This document shows positions 1 to 64,000 of a DNA stretch of 64,000 bases, piece by piece. The DNA comes from an uncultured Acidobacteriota bacterium (lineage in GTDB: Bacteria > Acidobacteriota > Thermoanaerobaculia > UBA5066 > Gp7-AA6): contig CAVXTP010000021.1 of the NCBI GenBank assembly GCA_963764715.1, forward strand, positions 367,040 to 431,039. Reading direction: 5' to 3'. The translations under genes and the position numbers were made by a program. Below the pieces are notes generated by a model that saw only the letters and a list, made by a program, of their open reading frames with translations, did no database searches and was not told the origin of the DNA. Each line of letters starts with the position of its first letter. Positions within the stretch are counted from its first letter, which is position 1.

Positions 1-1097
1 TTGAACGCGATCGTGTTGCCCTCGCCCGCGCCGATGCCGCCGATCGTCATGTTCGTGCCGTCGACGTTGATGCCGATGCGGTTGCTCCCGAGGTCGATCG
101 TGCCCGTCGGGTCGGTGCCGATGAAGTTGCCGTAGACGACGTGGCCCGAGCCGCCCAACCGCAATCCTTCGTAGAAGTTGGCCGCGGCGATGACGTTGCC
201 GTCGCCCGGCGCCGTCCCGCCGACCGTGTGGCCGGTGCCGACGAGCGCGAAACCATGCTCGTACACTTCCAGCCGCACGGTCCCCGTCACATCCGTGCCG
301 ATGAAATTGCCCTTGAAAGTGTGCCCGGTCCCGTTCACGCTGATTCCGTTGCTCCCTCCTGCGATGACGTTGTCCCGGGCGGTGTTTCCGGATCCGTTGA
401 AGTTCAGCGCGAACGACGTTCCCGGGCAGGCCGGGGTCAGCAGCGCGTTTCCGCTTGCCGCCAGGCCGAACAGATTCCCCTGCACGACGTGAGCCGTTCC
501 GGCTCCGGCGAGCGTGACGCCGGCCTGGCATGCGGCGATGAGGTTGCGCGCGCCGGGCGCGGCCCCGCCGATCGTCGCGCCCGATTCGCCGGTCACGGTC
601 ACCTGGGTGCCGAAGCCCCCGTCGAGCCGCTGCGTTCCGGTCACGTCGGTCCCGATGAAGCAGCCCTCGACCTTGTTGTTCGAGAACGCGCCGTTGTTGA
701 AGACCACGCTCCCGCCGTGGATCGAGAGGCCCCGGATGGTCGTGTCGCTCGCGGAGACGCCGAGGGATCCGACGAGCTCGATCGTGAGCACGCTGTTGAG
801 GCCCTGGCCCACGGGATGGGTGTTCGGGCTCGAGCCCGCCTGCGTGAATCCATCGATCGTGACCGGAGACGTGATCACCGGCAGGGCGGTCACCGGGGTG
901 ATCGTGTGAACTCCCGAGCCCGCGATGTTGAACGCGATCGTGTCGGGCCCGACGTTGGCGTTGGCGTCGAGGATCGCCTGGCGCAGCGTTCCCGCCCCGG
1001 CGTCGGCCGTCGAGGTCACCGTGTAGGTGTTGGCCAGAGCCGGAACGCCGACGAGCAGGGCCACGAGGGCCACGAGGGCCGATGTAAGACGTCGCAC
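1..1097 (-). CDS. Secreted beta-helix array paralogue 1 (partial; 3' end runs off the window)
   Basis: Not in the ORF track. Manual translation from GTG at 1097 (AGGAGG at 1104-1109) gives [60 protein letters not shown]...IDGFTQAG...EGCFIGTD, the same N-terminus as the other paralogues. Confidence 0.9.
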
Positions 1098-1117
1098 GCG
1101 ATGCCTCCTTTGCCGGG

Positions 1118-3535
1118 CTACGGAAGACGGAAGGCGAGGAACAGAAACGCCGCCATCTGGCCGCGCGTGACGGAGTTCGTCGGACAGAAGTTGCCGCCCC
1201 CGCAGCCGCCGGTGATGTTTTCGGCCGCGAGCTGCTCGATCCAGTCCGCGAACTGCGAGGGGCAGGGGACGTCGGGGAAGTCGCCGCTGCAGGGCGGCGG
1301 AGCGTAGCTCGCGCCGTGCTTGGCCTTCAGCAGGAAGACCGCCATCTGCTGGCGCAACACGGGATTGCCGGGGCAGTACTTGCCGCCGCCGCAGCCTCCC
1401 GTGATGCCTTCCGCGGCGAGCGCCTCGATCCAGTTCGCGAAAGTCGACGGGCAGGCCACGTCTCCGAAGGTGCCGGAGCAGGGCGGCGGTGTGTAGCAGA
1501 CGCCGTACTTTCCTTTGAGGAGGAAGACCGCCATCTGCTGCCGCAGCGTGCTGTCGTTGACCCCGTAGTTCCCGCCCCCGACGCCGGCGGTGATGTCGCT
1601 CCGGACGAGCTTGATGACGGCGCTGTGGAAGATGTTTGCGGGCGGCACATCGAGGAAGTTCGCGACCCATCCGTTGAAGAGGGTCCCGGAGGAGCCGCTC
1701 GGGTTCGTCACGACGATGTCGCTGACGCTCCCGGGCGGGAGGGCGGGCATGTTCGCGTGGATCGCGGTGGCGCTGTCGACGACGACGCTCGAGGCGGCGG
1801 CCCCCCCCACCGTGACGGTGGCCCCGGCCTCGAAGAGCATGCCGGCGAGCGCCACGTTGGTTCCGCCGGCGGCAGGGCCGAAGAAGGGCGTGCTGGCGAA
1901 GACCAGCTCCTGCGAGAACTCGGAGGTGTTGCCGGAGGGGTCGGTCGCCGTCGCCGTGACGCGCTCGCCCGGCGCGATGTTGTCCGGCAGGACCGTGTCG
2001 AACACGCCGTTGCCCGAAGCGTCGGTCGTCACGACGATCGAGCCCATGTAGTCCTGGCCTTCGAGCAGGTCCTGGGGCCGCACGTTGCAGATCCTGTAGA
2101 AATCCACGTCGTAGGTGGTCGAGGCCTTGCTGTTCAGCGTGCCCTGGACCCGCGTGCCGTTGCCCTGCGGGATCTGGAGCGTCGCCGACGTCACGACCGG
2201 AAAGTTCTGGCGGCCGTTGGGACCCGTGTCCGCGTCGCCCGCGTCGTTGGGAGTGACGCCCGCAACGCCTCCCACGACGAGGTCGATTCCGAGGCCGTCG
2301 ACAGTCGCCACCGGCCGATTGGCGTAGATCGAGTTGCCCCGGATCGTCGCCGTTCCCCCGGTGACTAAGATGCCTCCCGACGGGCTGGAGTTCTTTCCGT
2401 TGAACGCGATGAGGTTGCCTTCGCCGGGCCCGATTCCCCCGATGACCGCGCCGGTGGAGCTCGAAACCTGGATGCCGTTGCGCTGGGCGCCGAGGTCGAG
2501 CGTCCCGGTCGCGTCGGTTCCGATGAAATTTCCCCGGATGATCGGCGCGCCGGCGGCCACCCCGATGCCGTCGTAGACGCCCGCGATGGTGTTGCCGAGG
2601 ATCTGGATGTTGCCGCTGCCGACGAGGCTGATCCCGCTGAACCCGTCGTTGACGAAGATCCCGCGGACGATGGCGCGCTGCCCCGTGACGTCGGTCCCGA
2701 AGAAGTTGCCCTGAATCGTGAAGTCCGCGGTGCCGAGGAGCTCGACACCCGCGGAAACGTTGCCGAAGACGTTCCTCGCGGCGGCCGTGGCGCCGCCCAC
2801 GACGACTCCAGTTCCCGCGCTCAACAGCACGCCCGAGCTCGTATCCCCGACGGCGCGCAGCCAGTCCAGGCCCGACGGCTTCATCGCGATGAGGTTGCCC
2901 TGGATGACGTGTCCCGAGCCGCCGGCGATCTGAACCTGGCCGAAATTGAATCCGGAGATGAGATTCCGGTCCGCCGGCGTCGTCCCGCCGACGCGGGCTC
3001 CCGTCTGCTGGTTGATCAGCACGCCGGCGGAAATGTTTCCGTTGACGGGGATCGTCACGCCGTCGGTCTTCGTCCCGAGGAAGTTTCCCGCCACGACGTT
3101 GTTCGCCACGGCCGACGTGAGCTCGATCGCTGCGCCGGTGCAGTGGTACACCGCGAGGCCCCGGATCGTGACGTCGCTCGCCTTCGAGATCAGGCATCCG
3201 CCGAGCCCTGCGCCGTCGACCTCGATCTGGAGAACCGTGTCGAGGCCCTGGGCCGTCGAGTGGGTGTTGGGCGACGCTCCGGACTGCGTATAGCCGTCGA
3301 TCGTCACCGCGCCGGTGATGTCGGGCAGCGCCGACGCGAGAGTGATCGTGTGCGGACCGGTTCCGACGATCGCGAACGCGATCGTGTCGGGGCCCGGGTT
3401 CCCGTTGGCGTCGAGGATCGCCTGGCGCAGCGTCCCGGCGCCGGAGTCGGCCGTCGACATCACGGTGTACGTGTTGCCGGCAGCCGTCGCCGTGAGGGTC
3501 AGCAAAGCGAGGGCAAGACCGAGTCGCTGGTTCAT
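1118..3535 (-). CDS. Secreted beta-helix / IPT / Cys-rich SLH protein, paralogue 2
   Basis: ORF 1118..3565; likely start ATG 3535 (MNQRLGLAL, AGGAG upstream). Signal peptide, [17 protein letters not shown] cap, GNF(I/L/F)GT beta-helix repeats, GNTSEFS Ig-like segment, IPT, three SLH-like repeats. Confidence 0.9.
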   Translation of the reverse strand: MNQRLGLALALLTLTATAAGNTYTVMSTADSGAGTLRQAILDANGNPGPDTIAFAIVGTGPHTITLASALPDITGAVTIDGYTQSGASPNTHSTAQGLDTVLQIEVDGAGLGGCLISKASDVTIRGLAVYHCTGAAIELTSAVANNVVAGNFLGTKTDGVTIPVNGNISAGVLINQQTGARVGGTTPADRNLISGFNFGQVQIAGGSGHVIQGNLIAMKPSGLDWLRAVGDTSSGVLLSAGTGVVVGGATAAARNVFGNVSAGVELLGTADFTIQGNFFGTDVTGQRAIVRGIFVNDGFSGISLVGSGNIQILGNTIAGVYDGIGVAAGAPIIRGNFIGTDATGTLDLGAQRNGIQVSSSTGAVIGGIGPGEGNLIAFNGKNSSPSGGILVTGGTATIRGNSIYANRPVATVDGLGIDLVVGGVAGVTPNDAGDADTGPNGRQNFPVVTSATLQIPQGNGTRVQGTLNSKASTTYDVDFYRICNVRPQDLLEGQDYMGSIVVTTDASGNGVFDTVLPDNIAPGERVTATATDPSGNTSEFSQELVFASTPFFGPAAGGTNVALAGMLFEAGATVTVGGAAASSVVVDSATAIHANMPALPPGSVSDIVVTNPSGSSGTLFNGWVANFLDVPPANIFHSAVIKLVRSDITAGVGGGNYGVNDSTLRQQMAVFLLKGKYGVCYTPPPCSGTFGDVACPSTFANWIEALAAEGITGGCGGGKYCPGNPVLRQQMAVFLLKAKHGASYAPPPCSGDFPDVPCPSQFADWIEQLAAENITGGCGGGNFCPTNSVTRGQMAAFLFLAFRLP

Positions 3536-3557
3536 TGGGCGTTCTCCTGTCCCGAAT

Positions 3558-3584
3558 CTCGACAAATGGCGGCGGCCGGGGTCA
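3558..3584 (-). promoter_or_regulatory. Putative ECF-type promoter TGACC-N14-TTGTCGAG
   Basis: Recurs with identical spacing at 8570, 11192 and 13681, each just upstream of a paralogue RBS. Function is inferred. Confidence 0.65.
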
Positions 3585-3685
3585 AGCGAAAACGGGCCGT
3601 GAGGCCCGTTTTGAAACAGTGGCGGCCGCGGGGGGGAGGCGACCCGCCCCCCGGGGCGCGCCTCCCGGGCGGTCCGGAAGAGGGT

Positions 3686-6088
3686 CTACGGCAGCGAAAA
3701 AGCATTGACCAGGAACGCGGCCATCTGGCCTCGGGTGACGTTGTTCTGCGGACAGAAGGTCGTTCCGCCGCAACCGCCCGTGACGCCCTCCGCCTGCAGC
3801 TGTTCGATCCAGTCGGCGAAGGGACCCGGGCAAGGCACGTCCGTGAAGTGGCCGTCGCAGGGCGGCGGGATGAACTGGGAGCCGTGCTTTCCCTTCAGCA
3901 GAAAGACCGCCATCTGGTCGCGCCGCACGGGATTGTCGGGGCAGTAGTTGCCGCCGCCGCAGCCGCCGGTGATGCCTTCCGCGGCGAGCTGCTCGATCCA
4001 TGGCGCGAAGTTGTTCGAGCACGGGACATCCGGGAATACGCCGGAGCAGGGCGGCGGCACGTAGCACGCTCCGTGGGCCGCCTTCAGGAGGAAGACCGCC
4101 ATCTGCTGGCGCTTCGTGTTCTGGGCCGGGCCGTAGAAGCCCCCGCCGACGCCGGCGGTGATGCCGTTGCCGACGAGGCGCATGACGTAGAGGTAGAACT
4201 GGTGGCTGGAGGCGACGTCGAGGAAGTCGGTCAGCCAGCCGTTGGGCAGCGTGTCGACCGGGCCGCCCGGGTTCGACACGACGATCGAGTTCACGGAGCC
4301 GGGAGGAAGGCTGGGCGTCTTCAGCGAAAGCGTGTGCACATCGGTCACCTGCACGTTCGACGCCGCCGCGCCTCCGACGGTGGCGGTCGCTCCGTCCTCG
4401 AACGCGAGGCCGGTCAGGACGATCGTCGCGCCCGACGGTCCGTACGACGGCAGGCCGTAGAAGATGGCGCGGGGCGAGAGCTCGGAGGTGTTTCCGGCCG
4501 GGTCGATCGCGGTCGCTGAAACGGGGGACCCATCGGGGAGCGCGACCGGGAGGATGACGTTCACGACGGCGTGGCCGGAACCGTCCGTCGTGGCCGTGCT
4601 CGAGCCGATGTACGTCCGCGCCTCGGGCAGGTCCTGGGGACGACGCTCGCAGATCGGATCCGCATAGAAGTCGAGGTCGTAGATCGTCGAGGGCGCGCTG
4701 TCCAGCACGCCGGCGACGGTCGTGGTCGAAACGCCGTAGGTGACGGAAGAGAGGACCGGGAAGTTCTGTAACCCGTTGGGCCCGGCGTCGGCGTCGCCGG
4801 CGTCGTTCAGCGTGACTCCGTTGCCGGCGACAAGCAGGTCGATGGCGAGGCCCGAGTGGTAGTTGCCTCCGGGGTTGTCGAAGATCGCGTTTCCGCGGAT
4901 CGTTGCCTTGCCGGCGTTCTCGACGCCCACGCCGGCCAGTCCCGAGTTCGAGATGACGTTGCCTTCTCCCGGATTGACGCCGCCGATGATCGTCCCCGTC
5001 GCCAGGACGCGGATGCCGTAGGTCGGGTTGCGAAGGCGGATGAGGCCGGTCTCGTCCGTGCCGATGAAGTTGCCCTGGATCACCGAACCCGTCGCCGACT
5101 GGTACACGGAGATACCCGAGGCATCCGATCCCCCGACGAGGTTACCGGCGCCCGGGGTTGCGCCTCCCACGGTGTTGTCCGGGTCGTTGAGCGCGATGCA
5201 CTCGTTGTGACAACCGAACGCGAAGGTCCCGGTGACGTCGATGTCGACGTAGTTGCCCTGGATCAAATTGTCGGACGCGACGATCCCGGGAGTGCCGGAG
5301 CCGCCGACGTTGATCCCTCCGCTGATGACGTTGCGGGCCGCGGGCGTCGTCCCGCCGATGACGTTGTTCGATCCGACGAACAAGGAGAGACCCTTCGAGC
5401 CGAACTCGTTCAAGCTCTTCTTTCCCGTGATGTCGGTGCCGATCAGGTTGCCGGCGACGAGGCTGTCGTGAAACCCGGGCGCTCCGCCCCCGAGCTGTAC
5501 CAAACCCGCGAAGAGGTTGCGCGCGGCGGGTGTCGTTCCGCCGATCCGGGCGTTGTTCGCGTCGAGACTGAATCTCAGCGAGCCTTGAAACGGAGCGGGA
5601 ATCTGCGTTCCGGACGGGTCGGTGCCGAGGAAACAGCCCTCGATGACGAATCCCTGGTGCCCTCCGGTGACGTCGATCTCGTACTGCGGCGCGCGATTGA
5701 TGACGAAGCCCTTCAGCGTGACGTCGTCGGCGCTGACGACCATGCAAGTCGCCGCGCCGACGTTGGTGCAGTCGATCTCAATCTGCAGGACCGTGTTGAG
5801 CCCGAGGCTGGTCGGGTTGGTGTTGACCGAAGACCCGGCCTGCGTATAGCCGTCGACGGTCGAGGGCCCGGTGATCGCGGGCAGGGGGGAGGCCAGGGAG
5901 ATCGTGTGGGGGCCGGTTCCCACGACGCCGAAGGCAATTGTGTCGACGCCGGGGTTGCCGTTGGCATCCAGGATCGCCTGGCGCAGGGTCCCGGCGCCGG
6001 AATCGGCCGTCGACGTCACCGTGTAGGTGTTGCCGAGAGCGGCCACGGATGCGAAGGCACCGACCAGAGCCAGCAGAGTCCGCTTCAT
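3686..6088 (-). CDS. Secreted beta-helix / IPT / Cys-rich SLH protein, paralogue 3
   Basis: C-terminal part of ORF 3686..8203; true start ATG 6088 (MKRTLLALVG, GGAGG upstream). Same architecture. Confidence 0.9.
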   Translation of the reverse strand: MKRTLLALVGAFASVAALGNTYTVTSTADSGAGTLRQAILDANGNPGVDTIAFGVVGTGPHTISLASPLPAITGPSTVDGYTQAGSSVNTNPTSLGLNTVLQIEIDCTNVGAATCMVVSADDVTLKGFVINRAPQYEIDVTGGHQGFVIEGCFLGTDPSGTQIPAPFQGSLRFSLDANNARIGGTTPAARNLFAGLVQLGGGAPGFHDSLVAGNLIGTDITGKKSLNEFGSKGLSLFVGSNNVIGGTTPAARNVISGGINVGGSGTPGIVASDNLIQGNYVDIDVTGTFAFGCHNECIALNDPDNTVGGATPGAGNLVGGSDASGISVYQSATGSVIQGNFIGTDETGLIRLRNPTYGIRVLATGTIIGGVNPGEGNVISNSGLAGVGVENAGKATIRGNAIFDNPGGNYHSGLAIDLLVAGNGVTLNDAGDADAGPNGLQNFPVLSSVTYGVSTTTVAGVLDSAPSTIYDLDFYADPICERRPQDLPEARTYIGSSTATTDGSGHAVVNVILPVALPDGSPVSATAIDPAGNTSELSPRAIFYGLPSYGPSGATIVLTGLAFEDGATATVGGAAASNVQVTDVHTLSLKTPSLPPGSVNSIVVSNPGGPVDTLPNGWLTDFLDVASSHQFYLYVMRLVGNGITAGVGGGFYGPAQNTKRQQMAVFLLKAAHGACYVPPPCSGVFPDVPCSNNFAPWIEQLAAEGITGGCGGGNYCPDNPVRRDQMAVFLLKGKHGSQFIPPPCDGHFTDVPCPGPFADWIEQLQAEGVTGGCGGTTFCPQNNVTRGQMAAFLVNAFSLP

Positions 6089-6096
6089 GGTCCCTC

Positions 6097-8547
6097 CTAG
6101 GGAAGCTTGAACGTGTTGACGAGGAACGCCGCCATCTGTCCGCGAGTGACGTTGGTGAGAGGGCAGTAGTTGTTGCCGCCGCAGCCGCCGGTGACACCCT
6201 CCGCGGCGAGCTGCTCGATCCAGTTCGCAAAGGTCGAGGGGCAGGCGACGTCGGTGAAGTCGCCGCTGCACGCCGGCGGAACGAAGGACGAGCCGTGCTT
6301 GGCCTTGAGCAGAAATACGGCCATCTGGTCGCGGCGCACGGGGTTGCCGGGGCAGTAATTGCTGCCGCCGCAGCCGCCCGTGATGCCTTCGGCCGCGAGC
6401 GCCTCGATCCACGGCGCGAAGGTCGAGGGGCACGCGACGTCGGAGAAAACTCCGGCGCAGGGTGGCGGCACGTAGCAGACGCCGTACTTGGACTTGAGGA
6501 GGAAGACGGCCATCTGCTGGCGCAGCGTGCTCGAAGCGACGCCGTAGTTCCCGCCGCCCACGCCGGCGGTGATGCCGTTGGCGACGAGCTTGGTGACCTG
6601 GGTGAGGAACTGGTTTCCCGGGAGGACGTCGTTGAAGTACGCGATCCAGCCGTTCGGAAGGGTCCCCGAGAGGCCGCCCCCCGGGTTCTGCACGACGACG
6701 GAGTTGATCGAGCCGGCCGGCAATGCGGGGATGTTGGCGGTGATCGTGTTCGCGTCGTCCACGACGACCCCGGTGGCCGCCACGCCGCCGACCGTCACCG
6801 TGGCGCCGGCCACGAAGGCGAGCCCCTTGATCTGCGCGCCAAAGTGTCCGGTGGTCGACCCTGCCCCCGGCGCCATCGAAAGCACGAAGCGCGGGGTGAA
6901 TTCCGACGTACTGCCGTTGGGGCTCGTCGCCGTGGCGCTGATGGGCGAGCCGTTCGTGACCGCGAGCGGCAGGATCGCGTTGAAGGTGGCGTTGCCGGAT
7001 CCGTCGGTCGTCACCTGCGTCGAGCCGAGATAGGTCTGGCCCTCCGGAAGGTCCTGCGGCCGCCGCGAGCACGCCGGGTTGGCGTAGAAATCGAGGTCGA
7101 AGATCGTGGCCGCACCGCTGTTCAGGGTCCCGGCGACGGTCGTCGTCGAGCCGCCGTACGCCACCGACGAGATGACCGGAAAATTTTGGAGCCCGTTCGC
7201 GCCGGTGTCGGCGTCTCCGGTGTCGTTGAGCGTGACGCCCGCGAAGCCGTCGTGGAGATCGATCCCGAGGCCGTCGGTCGACTGGTACGCGTTCGTGTCG
7301 TAGATCGAGTTGCCCCGGACGGAAACCCCCTGCCCCCCCGCGACGTAGACGCCGGCGCCGGGGGCCGTCACGCCGACGGCGGGACCGTTGTTGGCGATGA
7401 CGTTGGCCTCGCCGGGCCCGGTGCCTCCGACCGTCACGGCGTCCGCGACGACGTAGATGCCGTTCGAGCCGTTGCCGAGCCGGGCGGTTCGGGTCGAATC
7501 CGTGCCGATGAAATTGCCCTGGATGACCGTCGAGTCTCCGTGGACCTCGATTCCGCCGTTGCCGAGCCCGCCGGCGATGACGTTGCCCGCCCCCGCGGCA
7601 GCGCCCCCGATCGTGTTGCCCTGGTTGTTGGCGACGACGCAGCCGCCGTAGCAGCCGAGCGCAAGCAGGCCCGTGGCATCGGTGCCGAGGAAGTTGCCCC
7701 GGACGAAATTGCCGGTCGCGAAGGAATCGTTCCAGCCGCCCCCGAGATTGATCGTGTTGACGATCACGTTGGGGGCGCCGGCGGACGTGCCGCCGACGGT
7801 GATTCCCGTCCCCATGAAGATGCCGACGGACTGGGTGGCGTTCGTCGCGAGCTTCGCGGTGCCGGAGGCGTTCGTGCCGATGAGGTTGCCCTGGATGAGG
7901 TGGCCGCTGTTGACCCCGAAATTCTCGCCGATGTGGACCTGGTGGTACCCGCTGTCGCCGCCCGAGATCAGGTTGCGCGCGGCGGGCGTCGTGCCCCCGA
8001 TGCGCGCGTTCTGGGCGGAGACCAGGTTGACGCCGTTCTGGTAGGGCGAGAGCGCCTGCGTGCCGTCGGCGCTCGAACCGAGGAAGCAGCCCTCGACGAC
8101 GAGGTTCTGGTGGGAGGGCGGCGGAGTCTCGATGTCCGGCCCGGCGCAGCGATTGATCGCGAGGCCGCGGATCGTGACGTTGTCGGCCTGGACCGACAGG
8201 CACGGCGTGGCCCCGGCATTCGTGCCGTTGATCTCGATCCGCAAGACGGTGTTCAGCCCCTGTCCCGTCGGGTTCGTATTGGCCGAGGAGCCCGCCTGCG
8301 TGAAGCCGTCGATCGTCACGGGCCCGGTGATCGCGGGCAGCGCCGAGATCGGCGAGATCGTCTGGACCCCGCTGCCGACGATCCCGAAGGCGATCGTATC
8401 GGCCCCCGGGTTGGCGTTGGCGTCGAGGATCGCCTGGCGCAGGGTCCCGGCTCCCGAATCGGCCGTGGACGTGACGGTGTAAGTGTTCCCGGCGGCGATC
8501 GCCGCGGCGGCGAACAGAGCCCAGGCGAGTCCGAGACGCTTATGCAT
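6097..8547 (-). CDS. Secreted beta-helix / IPT / Cys-rich SLH protein, paralogue 4
   Basis: ORF 6097..8577; start ATG 8547 (MHKRLGLAW). 8 nt gap to paralogue 3 suggests an operon. Confidence 0.9.
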   Translation of the reverse strand: MHKRLGLAWALFAAAAIAAGNTYTVTSTADSGAGTLRQAILDANANPGADTIAFGIVGSGVQTISPISALPAITGPVTIDGFTQAGSSANTNPTGQGLNTVLRIEINGTNAGATPCLSVQADNVTIRGLAINRCAGPDIETPPPSHQNLVVEGCFLGSSADGTQALSPYQNGVNLVSAQNARIGGTTPAARNLISGGDSGYHQVHIGENFGVNSGHLIQGNLIGTNASGTAKLATNATQSVGIFMGTGITVGGTSAGAPNVIVNTINLGGGWNDSFATGNFVRGNFLGTDATGLLALGCYGGCVVANNQGNTIGGAAAGAGNVIAGGLGNGGIEVHGDSTVIQGNFIGTDSTRTARLGNGSNGIYVVADAVTVGGTGPGEANVIANNGPAVGVTAPGAGVYVAGGQGVSVRGNSIYDTNAYQSTDGLGIDLHDGFAGVTLNDTGDADTGANGLQNFPVISSVAYGGSTTTVAGTLNSGAATIFDLDFYANPACSRRPQDLPEGQTYLGSTQVTTDGSGNATFNAILPLAVTNGSPISATATSPNGSTSEFTPRFVLSMAPGAGSTTGHFGAQIKGLAFVAGATVTVGGVAATGVVVDDANTITANIPALPAGSINSVVVQNPGGGLSGTLPNGWIAYFNDVLPGNQFLTQVTKLVANGITAGVGGGNYGVASSTLRQQMAVFLLKSKYGVCYVPPPCAGVFSDVACPSTFAPWIEALAAEGITGGCGGSNYCPGNPVRRDQMAVFLLKAKHGSSFVPPACSGDFTDVACPSTFANWIEQLAAEGVTGGCGGNNYCPLTNVTRGQMAAFLVNTFKLP

Positions 8548-8569
8548 TGAGCTTTCTCCTGTGGCGTAT

Positions 8570-8596
8570 CTCGACAAAGTGCGGCCTCCGGGGTCA
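8570..8596 (-). promoter_or_regulatory. Putative ECF-type promoter TGACC-N14-TTGTCGAG
   Basis: TTGACCCCGGAGGCCGCACTTTGTCGAGA on the minus strand, upstream of paralogue 4. Confidence 0.65.
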
Positions 8597-8710
8597 AGGA
8601 AAAAGAGGTTGGGGACCGCGGCTCCCGGCCGTGCGGCGGACCCGATCCGCCGTTCGGAAGTCCCGGGAAGGGGCCTCCGGCGCCTCCCGATGGCACGGGC
8701 CGGAGACTAC

Positions 8711-8730
8711 GGGCGGGCGCAAGCCCGCCC
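8711..8730 (-). terminator. GC hairpin downstream of paralogue 5
   Basis: gggcgggc-gcaa-gcccgccc perfect 8-bp stem about 25 nt after the stop; no U tract. Confidence 0.35.
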
Positions 8731-8754
8731 GAGGGAGTCGAGGAAAGGCTCCCT

Positions 8755-11169
8755 CTACGGGAGGTCGAACGCGTTGTACAGGAAGGCCGCCATCTGGCCG
8801 CGGGTCACGTTGTTGGCCGGGCAGTAGTTGCCGCCGCCGCAGCCGCCGGTGACCCCTTCGGCCGCGAGCTGCTCGATCCAGGGACTGAAGGGCGATGCGC
8901 AACTGACGTCGAGGAAGTCGCCGTCGCAGGGCGGCGGCACGTACGACGCCCCGTGCAGGGCCTTGAGGATGAAGACCGCCATCTGGTCCCGCCGAACGGG
9001 GTTGCCCGGGCAGTAGTTGCCGCCGCCGCAACCGCCCGTGATGCCCTCCTCGGCGAGCTGCTCGATCCACGGGGCGAAGCCGGAGCCGCACGGAACGTCG
9101 CCGAAGACACCCGCGCACGGGGGCGGCGTGTAGCAGATCCCGTACTTGGCCTTCAGGAGGAAGACCGCCATCTGCTGCCGGAGCGTCGGCTGGCTGATCC
9201 CGTAGTTGCCGCCGCCCACGCCGGCCGTGATGCCGTTGGCGACGAGGCTCGTGATCTGCGTGTAGAACTGGCTGCCGGGGATGTCGTTGAAATTCGAGAT
9301 CCAGGCGTTCGGAAGCGTCCCCGAAGCCCCGCCGCCGGGATTGGCGACCGTGAGGGCGTTGATGCTTCCGGCCGGCAGCGCCGGGATGTTGGCTGTGATC
9401 GTCGTCGAATTGTCGACGGTCACTCCGGTCGCGGGGACGCCCCCGACCGTGACCGTCGCGCCCGGCTCGAACGCGAGGCCGCGGATCTGCGCGCCGGTGA
9501 CGCCGGTCGGCGAGCCGGACACGGGGTCGAGCGAGAGCACGAACCGCGGCGAAAGCTCGGAGGTCGCGCCGGACGGGCTCGTGGCCGTGGCCGTGATCGG
9601 CGATCCGTTCACGACGACGACCGCGAGAACCTCGTTGAAGGCCGCGTTGCCGGACCCGTCCGTCGTGACTTCGATCGAGCCGATGTAGGTCTTCGCCTCG
9701 TCCTGCTCCTGCGGGCGGCCGTTGCACGCGGGGTTGGAATAGAGGTCGACATCGAAGGTGGTCGACGGGGTGCTCTGGAGCGTTCCGGCGATCGTGGTAT
9801 TCGCGCCTCCGTAGGTCACCGAGGAGATCAGCGGATAGTTCTGGTAGCCGTTCGGGCCGCCATCCGCGTCTCCGGCATCGTTGATGTTGACGCCCAGCTC
9901 GAAGAGATTGCCGCCGGTGAGGTCGATGGCGAGGCCGCTGTTGGCCTGGATCCCGGCGTTGTCGAAGATCGAGTTCCCGCGCACGGAGGCGTTGACGCCG
10001 TGGACCACGACCCCCGCCCAGCCGCGGTTGTACGCGATGATGTTGCCCTCGCCGGGGCCGATGCCGCCGATCGTGTTGTTCGAGCCGCCGACCTTGATGC
10101 CCCAGTAGCCGTTGGCGAGGCGGACGGTGCCCGTGGCGTCGGTTCCGACCTGGTTGCCCTGGACGACGTTGCCGTCGCCACTGAGCTCGATTCCCGAGTC
10201 GATCGCCCCGCCGACGCGGTTGCCCGCCCCGGCGGCGGAGCCGCCGATCGTGTTGTTGTTGGAGCCGCTGTTGACGGTGATGCCGACGGAAGTCACGGCG
10301 ATGACGATCGTGCCCGTGACGTCGAGCCCGACGAAGTTGCCCACGATCTGGTTGCCCGTGCCGTTGACCAAGATCGGGCCGGCGAACACGTTGCGGGCGC
10401 CGGCCGTCGTGCCGCCCACGACGTTGTTGATGCCACCGCCGGTGCCCATCGCCAGCGGACCGTCCGGGATGAGGAGATGAAGGCCCGTGACGTCCGTGCC
10501 GACCAGGTTGCCGGCGACGAGCGAATTCGATACGGGCTCCGTGATCCCCAGCCCGAAAGCGATGTGATCGGCGAACAGGCTGTCGCCGGACACCAGGTTG
10601 CGGGCGGCCGGTGTCGTGCCGCCGATCCGGGCGTTGGTCTGGGATCGCGGATTGATCCCGCCGCCGTACGGCGCGAGGGCCACCGCTCCCGCCGCGTCGG
10701 TGCCGATGAAGCAGCCCTCGAGGACGAAGTCCGTGTGCGCGCCGGTGGTCGCGACCGCCCTGTCGGTGCACCGGTTGACGACGAGCCCGCGGATCGTGAC
10801 GTCGTCGGCAGCGGCGAACAGGCACGGCGCGGCTCCGGCGTTGGTCCCGTCGATCTCGATGCGGAGGACGGTGTTGAGGCCCTGGCTGGCCGGGTTCGTG
10901 TTGGCCGATGCCCCCGACTGGGTGTAGCCGTCGATCGTCACCGGGCCCGTGATCGTGGGCAGCGCGGACGCCGGCGCGATCGTGTGCACGCCGCTGCCGA
11001 CGACCGCGAAGGCGATCGTGTCGGCTCCGGGATTGGCGTTGGCGTCCAGGATCGCCTGGCGAAGGGTCCCGGCTCCCGAGTCGGCGGTCGAGGTCACGGT
11101 GTACGTTGTCGCGAACCCGAAGGCGGCGACCCCGGACAGGATGGCGGCGAGGCCGATTCGCTGGAGCAT
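8755..11169 (-). CDS. Secreted beta-helix / IPT / Cys-rich SLH protein, paralogue 5
   Basis: ORF 8755..11199; start ATG 11169 (MLQRIGLAA, AGGAGG upstream). Confidence 0.9.
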   Translation of the reverse strand: MLQRIGLAAILSGVAAFGFATTYTVTSTADSGAGTLRQAILDANANPGADTIAFAVVGSGVHTIAPASALPTITGPVTIDGYTQSGASANTNPASQGLNTVLRIEIDGTNAGAAPCLFAAADDVTIRGLVVNRCTDRAVATTGAHTDFVLEGCFIGTDAAGAVALAPYGGGINPRSQTNARIGGTTPAARNLVSGDSLFADHIAFGLGITEPVSNSLVAGNLVGTDVTGLHLLIPDGPLAMGTGGGINNVVGGTTAGARNVFAGPILVNGTGNQIVGNFVGLDVTGTIVIAVTSVGITVNSGSNNNTIGGSAAGAGNRVGGAIDSGIELSGDGNVVQGNQVGTDATGTVRLANGYWGIKVGGSNNTIGGIGPGEGNIIAYNRGWAGVVVHGVNASVRGNSIFDNAGIQANSGLAIDLTGGNLFELGVNINDAGDADGGPNGYQNYPLISSVTYGGANTTIAGTLQSTPSTTFDVDLYSNPACNGRPQEQDEAKTYIGSIEVTTDGSGNAAFNEVLAVVVVNGSPITATATSPSGATSELSPRFVLSLDPVSGSPTGVTGAQIRGLAFEPGATVTVGGVPATGVTVDNSTTITANIPALPAGSINALTVANPGGGASGTLPNAWISNFNDIPGSQFYTQITSLVANGITAGVGGGNYGISQPTLRQQMAVFLLKAKYGICYTPPPCAGVFGDVPCGSGFAPWIEQLAEEGITGGCGGGNYCPGNPVRRDQMAVFILKALHGASYVPPPCDGDFLDVSCASPFSPWIEQLAAEGVTGGCGGGNYCPANNVTRGQMAAFLYNAFDLP

Positions 11170-11191
11170 GTAGGACTCCTCCTGACCCTGA

Positions 11192-11218
11192 CTCGACAAA
11201 ACGCCGGGCCGGGGGCCA
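11192..11218 (-). promoter_or_regulatory. Putative ECF-type promoter TGGCC-N14-TTGTCGAG
   Basis: Same motif and spacing, upstream of paralogue 5. Confidence 0.6.
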
Positions 11219-11247
11219 GGAGGAAATCCGCGATCGCCGCGGGGTCG

Positions 11248-13659
11248 CTACGGGAGCGAGAATGCCTTGACCAAAAACGCCGCCATCTGCCCCCGGGCGA
11301 CGCTCGTCGTGGGGCAGTAGTTGGCGCCGCCGCACCCGCCCGTGATCTCGTCGGCCGCGAGCTTTTCGATCCAGTCGGCGAAGGACGACGGGCAGGCCAC
11401 GTCGTCGAACACCCCGGTGCACGGAGGGGGCGTGAACGTCGAGCCGTACTTGCCCTTCAGCAGGAACACGGCCATCTGGTCGCGCCGCACGGGGGAGGTC
11501 GGGCAGTAGTTGCCTCCTCCGCAACCGCCGGTGATCCCTTCCGCGGCGAACTGCTCGATCCACGGCGCGAAGATCGAGTTGCAGGGCACGTCGGGAAAGT
11601 CCCCCGAGCAGGGCGGCGGCACGTAGCAGATTCCGTGCTTGGCCTTGAGGACGAAGACCGCCATCTGCTGGCGCGTGACGCTGACGGCGGGGCAGTAGTT
11701 GCCGCCGCTGCACCCCGCCGTGACCCCGGACGCCACGAGTTTGCCGATGAGGCTGTCGAACAGGCTGTTCTTCACCACGTCGTTGAAGCGCGAGACGTAG
11801 CCGTTGCGAAGCGTGCCCGAGAGGCCGCCGGGATTCGCGACGACGATGTCGTAGACCCCGCCGGGAGAGAGCGCCGGGCCGGTGAAATCGAGCTTGTACT
11901 CGGTGTCGAAGCTGACCGGAACGGGATTCCCGCCGATCGTCATGGTGGCCGCGGGGTCGAACAGGTGCCCGCGGACGGACTGGAGGCCGGTGTCCCCCGG
12001 GCCGCCGAGGCCGGGAACCGAACGGAAGACGATTTCCTGCCAGAGCTCGGAAGTGTTGCCTTCGGGCCCGGTCGCCGTCGCGGTGACGGGCGCACCCGCC
12101 GCGATCGGCGTCGGGAGAAGGACGTTGAAGGCGACGTTGCCCGAGCCGTCGGTCGTGACCTGCGCCGTGCCGATGTAGGTCTCGGCCTGGAGGAGAGCCC
12201 GCGGCCGGCTGCGGCACGACGGGTTGGCGTAGAAGTCGAGATCGAACACCGTCGAGGCGAGGCTGTTGAGCGTCCCGATCACGCGCGTCCCGCCGGCCTC
12301 CGGGACGGCCGACGTGATGAGCGGGTAGTTCTGGAAGTCGTTCCCGAACTGGATGGTGACGCTGTCGGCGTCGCCGAGGTCGTTGGGGTTCTGACCGCTG
12401 GGCGTGCTGCCGTTGGCCAGATCGATGGCCAGCCCCACACCGTTGGCGCCGACGCCGCCGATCCCGTTGTTGAAGATTCGATTCCCCCGGATGGGATTCT
12501 CCTGCGCGAAGTCCGTTACGAGGATGCCGACCCACCCGTTGTAGGCGATGACATTGGGCTGTCCCGGGCCGATGCCGCCAACGGTCTGGGCGTGTGTGCT
12601 CAGGAAGATGCCCATGATGCGGTTGCCGAAGTTCTTCGTGGCGGTGGTGTCGGTCCCGATGAAGTTGCCGTAGAGCGGGGTCAGGAAGCTGTCCAGGAAA
12701 ATGCCGTAGTCGAAGCCGCCGATCACGTTGCCTTCGCCCGGTCCGGTGCCGCCGACCGTGCTGCCGCCGGGACCAGGCACCTTGATGCCGCTCGTGCCGC
12801 TGGAGATGACTCCCGCCTGGGCCGCATCGACGCCGATGAAGTTGCCCTGCACGGTCGCCATCGCCGTGCCGATCCCGACGCCGACGTCCATGCCGGCGAC
12901 GACGTTGGCCGCGTTCGGGTCGGCCCCCCCGACCGTGATGGGGGAGGAACCCGAGAGGCTGATCCCGATGCCGGCGCCGGAGGTCCCGGGCATGGCTCGC
13001 GCTCCCGTGATGTCCGTGCCGATGAGATTGCCCTGGATGACACCGCCGTAGCTCATGGCCACGCCGATGGACCCTCCATTCGAGATCAGATTGCGCGCGG
13101 CGGGGGTCAACCCGCCGATGCGTGCGCCGGGGCTGTCGTTGCTGACGCCATGGCCGCCGACGTACCCCTGGAGCCCGTCCGGGCTCGCCCCGACGAAGCA
13201 GCCTTCGACGACGAGGTTGGAGTGCAGGAACGAATCGCTCCCGCCGATCTGATCCTGGGAAAAACGGTTGACCGCAAGGCCCCGGAACGTCACGCCGGGG
13301 ATGCGGGCCTCGAGGCCGTTCCCGGTCGTTGCCGTGCCGGCGATCTCGATCATCAGGACCGTGTTCAGCCCGAGGCCCACGGCATTCGTGTTGGGCGACG
13401 CGCCCGCCTGCGTGTAGCCGTCGACCGTCACGGCGTCGGTGATGGGCGGCAGAGGCGTCGCCGGCGCGATCGTGTGCACTCCCGATCCAACGATGGCGAA
13501 AGCGATCGTGTCCGCGCCGATAGCGGCGTTGGCGTCGAGGATCGCCTGGCGGAGAGACCCCGGTCCCGAGTCGGCCGTCGAAGTCACCGTGTACGTGGTC
13601 GCGGAGACGACCGCCGCGGCCGCGAAACAGGCGACGGCCATACCGAGTCGGTTGAGCAT
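11248..13659 (-). CDS. Secreted beta-helix / IPT / Cys-rich SLH protein, paralogue 6
   Basis: ORF 11248..13806; start ATG 13659 (MLNRLGMAVAC, AGGAGG upstream). Divergent from the ECF sigma gene. Confidence 0.9.
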   Translation of the reverse strand: MLNRLGMAVACFAAAAVVSATTYTVTSTADSGPGSLRQAILDANAAIGADTIAFAIVGSGVHTIAPATPLPPITDAVTVDGYTQAGASPNTNAVGLGLNTVLMIEIAGTATTGNGLEARIPGVTFRGLAVNRFSQDQIGGSDSFLHSNLVVEGCFVGASPDGLQGYVGGHGVSNDSPGARIGGLTPAARNLISNGGSIGVAMSYGGVIQGNLIGTDITGARAMPGTSGAGIGISLSGSSPITVGGADPNAANVVAGMDVGVGIGTAMATVQGNFIGVDAAQAGVISSGTSGIKVPGPGGSTVGGTGPGEGNVIGGFDYGIFLDSFLTPLYGNFIGTDTTATKNFGNRIMGIFLSTHAQTVGGIGPGQPNVIAYNGWVGILVTDFAQENPIRGNRIFNNGIGGVGANGVGLAIDLANGSTPSGQNPNDLGDADSVTIQFGNDFQNYPLITSAVPEAGGTRVIGTLNSLASTVFDLDFYANPSCRSRPRALLQAETYIGTAQVTTDGSGNVAFNVLLPTPIAAGAPVTATATGPEGNTSELWQEIVFRSVPGLGGPGDTGLQSVRGHLFDPAATMTIGGNPVPVSFDTEYKLDFTGPALSPGGVYDIVVANPGGLSGTLRNGYVSRFNDVVKNSLFDSLIGKLVASGVTAGCSGGNYCPAVSVTRQQMAVFVLKAKHGICYVPPPCSGDFPDVPCNSIFAPWIEQFAAEGITGGCGGGNYCPTSPVRRDQMAVFLLKGKYGSTFTPPPCTGVFDDVACPSSFADWIEKLAADEITGGCGGANYCPTTSVARGQMAAFLVKAFSLP

Positions 13660-13680
13660 GGGGATCCTCCTGTCAAAGGA

Positions 13681-13707
13681 CTCGACAAAAAGCAGCGTCA
13701 AGGGACA
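13681..13707 (-). promoter_or_regulatory. Putative ECF-type promoter TGTCC-N14-TTGTCGAG
   Basis: Same motif and spacing, in the divergent gap between paralogue 6 and the ECF gene. Confidence 0.6.
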
Positions 13708-13808
13708 CGGAACGGCTCGGGTCAATGGGAATTCGGGCTCGGCGTCCTCGGCGGCGGCTCCCGCCGGCCGGGGGGAGCCGGGGCACCTCCGATACAATTC
13801 GGGCATTC

Positions 13809-14402
13809 ATGACGGAGAATCCACCGGCGCCCAGGCCTGAAGAGGTCACGGGTCTCCTGCGCGCCGCCGAGGCGGGCGACCGGGAGGCCCTGGACCGCGT
13901 GTTCTCCGTGCTTTACGGGGAGTTGCGTGCGATCGCCCACCGCCAGCTCCAGGGGGCTCCCGCCGAGCAGACCCTGTCGACGACCGCCCTCGTCCACGAG
14001 GCCTATCTCAAGCTTTCGCGCGGCGCGGGCTGGACGGCGAAGGACCGCCAGCACTTCTTCTCGCTCGCCGCGCGGGCGATGCGGATGATCCTCGTTGACC
14101 AGGCCCGCTCGCGCACCCGGCAGCGCCGCGGCTCCGGGAAACGGCCCCTCGATCTCGAGAACGTCGAGATACCCGTCGAGGAGCGCGCCGCCGAGATCGT
14201 TGCGCTCGACGAGGCGCTCGTCCGGCTCGGAGAAGTCGACGGCGAGCTCGCGCAGATCGTCGAGTGGCGGTTCTTTGCCGGGCTCTCCGTGGAGGAGATC
14301 GCGGAGATGTCGGGCCGGTCGGAGCGGACGGTCAAGCGGCACTGGCAGGCGGCGCGGGCGTTTCTCTACCAGGAGCTCGCGGCGCCGGGATCGGAGGCGT
14401 GA
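13809..14402 (+). CDS. ECF sigma-70 factor, TIGR02999 / ECF43-like (kinase-associated)
   Basis: EVTGLLRAAEAGDREALDRVFSVLYGELRAIA, TLSTTALVHEAYLKL, HFFSLAARAMRMILVDQAR and region 4 RFFAGLSVEEIA...RTVKRHW. Likely start ATG 13809, with TACAAT at 13793-13798. Confidence 0.92.
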   Translation: MTENPPAPRPEEVTGLLRAAEAGDREALDRVFSVLYGELRAIAHRQLQGAPAEQTLSTTALVHEAYLKLSRGAGWTAKDRQHFFSLAARAMRMILVDQARSRTRQRRGSGKRPLDLENVEIPVEERAAEIVALDEALVRLGEVDGELAQIVEWRFFAGLSVEEIAEMSGRSERTVKRHWQAARAFLYQELAAPGSEA

Positions 14403-17170
14403 CCACCGGGGGGCGCTGGACCGAGGTCCGCGTGCTCTTCGAAGAGCTCGTCGAGGTTCCGGCCGAGGAACGCGAGCGCCGGATCGCGGCGCTGCCCGAC
14501 CCGGACCTGGCCTCGCGTGTCGCACGCCTGCTCGCCGCGGACTCCGAGGCGGGGCGGTTCCTCGAGACGCCCGCCGTGGCCGTCGCGGGCGGCCTCTTCG
14601 ACGGCCTCGCCGCCACCGAGAGCGAGGCGCCGCCTCCGGAGCGGATCGGCCCGTACCGGGTGCTCCGTCGGCTCGGCCGGGGAGGAATGGGGGAGGTGCT
14701 CCTCGCCGAGCGCGCGGACGGGCTCTTCGAGCAGAAGGTCGCGATCAAGCTGCTCCGGCGGGGGATGGCTTCCGACGAGGTCCTCGCGCGCTTCTCGCGC
14801 GAGCGCCGGATCCTCGCCCGTCTCGAGCACCCGCACATCGCGCGCCTCCTCGACGGCGGAGCGACGGAGGACGGGCGGCCGTACTTCGTCATGGAGCTCG
14901 TCGAGGGCGAGCCCATCACCGACTACTGCCGCACCCGTGACCTGTCCGTCGAGGAGCGGCTGCGCCTGCTCGAGGACTGCTGCGACGCCCTGGCGGCGGC
15001 GCACCGCAACCTCGTCGTGCATCGGGACCTCAAGCCCTCGAACGTGCTGGTGACCCGCGACGGCGAGGTCAAGCTCCTCGACTTCGGCATCGCGAAGCTG
15101 CTCGGCCCCGAGGACACGGGCGAGGCCGCGGCCGAGACGCGGACGGAGCTGCGGCTGCTGACGCCGGCCTACGCCGCCCCCGAGCAGATCTTCGGGGAGC
15201 CCGTCACGACGGCGACGGACGTGTGGGCGCTCGGCGCCCTGGCGTACGAGCTCCTGACCGGCACGCTGCCGCAGAAGCGGGAGAGCCGGTCGCCCTCCTC
15301 GCTCGCCGCGTCTGCCGCCGACGACGTGACGGAGCGCCCCAGCCAGCGCGTCGCCCGCGAGCCGCTCGCCGCACTGCCGCTCTCCGCGCCGAGGGAGGGA
15401 GACCGGCGGCGTCTCGTCAAGCGGCTGCGCGGCGATCTCGACAACGTCGTCCTGGCGGCGCTTCGCCGGGCGCCCGAGCGCCGCTACGGCTCGGTGACCG
15501 CGTTCGCCGGCGACCTGCGCCGCCACCGGGAGGGGCAGCCGGTCAAGGCGCGGCCGGACACCGTCGGATATCGCGTCGGCAAGTTCGTCCGGCGCAACCG
15601 CGTCGTCGTCGCGGCCGGCATCCTCGTCATCGCGTCCCTCGTGGCGGGGCTCGCGGTCGCGGCGTGGCAGGCCCGGCGCGCCGAGGCGCACGCGAAGACC
15701 GCGGCGGCCGCGGCGCGGCGGGCCGAGAGCGTCAAGGAATTCCTGATCGGCCTCTTCGAGGTCGCCGATCCGGAGCAGGCCTCGGGCGGGTCGGTCACGG
15801 CCAGCGAGCTTCTCGACCAGGCCGGCCGCCGGCTCGAGACGGAGCTCTCCTCCGAGCCCGACATCCAGGCGGACCTCCTCGAGGCCGTCGCCCGCATCGA
15901 CCGGGGCCTCGGCCGGCTCGACACCGCCGGGGACCTCGCGAAGCGCTCGCTCGAGATTCGCCAGCGCATCCTGCCCTCGGGCGCCGCGGCCATCGGCCGG
16001 AGCCTCGCCACGCTCGGCGCCGTCAGCATGTCGAAGGGCCAGCTCGACGAGGCCGAGAAGCAGATCACCGCGGCGCTCGCGGTCCTGGAGAAGACCGAGC
16101 CGCCCGACAGCCTCGCCACGGCGCGCGCGAAGAGCGACTTCGCCCAGGTGCGCTTCTGGAAAGGCGACGCCATTCCGGCGGAGAAGATCGAGCGCGGCGT
16201 CTACGAGACCTACCGGCGCGTGCTGGGCGACGACAACGCGCAGACGGCGATGCACCTGCGCAACCTCGGCGTGCTTCTCGACGAGCTCGACCGGCTCGAC
16301 GAGGCCGAGAAGGCGTACCGCGACTCTCAGGCCGTGCTGGTGAAGCGGCTCGGTCCGGACCACGTCAACCTCGGGTACAGCTACCTGAACCTCGCGGTCC
16401 TGCTCGGGGGGCGGCGCAACCAGTCGGCCGAGGCGGAAGCGCTCTACAAGCGCACGCTCGAGATCCGCCGCAAAGCGCTCGGCCCGAAGCATCCGACGGT
16501 CGGCCAGGCGCTCCAGCTCTCCGGCCTCTTCTACCTGAACCAGGGGCGGCTCGAGGAGTCCGAGGCTGCCTACGGCGAGGCGCTGGCGCTCTTCTCCGGG
16601 ATCGACCCGAAGCACTTCGAGGTCGGCAAGTGCAAGAACGGGCTCGCGCTCATCGCCTCCCGCCGCGGCCGCTACGCCGAGGCCGAGGCCACCATGGCGG
16701 AGGTCGAGGCCCTGTTCCGGGAGGTCCTCGGCGAGAAGCATCCCTTCACCTGGCAGGTCCGCGGAAACCGCGCATCGCAGATCGGGCTGCAGGGCCGGCT
16801 CGACGAGGAGGAGTCGCTCGAGCGCGAGGTCGCGGCGAAGCTCGAGGAGCTCAACGGCAAGGACTCGGGCGAGGCTCTGGACGCGCGCGCGCGGCTGGCG
16901 GAAACGCGGCGCAAGCGCGGGCACCCCGACGAGGCCTTGCCCGTGCATCGCGAGGTCCTCGCGGCCGTCGTCAAGATGGAGGGTGAGGACAGCACCTGGG
17001 TCTCACTGCTCCGCTACCAGGTCGCGGCGGACCTCCTCGCGGCGGGCAAACCGGAGGACCGGGCCGAGGCGAAGGCCTTGCTCGACCGTGCCCTCGCGGT
17101 GCTCGAGAAGCAATCGCCGCCGCACCAGCGACTCGCCGAGGTCCAGGCCCTCCGCAAGAGCGCCGGCTGA
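14399..17170 (+). CDS. Membrane Hanks-type Ser/Thr protein kinase with C-terminal TPR sensor region
   Basis: GRGGMGEV, VAIK, HRDLKPSN, DFG and YAAPEQ motifs; TM segment VVVAAGILVIASLVAGLAVAAW; kinesin-light-chain-like TPRs (LGPDH, LGPKHP, LGEKHP). GTG overlaps the ECF stop (GTGA). Confidence 0.93.
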   Translation: MTTGGRWTEVRVLFEELVEVPAEERERRIAALPDPDLASRVARLLAADSEAGRFLETPAVAVAGGLFDGLAATESEAPPPERIGPYRVLRRLGRGGMGEVLLAERADGLFEQKVAIKLLRRGMASDEVLARFSRERRILARLEHPHIARLLDGGATEDGRPYFVMELVEGEPITDYCRTRDLSVEERLRLLEDCCDALAAAHRNLVVHRDLKPSNVLVTRDGEVKLLDFGIAKLLGPEDTGEAAAETRTELRLLTPAYAAPEQIFGEPVTTATDVWALGALAYELLTGTLPQKRESRSPSSLAASAADDVTERPSQRVAREPLAALPLSAPREGDRRRLVKRLRGDLDNVVLAALRRAPERRYGSVTAFAGDLRRHREGQPVKARPDTVGYRVGKFVRRNRVVVAAGILVIASLVAGLAVAAWQARRAEAHAKTAAAAARRAESVKEFLIGLFEVADPEQASGGSVTASELLDQAGRRLETELSSEPDIQADLLEAVARIDRGLGRLDTAGDLAKRSLEIRQRILPSGAAAIGRSLATLGAVSMSKGQLDEAEKQITAALAVLEKTEPPDSLATARAKSDFAQVRFWKGDAIPAEKIERGVYETYRRVLGDDNAQTAMHLRNLGVLLDELDRLDEAEKAYRDSQAVLVKRLGPDHVNLGYSYLNLAVLLGGRRNQSAEAEALYKRTLEIRRKALGPKHPTVGQALQLSGLFYLNQGRLEESEAAYGEALALFSGIDPKHFEVGKCKNGLALIASRRGRYAEAEATMAEVEALFREVLGEKHPFTWQVRGNRASQIGLQGRLDEEESLEREVAAKLEELNGKDSGEALDARARLAETRRKRGHPDEALPVHREVLAAVVKMEGEDSTWVSLLRYQVAADLLAAGKPEDRAEAKALLDRALAVLEKQSPPHQRLAEVQALRKSAG

Positions 17171-17179
17171 GGCTCCGCT

Positions 17180-19465
17180 CTACGGGAGCCCCAGCGCCTT
17201 GACGAGAAACGTCGCCATCTGCCCCCGCGTGTTCGGGCTCGAGGGACAGTAGACCGTCCCGTTGCCGCAGCCGGATGTCACGAATTCGAACTTGAGCTGC
17301 TCGACCCAGTTGGCGAAGAGGGAGGGGCACGGAACGTCGGCGAAGATCCCGCTGCAGGCGGGGGCCTGGTAGCTCGAGCCGTGGAGCGCCTTCAGGAGAA
17401 AGGGCGCCATCTGGTCGCGGCGGACCGTCGACGTCGGACAGAAATTGCCGCCGCCGCAGCCACCCGTGATGCCCTCCGCGAAGAGCGCCTCGATCCAGTC
17501 GGCGAAAGGGGACGGGCACGGCACGTCGGCGAAGAGGCCGGGCGGCGCACAGGGCGGAGGCGTGTAGCACAGCCCGTGCTTGGCCTTCAGCAGGAACACC
17601 GCCATCGCCTGGCGCTTGACGGGATCGGAGACGCCGTACAGGCCGCCTCCGATACCGACGGTGACCTCGTTGGCCACGAGCTTGACGATGTCGCCGTGAA
17701 ACGGATCCGCGGGCGGGACGTCCGAGAAATCGGCGACCCACCCATTGTCGAGCGTGCCCGACAGGCCGCCGGGGTTCGTCACCACGACGTCGTGGATGCT
17801 GCCCGCCGGCTTGGCCGGAAACGTGGCGGTGATCGTGTAGGGCGGCGTGACGACGACGCTCGAAGCGGCTTCGCCGCCGACGGAGACCGTCGCGCCGGCC
17901 TCGAACCCCTGACCGAAAAGCGTCACGCTGCCGCCGGACGGAGGGCCCGAGCGGGGATCGACCTTGAGCAGGAGGGACAGCGAGTTCTCCGACGTGTTGC
18001 CGTCCGGGTCGGTGGCCATCGCCGTGATGCCCTGGCCGACCGTCAGCGGCGCGGCGAGAATGTAGTCGATCGTCGCGTTGCCCGAAGCGTTCGTGGTGAC
18101 CTGCGTCGAACCGACGTAGTCCTGGGCCTGCGGGAAGGCCGTGGGCCGGACCACGCAGGCCGGATTCGCGTAGAAGTCGACGTCGAAGGTCGTCGACGGC
18201 GTGCTGTTGAACGAAGCGTGGACGACGGTCGGCGGACCGTAGTCGACGCCCGTGATCATGGGCGAATTCTGGAGGTTGTTGGCCCCGGTGTCGGCGTCGC
18301 CCGGATCGTTGGGCGCAGGGGCCGCCCACTCCGGCGCGAAGCCGCGCGACACGTTGCCGTAGATGCGGTTCCCCCGCACCGTGACGCGGTTGCTGCTGAA
18401 GCTCAGGATCGTGACTCCGACCGGATACCAGCCTGGCCGGCCGCCGTTGAAGGCGACGACGTTGCCTTCCCCCGGAGCGATGCCGCCGACGAGCGCGCCG
18501 TCGCCGTCGTGCAACGGGGAGACGATCATCCCTCCGGCGCGGTTCCCGAGGTTGCGGGTCCCGCTCGCGTCCGTTCCGACGATGTTGCCTTGGACGGCGA
18601 TGAGCCCCGCGCGGTTGCCGACACTGACCCCGAGGCTCGCGTTGCCGCTGATGATGTTGCCTTCCCCCGGAGCACTGCCTCCGATCTGGATCGGCTGGTC
18701 GCCGGTCCCGGCGGCGATGCCGATGCCGTTGGGAAGGGACACCGTCACGGTCCGGTCCGTCCCGATGATGTTTCCCCGGATCACGGCCGTGGGTATGTCG
18801 TCGACGGTCTCGACGATGGCGATGCCGGTCCCGTCGGCGTTCATCTCCTCGACGTTGTTGCCGGAGATCAGGTTCCGGTCTGCGGGAAGGGGTCCGCCGA
18901 TCTGGTGGCCGACCCCTCCGAAAACGTAGATGCCGCGAATCTGCCGGGTCACCCCGATTCCGCGGGGCACGGACAGTCCGTCGGGCGCCGTCCCGATGTA
19001 GTTGCCGGCGATCTTGATCCCGTCGCCCGCGCCCGGGTCGACCCAGATTCCGGCGATGTAGCAGCGGTTGATGGCGAGGCCTCGAACGACGGTGCCGCCG
19101 GCCGAGATGCGGAGGCCGACGGAGCTCAGCGCGAGCGGCAGAGGCTGTCCGCTGATCTCGATCGTCAGGATGGCGTTGGTTCCCTGGGGAAAGGCGAGGG
19201 TATTGGGCGAGGACCCCGCCTGCGTGTAGCCGTCGATCGTCGTCGTCTCCGTGATCGTCGGCAGGGGCGTCAGAAGCGAGATGGTGTGGACGCCGGAGCC
19301 CGGGATCGCGAACTGGATCGTGTGCGGACCGGCGCTCGAGGCCGTGTCGGAGATGGCCTGCCGCAGCGACCCGGCACCCGAGTCGGCGGTCGTCGTCACG
19401 GTGAACGTCGCGGCGACCAACGGCGTCGCGAGGCAGAGAGAGACGATCGCGATCGGAATGCGCAT
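17180..19465 (-). CDS. Secreted beta-helix / IPT / Cys-rich SLH protein, paralogue 7
   Basis: 761 aa ORF with the same architecture; converges on the kinase gene. Confidence 0.9.
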   Translation of the reverse strand: MRIPIAIVSLCLATPLVAATFTVTTTADSGAGSLRQAISDTASSAGPHTIQFAIPGSGVHTISLLTPLPTITETTTIDGYTQAGSSPNTLAFPQGTNAILTIEISGQPLPLALSSVGLRISAGGTVVRGLAINRCYIAGIWVDPGAGDGIKIAGNYIGTAPDGLSVPRGIGVTRQIRGIYVFGGVGHQIGGPLPADRNLISGNNVEEMNADGTGIAIVETVDDIPTAVIRGNIIGTDRTVTVSLPNGIGIAAGTGDQPIQIGGSAPGEGNIISGNASLGVSVGNRAGLIAVQGNIVGTDASGTRNLGNRAGGMIVSPLHDGDGALVGGIAPGEGNVVAFNGGRPGWYPVGVTILSFSSNRVTVRGNRIYGNVSRGFAPEWAAPAPNDPGDADTGANNLQNSPMITGVDYGPPTVVHASFNSTPSTTFDVDFYANPACVVRPTAFPQAQDYVGSTQVTTNASGNATIDYILAAPLTVGQGITAMATDPDGNTSENSLSLLLKVDPRSGPPSGGSVTLFGQGFEAGATVSVGGEAASSVVVTPPYTITATFPAKPAGSIHDVVVTNPGGLSGTLDNGWVADFSDVPPADPFHGDIVKLVANEVTVGIGGGLYGVSDPVKRQAMAVFLLKAKHGLCYTPPPCAPPGLFADVPCPSPFADWIEALFAEGITGGCGGGNFCPTSTVRRDQMAPFLLKALHGSSYQAPACSGIFADVPCPSLFANWVEQLKFEFVTSGCGNGTVYCPSSPNTRGQMATFLVKALGLP

Positions 19466-19481
19466 GGGAACGAGTCCTCCT

Positions 19482-21713
19482 TCAGGGAAGGCGAAGGGCC
19501 TTCACCAGGAAAGTCGCCATCTGGCCGCGGTTGTTCGGGTTCGAGGGACAGTAGTTGCCGCCGCCGCAGCCGGACGTCACGTACTCGATCGAGAGCTGCT
19601 CGACCCAGTCCGCGAAGAGGGACGGGCAGGGCACGTCGGCGAAGATGCCGCTGCAACTCGGCGGAACGTAGGTCGGGCCGTGGACGGCCTTGAGGAGAAA
19701 CGGCGCCATCTGGTCTCGGCGCACGACGTCGAGCGGGCAGAACTTGCCGCCGCCGCAGCCGCCGGTGATGCCCTCGGCGGCCATCGCCTCGATCCAGTCG
19801 GCGTACTGCGACGGGCAGGGCACGTCGCTGTAGGTCCCGGGCGGCGTGCACGCGGGCGGCGTGTAGCAGACGCCGTGCTCGGCCTTCAGCACGAAGACGG
19901 CCATGGCCTGCCGCTTCACCGGATTGTCCACGCCGTAGAGGCCGCTGCCGATCCCGGCCGTGACCTGGTTGGCGACGAGCTTGACGACGTCGTCGTGGAA
20001 CTGATTGGCCGGCGGAACGTCGAGAAAATCGGCGATGTAGCCGTTGCGAAGCGTTCCGGAGACGCCCCCCGGATTCGTGACGACGACGTCGTGGGCCGTT
20101 CCCGCTCCGAATGCCGGCATGTCCGCCGTGATCGAGTACGGCGGCGTCACGACGACGTTCGAAGCCGCGACGCCGCCGACCGAGACGGTCGCGCCGGCCG
20201 CGAGGAGCTGCCCCTCGAGCGTGACGCTGCCGCCGCCCGCCGCCGGACCGGAGCGGGGCGCGGCTTTCAGCAGGATCGTCTGGGAAAACTCCGACGTGTT
20301 GCCGGAAGGATCCGTGGCGATCGCCGTAACGAGCCCTCCCGGGGAGAGGGGCGAGGGCAGCGTGTAGTCGATCGCGACGACGCCCGACGCGTCCGTCGTC
20401 TTCTGGACGCTTCCGACCCGCACTTCGCCCTGCGTGGAGAGCACGGGAAACGCGACGCAGCTCGTGCTGGCGTAGAAGTCGACGTCGAATGTCGTCGAAG
20501 GCGTGCTGCTGAGCACGAAGTGCGCGACGGTCGGGGGCCCGTAGTCGATCCCGGTCAACACGGGAGCGTTCTGGCGTCCGTTCGGCCCGATGTCTCCGTC
20601 GCCGGGATCCGCCGGGTGTGGCGGATCGAGGCCGAGCGCGATGGCCACGGGCCGGTTGTCGTAGAAGAGGTTGCCGCGCGCCGTGATCTGGCCGCTCGAA
20701 CCCGACATGAGGAATCCGGCCGGGTAACTGAAGGGGCCGCCCAGCCCGTTGTGCGCGATGACGTTGCCTTCACCCGGGCCAAGGCCGCCGAGGACGCCCG
20801 TGAACGGTTGACCGCTCGAGTCCATCGAGACGCCGTTGCCGAGGTTGGCCAGGTTCGCGGTCTGCGTCGGGTTGGTGCCGACGAAGTTCCCCTGGAAGGT
20901 CGAAAACCGGCCGTAGAATCCGACCGCGAGGCTTCCCCCGATCACGTTGCCCTCGTTCGCTCCCGGCCCGCCGATCTGGACTCCGTGCTTCGACGGGCAA
21001 TACACGCCCATCCCGTTGGTGATGACATAAGACACGGTGGCGTCCGTTCCGATGAGATTCCCCTGTACCTTGCCGGCGACGTTGTACTCGAGGTAGACGC
21101 CGGCCAGGCCCGGATTTCCGGAGATGAGGTTCCGGTCCGCGGGGTCGGGTCCGCCGACCTGGACGTTGATGGGCGGCTCGTTGCCGAGCGTGCCGAGAGC
21201 GAAGACTCCCCAACGCTGGGATGACCCGTCGCCGACCGGCGTTCCCGCCGGCGTCGTGCCGAGGAAGTTGCCGGTGACCGTCAGGTTCCCTTTGTTGTAG
21301 ATCGCTCCGTCGCCACACCGGTTGATCACGAGACCCCGGATGTGCGCGTCGGTTGTTTCGAGCTCCCAGCACGACGCGAGCGAAACGGCCGCCCCGTTGA
21401 TCTCCACGTTGAGCACGGCGTTGGTCCCCTGCGCCAGCGGCAGCGTGTTGGGGGAGGAGCCTGGCTGCGTGTATCCGTCCACGGTGATCGGGCCGAACGC
21501 CTTCGGAAGCCACGTCGTCAGCGCGATCGTGTGGACGCCCGCACCCGGGATGTTGAAGTGGATCGTGTCGGCCCCGGGCGCGGCCTCCGCGTCGAGGATC
21601 GCCTGGCGGAGCGACCCCGGGCCGGTGTCGGCGGTCGTCGTCACGGTGAAGGTCGCGGCCGGAGCCGACGCTGCGGCGGACAGGGCGAGAACGAGGACGG
21701 CAGGAAGTCGCAT
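19482..21713 (-). CDS. Secreted beta-helix / IPT / Cys-rich SLH protein, paralogue 8
   Basis: C-terminal part of ORF 19482..26447; true start ATG 21713 (MRLPAVLVLAL, AAGGAG upstream). Confidence 0.9.
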   Translation of the reverse strand: MRLPAVLVLALSAAASAPAATFTVTTTADTGPGSLRQAILDAEAAPGADTIHFNIPGAGVHTIALTTWLPKAFGPITVDGYTQPGSSPNTLPLAQGTNAVLNVEINGAAVSLASCWELETTDAHIRGLVINRCGDGAIYNKGNLTVTGNFLGTTPAGTPVGDGSSQRWGVFALGTLGNEPPINVQVGGPDPADRNLISGNPGLAGVYLEYNVAGKVQGNLIGTDATVSYVITNGMGVYCPSKHGVQIGGPGANEGNVIGGSLAVGFYGRFSTFQGNFVGTNPTQTANLANLGNGVSMDSSGQPFTGVLGGLGPGEGNVIAHNGLGGPFSYPAGFLMSGSSGQITARGNLFYDNRPVAIALGLDPPHPADPGDGDIGPNGRQNAPVLTGIDYGPPTVAHFVLSSTPSTTFDVDFYASTSCVAFPVLSTQGEVRVGSVQKTTDASGVVAIDYTLPSPLSPGGLVTAIATDPSGNTSEFSQTILLKAAPRSGPAAGGGSVTLEGQLLAAGATVSVGGVAASNVVVTPPYSITADMPAFGAGTAHDVVVTNPGGVSGTLRNGYIADFLDVPPANQFHDDVVKLVANQVTAGIGSGLYGVDNPVKRQAMAVFVLKAEHGVCYTPPACTPPGTYSDVPCPSQYADWIEAMAAEGITGGCGGGKFCPLDVVRRDQMAPFLLKAVHGPTYVPPSCSGIFADVPCPSLFADWVEQLSIEYVTSGCGGGNYCPSNPNNRGQMATFLVKALRLP

Positions 21714-21727
21714 CGTGAATTTCTCCT

Positions 21728-23956
21728 TTAGGGGAGCCGGAGCGCCTTGACGAGAAAGGTCGCCATCTGTCCCCGCGTGTTGGGGCTGGCCGGACAGTAC
21801 ACCGTGCCGTTGCCGCAGCCGGTCGTGACGTTTTCGGCCTTCAGCTGTTCGATCCAGTCCGCGAAGAGCGACGGGCAGACGACGTCGGCGAAAATGCCGC
21901 TGCACCGCGGCGGCACGTACTGCGGCCCGTGCACGGCCTTGAGAAGAAACGGCGCCATCTGGTCCCGCCGGACGGTGTTCGTCGGGCAGAAGTTCCCGCC
22001 GCCGCATCCGCCGGTGATCCCCTCGGCGGCCATGGCCTCGATCCAGTCGGCGAAGGGCGACGGGCAGGGCACGTCGGCGAAGAGCCCGGGCGGCGCGCAC
22101 GGGGGCGGGGTGTAGCAGACGCCGTGCTCCGCCTTGAGGACGAAGACCGCCATGGCCTGGCGCTTGACGGGATCGTTGACGCCGTAGAGGCCCCCGCCGA
22201 TCCCGACCGTGACCTCGCTCGCCACGAGCTTGACGATGTCGTCGTGGAAGAGGTTTGCTGCCGGGACGTCGAGGAAGTCGGCGACGTAGCCGTTCGCGAG
22301 GCTGCCGGTCAGGCCGCCGGGGTTGGTCACGGCCACGTCGTGGACGGTGCCGGGCGGAAACGCCGGCATGTCGGCCGTGATCGTGTAGGGCGGCGTCCCG
22401 ACGACGTTCGAGGGGGCGAGCCCGCCGACGTCGACCGTGGCCCCGGCCTGGAGGAGCTGGCCCGACAGCGTCACGCTGCCTCCGCCCGCGGCCGGGCCCG
22501 AGCGCGGCGCGGTCTTCAGCAGGATGGTCTGCGAGAACTCCGAGGTGTTCCCGGCGGGGTCGGTGGCGAGCGCCGCCACGCCCTGGCCGGCGAGGAGGGG
22601 AGAGGGAAGCGTGAAGTCGATGGTCGCGAGGCCCGACGCGTCGGTCGTCGCCTGGACGGTTCCGACCATTTCCTCGCCCTCGGCATACGCCGTTGGCCGC
22701 GCGGCGCAGAGGAGGTTGGCGTAGAAGTCGACGTCGAACGTCGTCGACGGCGTGCTGCTCAGGACGGCGTGCGCGACGGTCGGCGGGCCATAGTCGATCC
22801 CGGTGATGACCGGCGCGTTCTGAAGACCGTTCGGCCCGGTGTCCGCGTCGCCCGGGTCGGCGGGGTTCGGCGGATTGATCCCGAGGGAGATCCCGACGGG
22901 CCCGTTGCCGTAGAAACGGTTGCCCCGGGCGTTGACGCTTCCGCCGGTGATGACGAGCCCGCCGGGGTAGCCGCTGACGCCGCCCCCGCCGTTCCAGGCG
23001 AAGACGTTGCCTTCGCCTGGCCCGAGTCCTCCGACGGAGCCGCCGCCGACGTTGCCCGTCACCAGACCGCCGCCGAGGTTGCCGAGGGCCCGGTCCTCCG
23101 CGGCGTTGGTGCCGACGAAGTTGCCCTGGAAGACCTCGAGAGTCCCGAACATGCCGGCGGACAGGCTGCCGGCGATCACGTTGCCTTCGTTCGGGCCGGG
23201 GCCGCCCACGTGCGGCGGCGGCGTGGCTCCGCTGAAGACGCCGATGCCGTTGGAGATCGCGTAGGACGCGGTCGCGTCGACGCCGATGAGGTTTCCCTGA
23301 AGAGTCATGTGCGTGTAGAACTGGGCCCGGACGCCCTCGGAGAGCTGGAACGATGTGTGGCCCGAGATGAGGTTGCGGTCCGCGGGGTTCGGTCCTCCGA
23401 CGACGACCTCCGTCGTCGCGGGTTCGGACTGGGCGCCCAGGGCGTAGATCCCGCGGTTCTGGCGCGAGCCGTCGGTGAGCGGGCCCCCCTGCGGCGTCGT
23501 TCCGAGGAAGTTGCCGGCGATCGTGACCGAGCCCGTGACCTGGATCGTTCCAATCGGGCAGCGGTTGATCGTGAGGCCCTGGATGCGGCCGCCGCCGGCG
23601 GCCCAGGTCAGACACGGCTCCAGCGTGACGGCCGCGCCGCTGACCTCGATGTTCAGGACGGCGTTCGTGCCCTGCGCGAGCGGCAGGGTGTTCGGCGAGG
23701 AGCCGGGCTGCGTGTAGCCGTCGATCGTCGCGATGTCCGTCACGGCGGGCAGCGCCGAGGCGATCACGAGGGTGTGCACGCCCGGTCCCGGGACGTCGAA
23801 CGCGATGACGTCGGCGCCCCCCGCGGCATTCGCGTCGAGGATCGCCTGGCGGAGCGACCCCGCGCCCGAATCGCTCACGTTCGTGACGGTGAACGTGGCG
23901 GCGGCCGCGGGGACCGAGGCGGCGAGCAGAGCGGCGGCGAGTTTGGAGGGGCGCAA
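21728..23956 (-). CDS. Secreted beta-helix / IPT / Cys-rich SLH protein, paralogue 9
   Basis: 742 aa ORF; TTG start with GGAGG upstream. Confidence 0.9.
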   Translation of the reverse strand: MRPSKLAAALLAASVPAAAATFTVTNVSDSGAGSLRQAILDANAAGGADVIAFDVPGPGVHTLVIASALPAVTDIATIDGYTQPGSSPNTLPLAQGTNAVLNIEVSGAAVTLEPCLTWAAGGGRIQGLTINRCPIGTIQVTGSVTIAGNFLGTTPQGGPLTDGSRQNRGIYALGAQSEPATTEVVVGGPNPADRNLISGHTSFQLSEGVRAQFYTHMTLQGNLIGVDATASYAISNGIGVFSGATPPPHVGGPGPNEGNVIAGSLSAGMFGTLEVFQGNFVGTNAAEDRALGNLGGGLVTGNVGGGSVGGLGPGEGNVFAWNGGGGVSGYPGGLVITGGSVNARGNRFYGNGPVGISLGINPPNPADPGDADTGPNGLQNAPVITGIDYGPPTVAHAVLSSTPSTTFDVDFYANLLCAARPTAYAEGEEMVGTVQATTDASGLATIDFTLPSPLLAGQGVAALATDPAGNTSEFSQTILLKTAPRSGPAAGGGSVTLSGQLLQAGATVDVGGLAPSNVVGTPPYTITADMPAFPPGTVHDVAVTNPGGLTGSLANGYVADFLDVPAANLFHDDIVKLVASEVTVGIGGGLYGVNDPVKRQAMAVFVLKAEHGVCYTPPPCAPPGLFADVPCPSPFADWIEAMAAEGITGGCGGGNFCPTNTVRRDQMAPFLLKAVHGPQYVPPRCSGIFADVVCPSLFADWIEQLKAENVTTGCGNGTVYCPASPNTRGQMATFLVKALRLP

Positions 23957-23965
23957 GAGACCTCC

Positions 23966-26362
23966 CTAGAAGAGGAAGAATGTTTTCGTGACGAACACGG
24001 CCATCTGTCCGCGCGTGACGGGATTCAATGGGCAGTACAGGTTCAGGCCGCAGCCGCCGGTGATGTTCCCGTTGGCCAGCGTCTCGATCCAGTCGGCGAA
24101 CGTCGACGGGCACGGAACGTCGTCGAACAGGCCGACGCACGGGTCCGGAACGAAGTCGGATCCGGCGCGGGCCTTGATCAGAAGCGGCGCCATCTGGTCG
24201 CGGCGCACGGGATTCTGCGGGCAGAAATTGCCGCCACCGCAGCCCCCGGCGATGCCCGCGGCCGCGAGCGCCTCGATCCACGGCGCGAACGTCGACGGGC
24301 ATGGCACGTCGGCGAAGACGCCGGAGCAGGCCGGCGGCACGTAGCAGATCCCGTGCTTCGCCTTGAGCAGGAACACCGCCATCTGCTGGCGCGTCGTCGC
24401 GACGCCGACGCCGAAGTTCCCTGCGCCCACGCCGGCCGACACCCCGTTCGTTACGAGGCGCACGACGTAGTCGTGAAAGGGGTGACCGGCCGGTACGTCG
24501 AGGAAGTCGGACAGCCACGCCTTCTCGAGGCTGTAGCCGCCCGAGAGATTGCTCGCGACGACGTCGTAAGCGACGCCCGGAGGGAGGGCGGGTGCCGTGC
24601 CGGTGATGGTCCCGTAGTCCACCACGGCGAGATTGCCGAGGGGCAGGCCCGAAAAGGCGACGGCCGTCGAGGGCCCGAAGTCCATTCCGAGGATCGTCAC
24701 CGGCGTTCCTCCCTCGGCCGGCCCCGACTTCGGGTCGATCGAGAGGATGATGCGCTGCGAGAACTCCGAGGTATGTCCCTGGGGGTCGGTCGCCGTCGCC
24801 GTGACCTGCTGGCCGGGCTGGATCTGGAAGGGAACCGAGGTCGAGAACGCGGCCTTTCCCCCGCCGTCCGTCGTCAGCACGATCGAGCCCACGGACTGCT
24901 CGCCCTGGGCGTAGCCCCATGGCCAGACGTTGCACGACGGCCCGAAGAAGAGATCGACGTCGAATGCCGTGGACGGCGTACTGTCGAGATATCCCTGAAT
25001 CAGGGTCGCACCGGTCGTCGCGCCGACGTTCGTGATGATCGGAAAGTTCTGGCTGAGATTCGGACCGGTGTCGAGGTCGCCCGGATCGTTGGGCGTCACG
25101 GCGCCGCCGGCCCGTCCGTTGAGCAGGTCGATGCCGAGATAGAGGTTGTCGAAGATGCGGTTGCCGCGGATCGTGACCTTCGGTCCGCGGACGTGGACGC
25201 CGCCGATCATCGAGAAGAACGTCCGCCCGTTGTGTGCGATGACGTTGCCCTCGCCGGGCCCGAGCCCGCCGATCGTGATGTCGCCGTTCTCCTCGAGGGC
25301 GTAGATTCCCCCGCCGGTGTTCCCGAGCGCGAGCGTGGCTCCCGCGTCCGTTCCGACGAAGTTGCCCTGGATGACGGAGCTCGATCGCTCGAGCTCGATT
25401 CCGACGCCGCCCTGGGCGGCGATCACGTTCCCGCGGATCTGGGGCGACGCGTCGACGACGTCGATGCCGACGCCGCCGCCGATCGGCTGCGTGCCGGTCA
25501 CGTCGGTCCCGATGAAGTTGCCGAGGATCGAGCCCGAGGCGTCGGCGTTGGAGACGCGGATGGCCCGGTTGGCGACGCCCGAGATCACGTTGCGCGACGC
25601 CGGGTCCGCGCCCCCGACGACGACGCTCGCGGCGACGTCGAGGACGAGCCCGTCGGCCAGCGGACCGCCGGCGAGCGCCGCGGTCCCGGCGGCATTGGTC
25701 CCGATGAGATTCCCGCGAACGCCGAGGAAGGCGGCCGTGTCGGTGACCACGCCCGCGTCCGTGTGCCCGCTGATGAGGTTTCGCTCGAAGGCCAGCGAGC
25801 CTCCGATCCCGACGAAGAGGGCGTTGACGATCCGGATCCCGAACCCCTGCGGGCCCGGGACGCTCGTACCCGAGGGGTCGGTCCCGATGTAGTTGCCGAC
25901 GATGAGCGCCCCGTCGCCGCCGGTCCCGACGTGGATGGCGCCGACGGGGCAGCGATTGATGACGAGCCCCTGGATGGCCATGACGAGGAGCTTGTCGTTG
26001 CCGGCGAAGACCTGGATGCAGGGCTCCGAGGCCGCGCCCGTCCCGTCGATCTGGATGAGCATGCTCGCGTTGAGTCCCTGGCCCGTCGGGTTCGTGTTGA
26101 ACGTCGCGCCCGGCTGCGTGAACCCGTCGATCAGGACGGGCTGGGTGATCGGCGGGAGCCCCGACGCCAGAACGATCGTCTGAACGCCCGGGGCCGGGAT
26201 CGCGAACGCGATGTCGTCGTTGCCCGGGTTCGCGTTCGCGCCGAGGATGGCCTGGCGGAGCGACCCGGGGCCCGAGTCGGCGGTGTTCGTGACGGTGAAC
26301 GTCGCGGCGCCCGCCGCCGCGGCGCACGAGACGAATGCGATTGCGAGAGCCGATCGACGCAT
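23966..26362 (-). CDS. Secreted beta-helix / IPT / Cys-rich SLH protein, paralogue 10
   Basis: 798 aa ORF with the same architecture. Confidence 0.9.
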   Translation of the reverse strand: MRRSALAIAFVSCAAAAGAATFTVTNTADSGPGSLRQAILGANANPGNDDIAFAIPAPGVQTIVLASGLPPITQPVLIDGFTQPGATFNTNPTGQGLNASMLIQIDGTGAASEPCIQVFAGNDKLLVMAIQGLVINRCPVGAIHVGTGGDGALIVGNYIGTDPSGTSVPGPQGFGIRIVNALFVGIGGSLAFERNLISGHTDAGVVTDTAAFLGVRGNLIGTNAAGTAALAGGPLADGLVLDVAASVVVGGADPASRNVISGVANRAIRVSNADASGSILGNFIGTDVTGTQPIGGGVGIDVVDASPQIRGNVIAAQGGVGIELERSSSVIQGNFVGTDAGATLALGNTGGGIYALEENGDITIGGLGPGEGNVIAHNGRTFFSMIGGVHVRGPKVTIRGNRIFDNLYLGIDLLNGRAGGAVTPNDPGDLDTGPNLSQNFPIITNVGATTGATLIQGYLDSTPSTAFDVDLFFGPSCNVWPWGYAQGEQSVGSIVLTTDGGGKAAFSTSVPFQIQPGQQVTATATDPQGHTSEFSQRIILSIDPKSGPAEGGTPVTILGMDFGPSTAVAFSGLPLGNLAVVDYGTITGTAPALPPGVAYDVVASNLSGGYSLEKAWLSDFLDVPAGHPFHDYVVRLVTNGVSAGVGAGNFGVGVATTRQQMAVFLLKAKHGICYVPPACSGVFADVPCPSTFAPWIEALAAAGIAGGCGGGNFCPQNPVRRDQMAPLLIKARAGSDFVPDPCVGLFDDVPCPSTFADWIETLANGNITGGCGLNLYCPLNPVTRGQMAVFVTKTFFLF

Positions 26363-26382
26363 GAGCCCTCCGTGGAGCGGGT

Positions 26383-26475
26383 CTATTGCAGGTTGAACGT
26401 CTTGACCGGGAGCCGCCCACCGAAGGCAGACCCCCGGCAGTAGGCAACGCCGGGCGCAGCCCGGCGGTAACTGAC
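26383..26475 (-). pseudogene. Decayed 3' stub of a lost paralogue
   Basis: The intergenic segment encodes ...AYC...VKTFNLQ-stop, matching the family C-terminus (NYCP...VKTFNLQ). A degenerate gtt-acc-gcc-ggg (VTAG) lies upstream in another frame. Confidence 0.6.
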
Positions 26476-26516
26476 GGACGCGGCTTGATCGACGAACTCC
26501 ACCCGTGGCTTCTCCG

Positions 26517-28778
26517 CTACTGAAGCTGGAACGTCTTGACTAAGAACGTGGCCATCTGGCCGCGGTTGGCGGCGGTCAGGGGGCAGTAGTTGCCGCCGCC
26601 GCAGCCGGCCGTGACGTTGCGGGCGACGAGCTCGTAGATCCAGGGCGCGAAGTTCGAGGAGCACGGCACGTCGGTGAAGGTCGCCGCCGTGCAGGCGGGC
26701 GGTGCGTAGCCGGAGTCCTCGAGAGTCTTGAGCAGAAAGACGGCCATCTGCTGGCGGTTGACGGGGTTCGTGGGGCAGAAGACGCCGGTCCCGCAGCCGC
26801 CGGTGACGCCCTCGGCGACGAGCTCGTTGATCCAGGGCGCGAAGTTGGACGAGCACGGCACGTCCGTGAATACCTGGACAGTGCAGGGAGGGGGCGTGTA
26901 GCAGACGCCCTTCTTCGCCTTGAGCAGGAAGACCGCCATCTGCTGCCGCAGGGTGTTCTGCGCGACGCCGTAGTTGCCGCCGCCGACGCCGGCCGTGATC
27001 GCGTTGCGGACGAGGGTGGTCACGAAGGAATAGAACTGATTCGCACCCGGCACGTCCAGGAAGTCCGCGATCCACCCGTTGGGCAGCGTCCCGATGGTGC
27101 CGTCCGTGTTGGTGACGACGATGTCGTTGAGGCTTCCGGGAGGGAGGGACGGCGTCGTCAGGGTGATCGTACCGTCGTTGACGACGTTGACGTTGGTTGC
27201 GGGCGTGCCGCCGACTTTGACCGTCGCACCGGCGAGAAAGTGAAATCCGGCGAGCGTCGTCGAAACGCCGGAGGGGTTGCCCGAGGAGGGCGTCGCCGTC
27301 AGAACGAACCGCTGTGAGAACTCCGAGGTGTTGCCGTCGGGATCCGTTGCGGTGGCCGAGACTTTCTCTCCCGCCGCGAGGACGACGCCCGGGAAGACCG
27401 CGTGGATCGTGGCATTGCCGCTGCCGTTCGTCGTCACATTCGTGGCGCCGATGTACGTCCGTCCCTGAAGGAAGTCCTGCGGGCGTCCGACGCAGCCGTC
27501 GTTGATGTAGAAATCGATGGCGAACTGGGTGTTCGCCGTGCTGTTCAGGACTCCGTCGATCGTCGTGTCGCCTCCTGCGGAGACCGCGGACGACAGAAGC
27601 GGGAAGTTCTGGAGGAGGTTCGGTCCGATGTCCGCGTCGCCGAGGTCGTTCGGCGTGAGCCCGCCCTGGCCGACCCCGCCCGGGTTCCCGAGATCGATGC
27701 CGAGGGTCGAGCGGAAATTGGTGCCGTTCGCGGTGCCGTTGCCGTAGATGGAGTTGCCGCGGATCCGATTGTGGAAGGTGTTGATCGTGCTGTACCCCAC
27801 GAGCACGCCGGCCCCCTGGTTGAACGCGATCACGTTCCCCTCGCCGGGCCCGGTGCCGCCCACCTGGATGTCCTTTCCCTGGATGAAGATGCCGATCGAC
27901 GTCGTGCCGAGATTGATGGTTCCGGTCACGTCCGTACCCACCCAGTTGTGCAGGATCGTCTGACCGGTCGCGGTGTCGTTGGTGTCTCCGACCTGGAGTC
28001 CATTGCCCACGCCTCCGACGACGTTGTCCCGAATTACCGCGCCGGGTGTTTGCCCGAACACGCCGATGCCCAAGAGGGCGGTCCCCCCGAACACGGCGGT
28101 GCTCGACTTGTCGACACCGACCAGGTTGCCCTGGACGAGAGCGTTGACGCCGTGGCTGATGGTGATGCCCGACTGGGCGTTTCCCGAAATCAGGTTGCGA
28201 TCGGCCGGCGCCGGTCCGCCGACCGTGAAATTGTCGCCGAACTGGGAGTCGATCCCGCGGATGTTGGGCGAGCCGGGCACCGCAGTGCCTGCGGCGTCGG
28301 TGCCGATGAAGCAACCCTTCACCGCGCCGTCGCTGCCGGCGAAGTAGAAGCTGATCGCGTAGTCCCAGCCCCCGTTCATGACGATCCCGCGGATCGTCGA
28401 GCCGGCGGCGCCTGTGGAGGGCTGGAGTCCGGTCGCATGTGTGGTCGCTCCCGACAGCACGACCTTGAGCACCGTGTTGAGCGCGCCCTGGGCGTTGGTG
28501 TTGACCAGCGAGCCGGGCTGCGTGTAGCCGTCGATGAGGACCGGGCTGGAGATCGTCGGCAGTTGAGTGGCTGGCGTGATCGTGCAGATGCCGCCGGTGC
28601 AGCCCGCGCCCGTGACGTTGAACGCGATCGTGTCGAGGCCCGCGGCGCCGTTGGCGTCCAGGATCGCCTGGCGCAGCGATCCCGCTCCCGAATCGGCCGT
28701 GGTCGTCACGGTGAACGTGGTGGCGGATCCCGCCGCGGCGATAACCAGTCCGATGACAAAGGCAGCGGAGCGCTTCAT
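26517..28778 (-). CDS. Secreted beta-helix / IPT / Cys-rich SLH protein, paralogue 11
   Basis: ORF 26517..28946; start ATG 28778 (MKRSAAFVIG, AAGGAGG upstream). Confidence 0.9.
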   Translation of the reverse strand: MKRSAAFVIGLVIAAAGSATTFTVTTTADSGAGSLRQAILDANGAAGLDTIAFNVTGAGCTGGICTITPATQLPTISSPVLIDGYTQPGSLVNTNAQGALNTVLKVVLSGATTHATGLQPSTGAAGSTIRGIVMNGGWDYAISFYFAGSDGAVKGCFIGTDAAGTAVPGSPNIRGIDSQFGDNFTVGGPAPADRNLISGNAQSGITISHGVNALVQGNLVGVDKSSTAVFGGTALLGIGVFGQTPGAVIRDNVVGGVGNGLQVGDTNDTATGQTILHNWVGTDVTGTINLGTTSIGIFIQGKDIQVGGTGPGEGNVIAFNQGAGVLVGYSTINTFHNRIRGNSIYGNGTANGTNFRSTLGIDLGNPGGVGQGGLTPNDLGDADIGPNLLQNFPLLSSAVSAGGDTTIDGVLNSTANTQFAIDFYINDGCVGRPQDFLQGRTYIGATNVTTNGSGNATIHAVFPGVVLAAGEKVSATATDPDGNTSEFSQRFVLTATPSSGNPSGVSTTLAGFHFLAGATVKVGGTPATNVNVVNDGTITLTTPSLPPGSLNDIVVTNTDGTIGTLPNGWIADFLDVPGANQFYSFVTTLVRNAITAGVGGGNYGVAQNTLRQQMAVFLLKAKKGVCYTPPPCTVQVFTDVPCSSNFAPWINELVAEGVTGGCGTGVFCPTNPVNRQQMAVFLLKTLEDSGYAPPACTAATFTDVPCSSNFAPWIYELVARNVTAGCGGGNYCPLTAANRGQMATFLVKTFQLQ

Positions 28779-28807
28779 CGATCCTCCTTTATTGCAGACT
28801 TTGGTGC

Positions 28808-28975
28808 TCACTGCAGATTGAAGGTTTTCACCACGAACGTCGCCATCTGGCCGCGGTTGGCGTTGGTCAGGGGGCAGTCGTTGCCGTCGCCGCAGCCGGC
28901 CGTGACGTTGCGCGCCACGAGCTGGACGTGATCCCCGCCAGGACACCGAAAAACGAGAGCGAGGACGCGCCGCAT
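28808..28975 (-). pseudogene. Internally deleted paralogue (55-aa mini-ORF)
   Basis: AGGAGG at 28981-28986 and ATG at 28975. MRRVLALVF (signal-peptide start) is joined via 9 codons to LVARNVTAGCGDGNDCPLTNANRGQMATFVVKTFNLQ (final SLH-like repeat). Confidence 0.8.
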
Positions 28976-28991
28976 GGGAACCTCCTGTTCG

Positions 28992-31238
28992 CTATCGGAG
29001 ATCGAACGTCTTGACGATGAACGTCGCCATCTGTCCACGGTTCGCGTTGGTCGTCGGGCAGTAGTTGCCGCTGCCGCAGCCGGCCGTGATGTTGCGCGCA
29101 ACGAGCTCGTAGATCCAGGGGGCGAACGGATGTCCGCAGGGAACGTCCGTGAACGCGGCGTTCGTACACGCGGGCGGCGCGTATCCGCTTCCCTCCAGCG
29201 TTTTCAGGAGGAAGACCGCCATCTGCTGTCGGTTGACCGGGTTGGTCGGGCAGAAGTTGCCGCCGCCGCAGCCGGTCGTGATCCCCTTCGCCACGAGATC
29301 GTAGATCCAGGGTGCGAAGTTATCCCCGCAGGGCACGTCCGAGAACGTCGGGTTGCTGCACGGCGGCGGCGTGTAGCAGATGCCGTACTTCGCCTTCAGG
29401 AGGAAGACCGCCATCTGCCGCCGCAGCGTGTTCTGAGACACGCCGTAGTTGCCGCCGCCGACGCCGACGGTGATCTCGTTGCGCACGAGCCGGACCACCC
29501 ACTCGTTGAACTGCTGGCTCTCCGGGACATCCAGGAAATTGACGATCCAGCCGTTGGGCAGCGTGCCGGCGCTCGTGTCGGCGTTCGTCACCGTGATGTC
29601 GTTGATCGTGCCGGGCGGAAGCATGGGCGACGTCAGGGTCATCTGGTTGAAGTTCGTAACGACGACGTTCGTCGCCGGGAGACCTCCCACGGTCGCCGTC
29701 GCCCCCGGGAGAAAGTTGAAGCCCGACAGCGTCATGGAGCCGTTCCCGGGGGGGTTGATCGACGTGGGTGTCGTCGAGACCACGATGCGCTGCGAGAACT
29801 CCGAGGTGTTCCCATCGGCGTCCGTGGCCGTGGCGGTCACCGACTGGCCGGCCTGCAGGGTCACGCCCGTGAGCAGGACGTCGATCGTGGCGTCGCCGCC
29901 GGCGTCGGTCGTCAGGGGTGCGCTGCCGATGTACTCCTTGCCCTCGAGGTAGTCCTGCGGCCGGGCGATGCAGGCGTCGTTGGCGTAGAAGTCGAGGGTG
30001 AAGCTCGAGCTGGGTGTGCTGTTGAGCCGGCCCTGGACCGTGGTGTTTCCGCCGGCCGATACGGCCGAGGAAATGACCGGGAAATTCTGGCTGCCGTTCG
30101 GTCCCGTGTCCGCGTCGTCGAGGTCGTTCGGAGTCAGACCATACGTCAGGTCTGCCGGGGTGCTCAGATCGATTCCGAGAGTGGGGATGAGCAGGTGAGT
30201 CCCCTCGCCGTTCGAGTAGATCGAGTTCCCTCGAATGGTGTTCCTCGAGACGTTGGAGAAGTCGTACTCGACGGTAATCCCGTTGTAGTCGTTGAACGCG
30301 ATGACGTTTCCTTCCCCCGGATCCGTTCCGCCGATCACGATGTCCCGCCCCTTGATTCGCATGCCGTTCACGACGTTCCCGAGGTCGAGGGTCTCGGTCA
30401 CGTCGGTGCCGATCCAGTTGCCCTGGATCGTCATCCCGGTGGTCGGGTCGCTCATGTTGCCGAGAAGGATCCCGTCGCTCGCCCCGCCGATGACGTTGCC
30501 GCGGATCAAGGTTCCCTGGGCGTTGGTGGAGACGGCGAGTCCAGTGGTCGTCAGGCCGAAAACCGCGGTACTGGAGATGTTAGGACCGATGAGGTTGCTT
30601 TCGATCGTCGGGTTGGACGAACTGAAGAACTGGGCGTTGGCCTGTGTGGAACCCGACAGGAGGTTTCGATCGGCCGGTGCGGGGCCGCCGAGCGCGAAGT
30701 TGTTGCTGAAATCGGCTTCGATGCCGAAATTGTTCGGCGCCTTCACCGTGCCGGCGGCATTGACGCCGATGAAGCAGCCGCGCACGGTGTTGCCGTTCGA
30801 GGATTGCGAGAAGATGCCGTTGTTGAAACCGTTGATGACGAGCCCCCGGATTGTCGAGCCGGCCCCGCCCGCGACGATGGTGAGCCCGTTCGCGCCCGGG
30901 ACGTTGGTCCCGGAAATCACGATCTTCAGGACGGTGTTCAGCGCGCCCTGTGTGACGGTGTTGGCCAAAGAGCCGGGCTGGGTGTAGCCGTCGATGAGGA
31001 CGGGAGAAGCGAGGAACGGCAGCTGCGTCGTGGGTGCGATCGTGCAGACGCCCCCGCCGTCGCAGCCCGCGCCCGACACGTTGAACTGGATCGTGTCCGC
31101 GCCGGCGGCCGCGTTCGCGTCGAGGATCGCCTGGCGGAGGGATCCGACGCCGGAATCGCTGGTGTTGGTGACGGTGTAGGTTGCGGCGGCCGCCGTCGAA
31201 GCGGTCGCCGCGAGGATCAGAACCGCGAGTCTGCGCAT
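28992..31238 (-). CDS. Secreted beta-helix / IPT / Cys-rich SLH protein, paralogue 12
   Basis: ORF 28992..31625; start ATG 31238 (MRRLAVLIL, AGGAGG upstream). Confidence 0.9.
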   Translation of the reverse strand: MRRLAVLILAATASTAAAATYTVTNTSDSGVGSLRQAILDANAAAGADTIQFNVSGAGCDGGGVCTIAPTTQLPFLASPVLIDGYTQPGSLANTVTQGALNTVLKIVISGTNVPGANGLTIVAGGAGSTIRGLVINGFNNGIFSQSSNGNTVRGCFIGVNAAGTVKAPNNFGIEADFSNNFALGGPAPADRNLLSGSTQANAQFFSSSNPTIESNLIGPNISSTAVFGLTTTGLAVSTNAQGTLIRGNVIGGASDGILLGNMSDPTTGMTIQGNWIGTDVTETLDLGNVVNGMRIKGRDIVIGGTDPGEGNVIAFNDYNGITVEYDFSNVSRNTIRGNSIYSNGEGTHLLIPTLGIDLSTPADLTYGLTPNDLDDADTGPNGSQNFPVISSAVSAGGNTTVQGRLNSTPSSSFTLDFYANDACIARPQDYLEGKEYIGSAPLTTDAGGDATIDVLLTGVTLQAGQSVTATATDADGNTSEFSQRIVVSTTPTSINPPGNGSMTLSGFNFLPGATATVGGLPATNVVVTNFNQMTLTSPMLPPGTINDITVTNADTSAGTLPNGWIVNFLDVPESQQFNEWVVRLVRNEITVGVGGGNYGVSQNTLRRQMAVFLLKAKYGICYTPPPCSNPTFSDVPCGDNFAPWIYDLVAKGITTGCGGGNFCPTNPVNRQQMAVFLLKTLEGSGYAPPACTNAAFTDVPCGHPFAPWIYELVARNITAGCGSGNYCPTTNANRGQMATFIVKTFDLR

Positions 31239-31255
31239 ACCCGCCTCCTGTGGGT

Positions 31256-33529
31256 CTACTGCAATCCGAACGTCCTGACCAGGAACGTCGCCATCTGTCC
31301 GCGGTTGGCGTTGGTCGAGGGGCAGTAGTTGCCGCCGCCGCAGCCGGCGGTGACGTTGCGCGCGACGAGCTCGTAGATCCAGGGGGCGAACTGGCCTCCG
31401 CAGGGCACGTCGGTGAAGGTGGCCGCGGAGCAGGCCGGCGGGGCGTAGGCGCCGCCCTCGAAGGTCTTGAGGAGGAACACCGCCATCTGCTGTCGGTTGA
31501 CGGGGTTGGCGGGGCAGTAGAGCCCGCCGCCGCAGCCCCCGGTGATTCCTTCCGCCACGAGCTCGTTGATCCACGGTGCGAAGCCCGAGGCGCACGGGAC
31601 GTCGGGGAAGGCCTGGACGGTGCACGGGGGCGGGGTGTAGCAGACGCCGTGCTTGGACTTGAGCAGGAAGACGGCCATCTGCTGGCGGAGCGTGTTCTGC
31701 AGGCCGCCGTAGTTGCCGCCGCCGACACCCACCGTGATCGCGTTGCGGACGAGCGTCGTGACGTTCGTGTAGAACTGGTCGTTGCCGGGCACGTCGAGGA
31801 AGTCGGCGATCCAGCCGTTGGGCAGGGTCCCGAGGCTCCCGTCCGTGTTGGTCACGGTGACGTCGTTGAGACTGCCGGGAGGCAGCGAAGGGGTGGTCGC
31901 CGTGATCTGGTTGTAGCTCGCGACGTTGACGCCGGTCGCGGGCTGGCCGCCGACGGTCACGGTGGCGCCGGGGAGGAAGTTGAACCCGTCGAGCGTCGTC
32001 TGAGCGCCCGTCGGGTTGCCCGAGCCGGGCGTCGACGAGACCACGATCCGCTGCGAGAACTCCGAGGTGTTCCCGTTCGGGTCGGTCGCGGTGGCCGTGA
32101 CCTTCTCGCCGGCGCCGAGCGTGACCGGCAGGACGACGTCGATGGAGACGTCACCCCCGGAATCGGTCGTGACGTTCGACGAGCCGAGATAGGTCCGGCC
32201 CTGCAGGAAGTCCTGGGGGCGGCCGAGGCACGAAGCGTTCGAGTAGAAGTCGAGCGCGAACTGCGTGCTCGGCGTGCTGTTGAGGCGGCCCTGGATCGTC
32301 GTGCTCGCGTTGGGTCCGGCGACGTTCGGCGTCGCGAAGGCGGCCGTGATCACGGGAAAATTCTGGTTGAGGTTCGGACCGGGGTCGCCGTCGTCGAGGT
32401 CGTTGGGCGTGAAACCGCCGTCTCCGTACCCGCCGATGTTGCCGAGGTCGATGCCGAGGGGCGAGGTGCCGGCAACGCCGTGCCTGGCGGCGTTGCCGTA
32501 GATCGAATTGCCCCGGATCGGGTTGTTGAGAATTCCGATGGTGCTGTAGAAGACGAGAACGCCGGCGCCCCCGTTGAAGGCGATGACGTTTCCTTCGCCG
32601 GGGCCGATGCCGCCGACCGCGACGTTCCGGCCCTGAACTTCGACCCCGGCGAAGGGATTGCCGAGATCGACCGTCCCGGTCACGTCGGTGCCGATCCAGT
32701 TGCCCTGGACGACCGCGCCGTAAACGGTGTCGTTGGCGGTCCCCACCGTCATGCCGATCTGCGTTTGCCCGCCGACGACGTTCCCGCGGATGACGAGGCC
32801 GGGCGAGTTGGCCCCTCCGAAGATGCCGGTGTTCGCGACGCGGAGAGGAACGGTCCCGGAGACGTCGGTGCCGATCAGGTTGCCTTCGATCGTCGCGTTG
32901 GAAGTCAACTGGATGCCGACGCCGTAAACCCAGTTCCCCGAGATGAGGTTGCGGTCCGCCGGCAACGGGCCGCCGACGCGGAAGGTGCTGCTGTACTGGA
33001 CTTCGATGCCCCGGCCGTTCTGGACGTCGGCCGTCCCGGCCGCGTTCGTGCCGACGAAACAGCCGGTCACGACGTTGTTGTTCGAGAAGTAGGCTTCGAT
33101 CGTGTAGTCGAATCCCCCGTTCAGCACGAGGCCCCGGATGGTGGAGCCGTCGCCGCCGGTCGCGATGACCAGCGCCTGGACCCCGGGGATGCCGGTCCCG
33201 GAGAGCACGATCTTGAGAACCGTGTTCAGCGCGCCCTCCGCGATCGTGTTCACCGACGCGCCGGCCTGGGTGTAACCGTCGATCAGGACGGGACTCGTGA
33301 TGTACGGCAGGGCCGACGCCGGAGTGATCGTGCAGACGCCGGAGCCGTCGCAGCCCGCGCCGGAGACGTTGAACGCGATCGTGTCGAGTCCCGCCGCGCC
33401 GTTGGCGCTGGTGATCGCCTGGCGGAGCGACCCGGCGCCGGAGTCGGCGGTGCTAGTCACGGTGAAGATGGAGGCGCCGAGTGGCACCGACGCGAGAAGC
33501 AGGCAGACGGCGATGGAGTTTCGGCGCAC
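31256..33529 (-). CDS. Secreted beta-helix / IPT / Cys-rich SLH protein, paralogue 13
   Basis: 757 aa ORF; GTG start with AAGGAG upstream. Confidence 0.9.
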   Translation of the reverse strand: MRRNSIAVCLLLASVPLGASIFTVTSTADSGAGSLRQAITSANGAAGLDTIAFNVSGAGCDGSGVCTITPASALPYITSPVLIDGYTQAGASVNTIAEGALNTVLKIVLSGTGIPGVQALVIATGGDGSTIRGLVLNGGFDYTIEAYFSNNNVVTGCFVGTNAAGTADVQNGRGIEVQYSSTFRVGGPLPADRNLISGNWVYGVGIQLTSNATIEGNLIGTDVSGTVPLRVANTGIFGGANSPGLVIRGNVVGGQTQIGMTVGTANDTVYGAVVQGNWIGTDVTGTVDLGNPFAGVEVQGRNVAVGGIGPGEGNVIAFNGGAGVLVFYSTIGILNNPIRGNSIYGNAARHGVAGTSPLGIDLGNIGGYGDGGFTPNDLDDGDPGPNLNQNFPVITAAFATPNVAGPNASTTIQGRLNSTPSTQFALDFYSNASCLGRPQDFLQGRTYLGSSNVTTDSGGDVSIDVVLPVTLGAGEKVTATATDPNGNTSEFSQRIVVSSTPGSGNPTGAQTTLDGFNFLPGATVTVGGQPATGVNVASYNQITATTPSLPPGSLNDVTVTNTDGSLGTLPNGWIADFLDVPGNDQFYTNVTTLVRNAITVGVGGGNYGGLQNTLRQQMAVFLLKSKHGVCYTPPPCTVQAFPDVPCASGFAPWINELVAEGITGGCGGGLYCPANPVNRQQMAVFLLKTFEGGAYAPPACSAATFTDVPCGGQFAPWIYELVARNVTAGCGGGNYCPSTNANRGQMATFLVRTFGLQ

Positions 33530-33559
33530 GGGGTCTCCTTGGGGAATTCGAAGGTTTCG

Positions 33560-36003
33560 CTATTGAAGGTTGAAAGTCTTGGTGATGAAGACCGCCATCT
33601 GGCCGCGCGTGTTGTTCGCGCTCGGACAGTAGTTGCCGCCGCCGCAGCCGCCGGTGATCTGCTCGGCGGCAAGCTGCTCGATCCACGGGGCGAACGGCGA
33701 CGAACAAGGCACGTCCGGGAAGGTCCCGACGCAGGCCGGCGGCACGTGCGCAGAGCCGTACTTGGCCTTCAGCAGAAAGACGGCCATCTGGTCGCGGCGG
33801 ACCGGGTTCTGCGGGCAGTAGTTGCCCCCGCCGCAGCCGCCGGTGATGCCGCGGTCGGCGAGGTCCTCGATCCAGTTGGCGAATGTCGACGGGCAGGGCA
33901 CATCGGGGAAGTCGCCCGCGCACGCCGGCGGCACGTAGCAGATCCCGAACTTCGCCTTCAGGAGGAAGACGGCCATCTGCTGGCGCAGCGTCGGCTGATC
34001 GACGCCGTACAGCCCGCCGCCGACGCCGGCGGTGATCGCGTTGGTCACGAGGGTCGTAACGTAGCTGTAGAACTGCTGGACCGGCGGGCACGTCCAGGAA
34101 GTTCGAAACGAAGCCTTTCTCGAGCGTGCCGGTCGTGCCGTCGGTGTTGGTCACGACGACGTCGTTGAGCGAGCCGGCGGCGAGGGGCGGCGAGGTCGCC
34201 GTGATCTGGTTGAAGTTGGTCACGACGACGTTCGTCGCCGGCTGGCCGCCGATCGCGACAGTGGCGCCGGCCCCGAAGTCCGTGCCGGCGATCGTGACGC
34301 CGGTGCCTCCGGCCGACGGGCTCGAGGCCGGGTTGATGGTGAACGGAAGACGCTGCGAGAACTCGGAGGTGTTGCCCGACGGGCCCGTCGCGGTCAGGCT
34401 GACGCGCTCGCCGGGCTGGATTCCGGCCGGCACCGCGATGTCGATGACGCCTTCGCCCAGGCCGTCGGTCGTGACCTGCCCCGACCCGAGGTACGTCCGG
34501 CCTTCGACGAAGTCCTTCGGGAACCGGGCGCACGCGTCGTTGGCGAAGACGTCGAGGTCGTACGTCGTCGACGGGGCGGAGTGGAGTATTCCCTGGACGC
34601 GCGTGCCGACCGAGGGCGCGTGGGGAAACGTCTGCAGTCACCGCGATCAGCACGGGGAAGTTCTGGAGCGCATTCGCGCCCGCGTCGCCATCGCCTTCGT
34701 CGTTGGCGTTCACGCCGACCGGCGACAGATCGATCCCGAGCCCGGCGTTGTCGTGGATCGAGTTGTGACGAATCGAGTTGTCGGATCCGCCTTCGATGAA
34801 GACGCCGCCCGTGTTCGCCGTGCCGTTGTAGGCGATCGTATTGGCCTCTCCCGGTGCGGTTCCGCCGACCTGGACGCTTCCAGCCAGAACGTGAACACCC
34901 CAGCCGAGGTTCGGCACCGGAAGGAGGCCCGAGGCATCGGTTCCGATGCGGTTGCCCTGGACCCGCGCCCCGTCCGTCGGGCTGCCGGAGCCGACGACGA
35001 CCCCCTCCCCGAGATTGCCGGAGATGACGTTATCGAGGACATCGTTGCCGACCGTGTTGATGTTGACGGCTTGAACGCCGTTGCCGAGGGCCAGGGTACC
35101 GGTCACGTCGGTGCCGATGTAGTTGCCCTGGACCGTGACGTCGGTGACGCAGGCGCCGCAGTAGCTGCTGGAGATGCGGATGCCGAGAAACGTGTTGCCG
35201 GAGATGATGTTGCGTTCCGCCGCGGTCGCCCCGCCGATCGTCACGTTCGTGACGTTGTAGCAGAGGATGATGCCCGAGTTCGTGCCCGGGGCAGCGGGAA
35301 GAGGCACCGCGGCTCCCGTGGCATTCGGGCCGATGAAATTGCCCTGGATGACATGGCCCGTTCCTCCGGCGCTGTAGCAGCCGAAGGCGAGCTGGACGCC
35401 GGAGTTGCCCGAAATGACGTTGCGCTGCGCGGGGAGCGGGCCGCCGATCTGGACGCCGGAACTGGCCTCGACGTCGACGCCGTAGTAGTTGGGCGACGCG
35501 CCGATTCCCGTCGGGTCGGTTCCGATGAGGCATCCCTCGATCGTCCCGGTCGCGGTGCCGACCTGCACGGCGGCCGCGCGCGCGCGGTTGATCACCAGGC
35601 CCCGAAGCGTGAACGAGAAGCTTCCCGAGATCCCGAGCACGTACCCGCCGTTGCCGGGGTAGGTATTGGTCCCGTCGATCTCGATCTGATGAACGGAATT
35701 GTCGGGAAGCCCCGGTCCGTTCGTGTTGGGGCTCGAGCCCGGTTGCGTGTAGCCGTCGATCGTGACGGGCCCGGTGATCGAGGGAAGATCGGTCACCGGC
35801 GTGATCGTATGAACGCCGGCGCCGGGGATGTTGAAGTCGATCGTGTCGGCCCCGGCGGCGCCGTTGGCGTCGAGGATCGCCTGGCGCAGCGAACCGGCAC
35901 CCGAGTCGTTCGTGTTGGTGACGGTGAACGTCGCGGCGTGAACCCGCGCATGGAGGAGGAATGCGACGGCGAGCCCAAAGCCGATTCGGGATTGGGTTTT
36001 CAC
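33560..36003 (-). pseudogene. Paralogue 14, split by two +1 frameshifts (pseudogene or sequencing error)
   Basis: Family sequence runs continuously through three frames: ORF 34045..36003 to ...NFPVLIAVT; shift near 34610-34640 into GTRVQGILHSAPSTTY...FLDVP (frame of ORF 33453..34433); shift near 34080-34088 into QQFYSYVTTLVTNAITAG (frame of ORF 33560..34048). Confidence 0.8.
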
Positions 36004-36073
36004 GAGACCTCCCTGTTTCCGGTGCGCGGGAGTCTATCGCGGCACTGGCGTCATGGGGCCTCCAAGCCGAACG

Positions 36074-36125
36074 TCCGGGCCTTCCCGGACGGTGATCTCG
36101 GCGACCCGGGACCACCCCGGCGCCG
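36074..36125 (-). repeat. Imperfect direct repeat of the PTPS-family gene 3' region (copy of 38097..38150)
   Basis: tccgggccttcccggacggtgatctcggcgacccgggacca vs tccgggccttcccagacggtcacctcggcgacccgggacca: 3 mismatches in 41 nt. Encodes GWSRVAEITVREGP vs GWSRVAEVTVWEGP. Confidence 0.8.
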
Positions 36126-36155
36126 AAACGAAGCGACCCGGAACGACCCCGGGCC

Positions 36156-37916
36156 TCAGGGCCCGGCGCAGCCGGCCGTTATGTCTTCGGCGTAGAGCGC
36201 TTCGACCCAGTTGGCGAACTGGGACGGACAGGCGACGTCGGTGAAGATGTATTGACACGCCGGGGGCGCGAACGCCGGGCCGTGCTCGATCTTGAGCAGG
36301 AACACCGCCATCTGCGCGCGCGTCACGGGAGCGTCGGGACAGAAGTTCCCAAGACCGCATCCGGCGGTGATTCCCTCGGCGGCGAGCTGCTCGATCCAGG
36401 CCCCGAACAGGGAAGGGCAGGCAACGTCCGGAAACGCTCCGGAGCAGGGGGGCGGCGCGTAGGCCGTGCCGTGCTCGGTCTTCAGGAGGAAGACGGCCAT
36501 CTGGGCGCGTGTGATGGCGGAGAGCGGGCAGTAGTCGCCGCCGCCGCATCCCGCGGTGATTCCTTCCGCGGCGAGCTCCTCGACCCAGTCGGCGAAGAGG
36601 CCGGGGCAGGCGACATCGGGGAACTGACCGGTGCAGGGGGGAGGGACGTAGGCGGCGCCGTGCTCGATTTTCAGGAGAAATACGGCCATCTGGTCTCGCC
36701 GGACGAAATCCGCAGCGCAGAAGAAGCGCGGCGGGGAGCCGGGCAGCATGATCCGGTAGGCCACGCCGAACTCAGTACCACCGTCGCCACCGTGGTAGGT
36801 CGTCGAATAGAGCCTCCCGTCGGCGGCCTGCATCAGTCCTGCCTGAGGCGTGCGGCCGTCGGGGTCGCCACCGAAGTCGTGAATGACCGTGAAGTTTCCG
36901 TTCTCGCCGAGCCGAAACACCGTCCCTTTATTGTTCAATCCGCCCTGGTTGGCCGTGCCATAGAAGAAGCCGTCGTCGGCCTGCAGAAGCCTGGAGACAT
37001 GTTGAGACCCTTCGTGGCCGTCGGAGGCGAAGGCGTGAAGGACCTGGACGTCTCCGTCGAGAGTGATCCGATAGACCCCTCCTCGGTCAGCGCCCGAGAG
37101 TGTTCCGATGTACTGCGCGATGAGGTTTCCGCTGCTGGATTGGATGAGCTCTCGGGGGGCGTTACCTCCGGTGAACTCGTGGAGAACCGTCAGATTCCCA
37201 TTGAGCGTGATTCGGAAGAGGTTTCCGCTATCGGCGGATCCACCGAGGAAAGTCGATCCGTAGAGGTTCCCGTCGTCGGCCAGAAGGAGCGACTTCGACG
37301 GCAGACTGCCGTCGCTACCGCTGAACTCATGCATGGTTTCCAGATCGCCGTTGAAGTGCATACGAAAGATCGTTCCGTCGCCACCCGTCGGCCACCCGCT
37401 GCCTCCGGCACCGGTCGTTCCCCAGAGGTCTCCCGGTTGGGGCTCGATGAGTGAACCGGCGGGCAAGTCGCCATCCGTCCCTACGAAGGTGTGCACCGTC
37501 GTGAAAATGCCGTTCGAGTCGATCCGGAAGATCGTGCCGCAAAGACAGGGCCCGCCATAGATGGTCGTGCCGTAAAGATCCCCGTTGCTCGCCCGGAGCA
37601 ATCGAGCGAGCGGGAAAAACCCCCCCGGGCTGGAGCCGTCGTCATCATTGCGAGTGAACTCGTGGAGAATCGTCACGGCGCCGTCGCCGTCCATTCGATA
37701 GACCGTACCGCAGCCAGCGATGCAGAAGGGGCTGACTGTACCGCCGTCCTGCGACACGCCATAGAAGCTGCCGTCGCTATCCTGGATGAGCTCGTCCGGT
37801 CCGCCCGGGCCAGGCAGGTCGAACTGGTGGAAGACTTCGAAGGTCTGCCCGCGAAGAGCTGCGGATGAGGACAGGGCGAGGGCGAGAATCACCAGGCGAC
37901 CGGCGGTCGGCTTCAC
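36156..37916 (-). CDS. Secreted Gloeo_Verruco (choice-of-anchor GloVer, TIGR03803-like) repeat protein with Cys-rich SLH-like C-terminus
   Basis: Signal peptide; repeats of L..(D/N)G.(F/L)YG.T..GG....GT(V/I)FR.....G..T.LH.F; SLH-like repeats that begin and end mid-repeat; no IPT domain. Confidence 0.85.
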   Translation of the reverse strand: MKPTAGRLVILALALSSSAALRGQTFEVFHQFDLPGPGGPDELIQDSDGSFYGVSQDGGTVSPFCIAGCGTVYRMDGDGAVTILHEFTRNDDDGSSPGGFFPLARLLRASNGDLYGTTIYGGPCLCGTIFRIDSNGIFTTVHTFVGTDGDLPAGSLIEPQPGDLWGTTGAGGSGWPTGGDGTIFRMHFNGDLETMHEFSGSDGSLPSKSLLLADDGNLYGSTFLGGSADSGNLFRITLNGNLTVLHEFTGGNAPRELIQSSSGNLIAQYIGTLSGADRGGVYRITLDGDVQVLHAFASDGHEGSQHVSRLLQADDGFFYGTANQGGLNNKGTVFRLGENGNFTVIHDFGGDPDGRTPQAGLMQAADGRLYSTTYHGGDGGTEFGVAYRIMLPGSPPRFFCAADFVRRDQMAVFLLKIEHGAAYVPPPCTGQFPDVACPGLFADWVEELAAEGITAGCGGGDYCPLSAITRAQMAVFLLKTEHGTAYAPPPCSGAFPDVACPSLFGAWIEQLAAEGITAGCGLGNFCPDAPVTRAQMAVFLLKIEHGPAFAPPACQYIFTDVACPSQFANWVEALYAEDITAGCAGP

Positions 37917-38015
37917 GTGGACTCCTCGAGATTCGGTCCGGGCCCCCCGCGGCGGAAGACCCGGCCGGCTCTCTTTCGGAGAGGAGCCGAGGCTCGCCCC
38001 TCCCCTGAAAGGAAC

Positions 38016-38042
38016 CGCGAGAATCCCGGGCCAAACGGGTCA
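38016..38042 (-). promoter_or_regulatory. Variant bipartite motif TGACC-N14-TTCTCGCG
   Basis: Same upstream box and spacing as the TTGTCGAG motif; about 100 nt upstream of the 37916 start. Confidence 0.45.
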
Positions 38043-38062
38043 ACGGGCCCGCAACAGCGGGT

Positions 38063-38443
38063 TTATCGCAAGGGCGGCCGGAACGTCGCCCGGTTTTCCG
38101 GGCCTTCCCAGACGGTCACCTCGGCGACCCGGGACCAGCCCAGGGCGCCGGAGGCATCGAGCCTTTCGGCGAAGTAGCGGGCCAGGTTTTCGGCCGACGT
38201 GTTGCGGCCGCGGAAGGCGGCGTGTTCGTTGACGTAGCCGTAGTCGAACTCGGCGGCGATCGCCGCCAGGGCCTTCTTGGCCGGGACGAAATCGACCGCG
38301 AGATCGTACTGCTGGAGCTTGTCGGCCTCGAGCACGGCTTCGACCCGGTAGGAGTGTCCGTGGAGAGGCTCTGGGCCGCCGGCGTAGTCGATCAGGTTGT
38401 GCGCGGCCTCGAAGCGGGCGGTGACCGTGACGCGATAGCTCAT
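38063..38443 (-). CDS. 6-pyruvoyl-tetrahydropterin synthase / QueD family protein (COG0720), PTPS-III-type signature
   Basis: C-terminus of ORF 38063..42070: MSYRVTVTARFEAAHNL...PEPLHGHSYRVE...VDF...NTSAENLA...VTVWEGP. ATG overlaps the upstream stop (ATGA). Confidence 0.85.
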   Translation of the reverse strand: MSYRVTVTARFEAAHNLIDYAGGPEPLHGHSYRVEAVLEADKLQQYDLAVDFVPAKKALAAIAAEFDYGYVNEHAAFRGRNTSAENLARYFAERLDASGALGWSRVAEVTVWEGPENRATFRPPLR

Positions 38444-41034
38444 GCCTGCAGGAGCGTCGCCTCGCGGGTGATCGACATCCCGGCCTGCTCCGCGGGAGGG
38501 ATCGCGAGCAGGGCCTCGAGGACCTTCTTCGCCGTCGCGGTTTCGCCCGCGGCCTGATCGAGGTTGACCTCGAAGACGAGGCTTGCGCCCGTCGCGTCGG
38601 ACTCGAGCGCGAGGGAGCGCAGGGCCGGCATGGACCGTCTCCAGCCGTCGACGAGGGCCTCGCTCGCGCGGTTCATGTGCTCCTGCGAGTCGAGGCGCAC
38701 GGCGTAGCGCGCGCCCTTGACGGCCTTCGCGAGGGAAGGCTCTCCGGCCGCCAGCGCGCGGACCTCGAGGACCTCGATCCCGTCCGGGAGCTTCGCGTTG
38801 ATGCGCTGGGCGGCGTCGTCGGGGAAGGGGGAGCGTCCGTCGACGTCGAAGACCTCGTGCCGGCTCTCGAGCCCCAGCGCGAGGGCCGGACCCATGGAGA
38901 GCTTCATGTGCGGGTTGAAGCCTTCCGTGTACCGGGCCGGCAGGCCCGCGGAGCGGATCGCGCGCTCGAGGACGTCCATCGTGTTGCGGTGAGACAGCAG
39001 GCGCGCGTCGCCGGTCTTCGTGAATGAAACGCGGTGGCGGAACACCTGGTCGCCCTGGGCGCCCCGGCGCGAGGCGGCGGGAAGGTCCGGCATCGCCTTC
39101 TGGCGGTAGGCCGCCCCTTTGGCGACGTCGCGGTAGGCGGCGGGATCGCTCGCGGGTGCCGCCGCCGCGTCGAATGCTGGAAGATCGGTCATCCCCTTGG
39201 CGAGTACGGTGTCCTCGCCGTTGCCCGGGACGCCGCAGGCGTAGCAGTGGCCCCACTTGCAGTCCTCGGTCCGCATCTCCTTCTTCGCCTTGATCAGCTC
39301 GATCTGGAGCCAGCGCTTCTTGATCGAGACGTCGAGGACGTCCCACGGCAGGATCTCGTCGAGGTCGTAGGCCCGCAGGTACGACTCCTTCGGGATGCCC
39401 TCGGTTTCGAAGGCCTTCGTCCAGAGGTCGTAGCGGAAGTGCTCGGTCCAGCCGTCGAACCGCACGCCCGACTTCCAGGCCGTGTGGAGGATCCGCCCGG
39501 CGCGCCGGTCGCCCCGGGACAGCACGCACTCGATCTCGGCCTCGCGCGGCTCGTGCCACTTCATCTTCGCGCCGCGCACGCGCCGGAACCGGTCCTTCAG
39601 GTACGCGAGCTTCGACTCGAGCACGTCGACGCCGTCGAACGGCGCCCACTGGAACGGCGTCCAGGACTTCGGCACGAACGACCCGACGGAGACGTTCACG
39701 TTCTTGCGGCCGTGCTTCCTTCCCTGCGCGAGGATGCCTTCGACGAGCGTGACGAGCTCGTCGAGATCGGCTTCGGTCTCGGTCGGCAGCCCGATCATCG
39801 TGTAGACCTTGATGAGGTCCCAGCCGCGGGCGAAGGCGACGTCGGCCGCCGCGATCATGTCGGCGTTGGTGAACGTCTTGTTGATGACGCGGCGCAGCCG
39901 GTCGGAGCCCGTCTCCGGCGCGAACGTGAAGCCGGACTTGCGGACCTCCGAGACGGCGTCGGCGAGGCCGACGGAGAAGGCCTCCGCGCGGAGCGACGGC
40001 AGCGAGATCGACACGCGCTGGTCCGCGAGGGCCGGCGCGAGGCACTTCACGAGCGGTTCGATCTGGGAATAGTCGGCGGTCGAGAGCGAGAGCAGGCCGA
40101 CCTCGCTCCAGCCCGACTCGGCGATGAATTTCTTCGTCATGTCGGCGACGTCGCCCGGGTCGAGCTCGCGCACGGGCCGGTACCAGTAGCCGGCCTGGCA
40201 GAAGCGACAGCCCTGGGTGCAGCCGCGCATCACCTCGAGGCCCAGCCGGTCCTGCACGATCTCGACCGACGGGACCATGGGCTTCTCGGGGTAGTACTCG
40301 GGCTTGAGCCGCGGCACCCACGTGCGGCGCGCCCGTTCCGGCGCCCGCGGGTCGTTTCTCTCGATCGAGGCGATGCGGCCGTCCTCGCGGTACGTCACGT
40401 CGTAGAACGACGGGACGTAGATGCCGTCGACCTGCGCGAGCGCGGCGAGGAGGTCGCGGCGGGAGAGCCCGCGCGCCCGAGCCTCGCGGTAGGCGTCGAG
40501 GAAGACCGGCAAGGCCTCCTCGGCGTCGCCGACGAGGAAGGCGTCGAAGAAGTCGGCGATCGGCTCGGGATTCGCCGTGCAGGGGCCGCCGCCGAGCACG
40601 ATCGGGTCCGTCTCGCGGCGGTCGCGCTGCCAGACCGGCAGGCCCGCGAGATCCAGCATGTTGAGGATGTTCGAATAGTTGAGCTCCGCCTGGAGCGAGA
40701 ACCCCAGGACGTCGAAGTCGGCGGCCGGCGCGAAGGACTCCGTCGAGAAGAGGGGAATTCCGTTGTCTCGCATCCGGGCCTCGAGGTCCGTCCACGGCGC
40801 GTACACCCTCTCGCAGGCGAAATCCTCGCGGCGGTTGACGATCTCGTAGAGGATCTTCAGCCCCGTGTGGCTCATCCCGATCTCGTAGGTGTCGGGGAAG
40901 GCGAGGGCCAGCGTCACCGAGGCCTTCGCGAGGTCCTTGCGCGTGACGTTGCGCTCGAGGCCGACGTACCGGCCCGGCTTCTCGACGAAGGGCAGGTGCG
41001 GGTCGAGGAGCGGGCGGAGAGAGCCGTATCGCAT
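38440..41034 (-). CDS. TIGR03960-like B12-binding radical SAM protein fused to a TIGR03936/DUF2344-like domain
   Basis: VEKPGRYVG, FPDTYEIGMSH, RGCTQGCRFCQAG (CxxxCxxC), TFAPETGSDRLR, C-terminal C..C..CG, then LSHRNTMDVLERAIRSAGLP..YTEGFNPH. Confidence 0.88.
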   Translation of the reverse strand: MRYGSLRPLLDPHLPFVEKPGRYVGLERNVTRKDLAKASVTLALAFPDTYEIGMSHTGLKILYEIVNRREDFACERVYAPWTDLEARMRDNGIPLFSTESFAPAADFDVLGFSLQAELNYSNILNMLDLAGLPVWQRDRRETDPIVLGGGPCTANPEPIADFFDAFLVGDAEEALPVFLDAYREARARGLSRRDLLAALAQVDGIYVPSFYDVTYREDGRIASIERNDPRAPERARRTWVPRLKPEYYPEKPMVPSVEIVQDRLGLEVMRGCTQGCRFCQAGYWYRPVRELDPGDVADMTKKFIAESGWSEVGLLSLSTADYSQIEPLVKCLAPALADQRVSISLPSLRAEAFSVGLADAVSEVRKSGFTFAPETGSDRLRRVINKTFTNADMIAAADVAFARGWDLIKVYTMIGLPTETEADLDELVTLVEGILAQGRKHGRKNVNVSVGSFVPKSWTPFQWAPFDGVDVLESKLAYLKDRFRRVRGAKMKWHEPREAEIECVLSRGDRRAGRILHTAWKSGVRFDGWTEHFRYDLWTKAFETEGIPKESYLRAYDLDEILPWDVLDVSIKKRWLQIELIKAKKEMRTEDCKWGHCYACGVPGNGEDTVLAKGMTDLPAFDAAAAPASDPAAYRDVAKGAAYRQKAMPDLPAASRRGAQGDQVFRHRVSFTKTGDARLLSHRNTMDVLERAIRSAGLPARYTEGFNPHMKLSMGPALALGLESRHEVFDVDGRSPFPDDAAQRINAKLPDGIEVLEVRALAAGEPSLAKAVKGARYAVRLDSQEHMNRASEALVDGWRRSMPALRSLALESDATGASLVFEVNLDQAAGETATAKKVLEALLAIPPAEQAGMSITREATLLQA

Positions 41035-41064
41035 AGGAACCGGGAATCCTATCGCGGTCGGCCG

Positions 41065-43425
41065 CTAGGGCAGCTGGAAGGTCTTGACCAGGAACACCGC
41101 CATCTGGCCGCGCGTGTTGTTGTTGCCCGGGCAGTAGTTGCCGCCGCCGCATCCGCCGGTGATCTGTTCCGCCGCAAGCTGCTCGATCCAGTCGGCGAAG
41201 AGCGAGGGGCACTGCACGTCGGCGAACACGCCCGTGCAGGCGGGAGGCGCGTAGGTGGCGCCGTGTTCGGCCTTCAAGAGGAACGCCGCCATCTGGTCGC
41301 GGCGGACCGGGTTCTGCGGGCAGTAGTTGCCGCCGCCGCAGCCGCCGGTGATGCCCTCCGCGGCCAGCGCCTCGATCCAGTCGGCGAAGAGCGAGGGGCA
41401 CGGCACATCGGAGAAGGTCCCGGTGCATGGCGGGGGTGCGTAACAGATGCCATGCCGTGCCTTCAGCAGGAAAACGGCCATCTGCTGGCGGAGCACCGAC
41501 TGCACGACGCCGTAGTTGCCGCCTCCGATGCCGCCCGTGATTCCGTCCGACGCGAGCGTGACGACGAAGTCGTGAAAGGGGTTCGACGGCGGCACGTCCA
41601 GGTAATCGGCGACGAATCCGAGGGGGAGGATCCCGTGCGTGCCGTCCGTGTTCGTTACGGTCAGGTCGTAGGCAGCTCCGGGGGCGAGCGCCGGTGTATC
41701 GACCTGGATGTGCGTGGCGTCCGACACGACAAGACCCGTTCCGGACAGGCCCCCGAACTTCACAGTCGCTCCATCCGCGAAGCTCGTGCCGGAGATCGAA
41801 ACGGACACGCCGCCCGCGGGGTCGCCGCTCGCCGGTGTCGACGAGAACGGCAGCCGCTGCGAGAAGCCGGAGGTGTGGAAAGTCGGGATGGGGAAGCCGT
41901 CCTGAAGCGTGTACAGAGTCGTCGTCGCCGTCGCGGTCACGATCTCGTCCGACAGCACGACGGGCAGATCCACGCTGAAGGAACCGTTTCCACCGAAGTC
42001 CGTCGAGACGGAGCCTTGGCCGATGAACGTGGTGCCCTCGTCGAACTGCCTCGGGAACTCTTTCGAACACGCAGGGCTCGAGAAAAACTCGAGCGTGACC
42101 GTCTGGCTCGCCGGACCGTTGTAGACGCCTTCGACGGTGGTGGTGCTGGTGCCGGGGACGACCGAAGTGATCAAGGGGAAGTTCAGGTAGTCGCCGGGCG
42201 TGTTCGGGCGGATCGTTCCCGCGGCGCCGATGACGATCCCCAGACCGTGGTTCGAATGAATCGAGTTGGCACGGAAGGTCCGCCTCGACCCGGTCGACCA
42301 GATCCCCTGGCTGTTGTATGCGATCGTGTTTTCGTGAACCCAGAGTCCGGGGGCGGACTCGGCCAGGACGCCGGCTCCGCCATTTCCGAGCGGCAGCGTT
42401 CCGGTCGCGTCCGTCCCGATGAAGTTCGCCGAGACCTGGGGCTGGACGATGGGACCAAAGTATTCGATATAGTTGAACGAGAGGCCGTCACCGGTGTTTC
42501 CGGAGATGACGTTGTCGAGGAAGTCGACGAAGATCACCGAGCCCTCGACGCGGGCTCCCCGTCCGTTTCCGAGCTTCGACGTGCCGGCCGCGTCGGTCCC
42601 GATACGATTGTGCTGGACGAGTCCGGACGACACACTGATGAACCGGATTCCCTCCGACGTGTTCCCCGAGATGACGTTGCCGTCTTCCCAGTTGAGCCCT
42701 CCGATCTGCGAATTCGAAGTGGTCAAGAGCTCGACGCCGATGCCGTTGCCCGCCGCGTCGTGGCCATTGGGCGCCGTGCCGATGAGGTTTCCGCGGATCT
42801 GCTTTTGGTTGACGAAGTCCAGGACGATGCCCGCCGTGGAGTTGCCCGAGATGACGTTGCGCGCCGCCGGATTCGAGTCGCCGATGCGGTCGAGACCGCT
42901 CGTGCCCGTGATCGTCACGCCGACGACGTTGCCGGATGTTACGGACCCGGAGGCGGTCGGCCCGATGAAGTTGCCCTGAATCAGGTTGTCCACCGCAGTC
43001 GTCAGCGCGATCGCCGTCTGGAAGCCGTAGAGCGCTAGGCCCTGCACGATCGAGGAACCTCCGGTGATCGTCAGTCCGTCGGTGCCGCTGCCGAGCAGCT
43101 CGATCTGGAGGACCGCATCGTCGCCGAGAGGGTCCGAGTTCCACGCGGAGCCCGGCTGCGAGTAGCCGTCGATCAGGACCGATTCGATGATGTCCGGCAG
43201 CGCCGCGGGCACGAGGATGGTGTGCGGGCCGGCCCCGGGGATGGCGAACGCGATCCCGTCGGGGCCGGGCGAGGCGTTGGCGTCGAGGATCGCCTGCCGC
43301 AACGATCCCGGACCGCTGTCCCCGATGTTCGTCACGGTATAGATGGCGGCCCGGGCGTCCGGCGGCCCGAGGAGGGCGAGGAGTGCGGCGGCGGCGGCGA
43401 GTTTCGGCGTAGGACGCTTCCACAT
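41065..43425 (-). CDS. Secreted beta-helix / IPT / Cys-rich SLH protein, paralogue 15
   Basis: ORF 41065..43881; likely start ATG 43425 (MWKRPTPKLAAAAALL). Confidence 0.88.
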   Translation of the reverse strand: MWKRPTPKLAAAAALLALLGPPDARAAIYTVTNIGDSGPGSLRQAILDANASPGPDGIAFAIPGAGPHTILVPAALPDIIESVLIDGYSQPGSAWNSDPLGDDAVLQIELLGSGTDGLTITGGSSIVQGLALYGFQTAIALTTAVDNLIQGNFIGPTASGSVTSGNVVGVTITGTSGLDRIGDSNPAARNVISGNSTAGIVLDFVNQKQIRGNLIGTAPNGHDAAGNGIGVELLTTSNSQIGGLNWEDGNVISGNTSEGIRFISVSSGLVQHNRIGTDAAGTSKLGNGRGARVEGSVIFVDFLDNVISGNTGDGLSFNYIEYFGPIVQPQVSANFIGTDATGTLPLGNGGAGVLAESAPGLWVHENTIAYNSQGIWSTGSRRTFRANSIHSNHGLGIVIGAAGTIRPNTPGDYLNFPLITSVVPGTSTTTVEGVYNGPASQTVTLEFFSSPACSKEFPRQFDEGTTFIGQGSVSTDFGGNGSFSVDLPVVLSDEIVTATATTTLYTLQDGFPIPTFHTSGFSQRLPFSSTPASGDPAGGVSVSISGTSFADGATVKFGGLSGTGLVVSDATHIQVDTPALAPGAAYDLTVTNTDGTHGILPLGFVADYLDVPPSNPFHDFVVTLASDGITGGIGGGNYGVVQSVLRQQMAVFLLKARHGICYAPPPCTGTFSDVPCPSLFADWIEALAAEGITGGCGGGNYCPQNPVRRDQMAAFLLKAEHGATYAPPACTGVFADVQCPSLFADWIEQLAAEQITGGCGGGNYCPGNNNTRGQMAVFLVKTFQLP

Positions 43426-43445
43426 GGGCTTGCCCTTCTCCTTCA

Positions 43446-43472
43446 CGCGCGAAAACCGCCCAAACGGGATCA
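43446..43472 (-). promoter_or_regulatory. Variant bipartite motif TGATC-N14-TTCGCGCG
   Basis: Same spacing; just upstream of paralogue 15. Confidence 0.4.
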
Positions 43473-43544
43473 CGCTCCGACCCGGAGCGGATGGGTCATC
43501 ACATCGGGAGCCGGACCTCGAATCCTGCCAGCGGGCCGCGGTGA

Positions 43545-45491
43545 TTATGGCGCGAGGAACGTCTTCGTCAGGAAGACCGCCATCTGTCCGCGGGTATTCG
43601 GGAACGTCGGGCAGTAGTTCGGCCCGCCGCAGCCGGCCGTGATGTTCAGGGCGACCAGTTCGCCGATCCAGTCGGCAAACAGGGACGGACACACCACGTC
43701 GGCGAAGACCGGTGTGCACGCCGGCGGCACGTGGCTCGAACCGAACTTCGCCTTCAGCAGGAAGACGGCCATCTGTGCCCGCGTGACCGGGTTGGCGGGG
43801 CAGTAGTTGTTGCCGCCGCAGCCGACGGTGATGCTCTCGGCCACGAGCTGCTCGATCCAGTCGGCGAACTGCGAAGGGCACGTGACGTCGTCGAAGACGC
43901 CCGAGCAGTCGGGCGGCAGGTAGAACTGCCCGTGCTTGGCCTTGAGCAGGAAGACCGCCATCTGCGCGCGCGTGACCGACGCGTTTCGGCAGTAGTTGCC
44001 GCCGCCGCAGCCCGCCGTGATTCCCGCTCGGACGATCGCCTCGACATAGTCGTGGAAGGTGTCGGCCTGCGGCACGTCCAGAAAGTCGGCGAGCCAGGCG
44101 CGCTCCAGGAAGCCGATGCTCGTGTCGGTGTTGACGACGGAGAGGTCGTGGAGCAGTCCGGGCGCCAGGTTCGGCGTCGTGGCCGTGATCGTCGTTGGGT
44201 CCACGACGTCGACGGACGTCGCCATGGATCCGGAAAGCGAGACGGTGGCCTGGTTCGCGAAGCCCGAACCGGAGATCGTGACGTCCGTGCCGCCGGCCGC
44301 GGGGCCCGAGTCGGGCGTGATCGAGAGGACGGACGGGGTCGTCAGCTTCCAGATCGCGCCCACGTTGTTGGCGCCGCCGCCCGAGGCCGTGCCGTAGAGG
44401 GCACCGTCGAGTCCCTGGAGAACGGCGCCGTGGGGCGCGGAGCCGCTCACCGAGGTGAAGTCGTGCGCGGAGGCGACGAGCTGGCCGGCCATCGTCATCC
44501 GGTACACCGTGCCGGCGCCGGTCCCGCCGCCCGACGCGGTGCCGTACAGCAGGCCGCCGACGATCCGGATCAGGGAGGAGCGCGGATCCGTGCCCTCGTC
44601 GCCCGAGAACGCGTGAACGATCTGGAAGTCCGTGCCGTCCCGCCGCAGCTTGTAGACCGTTCCCTGCCCGGCGGTGCCGCCGAGGATCGTCGTGCCGTAG
44701 AGAAACCCGTCGGGCGTCTCGAACATGGGCGCGAGGGGTTGCCGGCCGCCGTTGCCCCCCGCGAAGGTGTGAATGGTCTCGAAGTTGCCGCCGTCGGTGT
44801 CGATCCGGAAGACCGTCCCGTTGCCGGAGCCGTTGTGGCCGGTCTCGGTCGTGCCGTAGAGCTTTCCATCGGTGGCGAGGAAGAGGCCGCCGTAGGGGTT
44901 CGATCCGTCGGTCGCCACGGAGCCGAAGGTGTGCAGAACGTCGAAGTTCTGGCCGCCCGGATCGATGCTGAAAACCGTCCCGAAGCCATTCGGGCCCTCG
45001 TTGCGCGCGACGCCGTAGAGGATCGTGTCGGGCCCCTGGACGAGACGGCCGAAGGGGTTCGCGCCGTCCATGGCGCCGTCGAAGTGGTGGATCACGGCGA
45101 AGTTGTTGCCGTTCGTATCGACCTTGTAGACGACGCCCGAGCTGTCGCTGCCGCCGTCCGAGGCGACTCCGAAAAGGAAGCCCGCACCGAGAATCGGTCC
45201 GGCGTACGGATCGTCGCCGTCGGTCAGGTCGAACGAATGAAGGACGACGAAGTTGTCCCCGTCAGGCTCGAGCTTGAAGACGGATCCGTTGCCGTTCTCG
45301 CCACCGAAGACCGCCGTGCCGTAGAGGTTTCCCTGGGCATCCTGGACGAGAGCCGAGCGCGGGTTGTTGCCCTCGCTCAACTCGAGGCTGTGGATGACCA
45401 GGTACTGCGCGGCAAGCGAGGCGGGGAGGGACGCGCTCAGGGCCAGGGCGGCGAATACCGACACCGAGGAGCGGCGGCTTGCGATGGCCAT
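43545..45491 (-). CDS. Secreted Gloeo_Verruco repeat / IPT / Cys-rich SLH protein
   Basis: 648 aa; repeats such as GNLYGTAVFGG..GNGSVFKL..DG.NF.VLHSF; IPT (PDSGPAAGGTDVTISGSGF); three SLH-like repeats. Confidence 0.88.
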   Translation of the reverse strand: MAIASRRSSVSVFAALALSASLPASLAAQYLVIHSLELSEGNNPRSALVQDAQGNLYGTAVFGGENGNGSVFKLEPDGDNFVVLHSFDLTDGDDPYAGPILGAGFLFGVASDGGSDSSGVVYKVDTNGNNFAVIHHFDGAMDGANPFGRLVQGPDTILYGVARNEGPNGFGTVFSIDPGGQNFDVLHTFGSVATDGSNPYGGLFLATDGKLYGTTETGHNGSGNGTVFRIDTDGGNFETIHTFAGGNGGRQPLAPMFETPDGFLYGTTILGGTAGQGTVYKLRRDGTDFQIVHAFSGDEGTDPRSSLIRIVGGLLYGTASGGGTGAGTVYRMTMAGQLVASAHDFTSVSGSAPHGAVLQGLDGALYGTASGGGANNVGAIWKLTTPSVLSITPDSGPAAGGTDVTISGSGFANQATVSLSGSMATSVDVVDPTTITATTPNLAPGLLHDLSVVNTDTSIGFLERAWLADFLDVPQADTFHDYVEAIVRAGITAGCGGGNYCRNASVTRAQMAVFLLKAKHGQFYLPPDCSGVFDDVTCPSQFADWIEQLVAESITVGCGGNNYCPANPVTRAQMAVFLLKAKFGSSHVPPACTPVFADVVCPSLFADWIGELVALNITAGCGGPNYCPTFPNTRGQMAVFLTKTFLAP

Positions 45492-45584
45492 GGAGCCCTC
45501 CTGAAATTTTGGCGGATTCTGTCACAACGGGGAACCGGCCCCTGACCGCCTCTCGTCCCAATCCAGCGAAAGGCGGAACCAACG

Positions 45585-47963
45585 CTACGGGAGCGCGAAG
45601 GTCTTGGTCAGAAAGACGGCCATCTGCCCGCGCGTGTTGTTGTTGGCCGGGCAGTAGTTTCCGCCCCCGCAGCCCCCCGTCACGTTCTCGGCCGCGAGCT
45701 GCTCGATCCAGTCGGCGAAGAGCCCCGGGCACGTCACGTCGGGAAAGACGCCGGTACATGGCGGCGGCAGGTACGCCGAGCCGTGCTTGGCCTTCAGGAG
45801 AAAGACCGCCATCTGGTCGCGCCGGACCGGATTCTGAGGACAGTAGTTGCCCGCACCCTCGCGGACGGCGGAGCCGCAACCCCCGGTGATGCCCTCGAAA
45901 TAGAGGGCCTCGATCCAGGGCGCGAACGGCGTCGCGCAAAGCACGTCCGCGAAAATTCCGATACACGGCGGCGGGACGTAGCAGATGCCGTGCTTGCCCT
46001 TGAGAAGGAAGACCGCCATCTGTTGACGGAGGACGGGATTCGCGACGCCGTAGAGGCCGCCGCCGATGCCTCCGGTGATCGCGTTGGCGGTGAGAGCGAC
46101 AACGGAGTCGTGGAACAGGTTCGACGGCGGGACGTCGTCGAAGTCGGCGACCCAGCCCCGGGAGAGCGTTCCCCTCGTTCCGTCGGAATTGGTCACGGTG
46201 ACGTCGTGGGCGCCGGGGACGAGCGCGGGCGTCGTGGCGGAGACTTGCCAGAAGCTGTCGACGGAAACGCCGGAGGCGGCCTGGCCGCCGACGGACACCG
46301 TCGCGCCGGCTGCGAAGTCCGTGCCCGAGATCGCGACGGCCGTCCCGCCGCCCGAGGGCCCCGACCGCGGGGTGATCGAGAACGGAAGGCGCTGGGAAAA
46401 GCCGGAGGTCTGGTGGGTGGGGAAGCCGCCCGTGGGAACGGACGGATTGAAGGTCACGGTGGCGGTCGCCGTGACGCGCCGGCCCGTGACGTCGAGGATG
46501 GAATCGGCGTGGAACGCCAGGTGCCCGCTTGCGTCGGTGACGCCGCTCGTGGTCGCGAAGAAGTTCATGCCCTCGTCGAAGTCCGAGGGCCACTTCGCAG
46601 AGCACGCCGGACCGTAGAACAGCTCGATCGAGACGAAATCGTTCGGACTGCCCGAGTAGACGCCGTCGATCGCGCTTCCCGCGGCGCCCGAGACGACGGA
46701 GGTGATGATGGGAAAGTTGAACGGGCTCAGCGGCAAGTTCGCCCCGATCGCCTCGGCCTGCCCGAGCACGATTCCGAGGCCGTGGTTGTCATGGATCGAG
46801 TTCTCGGTGATGGTGACGCTGCTGTTGATGGAGATCTGGAGCCGCCAGATCCCCGACCGGTTGAAGGCGATCGCGTTGTAGGAGATGGCGAGCGCGTCGC
46901 CGACCTCGATGCGGATTCCGGTCCCGCCGTTGCCGATCGGGGACGTGCCGAGAACGTCGGCACCGATGACGTTGATGGCGACGATGTTCTGCACGGCGCC
47001 GATGTTGGCCGTCGAGTAGGAGAGGTCGACGCCGTTGCCGGCGTTGCCCGAGATGACGTTGGAGAAGATGCTGAAGTTTTCCGAGACGCCCTCGACGCGG
47101 ATCCCGTGGCCGCCGTTTCCGAGCATTGCCATGCCCGTGGCGTCGGTTCCGATGAGGTTGCCCTGGACGGAGTTCGCGTTGCCATCGGTGATGGCGACGC
47201 CGGTCCCGAAGTTGCCCGAGATGACGTTTCGCTCCTCGGGAGTCGGGCCGCCGACCTGGATGTTCGAGGAACCGGTCACTTGGATTCCGGCCCCGTTCGG
47301 AAGAGCCGCGGCGCCGGTCTTGTCGGTCCCGATCAGGTTTCCGCGGATCAGCTTGCCGTCGCACCCGGAGATCACGACGCCGGCCGACGAATTCCCCGCG
47401 ATGAGGTTCCGCGCCGCCGGGTAATTGTCGCCGATCTTGTCCTGCCCCGTCGTGCCGGTGATGGAGACACCCGTGACGTTGCCCGGGAACGTCTCGTTTC
47501 CGGCCGCATCAGTGCCGATGAAGTTGCCGATGACCCAGAGGCCGGGCGCGCCGGAGACCGCGATGGCCGTCTGGAAGCCGTGGAGGGCGAGGCCCTGGAC
47601 GATCGCTGCGCCGCCCGTGATCACGAGGCCGTCGGTCCCCTGGCCTAGCAGCTCGACCTGGAGCACGGCGTTGTCGCCGACCGGGTCGGTGTTCCACACG
47701 GAGCCGGGCTGGGAATAGCCGTCGATGAGAGTCGAGCCCGTGATGGTCAGGGGAGTGAACGTCACGATCGTGTGCGGGCCCGTGCCGGGGATCGCGAAAT
47801 CGATCAGGTCGCCTTCCACCGTCCCGTTGGCGTCGAGGATGGCCTGGCGGAAGGAGCCCGCGCCGCCGTCGTTGGTGTTGGTGACGGTGAAGGTGGCGGC
47901 GCCCAGGGGCTGAGCGGCGAGGCCGAGAAGCAGAAACGGGCCCAAACGCGGTTTGACTCGCAT
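45585..47963 (-). CDS. Secreted beta-helix / IPT / Cys-rich SLH protein, paralogue 16
   Basis: ORF 45585..48281; start ATG 47963 (MRVKPRLGPFLLL, GAGG upstream). Confidence 0.88.
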   Translation of the reverse strand: MRVKPRLGPFLLLGLAAQPLGAATFTVTNTNDGGAGSFRQAILDANGTVEGDLIDFAIPGTGPHTIVTFTPLTITGSTLIDGYSQPGSVWNTDPVGDNAVLQVELLGQGTDGLVITGGAAIVQGLALHGFQTAIAVSGAPGLWVIGNFIGTDAAGNETFPGNVTGVSITGTTGQDKIGDNYPAARNLIAGNSSAGVVISGCDGKLIRGNLIGTDKTGAAALPNGAGIQVTGSSNIQVGGPTPEERNVISGNFGTGVAITDGNANSVQGNLIGTDATGMAMLGNGGHGIRVEGVSENFSIFSNVISGNAGNGVDLSYSTANIGAVQNIVAINVIGADVLGTSPIGNGGTGIRIEVGDALAISYNAIAFNRSGIWRLQISINSSVTITENSIHDNHGLGIVLGQAEAIGANLPLSPFNFPIITSVVSGAAGSAIDGVYSGSPNDFVSIELFYGPACSAKWPSDFDEGMNFFATTSGVTDASGHLAFHADSILDVTGRRVTATATVTFNPSVPTGGFPTHQTSGFSQRLPFSITPRSGPSGGGTAVAISGTDFAAGATVSVGGQAASGVSVDSFWQVSATTPALVPGAHDVTVTNSDGTRGTLSRGWVADFDDVPPSNLFHDSVVALTANAITGGIGGGLYGVANPVLRQQMAVFLLKGKHGICYVPPPCIGIFADVLCATPFAPWIEALYFEGITGGCGSAVREGAGNYCPQNPVRRDQMAVFLLKAKHGSAYLPPPCTGVFPDVTCPGLFADWIEQLAAENVTGGCGGGNYCPANNNTRGQMAVFLTKTFALP

Positions 47964-48012
47964 TGGTGCACCTCTCGAAACTGCGCCGAGTCTATTCCCC
48001 TCGAGGCTCCCG

Positions 48013-50394
48013 CTACTGCAGGTTGAAGGTCTTGACGATGAACACGGCCATCTGCCCGCGGGTGTTGGGGTTGGCCGGGCAGTAGTTGCCGCCGCCGCAG
48101 CCGCCCGTAATGCCCTCGGCTGCGAGCCGCTCGATCCAGTCGGCGAATGCCGATGGGCAGGGAACGTCCGCGAATGTCCCCCCGCAGGCGGGCGGCACGT
48201 AACCGGGGCCGTGCTCGGCCTTGAGGAGGAAAACGGCCATCTGGTCGCGGCGCACGGGGCTTCCCGGACAGAAGTTGCCACCGCCGCAGCCGCCGGTGAT
48301 GCCTTCGGCGAGGAGCGCTTCGATCCAGTCGGCGAAGGCGGATGGACAGGGGACGTCGCCGAAAATGCCCGTGCACGGGGGCGGCACGTAGCACAGGCCG
48401 TGCTTGCCCTTGAGAAGGAAGACCGCCATCTGCTGGCGCAGCGTGGGGGAATCGACGCCGTAGAGGCCGCCTCCGACGCCGCCCGTGATGCCGTTCGCGA
48501 AGAGCGTCACGACGTCGGCGTGGAAGGGGTGGGCCGCCGGGACGTCCAGGAAATCCGAAACCCATCCCATCCTCAACGTCCCGCGGGTCCCGTCGAGATT
48601 GACCACCGTGATGTCGCTGGCCGAGCCGGCCGGCAGCGGGGGCGTGGCGCACGTGATCAGAGTGCGGTTCTGGACGGTGATGAAGTTCGGTGTCAATCCG
48701 CCGATCGTGATCGTCGCGCCCGGAAGGAAATCGGTGCCCGAGACGAAGACGGGCGTTCCCCCGGCCGCCGGTCCCGAGGAGGGCGAGACCGAAAAGGGCA
48801 ACCGCTGCGAGAAGGCCGACGTGTGGTAGCTCCCCAGGAGGCCCCCGTCCGCGATCGCGAACGGCGGGGTAAAGACTTCGGCGATCGTCGTGACGCGCTC
48901 GTCCGTCAGCGTCACCGGAAGCTGGTCGGTGAACGCTGCGTCGCCGTTGCCGTCGGTGACGAACGTCGCGCCGGTGCCGAGGAAGGTCTTCCCCTCGTCG
49001 AACCATTGCGGTCGCGATACACAGGCCGGGCTGGCAAAGTACCGCAGCGTGACGTTGCGGCCGGCCGGCCCGTGGTAGATCCCCTGGAAGGTGGTGACGC
49101 CTCCGGCCGACGCGACCGAGGTCAGAAGGGGAAAGTTGAGATCGCTTCCGGGTGCGTTGGCGGGAATGACCGGAGTGGCGCCGAAGGCGACGCCGAGGCC
49201 GCGGTTGGAGTCGATGGAGTTGCCGGTCCACACCACGGTCCGTTGCGGTGTTGGAAAGAGGTTCCAGATCCCGACCCGGTTGAAGGCGATGAGGTTGCCG
49301 TCGATGTGGAGGTAGTCGCCGGCGACCACGCGGACTCCGGCGCCTCCGTTTCCGATCGCCTGGCTCCCGCCCCCGTCCGTGCCGACGAAGTTGAGGGTGA
49401 CGGAGTTGGTCACGAAATTGCTGATGATGAGTCCGGTGTTGATCTCGATCCCGTTGACGGCGTTGCCCGAGACGACGTTCCGCTGGACGAGGTAGGTCTC
49501 GGGGTAGCCGTTGATCTCGATGCCGTGGTTGCCGTTGCCGAGCGCGGCCTGGCCGTAGGCATCGGTCCCGACGTAGTTGCCGTCGATGTGATTGAAGTTC
49601 CCATCCGTCGTTTCGATGCCGGTGCCGAGATTGCCGGAGACCACGTTCCGCTCGACGTTCGTGCCGATCTGGTTGCCGGACGAGTTCGTCAGCCGGATGC
49701 CCGTTCCGTTGCCCCGCGGGAAGGAGCCCGTGGGATCCGTGCCGATGAGGTTCGAGAGGATCGCCTTGCCGTTGGCCCCCGAGAGCTCGACCCCGATCAC
49801 GTTTCCCGAGATCAGGTTTCGGTCGGAGACGGCGCTTCCGCCGATCGTGTCGAGACCGGTCGTGCCCTGGACCGAAATGCCGACGGCGTTCCCGGCGGTC
49901 GGCCCGCCGGCGGCGTTGGTGCCGATGAAGTTCCCGCGGATCCAGTTGTTGGGATTGGTCGTCAGGACGATCGCCGCCTGGAATCCGTTCAGGGCGAGGC
50001 CCTGGACGACCGCGCCCGACGCGATCGTGAGCCCGTCCGTGCCGCTTCCCTGGAGCTCGATCTGGAGAACGGCGTTCGTCCCGGCGGGGAGGGTGTTCCA
50101 CGCCGAGCCGGGCTGGGAGTAGCCGTCGAGGGTGACGTCCTCGGTGATCGTGGGCAGGGCCGAGGGAACGGCGATGACGTGCACGCCGGGGCCCGGGATG
50201 TCGAAGACGATCGAATCCGGGCCGACGACCGCATTCGCGTCGAGAATCGCCTGCCGCAGGGACCCGGCCCCGGAGTCGTTGGCATTGGTGACCGTGAAGA
50301 CGGCGCCTCCGGCCAGGGCCGGAGCCGCGCCGGTCGCGACCATCCCGGCAAAGACGACGACTGCCCCCAGGGCCCTCCCGGCGAATCCCCGCAT
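48013..50394 (-). CDS. Secreted beta-helix / IPT / Cys-rich SLH protein, paralogue 17
   Basis: 793 aa ORF with the same architecture. Confidence 0.9.
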   Translation of the reverse strand: MRGFAGRALGAVVVFAGMVATGAAPALAGGAVFTVTNANDSGAGSLRQAILDANAVVGPDSIVFDIPGPGVHVIAVPSALPTITEDVTLDGYSQPGSAWNTLPAGTNAVLQIELQGSGTDGLTIASGAVVQGLALNGFQAAIVLTTNPNNWIRGNFIGTNAAGGPTAGNAVGISVQGTTGLDTIGGSAVSDRNLISGNVIGVELSGANGKAILSNLIGTDPTGSFPRGNGTGIRLTNSSGNQIGTNVERNVVSGNLGTGIETTDGNFNHIDGNYVGTDAYGQAALGNGNHGIEINGYPETYLVQRNVVSGNAVNGIEINTGLIISNFVTNSVTLNFVGTDGGGSQAIGNGGAGVRVVAGDYLHIDGNLIAFNRVGIWNLFPTPQRTVVWTGNSIDSNRGLGVAFGATPVIPANAPGSDLNFPLLTSVASAGGVTTFQGIYHGPAGRNVTLRYFASPACVSRPQWFDEGKTFLGTGATFVTDGNGDAAFTDQLPVTLTDERVTTIAEVFTPPFAIADGGLLGSYHTSAFSQRLPFSVSPSSGPAAGGTPVFVSGTDFLPGATITIGGLTPNFITVQNRTLITCATPPLPAGSASDITVVNLDGTRGTLRMGWVSDFLDVPAAHPFHADVVTLFANGITGGVGGGLYGVDSPTLRQQMAVFLLKGKHGLCYVPPPCTGIFGDVPCPSAFADWIEALLAEGITGGCGGGNFCPGSPVRRDQMAVFLLKAEHGPGYVPPACGGTFADVPCPSAFADWIERLAAEGITGGCGGGNYCPANPNTRGQMAVFIVKTFNLQ

Positions 50395-50413
50395 GTGTGC
50401 CCCCTGAGGATCA

Positions 50414-50440
50414 CGCGCAGGAAGCCCCCCCGACGGGTCA
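50414..50440 (-). promoter_or_regulatory. Variant bipartite motif TGACC-N14-CCTGCGCG
   Basis: Same spacing; upstream of paralogue 17; the spacer contains a G7 run. Confidence 0.4.
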
Positions 50441-50478
50441 GCGGGAGGCGATACCCATCGAATTCGGGGCGGACGCTG

Positions 50479-52791
50479 CTATTGCAGTCCGAACGTCTTG
50501 ACGATGAACACGGCCATCTGCCCCCGCGTATTCGGGTTGCCGGGGCAGTAGTTGCCGCCGCCGCAGCCGCCCGTGATGTTCTCGGCCGCGAGCTGCTCGA
50601 TCCAGCTGGCGAAGGTCGACGGGCAGGGCACGTCCGGAAAGGTCCCGGCGCAGGCCGGAGGCAGGTAGCTCGAGCCGTGCTCGGCCTTGAGCAGGAAGAC
50701 GGCCATCTGGTCGCGCCGCACGGGACTCGTCGGGCAGTAGTTGCCGCCGCCGCATCCGCCGGTGATCCCTTCGTCGGCCAGGGCCTCGATCCAGTTGGCG
50801 AACGTCGACGGGCAGGTGACGTCGCCGAAGGCTCCGTTGCAGGGGGGCGGGGTGTAACAGAGGCCGAACTTCGCCTTGAGAAGGAAGACGGCCATCTGCT
50901 GGCGCAGCGTCGGCAGGTCCACGCCGTAGTTGCCGCCGCCGACTCCGACGGTGATGCCGCTCGAGACGAGAGTCGTGACGAACGAATGGAACTGTTGGAA
51001 ACCGGGGACGTCCAGAAAATCGGCGACCCAGGCCTTGGGGAGCGTGCCCGTCGTGGCGTCCGGAGTCGTCACGACCAGGTCGTTGACGGTGCCCGGGCCG
51101 AGAGCGGGCGAGGTGGACTGCAGGGTGTGATCGTTGACGAAGGTGACGGGAGTCGAGACGCCGCCGATGGTCATCGTCGTCGGGTTGGCGAAGTCGGTTC
51201 CGGAGACGGCGATCGCCGTTCCGCCGGAGGCCGGGCCCGAGGTCACGCCCGTCAGGGCAAATACGATGCGCTGGGAGAACTCGGAGGTATTGCCGGCCGG
51301 ATCGGTCGCCGTCGCGGAGATGCGGGCGCCCGCCTCCGAGGCGACGGGGAGCGTCACGTCGATCGCCGCATGACCCGATCCGCTGGTGGTGACCTGGGAA
51401 GACCCGAGGTAGGTCTCGCCCTCGAGGAACTCCCGGGGAGTGTTCGAGCAGGCGGCGTTGGCGAAGAAGTCCAGTTCGAACGTCGTCGAGGGCGCGCCGT
51501 TGAACTTGCCGGTGATGTGCGTCGTTCCGGGGCCCGGGACCGCGGACAGGATGATGGGAAAGTTCTGGAGCTGGTTCGGACCCGTGTCACCGTCGGTCGG
51601 GTCGTTCGGGACCGGGGAGCCGGTGCCGAACGCGATGCCGAGGCTGTAGTTGGAAAAGATCCGGTTGGCCCGGATCGAATTCCCCGTGCCGGCGGCCGCC
51701 TCGAGGAAAATGCCCGCGCCGACGGTCGCGACACCGGCGACTCCGTTGTAGGCGATGGTGTTGCCCTCGCCCGCGGCGGTGCCGCCGATCTGGTTGTTCT
51801 GCGTCAGGCATCCGAGGAAGAGGCCGTCCTGGACGTTTCCGAGGGGGTTGGTTCCCGAAGCATCGACCCCGATCCGATTGCCCTGGATCACGTTGTCCGC
51901 GAGGGCGGTCACGCAGTCGTAAGTCAGGCTGATGCCGTAATCGCCGTTTCCGGAGATCACGTTCCCCTCCCCGGCGGCGGACCCTCCGATGGCGACACCC
52001 GAGCCGGGGAACAGGGCGACGCCCACACCGCCGCCGAGGGATGCCGTTCCCCCCGCGTTGGTCCCGATGTGGTTGCCCTGCACGGCCGTGCCATTCACCG
52101 TGGCGCCGAAGTCGCCTTCGAGCCGGATGTTCGCGCCGAAGGCGGTGTTCTCTCCGTTGGCCGAGATCACGTTGCGATCGCCGGGGTTCGGCCCGCCGAT
52201 GTTGCTGTTCGGAGCGCGAAGGAAAACGCCCCACGTGCCGCAACCGGCGGCCAGCGTTCCCGACGGGTCCGTGCCGATGAAATTGCCCCGGATGGTGTGA
52301 CCGCCGAGCGTCGCGCCGCCCGTCGCGTCGATGAAGATTCCCACGTAGCTGAACCGGTTGATGACGAGTCCCCGGATCGTGGTGCTGTTCGACAGCACAT
52401 AGAACCCGATGGCGAACCCGCCGACCTGGCTCCCGTCGAGCTCGATTCCCAACACCGCGTTGTCGCCGACGGCCAGAGTGTTCTGGCTCGTACCGGGCTG
52501 CGTGTAGCCGTCGATGATCACCGGATCGGTGATGTTGGGCAGCGCCGACGCCGGCTTGATCGTGCAGACGACCGGGAGGCCGGCGCAGCCGGCGCCCGTG
52601 ACGTTGAAGGCGATCGTGTCGGGGACGCCGGGACTCGCGTTGGAGTCGGTGATCGCCTGGCGCAGCGACCCCGCGCCGCTGTCGGCGGTCGTCGTCACGG
52701 TGAGGGTTGCGGCGACGGCGGCGGACGTCAGGCCCGTGAGAAGAAGCCCGAGAGCGAGCGATAGAAATCGACCCGGGCGCGTGGAGCGCAT
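50479..52791 (-). CDS. Secreted beta-helix / IPT / Cys-rich SLH protein, paralogue 18
   Basis: ORF 50479..53121; likely start ATG 52791 (MRSTRPGRFLSLALGLLL). Confidence 0.88.
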   Translation of the reverse strand: MRSTRPGRFLSLALGLLLTGLTSAAVAATLTVTTTADSGAGSLRQAITDSNASPGVPDTIAFNVTGAGCAGLPVVCTIKPASALPNITDPVIIDGYTQPGTSQNTLAVGDNAVLGIELDGSQVGGFAIGFYVLSNSTTIRGLVINRFSYVGIFIDATGGATLGGHTIRGNFIGTDPSGTLAAGCGTWGVFLRAPNSNIGGPNPGDRNVISANGENTAFGANIRLEGDFGATVNGTAVQGNHIGTNAGGTASLGGGVGVALFPGSGVAIGGSAAGEGNVISGNGDYGISLTYDCVTALADNVIQGNRIGVDASGTNPLGNVQDGLFLGCLTQNNQIGGTAAGEGNTIAYNGVAGVATVGAGIFLEAAAGTGNSIRANRIFSNYSLGIAFGTGSPVPNDPTDGDTGPNQLQNFPIILSAVPGPGTTHITGKFNGAPSTTFELDFFANAACSNTPREFLEGETYLGSSQVTTSGSGHAAIDVTLPVASEAGARISATATDPAGNTSEFSQRIVFALTGVTSGPASGGTAIAVSGTDFANPTTMTIGGVSTPVTFVNDHTLQSTSPALGPGTVNDLVVTTPDATTGTLPKAWVADFLDVPGFQQFHSFVTTLVSSGITVGVGGGNYGVDLPTLRQQMAVFLLKAKFGLCYTPPPCNGAFGDVTCPSTFANWIEALADEGITGGCGGGNYCPTSPVRRDQMAVFLLKAEHGSSYLPPACAGTFPDVPCPSTFASWIEQLAAENITGGCGGGNYCPGNPNTRGQMAVFIVKTFGLQ

Positions 52792-52996
52792 TGCATTCCG
52801 ACCTTTCTGGACTCGACGGGCAGGAAGAGAGGAGTCTATCCCCTCCGTGACGCGCCGAGCCGTCGGCAAGGAGAGAAGGCGACGATCCGAACGCGGAGAG
52901 AACGACGAGAAGTGGCCGGAGGGTCGCGGCGGACGGCGCTCGCGCGGAGCGGAGAGTCGCAGAGAGGATAGCACCTTTCTCGCGCGGCAAACATCC

Positions 52997-53024
52997 TTGA
53001 TTCTTCGCGCGGCGGAGCGATAAT
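52997..53024 (+). promoter_or_regulatory. Sigma70-like promoter TTGATT-N16-GATAAT
   Basis: Near-consensus boxes ending 10 nt before ATG 53035. Confidence 0.4.
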
Positions 53025-53034
53025 CGCCGCGGAC

Positions 53035-53391
53035 ATGGAACTCTCGGATCACCTCCGCGAAATGCTGAAGGAGCTGGGGCAGGCCATCAACGAGTCCATC
53101 TCGGGCTCGGGCCGCGTGCACGATTCCATCCAGCGCATCCGCGACGAGGGCTACAACCTGTACATGGTGCTCGACGCGAAGGTCGGCGTGAACAAGCGCG
53201 AAGGCCGGTCGAACCGGTCGCGGCGCACCGTCGTCAGCGCGGTCGATCCCGACGACGCCCCCGCGCCGCCGGCGAGCCGCGCTGCGTTCCGCATCAATCT
53301 CAAGGACCTCCGCTTCCTGAAGTCGCTCGGGATCGATCCGACCCGCAAGGTCCGCGTCCGCAAGGCGCCGGTCCGCCGGGTCGCGAAGTAG
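53035..53391 (+). CDS. Hypothetical protein (118 aa)
   Basis: Typical codon usage; helical N-terminus ELGQAINESIS and C-terminal DLRFLKSLGI. Resembles small acidobacterial hypotheticals (recollection, not searched). Confidence 0.75.
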   Translation: MELSDHLREMLKELGQAINESISGSGRVHDSIQRIRDEGYNLYMVLDAKVGVNKREGRSNRSRRTVVSAVDPDDAPAPPASRAAFRINLKDLRFLKSLGIDPTRKVRVRKAPVRRVAK

Positions 53392-53441
53392 CCCGGGCTC
53401 CTGACCCCTTCCGCTCCCGGTCCGGGGACTAGACTGCGCCC

Positions 53442-54626
53442 ATGGATCCGCTCGGGATGACGTCCGCCGCCTGGGAAGCGCTCGCCGCCGGGTGGGGGCT
53501 TCCGCGGTACCGCGGCCGCCAGATCTTCGACGCCCTGCACCGGAGCGGACGCCTCGACTACGCGGCGATGCGCGAGCTGCCGGGCGACCTGCGCGAACGG
53601 CTCGCGCTCGAGCTTCCGATCCGTCTGCCGGAGGTCGCGCGCCGCGAGGAATCGGTCGACGGAAGCGTGAAGCTCGGCCTGCGGCTCGACGACGGCGCGC
53701 TCATCGAAGCGGTTTACATGCCGGCGGGCGAGTCGACGGCGCAGGTCAACGAATTTACCGACGCGCGCGCTTCGTCTCCGGATGGTGGGGCGAGCCGCGG
53801 TCGCCGCTCCACTCCGGCGACGACCCGCTTCACCGTCTGCCTCTCCTCCCAGACCGGCTGCGCCGTCGACTGCGCCTTCTGCGTGACCGGGCGCCTGGGC
53901 GCCGGGCGCAACCTCACCGCCGGGGAGATCCTCGGCCAGCTCCACGTCCTCCGCCGCGAGGTCGGCCGCGGGCTGGAGGGCATGCGCCTCGTCTTCATGG
54001 GCATGGGGGAGCCCTTCCTCAATCCCGAGGGCGTGATTCCCGCCCTCGAGGTCCTCTTCGAGCTCCTCTCGCCGAGCCGGGTCACCGTGTCGACCTCCGG
54101 CATCACTCCGGCCTTCGCGCGGTTCGCGGCGCTTCCGAAGCGGCCCAATCTCGCCGTCTCGTTGAACGCCGCGGACGAAGCGGCGCGCGAGAAGCTGATG
54201 CCGATCTCGAAAACGTATCCGCTGCCGGGTCTCGTCGCCGCGATGAAGGCCTGGCCTCTCGAGACGAGGCGCTCGATCCTGGTGGAGTACGTGCTCGTCG
54301 CGGGCGTCAACGATTCTCCGGGCGACGCCGTAAAGCTCGTCCGCCTCCTGCGGGGCCTGCGCATCAAGGTCAACGTGATCCCGTTGAACGAGGACCCGAC
54401 CTACCTGCCGGGCTGGAAGCGTCCCGACGAGCGGGCGGTCGACGGCTTCGTCCGGCCCCTCGCCGACGCCGGCATCACCGTCACCGTGCGCCGCAGCAAG
54501 GGCCCCGACGCCTCCGCGGCGTGCGGCCAGTTGAAGGGGAGGACGGTGGATCCGAGAAAGCGGTCGGGAAGCGGGAGGCAGGAGGCAGGAGGCAGGAAAG
54601 ATCGCGATCCCCGGCCTGCCTCCTGA
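53442..54626 (+). CDS. rlmN: Dual-specificity RNA methyltransferase RlmN (radical SAM)
   Basis: TVCLSSQTGCAVDCAFCVTG, RNLTAGEI, VFMGMGEP, LAVSLNA, EYVL..GVND, KVNVIP, AACGQL. Confidence 0.9.
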   Translation: MDPLGMTSAAWEALAAGWGLPRYRGRQIFDALHRSGRLDYAAMRELPGDLRERLALELPIRLPEVARREESVDGSVKLGLRLDDGALIEAVYMPAGESTAQVNEFTDARASSPDGGASRGRRSTPATTRFTVCLSSQTGCAVDCAFCVTGRLGAGRNLTAGEILGQLHVLRREVGRGLEGMRLVFMGMGEPFLNPEGVIPALEVLFELLSPSRVTVSTSGITPAFARFAALPKRPNLAVSLNAADEAAREKLMPISKTYPLPGLVAAMKAWPLETRRSILVEYVLVAGVNDSPGDAVKLVRLLRGLRIKVNVIPLNEDPTYLPGWKRPDERAVDGFVRPLADAGITVTVRRSKGPDASAACGQLKGRTVDPRKRSGSGRQEAGGRKDRDPRPAS

Positions 54627-54646
54627 CGTCTGCCGCCTGCCGCCTG
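54567..54646. repeat. Inverted arrays of 7-nt repeats between convergent genes
   Basis: (ggaggca)x3 followed by cctgcctcctg...ctgccgcctgccgcctg; can form a long hairpin across the rlmN 3' end. Confidence 0.55.
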
Positions 54647-54650
54647 ATCT

Positions 54651-55634
54651 CTAAGCCGGCAGGTAGTTCTTGAAGAACTCCTCCCACCTTCGCGCATAGG
54701 CCATCTTCGCGGCGGCGGCGGGCTCGTCTTCGTGGTGGCAGTGCCCGGCACCGGCGACGTTCCACACGGCGCTGCGGGGCGGGAGGGCCGCGGCGAGCCT
54801 CCGCGTGAAGCGCGCGGGGACGAGCCGGTCGTTCTCGCCGTGGACGAGGAGGATGGCCGCAGTCACGCGGGTGACGGCCGCCAGCGGATCGAGAAGCTCC
54901 AGGCCGCCCGCCGAAGGCTCGGCGCCGAGCTCGCGGCGGACCCGCGCGACCGCCCGCGAGATCGCCCAGTGCGTGGTCAGCGTCAGGAGCGGCGCCGGCA
55001 CCTTCGTCGCGCGGGAGAGGTAGTGCCGCGCCATCTCGCGCGGGTTGGCGAACGGCGACTCGAGCCAGATGGCCCGGATCCCCGAGCGCCCCGCCGCGAA
55101 CTCGAGAGCGACGGAGGACCCGGCCGAGCAGGAGTGGATCCCGAGGCGGTCGGGATCGACGCCAAAGCGCTGCCGCGCCGCGTCGACCGTGAGGGCGAGG
55201 TCCTCCTTCTCGAGGAGCCCGAGCGTGAACAGCGTGCCGCCGCTCTTGCCGTGGGCCCGGAGATCCGGCAGCAGGACGTTGTACCCGAGCGCCAGCGCGC
55301 GGAGCGCATCGGGCTGCCACTCGCTGGCGTTGCCGCCCTTGCCGTGCAGGAAGAGCAGGGTGGCCCGCCCCGCGGGCTCTCCGGGCGAGGCGAAGATCGT
55401 GGAGAGCTCGACCGGAAGCCGCGGACTGCCGGGGTGGCGAAGGTCGGCGACTGTGGGGGCCGCGCTCTCGAGGGCCGCGCGGAGCTCGTCGTACCGGTCC
55501 GGCGTCGGTCCGAGCCCGCGCGAGGAGAGCAGGCGATCGGCGAGCTCGCGCGCGGCGAAGTACGAGCCCGCGACGTAGAGAGCGCCTCCCGAAGTCAGCC
55601 AGGGAAGGGCGCGGCGCGCCCAGCGGGAGTCCGT
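54651..55634 (-). CDS. Alpha/beta hydrolase with N-terminal hydrophobic segment; start appears to be ACG
   Basis: The frame of ORF 54651..55034 is open up to the ferredoxin TAG at 55638-55640 and encodes LLFLHGKGG, GYNVLLPDLRAHGKS, GIHSCSAG, WLESPF, LVHGENDRLVP and GAGH. Confidence 0.8.
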   Translation of the reverse strand, partial: TDSRWARRALPWLTSGGALYVAGSYFAARELADRLLSSRGLGPTPDRYDELRAALESAAPTVADLRHPGSPRLPVELSTIFASPGEPAGRATLLFLHGKGGNASEWQPDALRALALGYNVLLPDLRAHGKSGGTLFTLGLLEKEDLALTVDAARQRFGVDPDRLGIHSCSAGSSVALEFAAGRSGIRAIWLESPFANPREMARHYLSRATKVPAPLLTLTTHWAISRAVARVRRELGAEPSAGGLELLDPLAAVTRVTAAILLVHGENDRLVPARFTRRLAAALPPRSAVWNVAGAGHCHHEDEPAAAAKMAYARRWEEFFKNYLPA

Positions 55635-55637
55635 GGC

Positions 55638-56021
55638 CTACTCCAGGCCGTAGGCCTGCTGCGCCTCCAGGCCCTTCTTTCCGAGGACGCCGACGACCTC
55701 GACGGGGCCCTCGACGTAGGTCTGGCAGGCGAGCCGGGTCGTCCGGTTCTTCCAGCGCCTGCGGACGAGCGCAAGCGGCTTGAGGAACCAGAGGGCGAGC
55801 GAGAACTTCTCGAGACCCGTTGGCGGCGACAGGTTTTCCCCGCCCGAGACCGGGATGACCGCGCACGTGCCGCAGAGGCCGTCGCCGCCGCACCACTTCC
55901 AGAGCCGGGCGTCGGCCTCGAGGGCCGCGTCCCAGAGGCGGTATCCCTCCCAGACGTCGATTTCCTTGCCGTTGATGACGCAGCGCACGCGGCGCCGCTC
56001 GCGCTTCGGGTTCGCAGCCAT
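55638..56021 (-). CDS. 2Fe-2S ferredoxin-type protein
   Basis: CGGDGLCGTC...RLACQ. Confidence 0.85.
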   Translation of the reverse strand: MAANPKRERRRVRCVINGKEIDVWEGYRLWDAALEADARLWKWCGGDGLCGTCAVIPVSGGENLSPPTGLEKFSLALWFLKPLALVRRRWKNRTTRLACQTYVEGPVEVVGVLGKKGLEAQQAYGLE

Positions 56022-56065
56022 GGCGGGGATTATACGGGGAGCGCTCGTGGCAAGATTCGCAACCG

Positions 56066-56977
56066 ATGACGTTGCTGCTCCTCCTCGCGGGCCTCGCGGT
56101 CTCGCCGGTTCCCGCGCCCGCGGCCCCCGCCGCGCCGTTCACGATCTCGGAGCTCGCGCCCGGCGTTTTCGCCGCCATCGCCGATCCGAAGGGCGAGTCC
56201 GGCAACGCGGGCTTCGTCGTCGGTTCGGACGCGGCGCTGGTCGTCGACGCCTTCGCGACCCCGGAGGCGGCGCAGCCGCTGCTCCGGGAGATCCGCGCGC
56301 GGACGCCGCGGCCGATCCGGTTCGCGGCGCTGACGCACTTCCACCGGGACCACATGGGCGGCAGCGACACCTTCGCGAAGGCGGGGGCCACGGTCGTGGC
56401 CCACGAAAACGTCCGCGCCTGGGCGCACCGCGAGTTCCAGGAAGGGCTGACGCCCGAGGAGCGGGCGCGCTACGCCGCGCTGCGGCTGCCCGACGTGACC
56501 TTCCGCGACCGCGTTTCGATCTGGCTCGGCGACCGCCGCGTCGAGATCGTTCACCTCCCGGGGCACTCGGGCAGCGACGCCGTCGTCGCGGTGCCGGACG
56601 CCCGCGTCGTCTTCACGGGCGATCTCTTCTCCAACCGATGTCTTCCCGGCCTGCGGTTCGCCCGGACGGACGCCTGGATCCAGACCCTCGACGGGCTCAT
56701 CCGGAGCTATCCCGACGCCACCTTCGTTCCGGGGCACGGCGCGGCGGGCCACGCGCTCGACGTGCGCCGGTTTCGCGACTATCTGAACGGCCTGCGCATG
56801 GCGGTCGCCCGGGGGCTCGCCGAAGGGAAGTCCGGCGCGGCGCTCGTGGAAGCCGTCCGGACGCAGCTCGCTCCCCGCTACAAGGGGTGGACGGGATTCG
56901 AGGAGGTCGACGCCAACATCGCCGACGTGGAACGCGAGCTCACGGGCACGAAGGCGTATCCGCCGGCCGCCCCGTGA
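56066..56977 (+). CDS. Secreted MBL-fold metallo-hydrolase
   Basis: Signal peptide; NAGFVVG, THFHRDHMGG, GHS, FTGDL, VPGHG. Confidence 0.88.
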   Translation: MTLLLLLAGLAVSPVPAPAAPAAPFTISELAPGVFAAIADPKGESGNAGFVVGSDAALVVDAFATPEAAQPLLREIRARTPRPIRFAALTHFHRDHMGGSDTFAKAGATVVAHENVRAWAHREFQEGLTPEERARYAALRLPDVTFRDRVSIWLGDRRVEIVHLPGHSGSDAVVAVPDARVVFTGDLFSNRCLPGLRFARTDAWIQTLDGLIRSYPDATFVPGHGAAGHALDVRRFRDYLNGLRMAVARGLAEGKSGAALVEAVRTQLAPRYKGWTGFEEVDANIADVERELTGTKAYPPAAP

Positions 56978-57401
56978 TGCGCGCCCATTCCGCGGGAAGG
57001 AAGAGGAGCTCGATGCCGCTGCGCGTCTGCCCGGGCTCGACGGTCGCCTCGACGAGGGACGGGTCGCGCGGGTCCGCGGTGACGACGGAGCGGCCGTCGA
57101 GGATCAACAGGAAGCCGTAGTCCCCGGGCGCGGCGAGCTCCAGGCGGAAGGTGCCGTCGCAGGCCGTCGTCGCCGGCGGCGACCACGGGATCTCGGCGCC
57201 CCGCGGGATCCCGCGGACGCCGATCCGGGGGACGGGCCGTCCCTCGGGATCGCGGACGCGGCCCTCGACGAATCCCCGGGGGTTGGAGCCGATGCGCTGC
57301 GCGGCCGCGGTCACCTTCGGCGCGGTGGCGCAGGCCGCGGCGGAGACGACCGCAATTGTCCCGACGAGCCGTCGGGCGACGCGGAGTGCGGCGGATTCCA
57401 T
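56940..57401 (-). CDS. Putative lipoprotein with carboxypeptidase-regulatory-like (transthyretin-like) domain
   Basis: From ATG 57401: hydrophobic stretch ending AAAC, then VEGRVRDPEGRPV...DGTFRL..APGDY. Confidence 0.6.
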   Translation of the reverse strand: MESAALRVARRLVGTIAVVSAAACATAPKVTAAAQRIGSNPRGFVEGRVRDPEGRPVPRIGVRGIPRGAEIPWSPPATTACDGTFRLELAAPGDYGFLLILDGRSVVTADPRDPSLVEATVEPGQTRSGIELLFLPAEWARITGRPADTPSCP

Positions 57402-57417
57402 GTGGCATGATCTTGCC

Positions 57418-57873
57418 ATGCCGGAAAACGACGAGATCCATCGCTTCGACGCGGCCGCGACCTGGTCCGGGGACGGCGCCGGGTCGGGCGAGGTGCGCGT
57501 CTCCGATGGCCGGTTCGCGGTGCCGATCGCGGGCGCGACGGTGCTCGGCGGCTCGGGCGGCAAGGCCAACCCCGAGGAGCTGCTGCTCGCGGCGATCGCC
57601 GCCTGCTTCGCCAACACCTGGGCGATCTTTCTGAAGAAGCTGGCGCTGCCCCTGGCGGCGCCGTCGGTCGCGGTCTCCGGCGAGCTCGCCCCGGACCCGG
57701 CCGGCGGCTTCCGCATGGTCCGGGCCGTCATCCGGGCGCGGGTGCCCGCCTCCCTCCTCGCGGCCGACCGGCCGAAGGTCGAGAAGACGCTCCAGCTCGC
57801 CGAGAAATACTGCATCATCTCGAAGGTCGCGCGGGCCGCGATGTCCCTGTCGGTCGAAATCGACGAGGCCTAG
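57418..57873 (+). CDS. OsmC/Ohr family protein
   Basis: NPEELLLAAIAACF and AEKYCIIS, the two conserved Cys motifs. Confidence 0.88.
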   Translation: MPENDEIHRFDAAATWSGDGAGSGEVRVSDGRFAVPIAGATVLGGSGGKANPEELLLAAIAACFANTWAIFLKKLALPLAAPSVAVSGELAPDPAGGFRMVRAVIRARVPASLLAADRPKVEKTLQLAEKYCIISKVARAAMSLSVEIDEA

Positions 57874-57895
57874 CCCGCGGCCCGGCCCGGCGGCC

Positions 57896-58153
57896 ATGAA
57901 ACGCATTCCGATCGAGGACGCGTTCGATCTCCACTCCTTCCGCCCGCGGGACGTCGTCTCGGTGGTGTCCGACTATCTCGAGGAAGCGAAGCGGGCCGGG
58001 TTCCGGGAGGTGCGCCTCATCCACGGAAAGGGAACGGGCGCGCGCCGCGCCGAGGTACGAAGGTACCTCGCGACCCGCGCCGACGTCGCCGACTTCTTCG
58101 ACGCGCCGCCGGGGCGCGGAGGCTCCGGCGCCACGGTCGTGGTTCTCGCCTAG
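57896..58153 (+). CDS. Smr domain protein
   Basis: DLHSF, VRLIHGKGTG, GGSGATVV. Confidence 0.88.
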   Translation: MKRIPIEDAFDLHSFRPRDVVSVVSDYLEEAKRAGFREVRLIHGKGTGARRAEVRRYLATRADVADFFDAPPGRGGSGATVVVLA

Positions 58154-58407
58154 ACCGCCGGCCGCTCCGTCGTCGCGTGCTCGATCGCCGCTCCGCCGAC
58201 GGGCACGGACGCCCCGCAGACGCAGGTCGCCTCGAAGCCTCCGTCGGGCGCGACCGAGGCGCGCGGGACCTCGAGCCGCCGCCCGTCGTTGATTCCGCGA
58301 TCGGTGGACCAGCGCCGCACCGAGCCGACGAGGCGGTCGGGCGCGTCGCCGAACTGGATCGTCACCTGGCATCCGCAGGCGCCGCAGTGTCCCCAGAAGT
58401 AGTTCAT
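58150..58407 (-). CDS. Small hypothetical protein with CxxC and CxC (possible metal binding)
   Basis: MNYFWGHCGACGC...ATCVCGA; ATG overlaps the GGDEF gene stop (ATGA), with AAGGA upstream. Confidence 0.6.
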   Translation of the reverse strand: MNYFWGHCGACGCQVTIQFGDAPDRLVGSVRRWSTDRGINDGRRLEVPRASVAPDGGFEATCVCGASVPVGGAAIEHATTERPAV

Positions 58408-59594
58408 GGATTCCTTTCTCCGGCGGGTCCGCGCAGCTCGCGGTGCGCGCGCTTGCGCTCGTACATGACGCGGTCCGCCTGCGAGATCGCGACGTCGAGC
58501 GGGACCCGCTTGGAATAGATGTGGATGCCGACGGAGGCGGCCAGGAACTTGGGGTACGGGCGGCCGCCGGGCCGCGGCGATTGCTTGACCTCGTCGATCT
58601 TGGACGGAAGCATGTAGAAGCGGCGCCGCGCCAGGTCCTCGTCCATGCCCGGCAGGATGACGAGGAACTCGTCGCCCCCCCACCGGATCACGTGGTCGTT
58701 GCCCCGGACGAGCTTCTTGATCGCCTGGGCCACGGTCCAGATCGCCCGGTCGCCTTCTTCGTGGCCTTCGGTGTCGTTGATGCGCTTGAGGCCGTCGACG
58801 TCGATGAGGACGATCGAGCCTCCGATGTCGCTCGACTCGAGCTGGGGCTTGATCTCGTCGAGGAAGAAGCGGTTGTGCGTCTCGGTCAGCGGGTCGAGCG
58901 TCGCCTTGCGCTTCGAGCGCCGCGTGTCGTCGACGGTGCGGGCGTGGAGGGCCGCGAGGCGCCGCTCGGTGTCCTCCATGGCCCAGATGATCAGGCCGAT
59001 GCCGAAGAGCATCTCGAGCAGCACGTCGAAGAAGCCCGCGTAGTCGACGAAGACCCGGCCCCGGCCCGCTTCGCCCGAGGAGACCGACAGGACGACGACG
59101 GCGACGAACTGGACGGCGGAGTTGAGCAGGGCGAGGAGCCCCGAGAACTGCCGCCCGAGCCCGGCGCGCGGGCTCTGGAAGACGAAGACCGCGACGACGA
59201 GCCAGCCGACCGCGAGGATCCCGAGGTGCACGAGGAAGAAGCGGTCGTCGGTGCGGGCGAGCTGCGTGACGAGAAGCGCGAGGGGGAGGGCGGCGATGGC
59301 CGCGACGGCCAGCGGCTTGACGAGCGAGACGTCCCGGTCCATCCGGATGGCGGCGACGCAGAGCGCCACCAGGTAGAGGAGCCGGAAGGCCTCGTAGAGC
59401 TCCTTCTCGGCCGGGAGCCCGAGGCGGCGGGCGACGAGCATGCTCGCGAGCGACAGGAAGAGGAAGAGCCAGGCGAACCCGGCCGCCTCGAGGACCCGGT
59501 TGCCCTTGCCCCGCGACAGATACAGAAAGATGACGGCGAGCAGGCCCGCGCCGACCGTCTGGACGACGACACCGACGTACTGGAGTTCGATCAC
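58404..59594 (-). CDS. Membrane-bound diguanylate cyclase
   Basis: About 7 hydrophobic segments, then DPLT, IDVDGLKRIND..GH..GD, RGND (RxxD I-site) and WGGDEF. Confidence 0.9.
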   Translation of the reverse strand: MIELQYVGVVVQTVGAGLLAVIFLYLSRGKGNRVLEAAGFAWLFLFLSLASMLVARRLGLPAEKELYEAFRLLYLVALCVAAIRMDRDVSLVKPLAVAAIAALPLALLVTQLARTDDRFFLVHLGILAVGWLVVAVFVFQSPRAGLGRQFSGLLALLNSAVQFVAVVVLSVSSGEAGRGRVFVDYAGFFDVLLEMLFGIGLIIWAMEDTERRLAALHARTVDDTRRSKRKATLDPLTETHNRFFLDEIKPQLESSDIGGSIVLIDVDGLKRINDTEGHEEGDRAIWTVAQAIKKLVRGNDHVIRWGGDEFLVILPGMDEDLARRRFYMLPSKIDEVKQSPRPGGRPYPKFLAASVGIHIYSKRVPLDVAISQADRVMYERKRAHRELRGPAGERNP

Positions 59595-59644
59595 AGGTAT
59601 TTGTCCAGTCGAAGGTTAGAGGGCCGTGTCCCGCCCGTCAACCT

Positions 59645-60913
59645 CTATGGGGCGTTGATCCGGGCGCCGAGGCGGCGCAGGCTCTCCCGCTCGCCGTCGG
59701 CGCGGCACGGCGGCCGCGGCGGCTCGCCCGGGCAGACGACCGGGACGAGATCGATCCGGTTGGTGCCGTGGAGCACGAGCCCGAGGGCGCGGCCCGAGGT
59801 CCCGGCCGGAAGGAGCAACGCATCGAAGGGCGCAAGCGCGCCGTCGAGACTGACCGTCCACGCGGCGTCGCCGGCCCGGAGGCGGTACGGCGGCTCGCCC
59901 TCGAGCGCGAATCGGCGGGTCTGACCCCGCGGATCCGACCAGGTGCCGGTGAGGTCCTGCGCGGCGAGCTCGTCGGAGGCGCGGGGATAGACCTGGCGCG
60001 CGCCGCCGCGCCACGCTCCGGCCGGCGAGTAGGACCGGTCCCAGTCCGGACCGAGCCCTTCGACGACGACGGTGAGCGGCACCGTGCCGCCGGCGGCGAA
60101 GCGGATCCGCGCGCGGACGGTGCGGTCGCCCGCGCGGGCGCCGAGGGTCGCGCCCTCCGACGAGACGGCGTAGGAGTCGACGGGGGCGACGAGCTCGCCG
60201 CGGGGGCCGGCGAACCGCAGCGCGAACACGCCGCGCCCCCGGTCGGCGTCGATCGTGAGCGTCGGCTCGCCGCGCATCGCCTCGAGGCGGAAGCGCGAGT
60301 AGAGGATCTCGAGCGCCGGGCGGGAGTAGAGCGTCGCCGCGTACCAGTCGGGGATCGGGACGCCGGAGATCCGGGTGGCGGAGCGCGCGGCGTCGAAGTC
60401 GAGGCTGAAGCCGGCGAACGCGTACGCCTCGCGGACCTCGAGGGGCCCGGTGCCGGCCGTCCCGGTGCGCTCGCGCACCCAGGCGGCGGACCGCCCGCCG
60501 CTCGCCGCCTCCCAGCGCGACGTCCAGCCGGCCGGGGGAGAGCAGGGGGGAACGGTCTTCCCGGCCGCGTCGCGGAGCGCGAGCGCGGTCAGCGCTCCAT
60601 CGCGGTATCTCCAGAAAGTCCGGCACTCCATGGCGTCGGTCGCCGCGACAACCTCGACGAGCGCGCCCGCGCTGCCGAGCGGACCCGACGTCAGCGAGAG
60701 CGAGACGACGTCGCCCGCGGGCGAGGCCGCCTTCGCGTCGGCGAGCTGTCGTCCCGAGGCGTCCCGGACCTGGAGTCGGACGAACCCGCGGGCGGACTCG
60801 GCCGTCACGGTTTCCTTCGTTCCGTCGCCGTCGAGATCGGCCGTGAGGCTCGGCGGAATCGTCGACGAACCCGGCGGGAGAAGAAGGACGGCGGCGAGGA
60901 GAGGTGCGATCAC
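59645..60913 (-). CDS. Hypothetical secreted protein
   Basis: C-terminal part of ORF 59645..62320; GTG 60913 gives IAPLLAAVLLL, then ADLDGDGTKE (DxDxDG). Start uncertain. Confidence 0.6.
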   Translation of the reverse strand: MIAPLLAAVLLLPPGSSTIPPSLTADLDGDGTKETVTAESARGFVRLQVRDASGRQLADAKAASPAGDVVSLSLTSGPLGSAGALVEVVAATDAMECRTFWRYRDGALTALALRDAAGKTVPPCSPPAGWTSRWEAASGGRSAAWVRERTGTAGTGPLEVREAYAFAGFSLDFDAARSATRISGVPIPDWYAATLYSRPALEILYSRFRLEAMRGEPTLTIDADRGRGVFALRFAGPRGELVAPVDSYAVSSEGATLGARAGDRTVRARIRFAAGGTVPLTVVVEGLGPDWDRSYSPAGAWRGGARQVYPRASDELAAQDLTGTWSDPRGQTRRFALEGEPPYRLRAGDAAWTVSLDGALAPFDALLLPAGTSGRALGLVLHGTNRIDLVPVVCPGEPPRPPCRADGERESLRRLGARINAP

Positions 60914-60932
60914 GCGCGCGCCGGCGTGCGGA

Positions 60933-61142
60933 TTACTTCGCCACCGGCTCGGAGGCCTGGAAACCGATCTTGCCGTGCGTTCCGTCGCAGTACGGCTTGT
61001 TCTCCGAATGGCCGCATCGGCAGAGCGAGATCGCGCGGCCATCCGCGACGTCGATCGCGTTGCCCTGCGGGTCCGTGACTTTCGTCGGGCCCGTGACGCG
61101 GTACGGACCGTTCGGAATGACCTTGATGGTGGGTTCCGCCAT
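60933..61142 (-). CDS. CDGSH iron-sulfur domain protein
   Basis: NGPYRV...LCRCGHSENKPYCDGTH; GAGGAGG RBS. Confidence 0.9.
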   Translation of the reverse strand: MAEPTIKVIPNGPYRVTGPTKVTDPQGNAIDVADGRAISLCRCGHSENKPYCDGTHGKIGFQASEPVAK

Positions 61143-61267
61143 GCTCGGTTCCTCCTCGTCGTGTCGACGGCGAAGCGCCAGCCATTGTAGCCTCGCGCCG
61201 CGCGCCGCCGAAGAGCGCGTGGCGCGGATCGAACCGCGCATTCTGTGTTACCCTGAGACGAAGACCG

Positions 61268-62281
61268 TTGCACGCCTTCGAGAAAGCCCCGCCCGACGTC
61301 CAGGAGCTCCTGACCAAACCCATCAAGGAACTGGGGCTGAAGCTCGAAGGCTCTCCGATCGAGCGGCTCGTCCACCGGCTCTACCGGGAGCTCGAGGCGA
61401 AGGGGCTCTTGCGATTCCGGCCGCTCGTGTACCTCTCGGACGAGTGGGGCTGCCCGTCGGGCGAGCCCGTCATCGGCATCCCGTTCTACCTCGCCAACCC
61501 CAAGCTCGCGCGCCTCGAGAAGGAGATGAACGATCTCGAGGACCGCCGCGAAATCATGATGTACCTGCGGCACGAGGCGGGACACGCGTTCAACTATGCG
61601 TATCTCCTGTACCGCACGCCCGAATGGCGCGACCTCTTCGGCCCGTTTCGCCGGCCGTACCGCGACACGTACCGGCCGGTTCCCTTCTCGCGCCGCTTCG
61701 TGCGCCACATTGCCGGCTGGTACGCGCAGAAGCACCCGGACGAGGACTTCGCCGAGACGTTCGCCGTCTGGCTGACGCCGCGCTCCGAGTGGCGCAAGCG
61801 CTACAAGGGCTGGGGGGCGATCGCGAAGCTGCGGTACGTCGACCGGATGGCGCGCCGATTCCGGGACACGGAGCCGCTGCGCAAGCGCGGTCACACGGAC
61901 GTGACGGTCGAGGAGATGGAGACGACGGTCGAAGAGTTCTACAAGCAGGCGATCGAGGCTCCGGCGCAGCCGGTCGAGCTCGCGCTCGACACCGACCTCG
62001 TCGACATCTTCAAGGTCTCCAAGCGCAGGAAGAAGGGCGTGCGCCCGGCGGCCGAGCTCCTGCGCGAGAACCGCAAGACGCTCGTCGACAAAGTGACCTA
62101 CTGGACGGGCGTGCAGCGCCCGCTCGTCAAGCGACTCGTCGAGTCGATCGAGGCGCGCGTCGGGGAGCTCGACTTGCGGGCCGCGGTCGCGACCGAGAAG
62201 GAGCATCTGACCGAGGTCACCGTCTACGCCACCGCGCTGGCGATGAACTACCTGGCGCGGGGAAAGTTCGTTCAGCCGTGA
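61268..62281 (+). CDS. Putative zinc-binding metallopeptidase (Peptidase_Mx-like)
   Basis: LRHEAGHA (HExxH) and YAQKHPDEDFAETFAVWL. Confidence 0.8.
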   Translation: MHAFEKAPPDVQELLTKPIKELGLKLEGSPIERLVHRLYRELEAKGLLRFRPLVYLSDEWGCPSGEPVIGIPFYLANPKLARLEKEMNDLEDRREIMMYLRHEAGHAFNYAYLLYRTPEWRDLFGPFRRPYRDTYRPVPFSRRFVRHIAGWYAQKHPDEDFAETFAVWLTPRSEWRKRYKGWGAIAKLRYVDRMARRFRDTEPLRKRGHTDVTVEEMETTVEEFYKQAIEAPAQPVELALDTDLVDIFKVSKRRKKGVRPAAELLRENRKTLVDKVTYWTGVQRPLVKRLVESIEARVGELDLRAAVATEKEHLTEVTVYATALAMNYLARGKFVQP

Positions 62282-62300
62282 GCCGGAGGGAGGAAAGCGA

Positions 62301-63353
62301 ATGAGCCGGGAGAAACTCAAGATCGCCGTCCTCTACGACGTCTTCGAGGAAGAGCCCGAGCCGCCCCCGCCGCCGCCCGAGAAGCCGTCGAAGGTCAAGG
62401 GCAAGGTCCGCCGGAAGAAGAAGAAAGACAAGCCCGATCGCGAGGAGATCTTCGAGGCCCTCGTCAAGCTCGGCCACGACGCCTCCTACCAGGTCGTCGA
62501 CGGCCGCGACCAGTCGCTGATCGCGCTGGCGCGCTGCGATGCGGACCTCGTGTTCAACCTGACCGAGTCCTACGCCGGCGACGACACGATGGACATGAAC
62601 ATCGCGGCGTACCTCGATCTGCTGGGCAAGCCGTACACGGGCGCCGGGCCCCACGGGCTGTACCTGGCCCAGGACAAGGCCCTCGCCAAGAAGATCTTCG
62701 CGTTCCATCAGATCCGCACCCCGTTCTTCGCGACGTCCTACAAGGGCAGGCTCGACCACTCCCACGACATCGCCTTCCCGCTGATCGTCAAGCCGACGTC
62801 CGAGGACGGCTCGATCGGGATCGACGCGCTCTCGGTCGTCGGCTCGGTCAAGGAGCTCATGGAGCGGATCCACTACATCCACGAGGAGTTCGACGCGCCG
62901 GCGCTGATCGAGGAGTACATCGAGGGCCGGGAGATGTACGCGGCCGTCCTCGGCAACGAGAGCCCCGAGGTCCTGCCCATGATCGAGCTCGATCTCTCGA
63001 AGCTCCCGGAGGGAACGCCGAAGATCGCCGGCAAGGAAGTCAAGTGGGAGAAGGACACCGAGGCCTACCGCGTCACCAAGTCCGCCCCCGTCGAGGACCT
63101 CGACGAGGAGACCGCCACCCGTCTGTCCGAGACCGCGCTCTCCGCCTACCAGGCCCTGAAGCTCCGCGACTACGGCCGCATCGACATGCGCCTGACGCCC
63201 AAGGGGGAGGTCTACGTCATCGAGGCCAACCCGAATCCCTGGCTCTCCTCGGGCGCCGAGTTCCACATGGCGGCCCGCAAGGCCGGCCGCAGCTACAGCC
63301 AGCTCATCTCGGAGATCGTGGACCTCGCCCGGGCGCGTTTCACGGCGGCCTGA
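62301..63353 (+). CDS. ATP-grasp ligase, D-Ala-D-Ala ligase-like
   Basis: VFNLTE, PYTG, QDKALAK, FPLIVKP..EDGSIGI, LIEEYIEGRE, YGRIDMR, IEANPNP. Lacks the Ddl N-terminal GGxSxE motif. Confidence 0.85.
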   Translation: MSREKLKIAVLYDVFEEEPEPPPPPPEKPSKVKGKVRRKKKKDKPDREEIFEALVKLGHDASYQVVDGRDQSLIALARCDADLVFNLTESYAGDDTMDMNIAAYLDLLGKPYTGAGPHGLYLAQDKALAKKIFAFHQIRTPFFATSYKGRLDHSHDIAFPLIVKPTSEDGSIGIDALSVVGSVKELMERIHYIHEEFDAPALIEEYIEGREMYAAVLGNESPEVLPMIELDLSKLPEGTPKIAGKEVKWEKDTEAYRVTKSAPVEDLDEETATRLSETALSAYQALKLRDYGRIDMRLTPKGEVYVIEANPNPWLSSGAEFHMAARKAGRSYSQLISEIVDLARARFTAA

Positions 63354-63380
63354 CGTAGGATGCGCGCCGGGAGGACACAC

Positions 63381-63944
63381 ATGAGGAAGACCACGGCGCC
63401 TCTCGCGGCCATCCTGGCGTTGCTCCTGTCCGCCACCGCGGCCCCGGCCGTCGAGGTCGCCGGGGTGAAACTGCCCGACACCCAGACCGTCGACGGCAAG
63501 ACCCTCAAGTTGAACGGCGCGGGGATCCGCAAGAAGGCCATCTTCAAGGTCTACGTCGCGGGCCTCTACGTCGAAACGCCGTCGAAGGACTCCGCCACGC
63601 TGATCTCCTCGAGCCAGGCCAAGAGCATGCATCTCTGGATGCTCCGCGACGTCGAGGGCCCGAAGATCTCGGGCGCGATCGCCGAGGGCTTCGAGCTCAA
63701 CTCGAAGTCGGCCCTCCCGCAGCTGAAGTCCCGCCTGGACCAGCTCGCGAAGCTGATCCCGGACGTCAAGGACGGCGAGCAGATCGCGCTGACGTGGATC
63801 CCGGACAAGGGGACGGTCGTCACCGTTCGCGGCACCGACGTCGGCACGATCGAGGGGCGCGACTTCGCCGACGCTCTCTTCGCCGTCTGGCTCGGGCCGA
63901 AGCCGGTCCAGGACGACCTGAAGAAGGCGCTCTCAGGAAACTGA
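63381..63944 (+). CDS. Secreted chalcone isomerase-like protein
   Basis: Signal peptide; LKLNGAGIRKK..FKVYVAGLY, FADALFAVWLG..PV...LKKAL. GGAGG before ATG 63381. Confidence 0.85.
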   Translation: MRKTTAPLAAILALLLSATAAPAVEVAGVKLPDTQTVDGKTLKLNGAGIRKKAIFKVYVAGLYVETPSKDSATLISSSQAKSMHLWMLRDVEGPKISGAIAEGFELNSKSALPQLKSRLDQLAKLIPDVKDGEQIALTWIPDKGTVVTVRGTDVGTIEGRDFADALFAVWLGPKPVQDDLKKALSGN

Positions 63945-64000
63945 CGCGCGCGCGGCCTCGCCGCGCCAGCGCCGCGCGAACCGGTCGATCGCGACGCCGA

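Follow-up and report, generated by a model that had tools for sequence, protein, structure and literature searches.

The stretch of DNA considered here, referred to as the window (64,000 nucleotides; C21:367040-431039), belongs to an uncultured member of the Thermoanaerobaculia (Acidobacteriota), which are common soil bacteria almost without experimental biology. GC3-guided calling of open reading frames places 18 paralogues and two genes for GloVer-repeat proteins on its minus strand, confirming the array of at least 20 co-oriented genes for secreted proteins described in the initial annotation. By the sum of their coordinates, these 20 genes account for 44,708 of 52,791 bases (~85% of positions 1-52791). 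One of the 18 paralogues is cut by the left window edge (g01), another carries two frameshifts (g14), and three genes within positions 1-52791 lie outside the family, encoding an ECF sigma factor, a Ser/Thr kinase with TPR repeats, and a radical-SAM protein. The features are as follows.

3..1097, minus: g01, family member, N-terminal part; the full gene is C21:365776-368136
1118..3535, minus: g02, beta-helix/TIG/three-SLH protein of 805 aa; SLH 53.4, TIG 28.4, Beta_helix 27.5 and NosD 24.9 bits
3558..3584, minus: promoter-like motif TGACCC-N13-TTGTCGAG (C21:370623-370597); the TTGTCGAG box begins 30 nt before the g02 start
3686..6088, minus: g03, family member, 800 aa; gap of 8 bp to upstream g04
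6097..8547, minus: g04, family member, 816 aa
8570..8596, minus: promoter-like motif before g04 (C21:375635-375609)
8755..11169, minus: g05, family member, 804 aa; used for structure prediction
11192..11218, minus: promoter-like motif before g05 (C21:378257-378231)
11248..13659, minus: g06, family member, 803 aa; divergent to the sigma gene
13681..13707, minus: promoter-like motif TGTCCC-N13-TTGTCGAG before g06 (C21:380746-380720)
13725..14402, plus: ECF sigma factor, ECF43-like; TIGR02999 at 196.1 bits (cut-off 126.15)
14399..17170, plus: Hanks-type Ser/Thr kinase; Pkinase 143.5 and TPR_12 120.9 bits, one membrane span (by reading), C-terminal TPR repeats
17180..19465, minus: g07, family member, 761 aa; end of the run g10-g09-g08-g07 (gaps of 9, 14 and 16 bp)
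19482..21713, minus: g08, family member, 743 aa
21728..23956, minus: g09, family member, 742 aa
23966..26362, minus: g10, family member, 798 aa
26517..28778, minus: g11, family member, 753 aa
28779..28991, minus: intergenic remnant of a lost copy, corresponding to its final SLH repeat, read directly as ...NRGQMATFVVKTFNLQ*
28992..31238, minus: g12, family member, 748 aa
31256..33529, minus: g13, family member, 757 aa
33560..36003, minus: g14, family member in three frames with breaks near 34640 and 34088, either a pseudogene or the result of assembly errors
36156..37916, minus: GV1, SLH-tailed GloVer-repeat protein, 586 aa
38440..41034, minus: radical-SAM fusion TIGR03960+TIGR03936, non-family, 30 bp downstream of g15
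41065..43425, minus: g15, family member, 786 aa
43545..45491, minus: GV2, GloVer-repeat protein with TIG and SLH, 648 aa
45585..47963, minus: g16, family member, 792 aa
48013..50394, minus: g17, family member, 793 aa
50479..52791, minus: g18, family member, 770 aa; starts the array, adjoining rlmN

As had been surmised from its running off the left edge, the array extends ~52 kb past the window, to C21:314961, and the 105-kb interval between bipA and rlmN is filled with 35 paralogues. Ten further paralogues lie outside the array in the same MAG, for a genome total of ~45. Across the whole array, the non-family open reading frames comprise two sigma/kinase pairs and the radical-SAM, phosphoesterase-like, and cytochrome-c-peroxidase-like genes; those within the window were scanned against Pfam or NCBIfam, the others being identified by reading. 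Matches occur in 23 of the 24 genomes of the genus. The gene bipA stands beside the array in all five relatives fetched and rlmN in two of the five, the radical-SAM fusion gene is retained within the arrays of relatives G017, G006, and G018, and the size of the array varies among species (11-35 N-cap matches in the stretches fetched).

The proteins share a single domain order, in which a signal peptide is followed by a conserved N-cap, a right-handed beta-helix, Ig/TIG domains, and three SLH repeats. Read by eye, each gene has a GGAGG-like ribosome site upstream of a leader that is basic, then hydrophobic, and ends in A-x-A, resembling a plain Sec signal with no lipobox. The conserved N-cap, C-terminal, and scaffold motifs noted earlier are borne out, the invariant columns of a 16-member alignment including T24, V25, D30, G32, G34, R37, Q38, A39, and I40; D80, G81, Q84, and G86; G152 and G156; G183, R190, and N191; N444 and P446; and T536 and S537. 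Divergence is not uniform along the proteins, as the initial annotation had also recognized. Over 42 full-length copies from the genome, the helix varies most (column entropy 1.6-2.55 bits, with many indels) and the SLH part least (0.6-1.4 bits), the N-cap standing at 0.6-1.5 bits. An AlphaFold model of g05 (mean pLDDT 84.2, pTM 0.76) predicts a clear right-handed parallel beta-helix fold, superimposing on AlgE4 with a Z score of 26.0 (rmsd 2.1 over 301 residues) and on NosD with a Z score of 24.4. The corresponding Pfam models, Beta_helix and NosD (PF13229 and PF05048), both exceed their gathering scores in g02 and g15, and NosD alone does so in g18; the Pfam scan lists neither for g05, g07, or g11. 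Heads related to that of g05 are combined with a T9SS tail, with DUF11, or with Big_9/cadherin-like domains, and language-model features add others with Calx-beta, dockerin, or OmpA. Literature searches returned no functional description of the family, in keeping with the earlier remark that no characterized system was known to combine this architecture and copy number.

The tail, initially described as SLH-like, is a true SLH module. PF00395 clears its gathering score of 20.8 in all eight proteins scanned (32.8-56.9 bits), and a profile built solely from the tails matches all three repeats of SbsB (E 9.3e-12) and of Sap (E 3.9e-10 to 2e-8). The modeled tail superimposes on the Sap structure 3pyw with a Z score of 20.3 (rmsd 2.6 over 170 residues) and on SpaA with Z scores of 19-20, the rmsd for the two proteins being 2.1-2.6. 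One motif arginine per repeat (R51, R114, and R177) is invariant in 18 of 18 tails, and these three align to the arginines of ITRLD, LTRVE, and ITRGD in SbsB. The module also contains nine additional cysteines, all invariant (C679 to C783 in g05). The same tail is joined to other heads at 88 further loci, among them an M12 protease, GSDH, FG-GAP, BNR, and P-domain proteins. It is present on GV1 and GV2, which match TIGR03803 at 269.6 and 307.8 bits (cut-off 44) with seven repeats each. SLH-tailed exported proteins take up ~3% of the coding capacity of the genome, one third of their loci belonging to the beta-helix family. A sample of 201 genomes across Acidobacteriota yielded the same tail in just 10. 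The best match to a CsaB-like pyruvyl transferase, at C7:20052-21041, scores 211.6 bits, just under the cut-off of 213.1.

The genome encodes BamA (478 bits), and so the cell has an outer membrane; an SLH protein exported by Sec might then stay in the periplasm and need not be exposed at the surface. The proteins might accordingly be peptidoglycan-associated structural or spacing elements of a diderm cell rather than outward-facing receptors, a view compatible with the plain Sec-type leaders, with a scan of six members that turned up no outer-membrane barrel, T9SS tail, or autotransporter part, and with the ligands known for the SLH domains of Sap, SpaA, and SbsB, which are wall-linked polymers. 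A purely structural role is, however, hard to square with forty-five different heads, and the same tail is borne by proteases and by propeller proteins resembling exo-enzymes; two secretin-type matches, both under the GspD cut-off, also suggest a possible export route. A periplasmic scaffold seems improbable.

Most of the top structural neighbors of the helix are glycan-active enzymes or phage depolymerases, including AlgE4 and AlgE6 (Z 26), alginate lyases (Z 23-24), inulin fructotransferases (Z 20-23), RbmB (Z 22), and tailspikes; also ranked near the top are NosD, an entry titled "DHS dehydratase" (8wm1, Z 23.1), and the adhesin PfbA (Z 20.5). The N-cap aligns motif for motif with that of the Vi-antigen depolymerase VexL (E 0.0015), and enzymes such as the M12 protease and GSDH occur among the other SLH-tailed proteins of the genome. 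By analogy, the copies could be envelope-tethered lyases, hydrolases, or epimerases of varied substrates, used for feeding on soil or microbial glycans. Over the 42 copies, however, the helix columns that reach 80% conservation are confined to Gly, Asn, Thr, Pro, Ala, and aliphatic residues plus one Phe and two Arg; acidic residues, His, and Lys are all missing from them, and the helix is poor in aromatic (~5%) and charged residues. No shared catalytic site therefore stands out, nor does a groove of the usual sugar-binding kind, which also counts against the glycan-active heads favored below. Catalytic sites specific to subclades are compatible with these data, and a panel of enzymes is possible, if on the unlikely side.

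Two specific catalytic types were considered and rejected. PL1 pectate lyases are characterized by a vWiDH motif and conserved acidic calcium ligands, but in the alignment with VexL the segment DVWVDHMDL is opposite VTIRGLVIN in the family, in which no acidic helix column reaches 80% conservation. Mannuronan C-5 epimerases of the AlgE type use the catalytic motif YG(F/I)DPH(D/E), and the string DPH is found in none of the 42 copies.

Paralogues are 40-72% identical (median 50%). In comparisons among them, pS is ~0.46-0.51 in every region, while pN is 0.448 in the helix versus 0.227 in the SLH part. Synonymous divergence is near saturation even between the closest pairs, which under 90% GC3 makes paralogue dN/dS unreliable, including the helix values of up to 0.9 in some pairs. 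The helix region of g05 has counterparts 79-91% identical in other assemblies and is at most 50% identical to any paralogue of its own genome, and helix dN/dS is below 1 (0.18-0.45) in 20 of 20 orthologue pairs. In a tree of the N-cap and helix from 42 members, 26 have a sister from relatives only, 12 a mixed sister, and 4 a sister from their own genome only. The initial annotation had regarded strict one-to-one orthologues across distant relatives as contrary to a variable repertoire; the 26 go some way toward this, but in a single genus and without strict correspondence. Turnover is also real, because the other 16 of 42 have no relatives-only sister and species differ in array size.

A programmed variable coat, toward which the initial annotation leaned, would have its copies expressed singly or shuffled by recombination to alter the cell surface. 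This would fit many co-oriented copies with a constant frame and a variable middle, and SLH tails that are more alike within the genome than the heads are (own-only sisters for 14 of 42 in the SLH tree versus 4 of 42 in the head tree). One neighboring pair has an SLH dS of 0.27 beside a helix dS of 0.95, which shows that gene conversion has to some extent affected the 3' end. Recombination-based antigenic variation of the vls or pilS type, however, involves long near-identical DNA between copies and silent cassettes with no start, and is ruled against here: the longest exact DNA match over 990 copy pairs is ~80 bp (median 20, 99th percentile 36), and in 17 of the 18 window copies the reading frame is intact and has a start, a leader, and a ribosome site of its own. 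The tandem repeats present are the 189-bp SLH units only, with no short-repeat tracts of the kind used in phase variation, and no recombinase or reverse transcriptase was seen among the non-family open reading frames read in the array. Gaps of 8-30 bp link two to four copies into operon-like runs. Taken together with heads conserved between species, the lack of recombination-grade identity and short-repeat tracts, the lack of recombinase genes among the frames read, and the operon-like runs make a programmed coat highly improbable. What stands of the earlier description is thus a diversified family of exported SLH-tailed beta-helix proteins, and what finds no support is the notion of a repertoire that switches or diversifies rapidly. 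From the sequence comparisons, the copies look like a stable set, old and individually conserved.

The regulator thought to be embedded in the array proves to be part of a recurrent arrangement. The genome has five TIGR02999 sigma genes, and all five precede a Hanks kinase gene and neighbor a divergently oriented SLH gene; the sigma/kinase pair is retained inside the arrays of all five relatives fetched. The window sigma factor, whose true start is probably ~13809, reads ...EQTLSTTALVHEAY..., with STTA in place of the canonical ECF DxxD and at the position of the ECF43 QTTA. In ECF43, according to PMC13147305, a QTTA-type motif replaces the acidic DxxD of region 2.2. A bipartite motif, TG[TAG]CC[CG]-N13-TTGTCGAG, occurs four times in the genome versus 0.19 expected, in every case 29-30 nt before g06, g05, g04, or g02, near the window sigma gene; the same layout lies upstream of the g06 orthologues in relatives G013 and G018. 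The genome motif search found no copy before the sigma gene itself. As the four motif-bearing genes are close kin, the motif may have been copied along with them.

These observations are best accommodated, with somewhat better than even confidence, by an ancient tandem family of wall-anchored beta-helix proteins forming a stable panel of specificities that is probably in part under sigma-factor control, rather than by a switching or hypervariable coat. In this reading its place on the chromosome, from bipA to rlmN, is fixed within a single genus of uncultured Thermoanaerobaculia, and the copies arose through old duplications and some gene loss. Each protein would be exported by Sec and fastened by its C-terminal triple SLH module to what is presumably a pyruvylated envelope glycan; N-terminal to the module lie two Ig-like spacer domains and the beta-helix, whose exposed surface differs by copy. 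Because purifying selection acts on each copy, together they would amount to a stable panel of different specificities, the heads most likely binding or processing glycans. Expression may be driven by many promoters and short operons, and the embedded ECF43-like sigma, phosphorylated by the TPR receptor kinase, probably switches on part of the panel. Within this picture, the structure of the genes, the fold, the SLH identity, the age and orthology of the copies, the pattern of selection, the synteny, and the association of sigma with kinase come from the data, and the ligand of the anchor, the place in the cell, the binding of glycans, and the control by the sigma are inferred.

A broader proposal, at present rather unlikely, is that a diderm Acidobacteriota lineage took up Gram-positive-style SLH/pyruvyl-glycan anchoring for more than 130 exported proteins, with a recognition panel of 35-45 beta-helix members at a fixed locus as its core, induced in blocks by phospho-activated ECF43-type sigmas whose TPR kinases read the outside. 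If true, this would constitute an inducible set of receptors or adhesins on the envelope for which no counterpart has been described. The ligands of the heads would tell much about how Thermoanaerobaculia cells meet their surroundings, and the case places SLH anchoring in an organism that has BamA, within a phylum that rarely shows such anchoring. The sigma/kinase pair offers a concrete, testable regulon for an ECF43-type system, a class of regulators with few known targets. For genome scanning, the lesson is that a constant frame, a variable core, and many copies can signify an old, stable family and not a system for variation.

Comparison with known systems places these features in context. 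Like Sap, SpaA, and SbsB of the Bacillota, the proteins have three tandem SLH repeats with a motif arginine in each, and as in the SLH systems of B. anthracis, Paenibacillus alvei, and Geobacillus, one anchor serves many heads; the genome also encodes a candidate CsaB-like pyruvyl transferase. Unlike the Bacillota proteins, the SLH module is C-terminal with its nine extra cysteines, the host is an acidobacterium with BamA, and the head is a beta-helix in ~45 copies, mostly tandem. The fold is that of the AlgE4 A-module, PL1-like VexL, PL6 and other alginate lyases, inulin fructotransferases, and NosD (Z 22-26), with the N-terminal cap motif shared with VexL, but the catalytic signatures of beta-helix glycan enzymes are not conserved and an Ig/TIG stalk and SLH anchor are added. 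As in the choice-of-anchor passenger families of NCBIfam naming (e.g. GloVer, TIGR03803), the head recurs elsewhere with other tails, and the GloVer genes of the array bear the same TIG and SLH tail as the beta-helix paralogues; unlike those families, the head has no NCBIfam match at E <= 0.01. Finally, as in the pairs EcfP/PknT of Vibrio parahaemolyticus and EcfK/PknS of Xanthomonas citri, a membrane Ser/Thr kinase gene follows the sigma gene, and the acidic DxxD of region 2.2 gives way to S/T-T-A (PMC8999054 and PMC13147305), the ECF43 assignment here being made from TIGR02999 and this motif alone. In contrast to EcfP and EcfK, the kinase has a large TPR domain and the predicted targets are SLH-tailed envelope proteins rather than a polymyxin regulon or T6SS; what is new is that all five ECF43-like sigma/Ser-Thr-kinase modules divergently adjoin SLH genes.

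Positions 1-52791 of the window are occupied by 18 members (g01-g18) of a family of exported beta-helix/SLH proteins together with two GloVer-repeat genes, GV1 and GV2, every one of them on the minus strand, and one family member crosses the left edge. Because the window has a G+C content of 69%, open frames are plentiful on both strands; genes were called here from third-position G+C combined with leader and ribosome-site context. The array described in the initial annotation is confirmed and proves larger than the window: a tblastn search of the source genome (4.36 Mb in 26 contigs) with the N-cap found 45 loci, 35 of them co-oriented on C21, the contig whose positions 367040-431039 make up the window, in an array of 104,870 bp (C21:314961-419830) that has bipA as its left and rlmN as its right neighbor and is 77.5% family coding sequence. 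Several features interrupt or mark this array.

Features of the array (window positions unless a contig is named)
13725-17170, plus strand: ECF sigma gene and Ser/Thr kinase gene
28779-28991, gap between g12 and g11: relic comprising the final SLH repeat and stop of a lost copy
33560-36003, minus strand: g14, in three reading frames that change near 34640 and 34088
38440-41034, within the array, 30 bp downstream of g15: radical-SAM gene, a TIGR03960+TIGR03936 fusion
C21:349102-355148, inside the array, left of the window: second sigma/kinase pair, read by eye

The 34 other array copies have an unbroken reading, unlike g14, which is either a real pseudogene or the product of local assembly errors. 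Mis-assembly as an explanation of the array itself was rejected, both because no two copies exceed 72% protein identity and because five other assemblies have comparable arrays next to bipA. Among nine listed sequencing runs, none is recorded as RNA and none contains more than 0.10 of the sampled words. The radical-SAM fusion gene is kept in three relatives' arrays. A segment of about 45 nt (GGTCCCGGGTCGCCGAG...GGGAAGGCCCGGA), in which a short hairpin is possible, is found upstream of g14 and again upstream of GV1 (36097-36155 and 38120-38180); it was rejected as a dispersed element, as the genome holds just these two full copies. By eye, metallophosphoesterase-like and cytochrome-c-peroxidase-like genes accompany the second sigma/kinase pair, and the right flank (52972-64000) resembles ordinary housekeeping, with rlmN, an alpha/beta hydrolase, a 2Fe-2S ferredoxin-like gene, an MBL-fold hydrolase, an OsmC-like gene, a membrane GGDEF protein, and an ATP-grasp ligase.

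A typical family member of about 800 residues begins with a leader ending in A-x-A, followed by a conserved cap (TVT..D.G.GSLRQAI, then IDG.TQ.G), a beta-helix of about 300 residues (200-334 across copies), an Ig-like domain, a TIG domain, and three SLH repeats. The variable middle that had been proposed from the sequence is borne out between paralogues, and divergence is not uniform along the proteins. Entropy per column is higher in the helix (1.6-2.55 bits) than in the cap (0.6-1.5) or the tail (0.6-1.4), and nonsynonymous differences follow the same pattern, with synonymous differences similar in every region (0.46-0.51).

Median pN between paralogues, by region
N-cap: 0.262
Helix: 0.448
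Ig/TIG: 0.361
SLH: 0.227

Variation of this kind might be produced by a programmed system or a switching coat, as the term "candidate variable surface-protein repertoire" in the initial annotation implied. The age of the copies speaks against this. Paralogues are 40-72% identical (median 50%), and dS is 0.5-1.0 even in the 25 closest pairs. In a cap-plus-helix tree of 119 full-length sequences, comprising 42 from the source genome and the arrays of five relatives, the sister group contains only relatives for 26 of the 42, is mixed for 12, and comes from the same genome for 4, which places most duplications before the separation of the genus's species. The helix region of g05 has counterparts 79-91% identical in other assemblies, whereas its own paralogues reach at most 50% in the helix; for scale, identity to relatives' counterparts is 86-92% for the radical-SAM protein, 71-81% for the kinase, and 91-99% for BipA. 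Helix dN/dS is 0.18-0.45 (median about 0.31) over 20 orthologue pairs. For the SLH region it is 0.08-0.23 in 16 orthologue pairs; four pairs with the error-prone assembly of one relative (G013) gave 0.39-0.66, values that are not trusted. At the DNA level, the longest exact match among 990 copy pairs is about 80 bp (median 20), the only tandem repeats are 189-bp SLH units, no recombinase or reverse transcriptase was found among the array's non-family open reading frames that were read, and gaps of 8-30 bp link copies into runs (g04-g03, g02-g01, g10-g09-g08-g07, and g14-g13-g12). On these grounds a switching coat is very improbable, and the evidence points to an old, stable family rather than a fast or switching one.

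Stability does not mean the absence of turnover, which is evident in the 16 of 42 members that have no relatives-only sister; the broken g14 and the relic between g12 and g11 are counted as further signs of it, and the relatives' fetched arrays contain 11-35 N-cap matches each. The 3' ends have evolved in concert to some extent: own-genome sisters are found for 14 of 42 members in the SLH tree vs 4 of 42 in the head tree, and one adjacent pair has a dS of 0.27 in the SLH region vs 0.95 in the helix.

The regulator that the initial annotation placed within the array is substantiated by the sigma/kinase pair, homologues of which lie within the arrays of all five fetched relatives. The window's sigma factor belongs to TIGR02999 (196.1 bits against a cut-off of 126.15), and the source genome has five such ECF43-like genes (C13:119266, C16:22019, C16:27434, C21:349144, and C21:380881). 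A Hanks kinase gene follows every one of them, and an SLH-tail gene lies divergently adjacent; in three of the five cases this SLH-tail gene is a member of the beta-helix family. According to PMC8999054, ECF43 sigmas are activated by a neighboring kinase, and PMC13147305 gives QTTA, with a phosphorylated Thr, as the ECF43 consensus at the DxxD position; at this canonical ECF position the window sigma has ...EQTLSTTALVHEAY....

A bipartite motif, TG[TAG]CC[CG]-N13-TTGTCGAG, occurs four times in the genome, with 0.19 occurrences expected from composition, and all four lie 29-30 nt ahead of the starts of sigma-adjacent genes (g06, g05, g04, and g02). The same layout with unrelated spacers precedes the g06 orthologues in two relatives (G013 and G018) and three further array genes of relatives; altogether TTGTCG[AC]G is present in 6 of 105 upstream regions from relatives, once at a different distance. 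We infer that the window sigma recognizes this motif. The four genes bearing it are close kin, the sigma gene's own upstream region is without it, and the surroundings of the other four sigma genes have, by eye, loose resemblances only. A scan of positions 1-20000 for sigma-70 promoters returned no sites; by eye, a TAGACT-like box is placed 30-45 nt ahead of the start in many of the longer gaps, and such a box is found in 16 of 105 upstream regions from relatives.

The tail of these proteins is shared far more broadly within the genome than the beta-helix. A profile built from tails alone matches SbsB (E 9.3e-12) and Sap (E 3.9e-10 to 2e-8) across all three repeats, and each repeat's single invariant Arg is aligned with that of the SbsB motifs ITRLD, LTRVE, and ITRGD, so that the tail is a genuine SLH module; in structural alignment it resembles those of Sap and SpaA (Z 19-20, rmsd 2.1-2.6). 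Its special mark is a set of nine invariant cysteines, cysteine making up 4.9% of the tail vs 0.5-0.7% elsewhere. This cysteine-bearing tail occurs at 132 loci of the source genome, 88 of them outside the beta-helix family, and ten scanned non-family loci include a GSDH propeller, an M12 metalloprotease, FG-GAP repeats, a BNR/sortilin propeller, and a P-domain among their heads. About 30 of the SLH-tail loci, grouped on contigs C4 and C16, encode small proteins of roughly 250 residues that have just one SLH repeat. Across the phylum, the tail was matched in 10 of 201 evenly drawn genomes, the source genome counted. The source genome has BamA (478 bits), and thus the cell has an outer membrane; it also has a CsaB-like pyruvyl transferase (211.6 bits, just below the 213.1 cut-off) and two secretin-type matches scoring under the GspD cut-off.

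The full-length profile matched 23 of 24 genomes of the window's genus. The head alone is widespread (6108 of 8000 candidate proteins at E <= 0.001), its language-model neighbors span six phyla, and many of its relatives bear other tails, including Big_9/cadherin-like domains, a T9SS tail, and DUF11. No NCBIfam model was found for the head, the "NEAT/LRR" rows of that scan being SLH-tail matches far under that model's cut-off. A search of the full-text literature found no description of the beta-helix/SLH family, in keeping with the earlier statement that no characterized system was known. Of the initial interpretation, a real, large, and unstudied family with an embedded regulator is supported; a switching coat is not.

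The reading we favor, with moderate confidence, is that the beta-helix heads form a putative envelope-tethered panel whose members differ in glycan-related specificity, with ECF43-type control over part of it. A version in which all of the heads are enzymes is unlikely. Helix columns conserved in at least 80% of 42 copies are scaffold-type residues: apart from two Arg columns and one column each of Phe, Thr, Pro, and Ala, they are Gly, Asn, or aliphatic, and none is acidic, His, or Lys. Overall the helix is 20% Gly, 9% Asn, 0.6% Lys, and about 5% aromatics. That the proteins serve as a periplasmic scaffold is more doubtful still.

Comparison of the panel's heads with known proteins relied on an AlphaFold model of g05 built on 16 window paralogues (mean pLDDT 84.2, pTM 0.76). 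The best structural matches to its helix are AlgE4/AlgE6 (Z 26.0, rmsd 2.1-2.2 over about 300 residues), followed by NosD (Z 24.4), alginate lyases, inulin fructotransferases, RbmB, and phage tailspikes. Among solved chains, PDB 8wm1, labeled "DHS dehydratase", has the highest identity (29% across 274 aligned residues, Z 23.1); it was absent among the matches of PDB sequence searches, and no literature was found for it. Although the "DVWVDHMDL" stretch of the Vi-antigen depolymerase VexL is unlike the family's "VTIRGLVIN" lying opposite it, the cap and the N-terminus of VexL are alike (E 0.0015), a convincing motif match.
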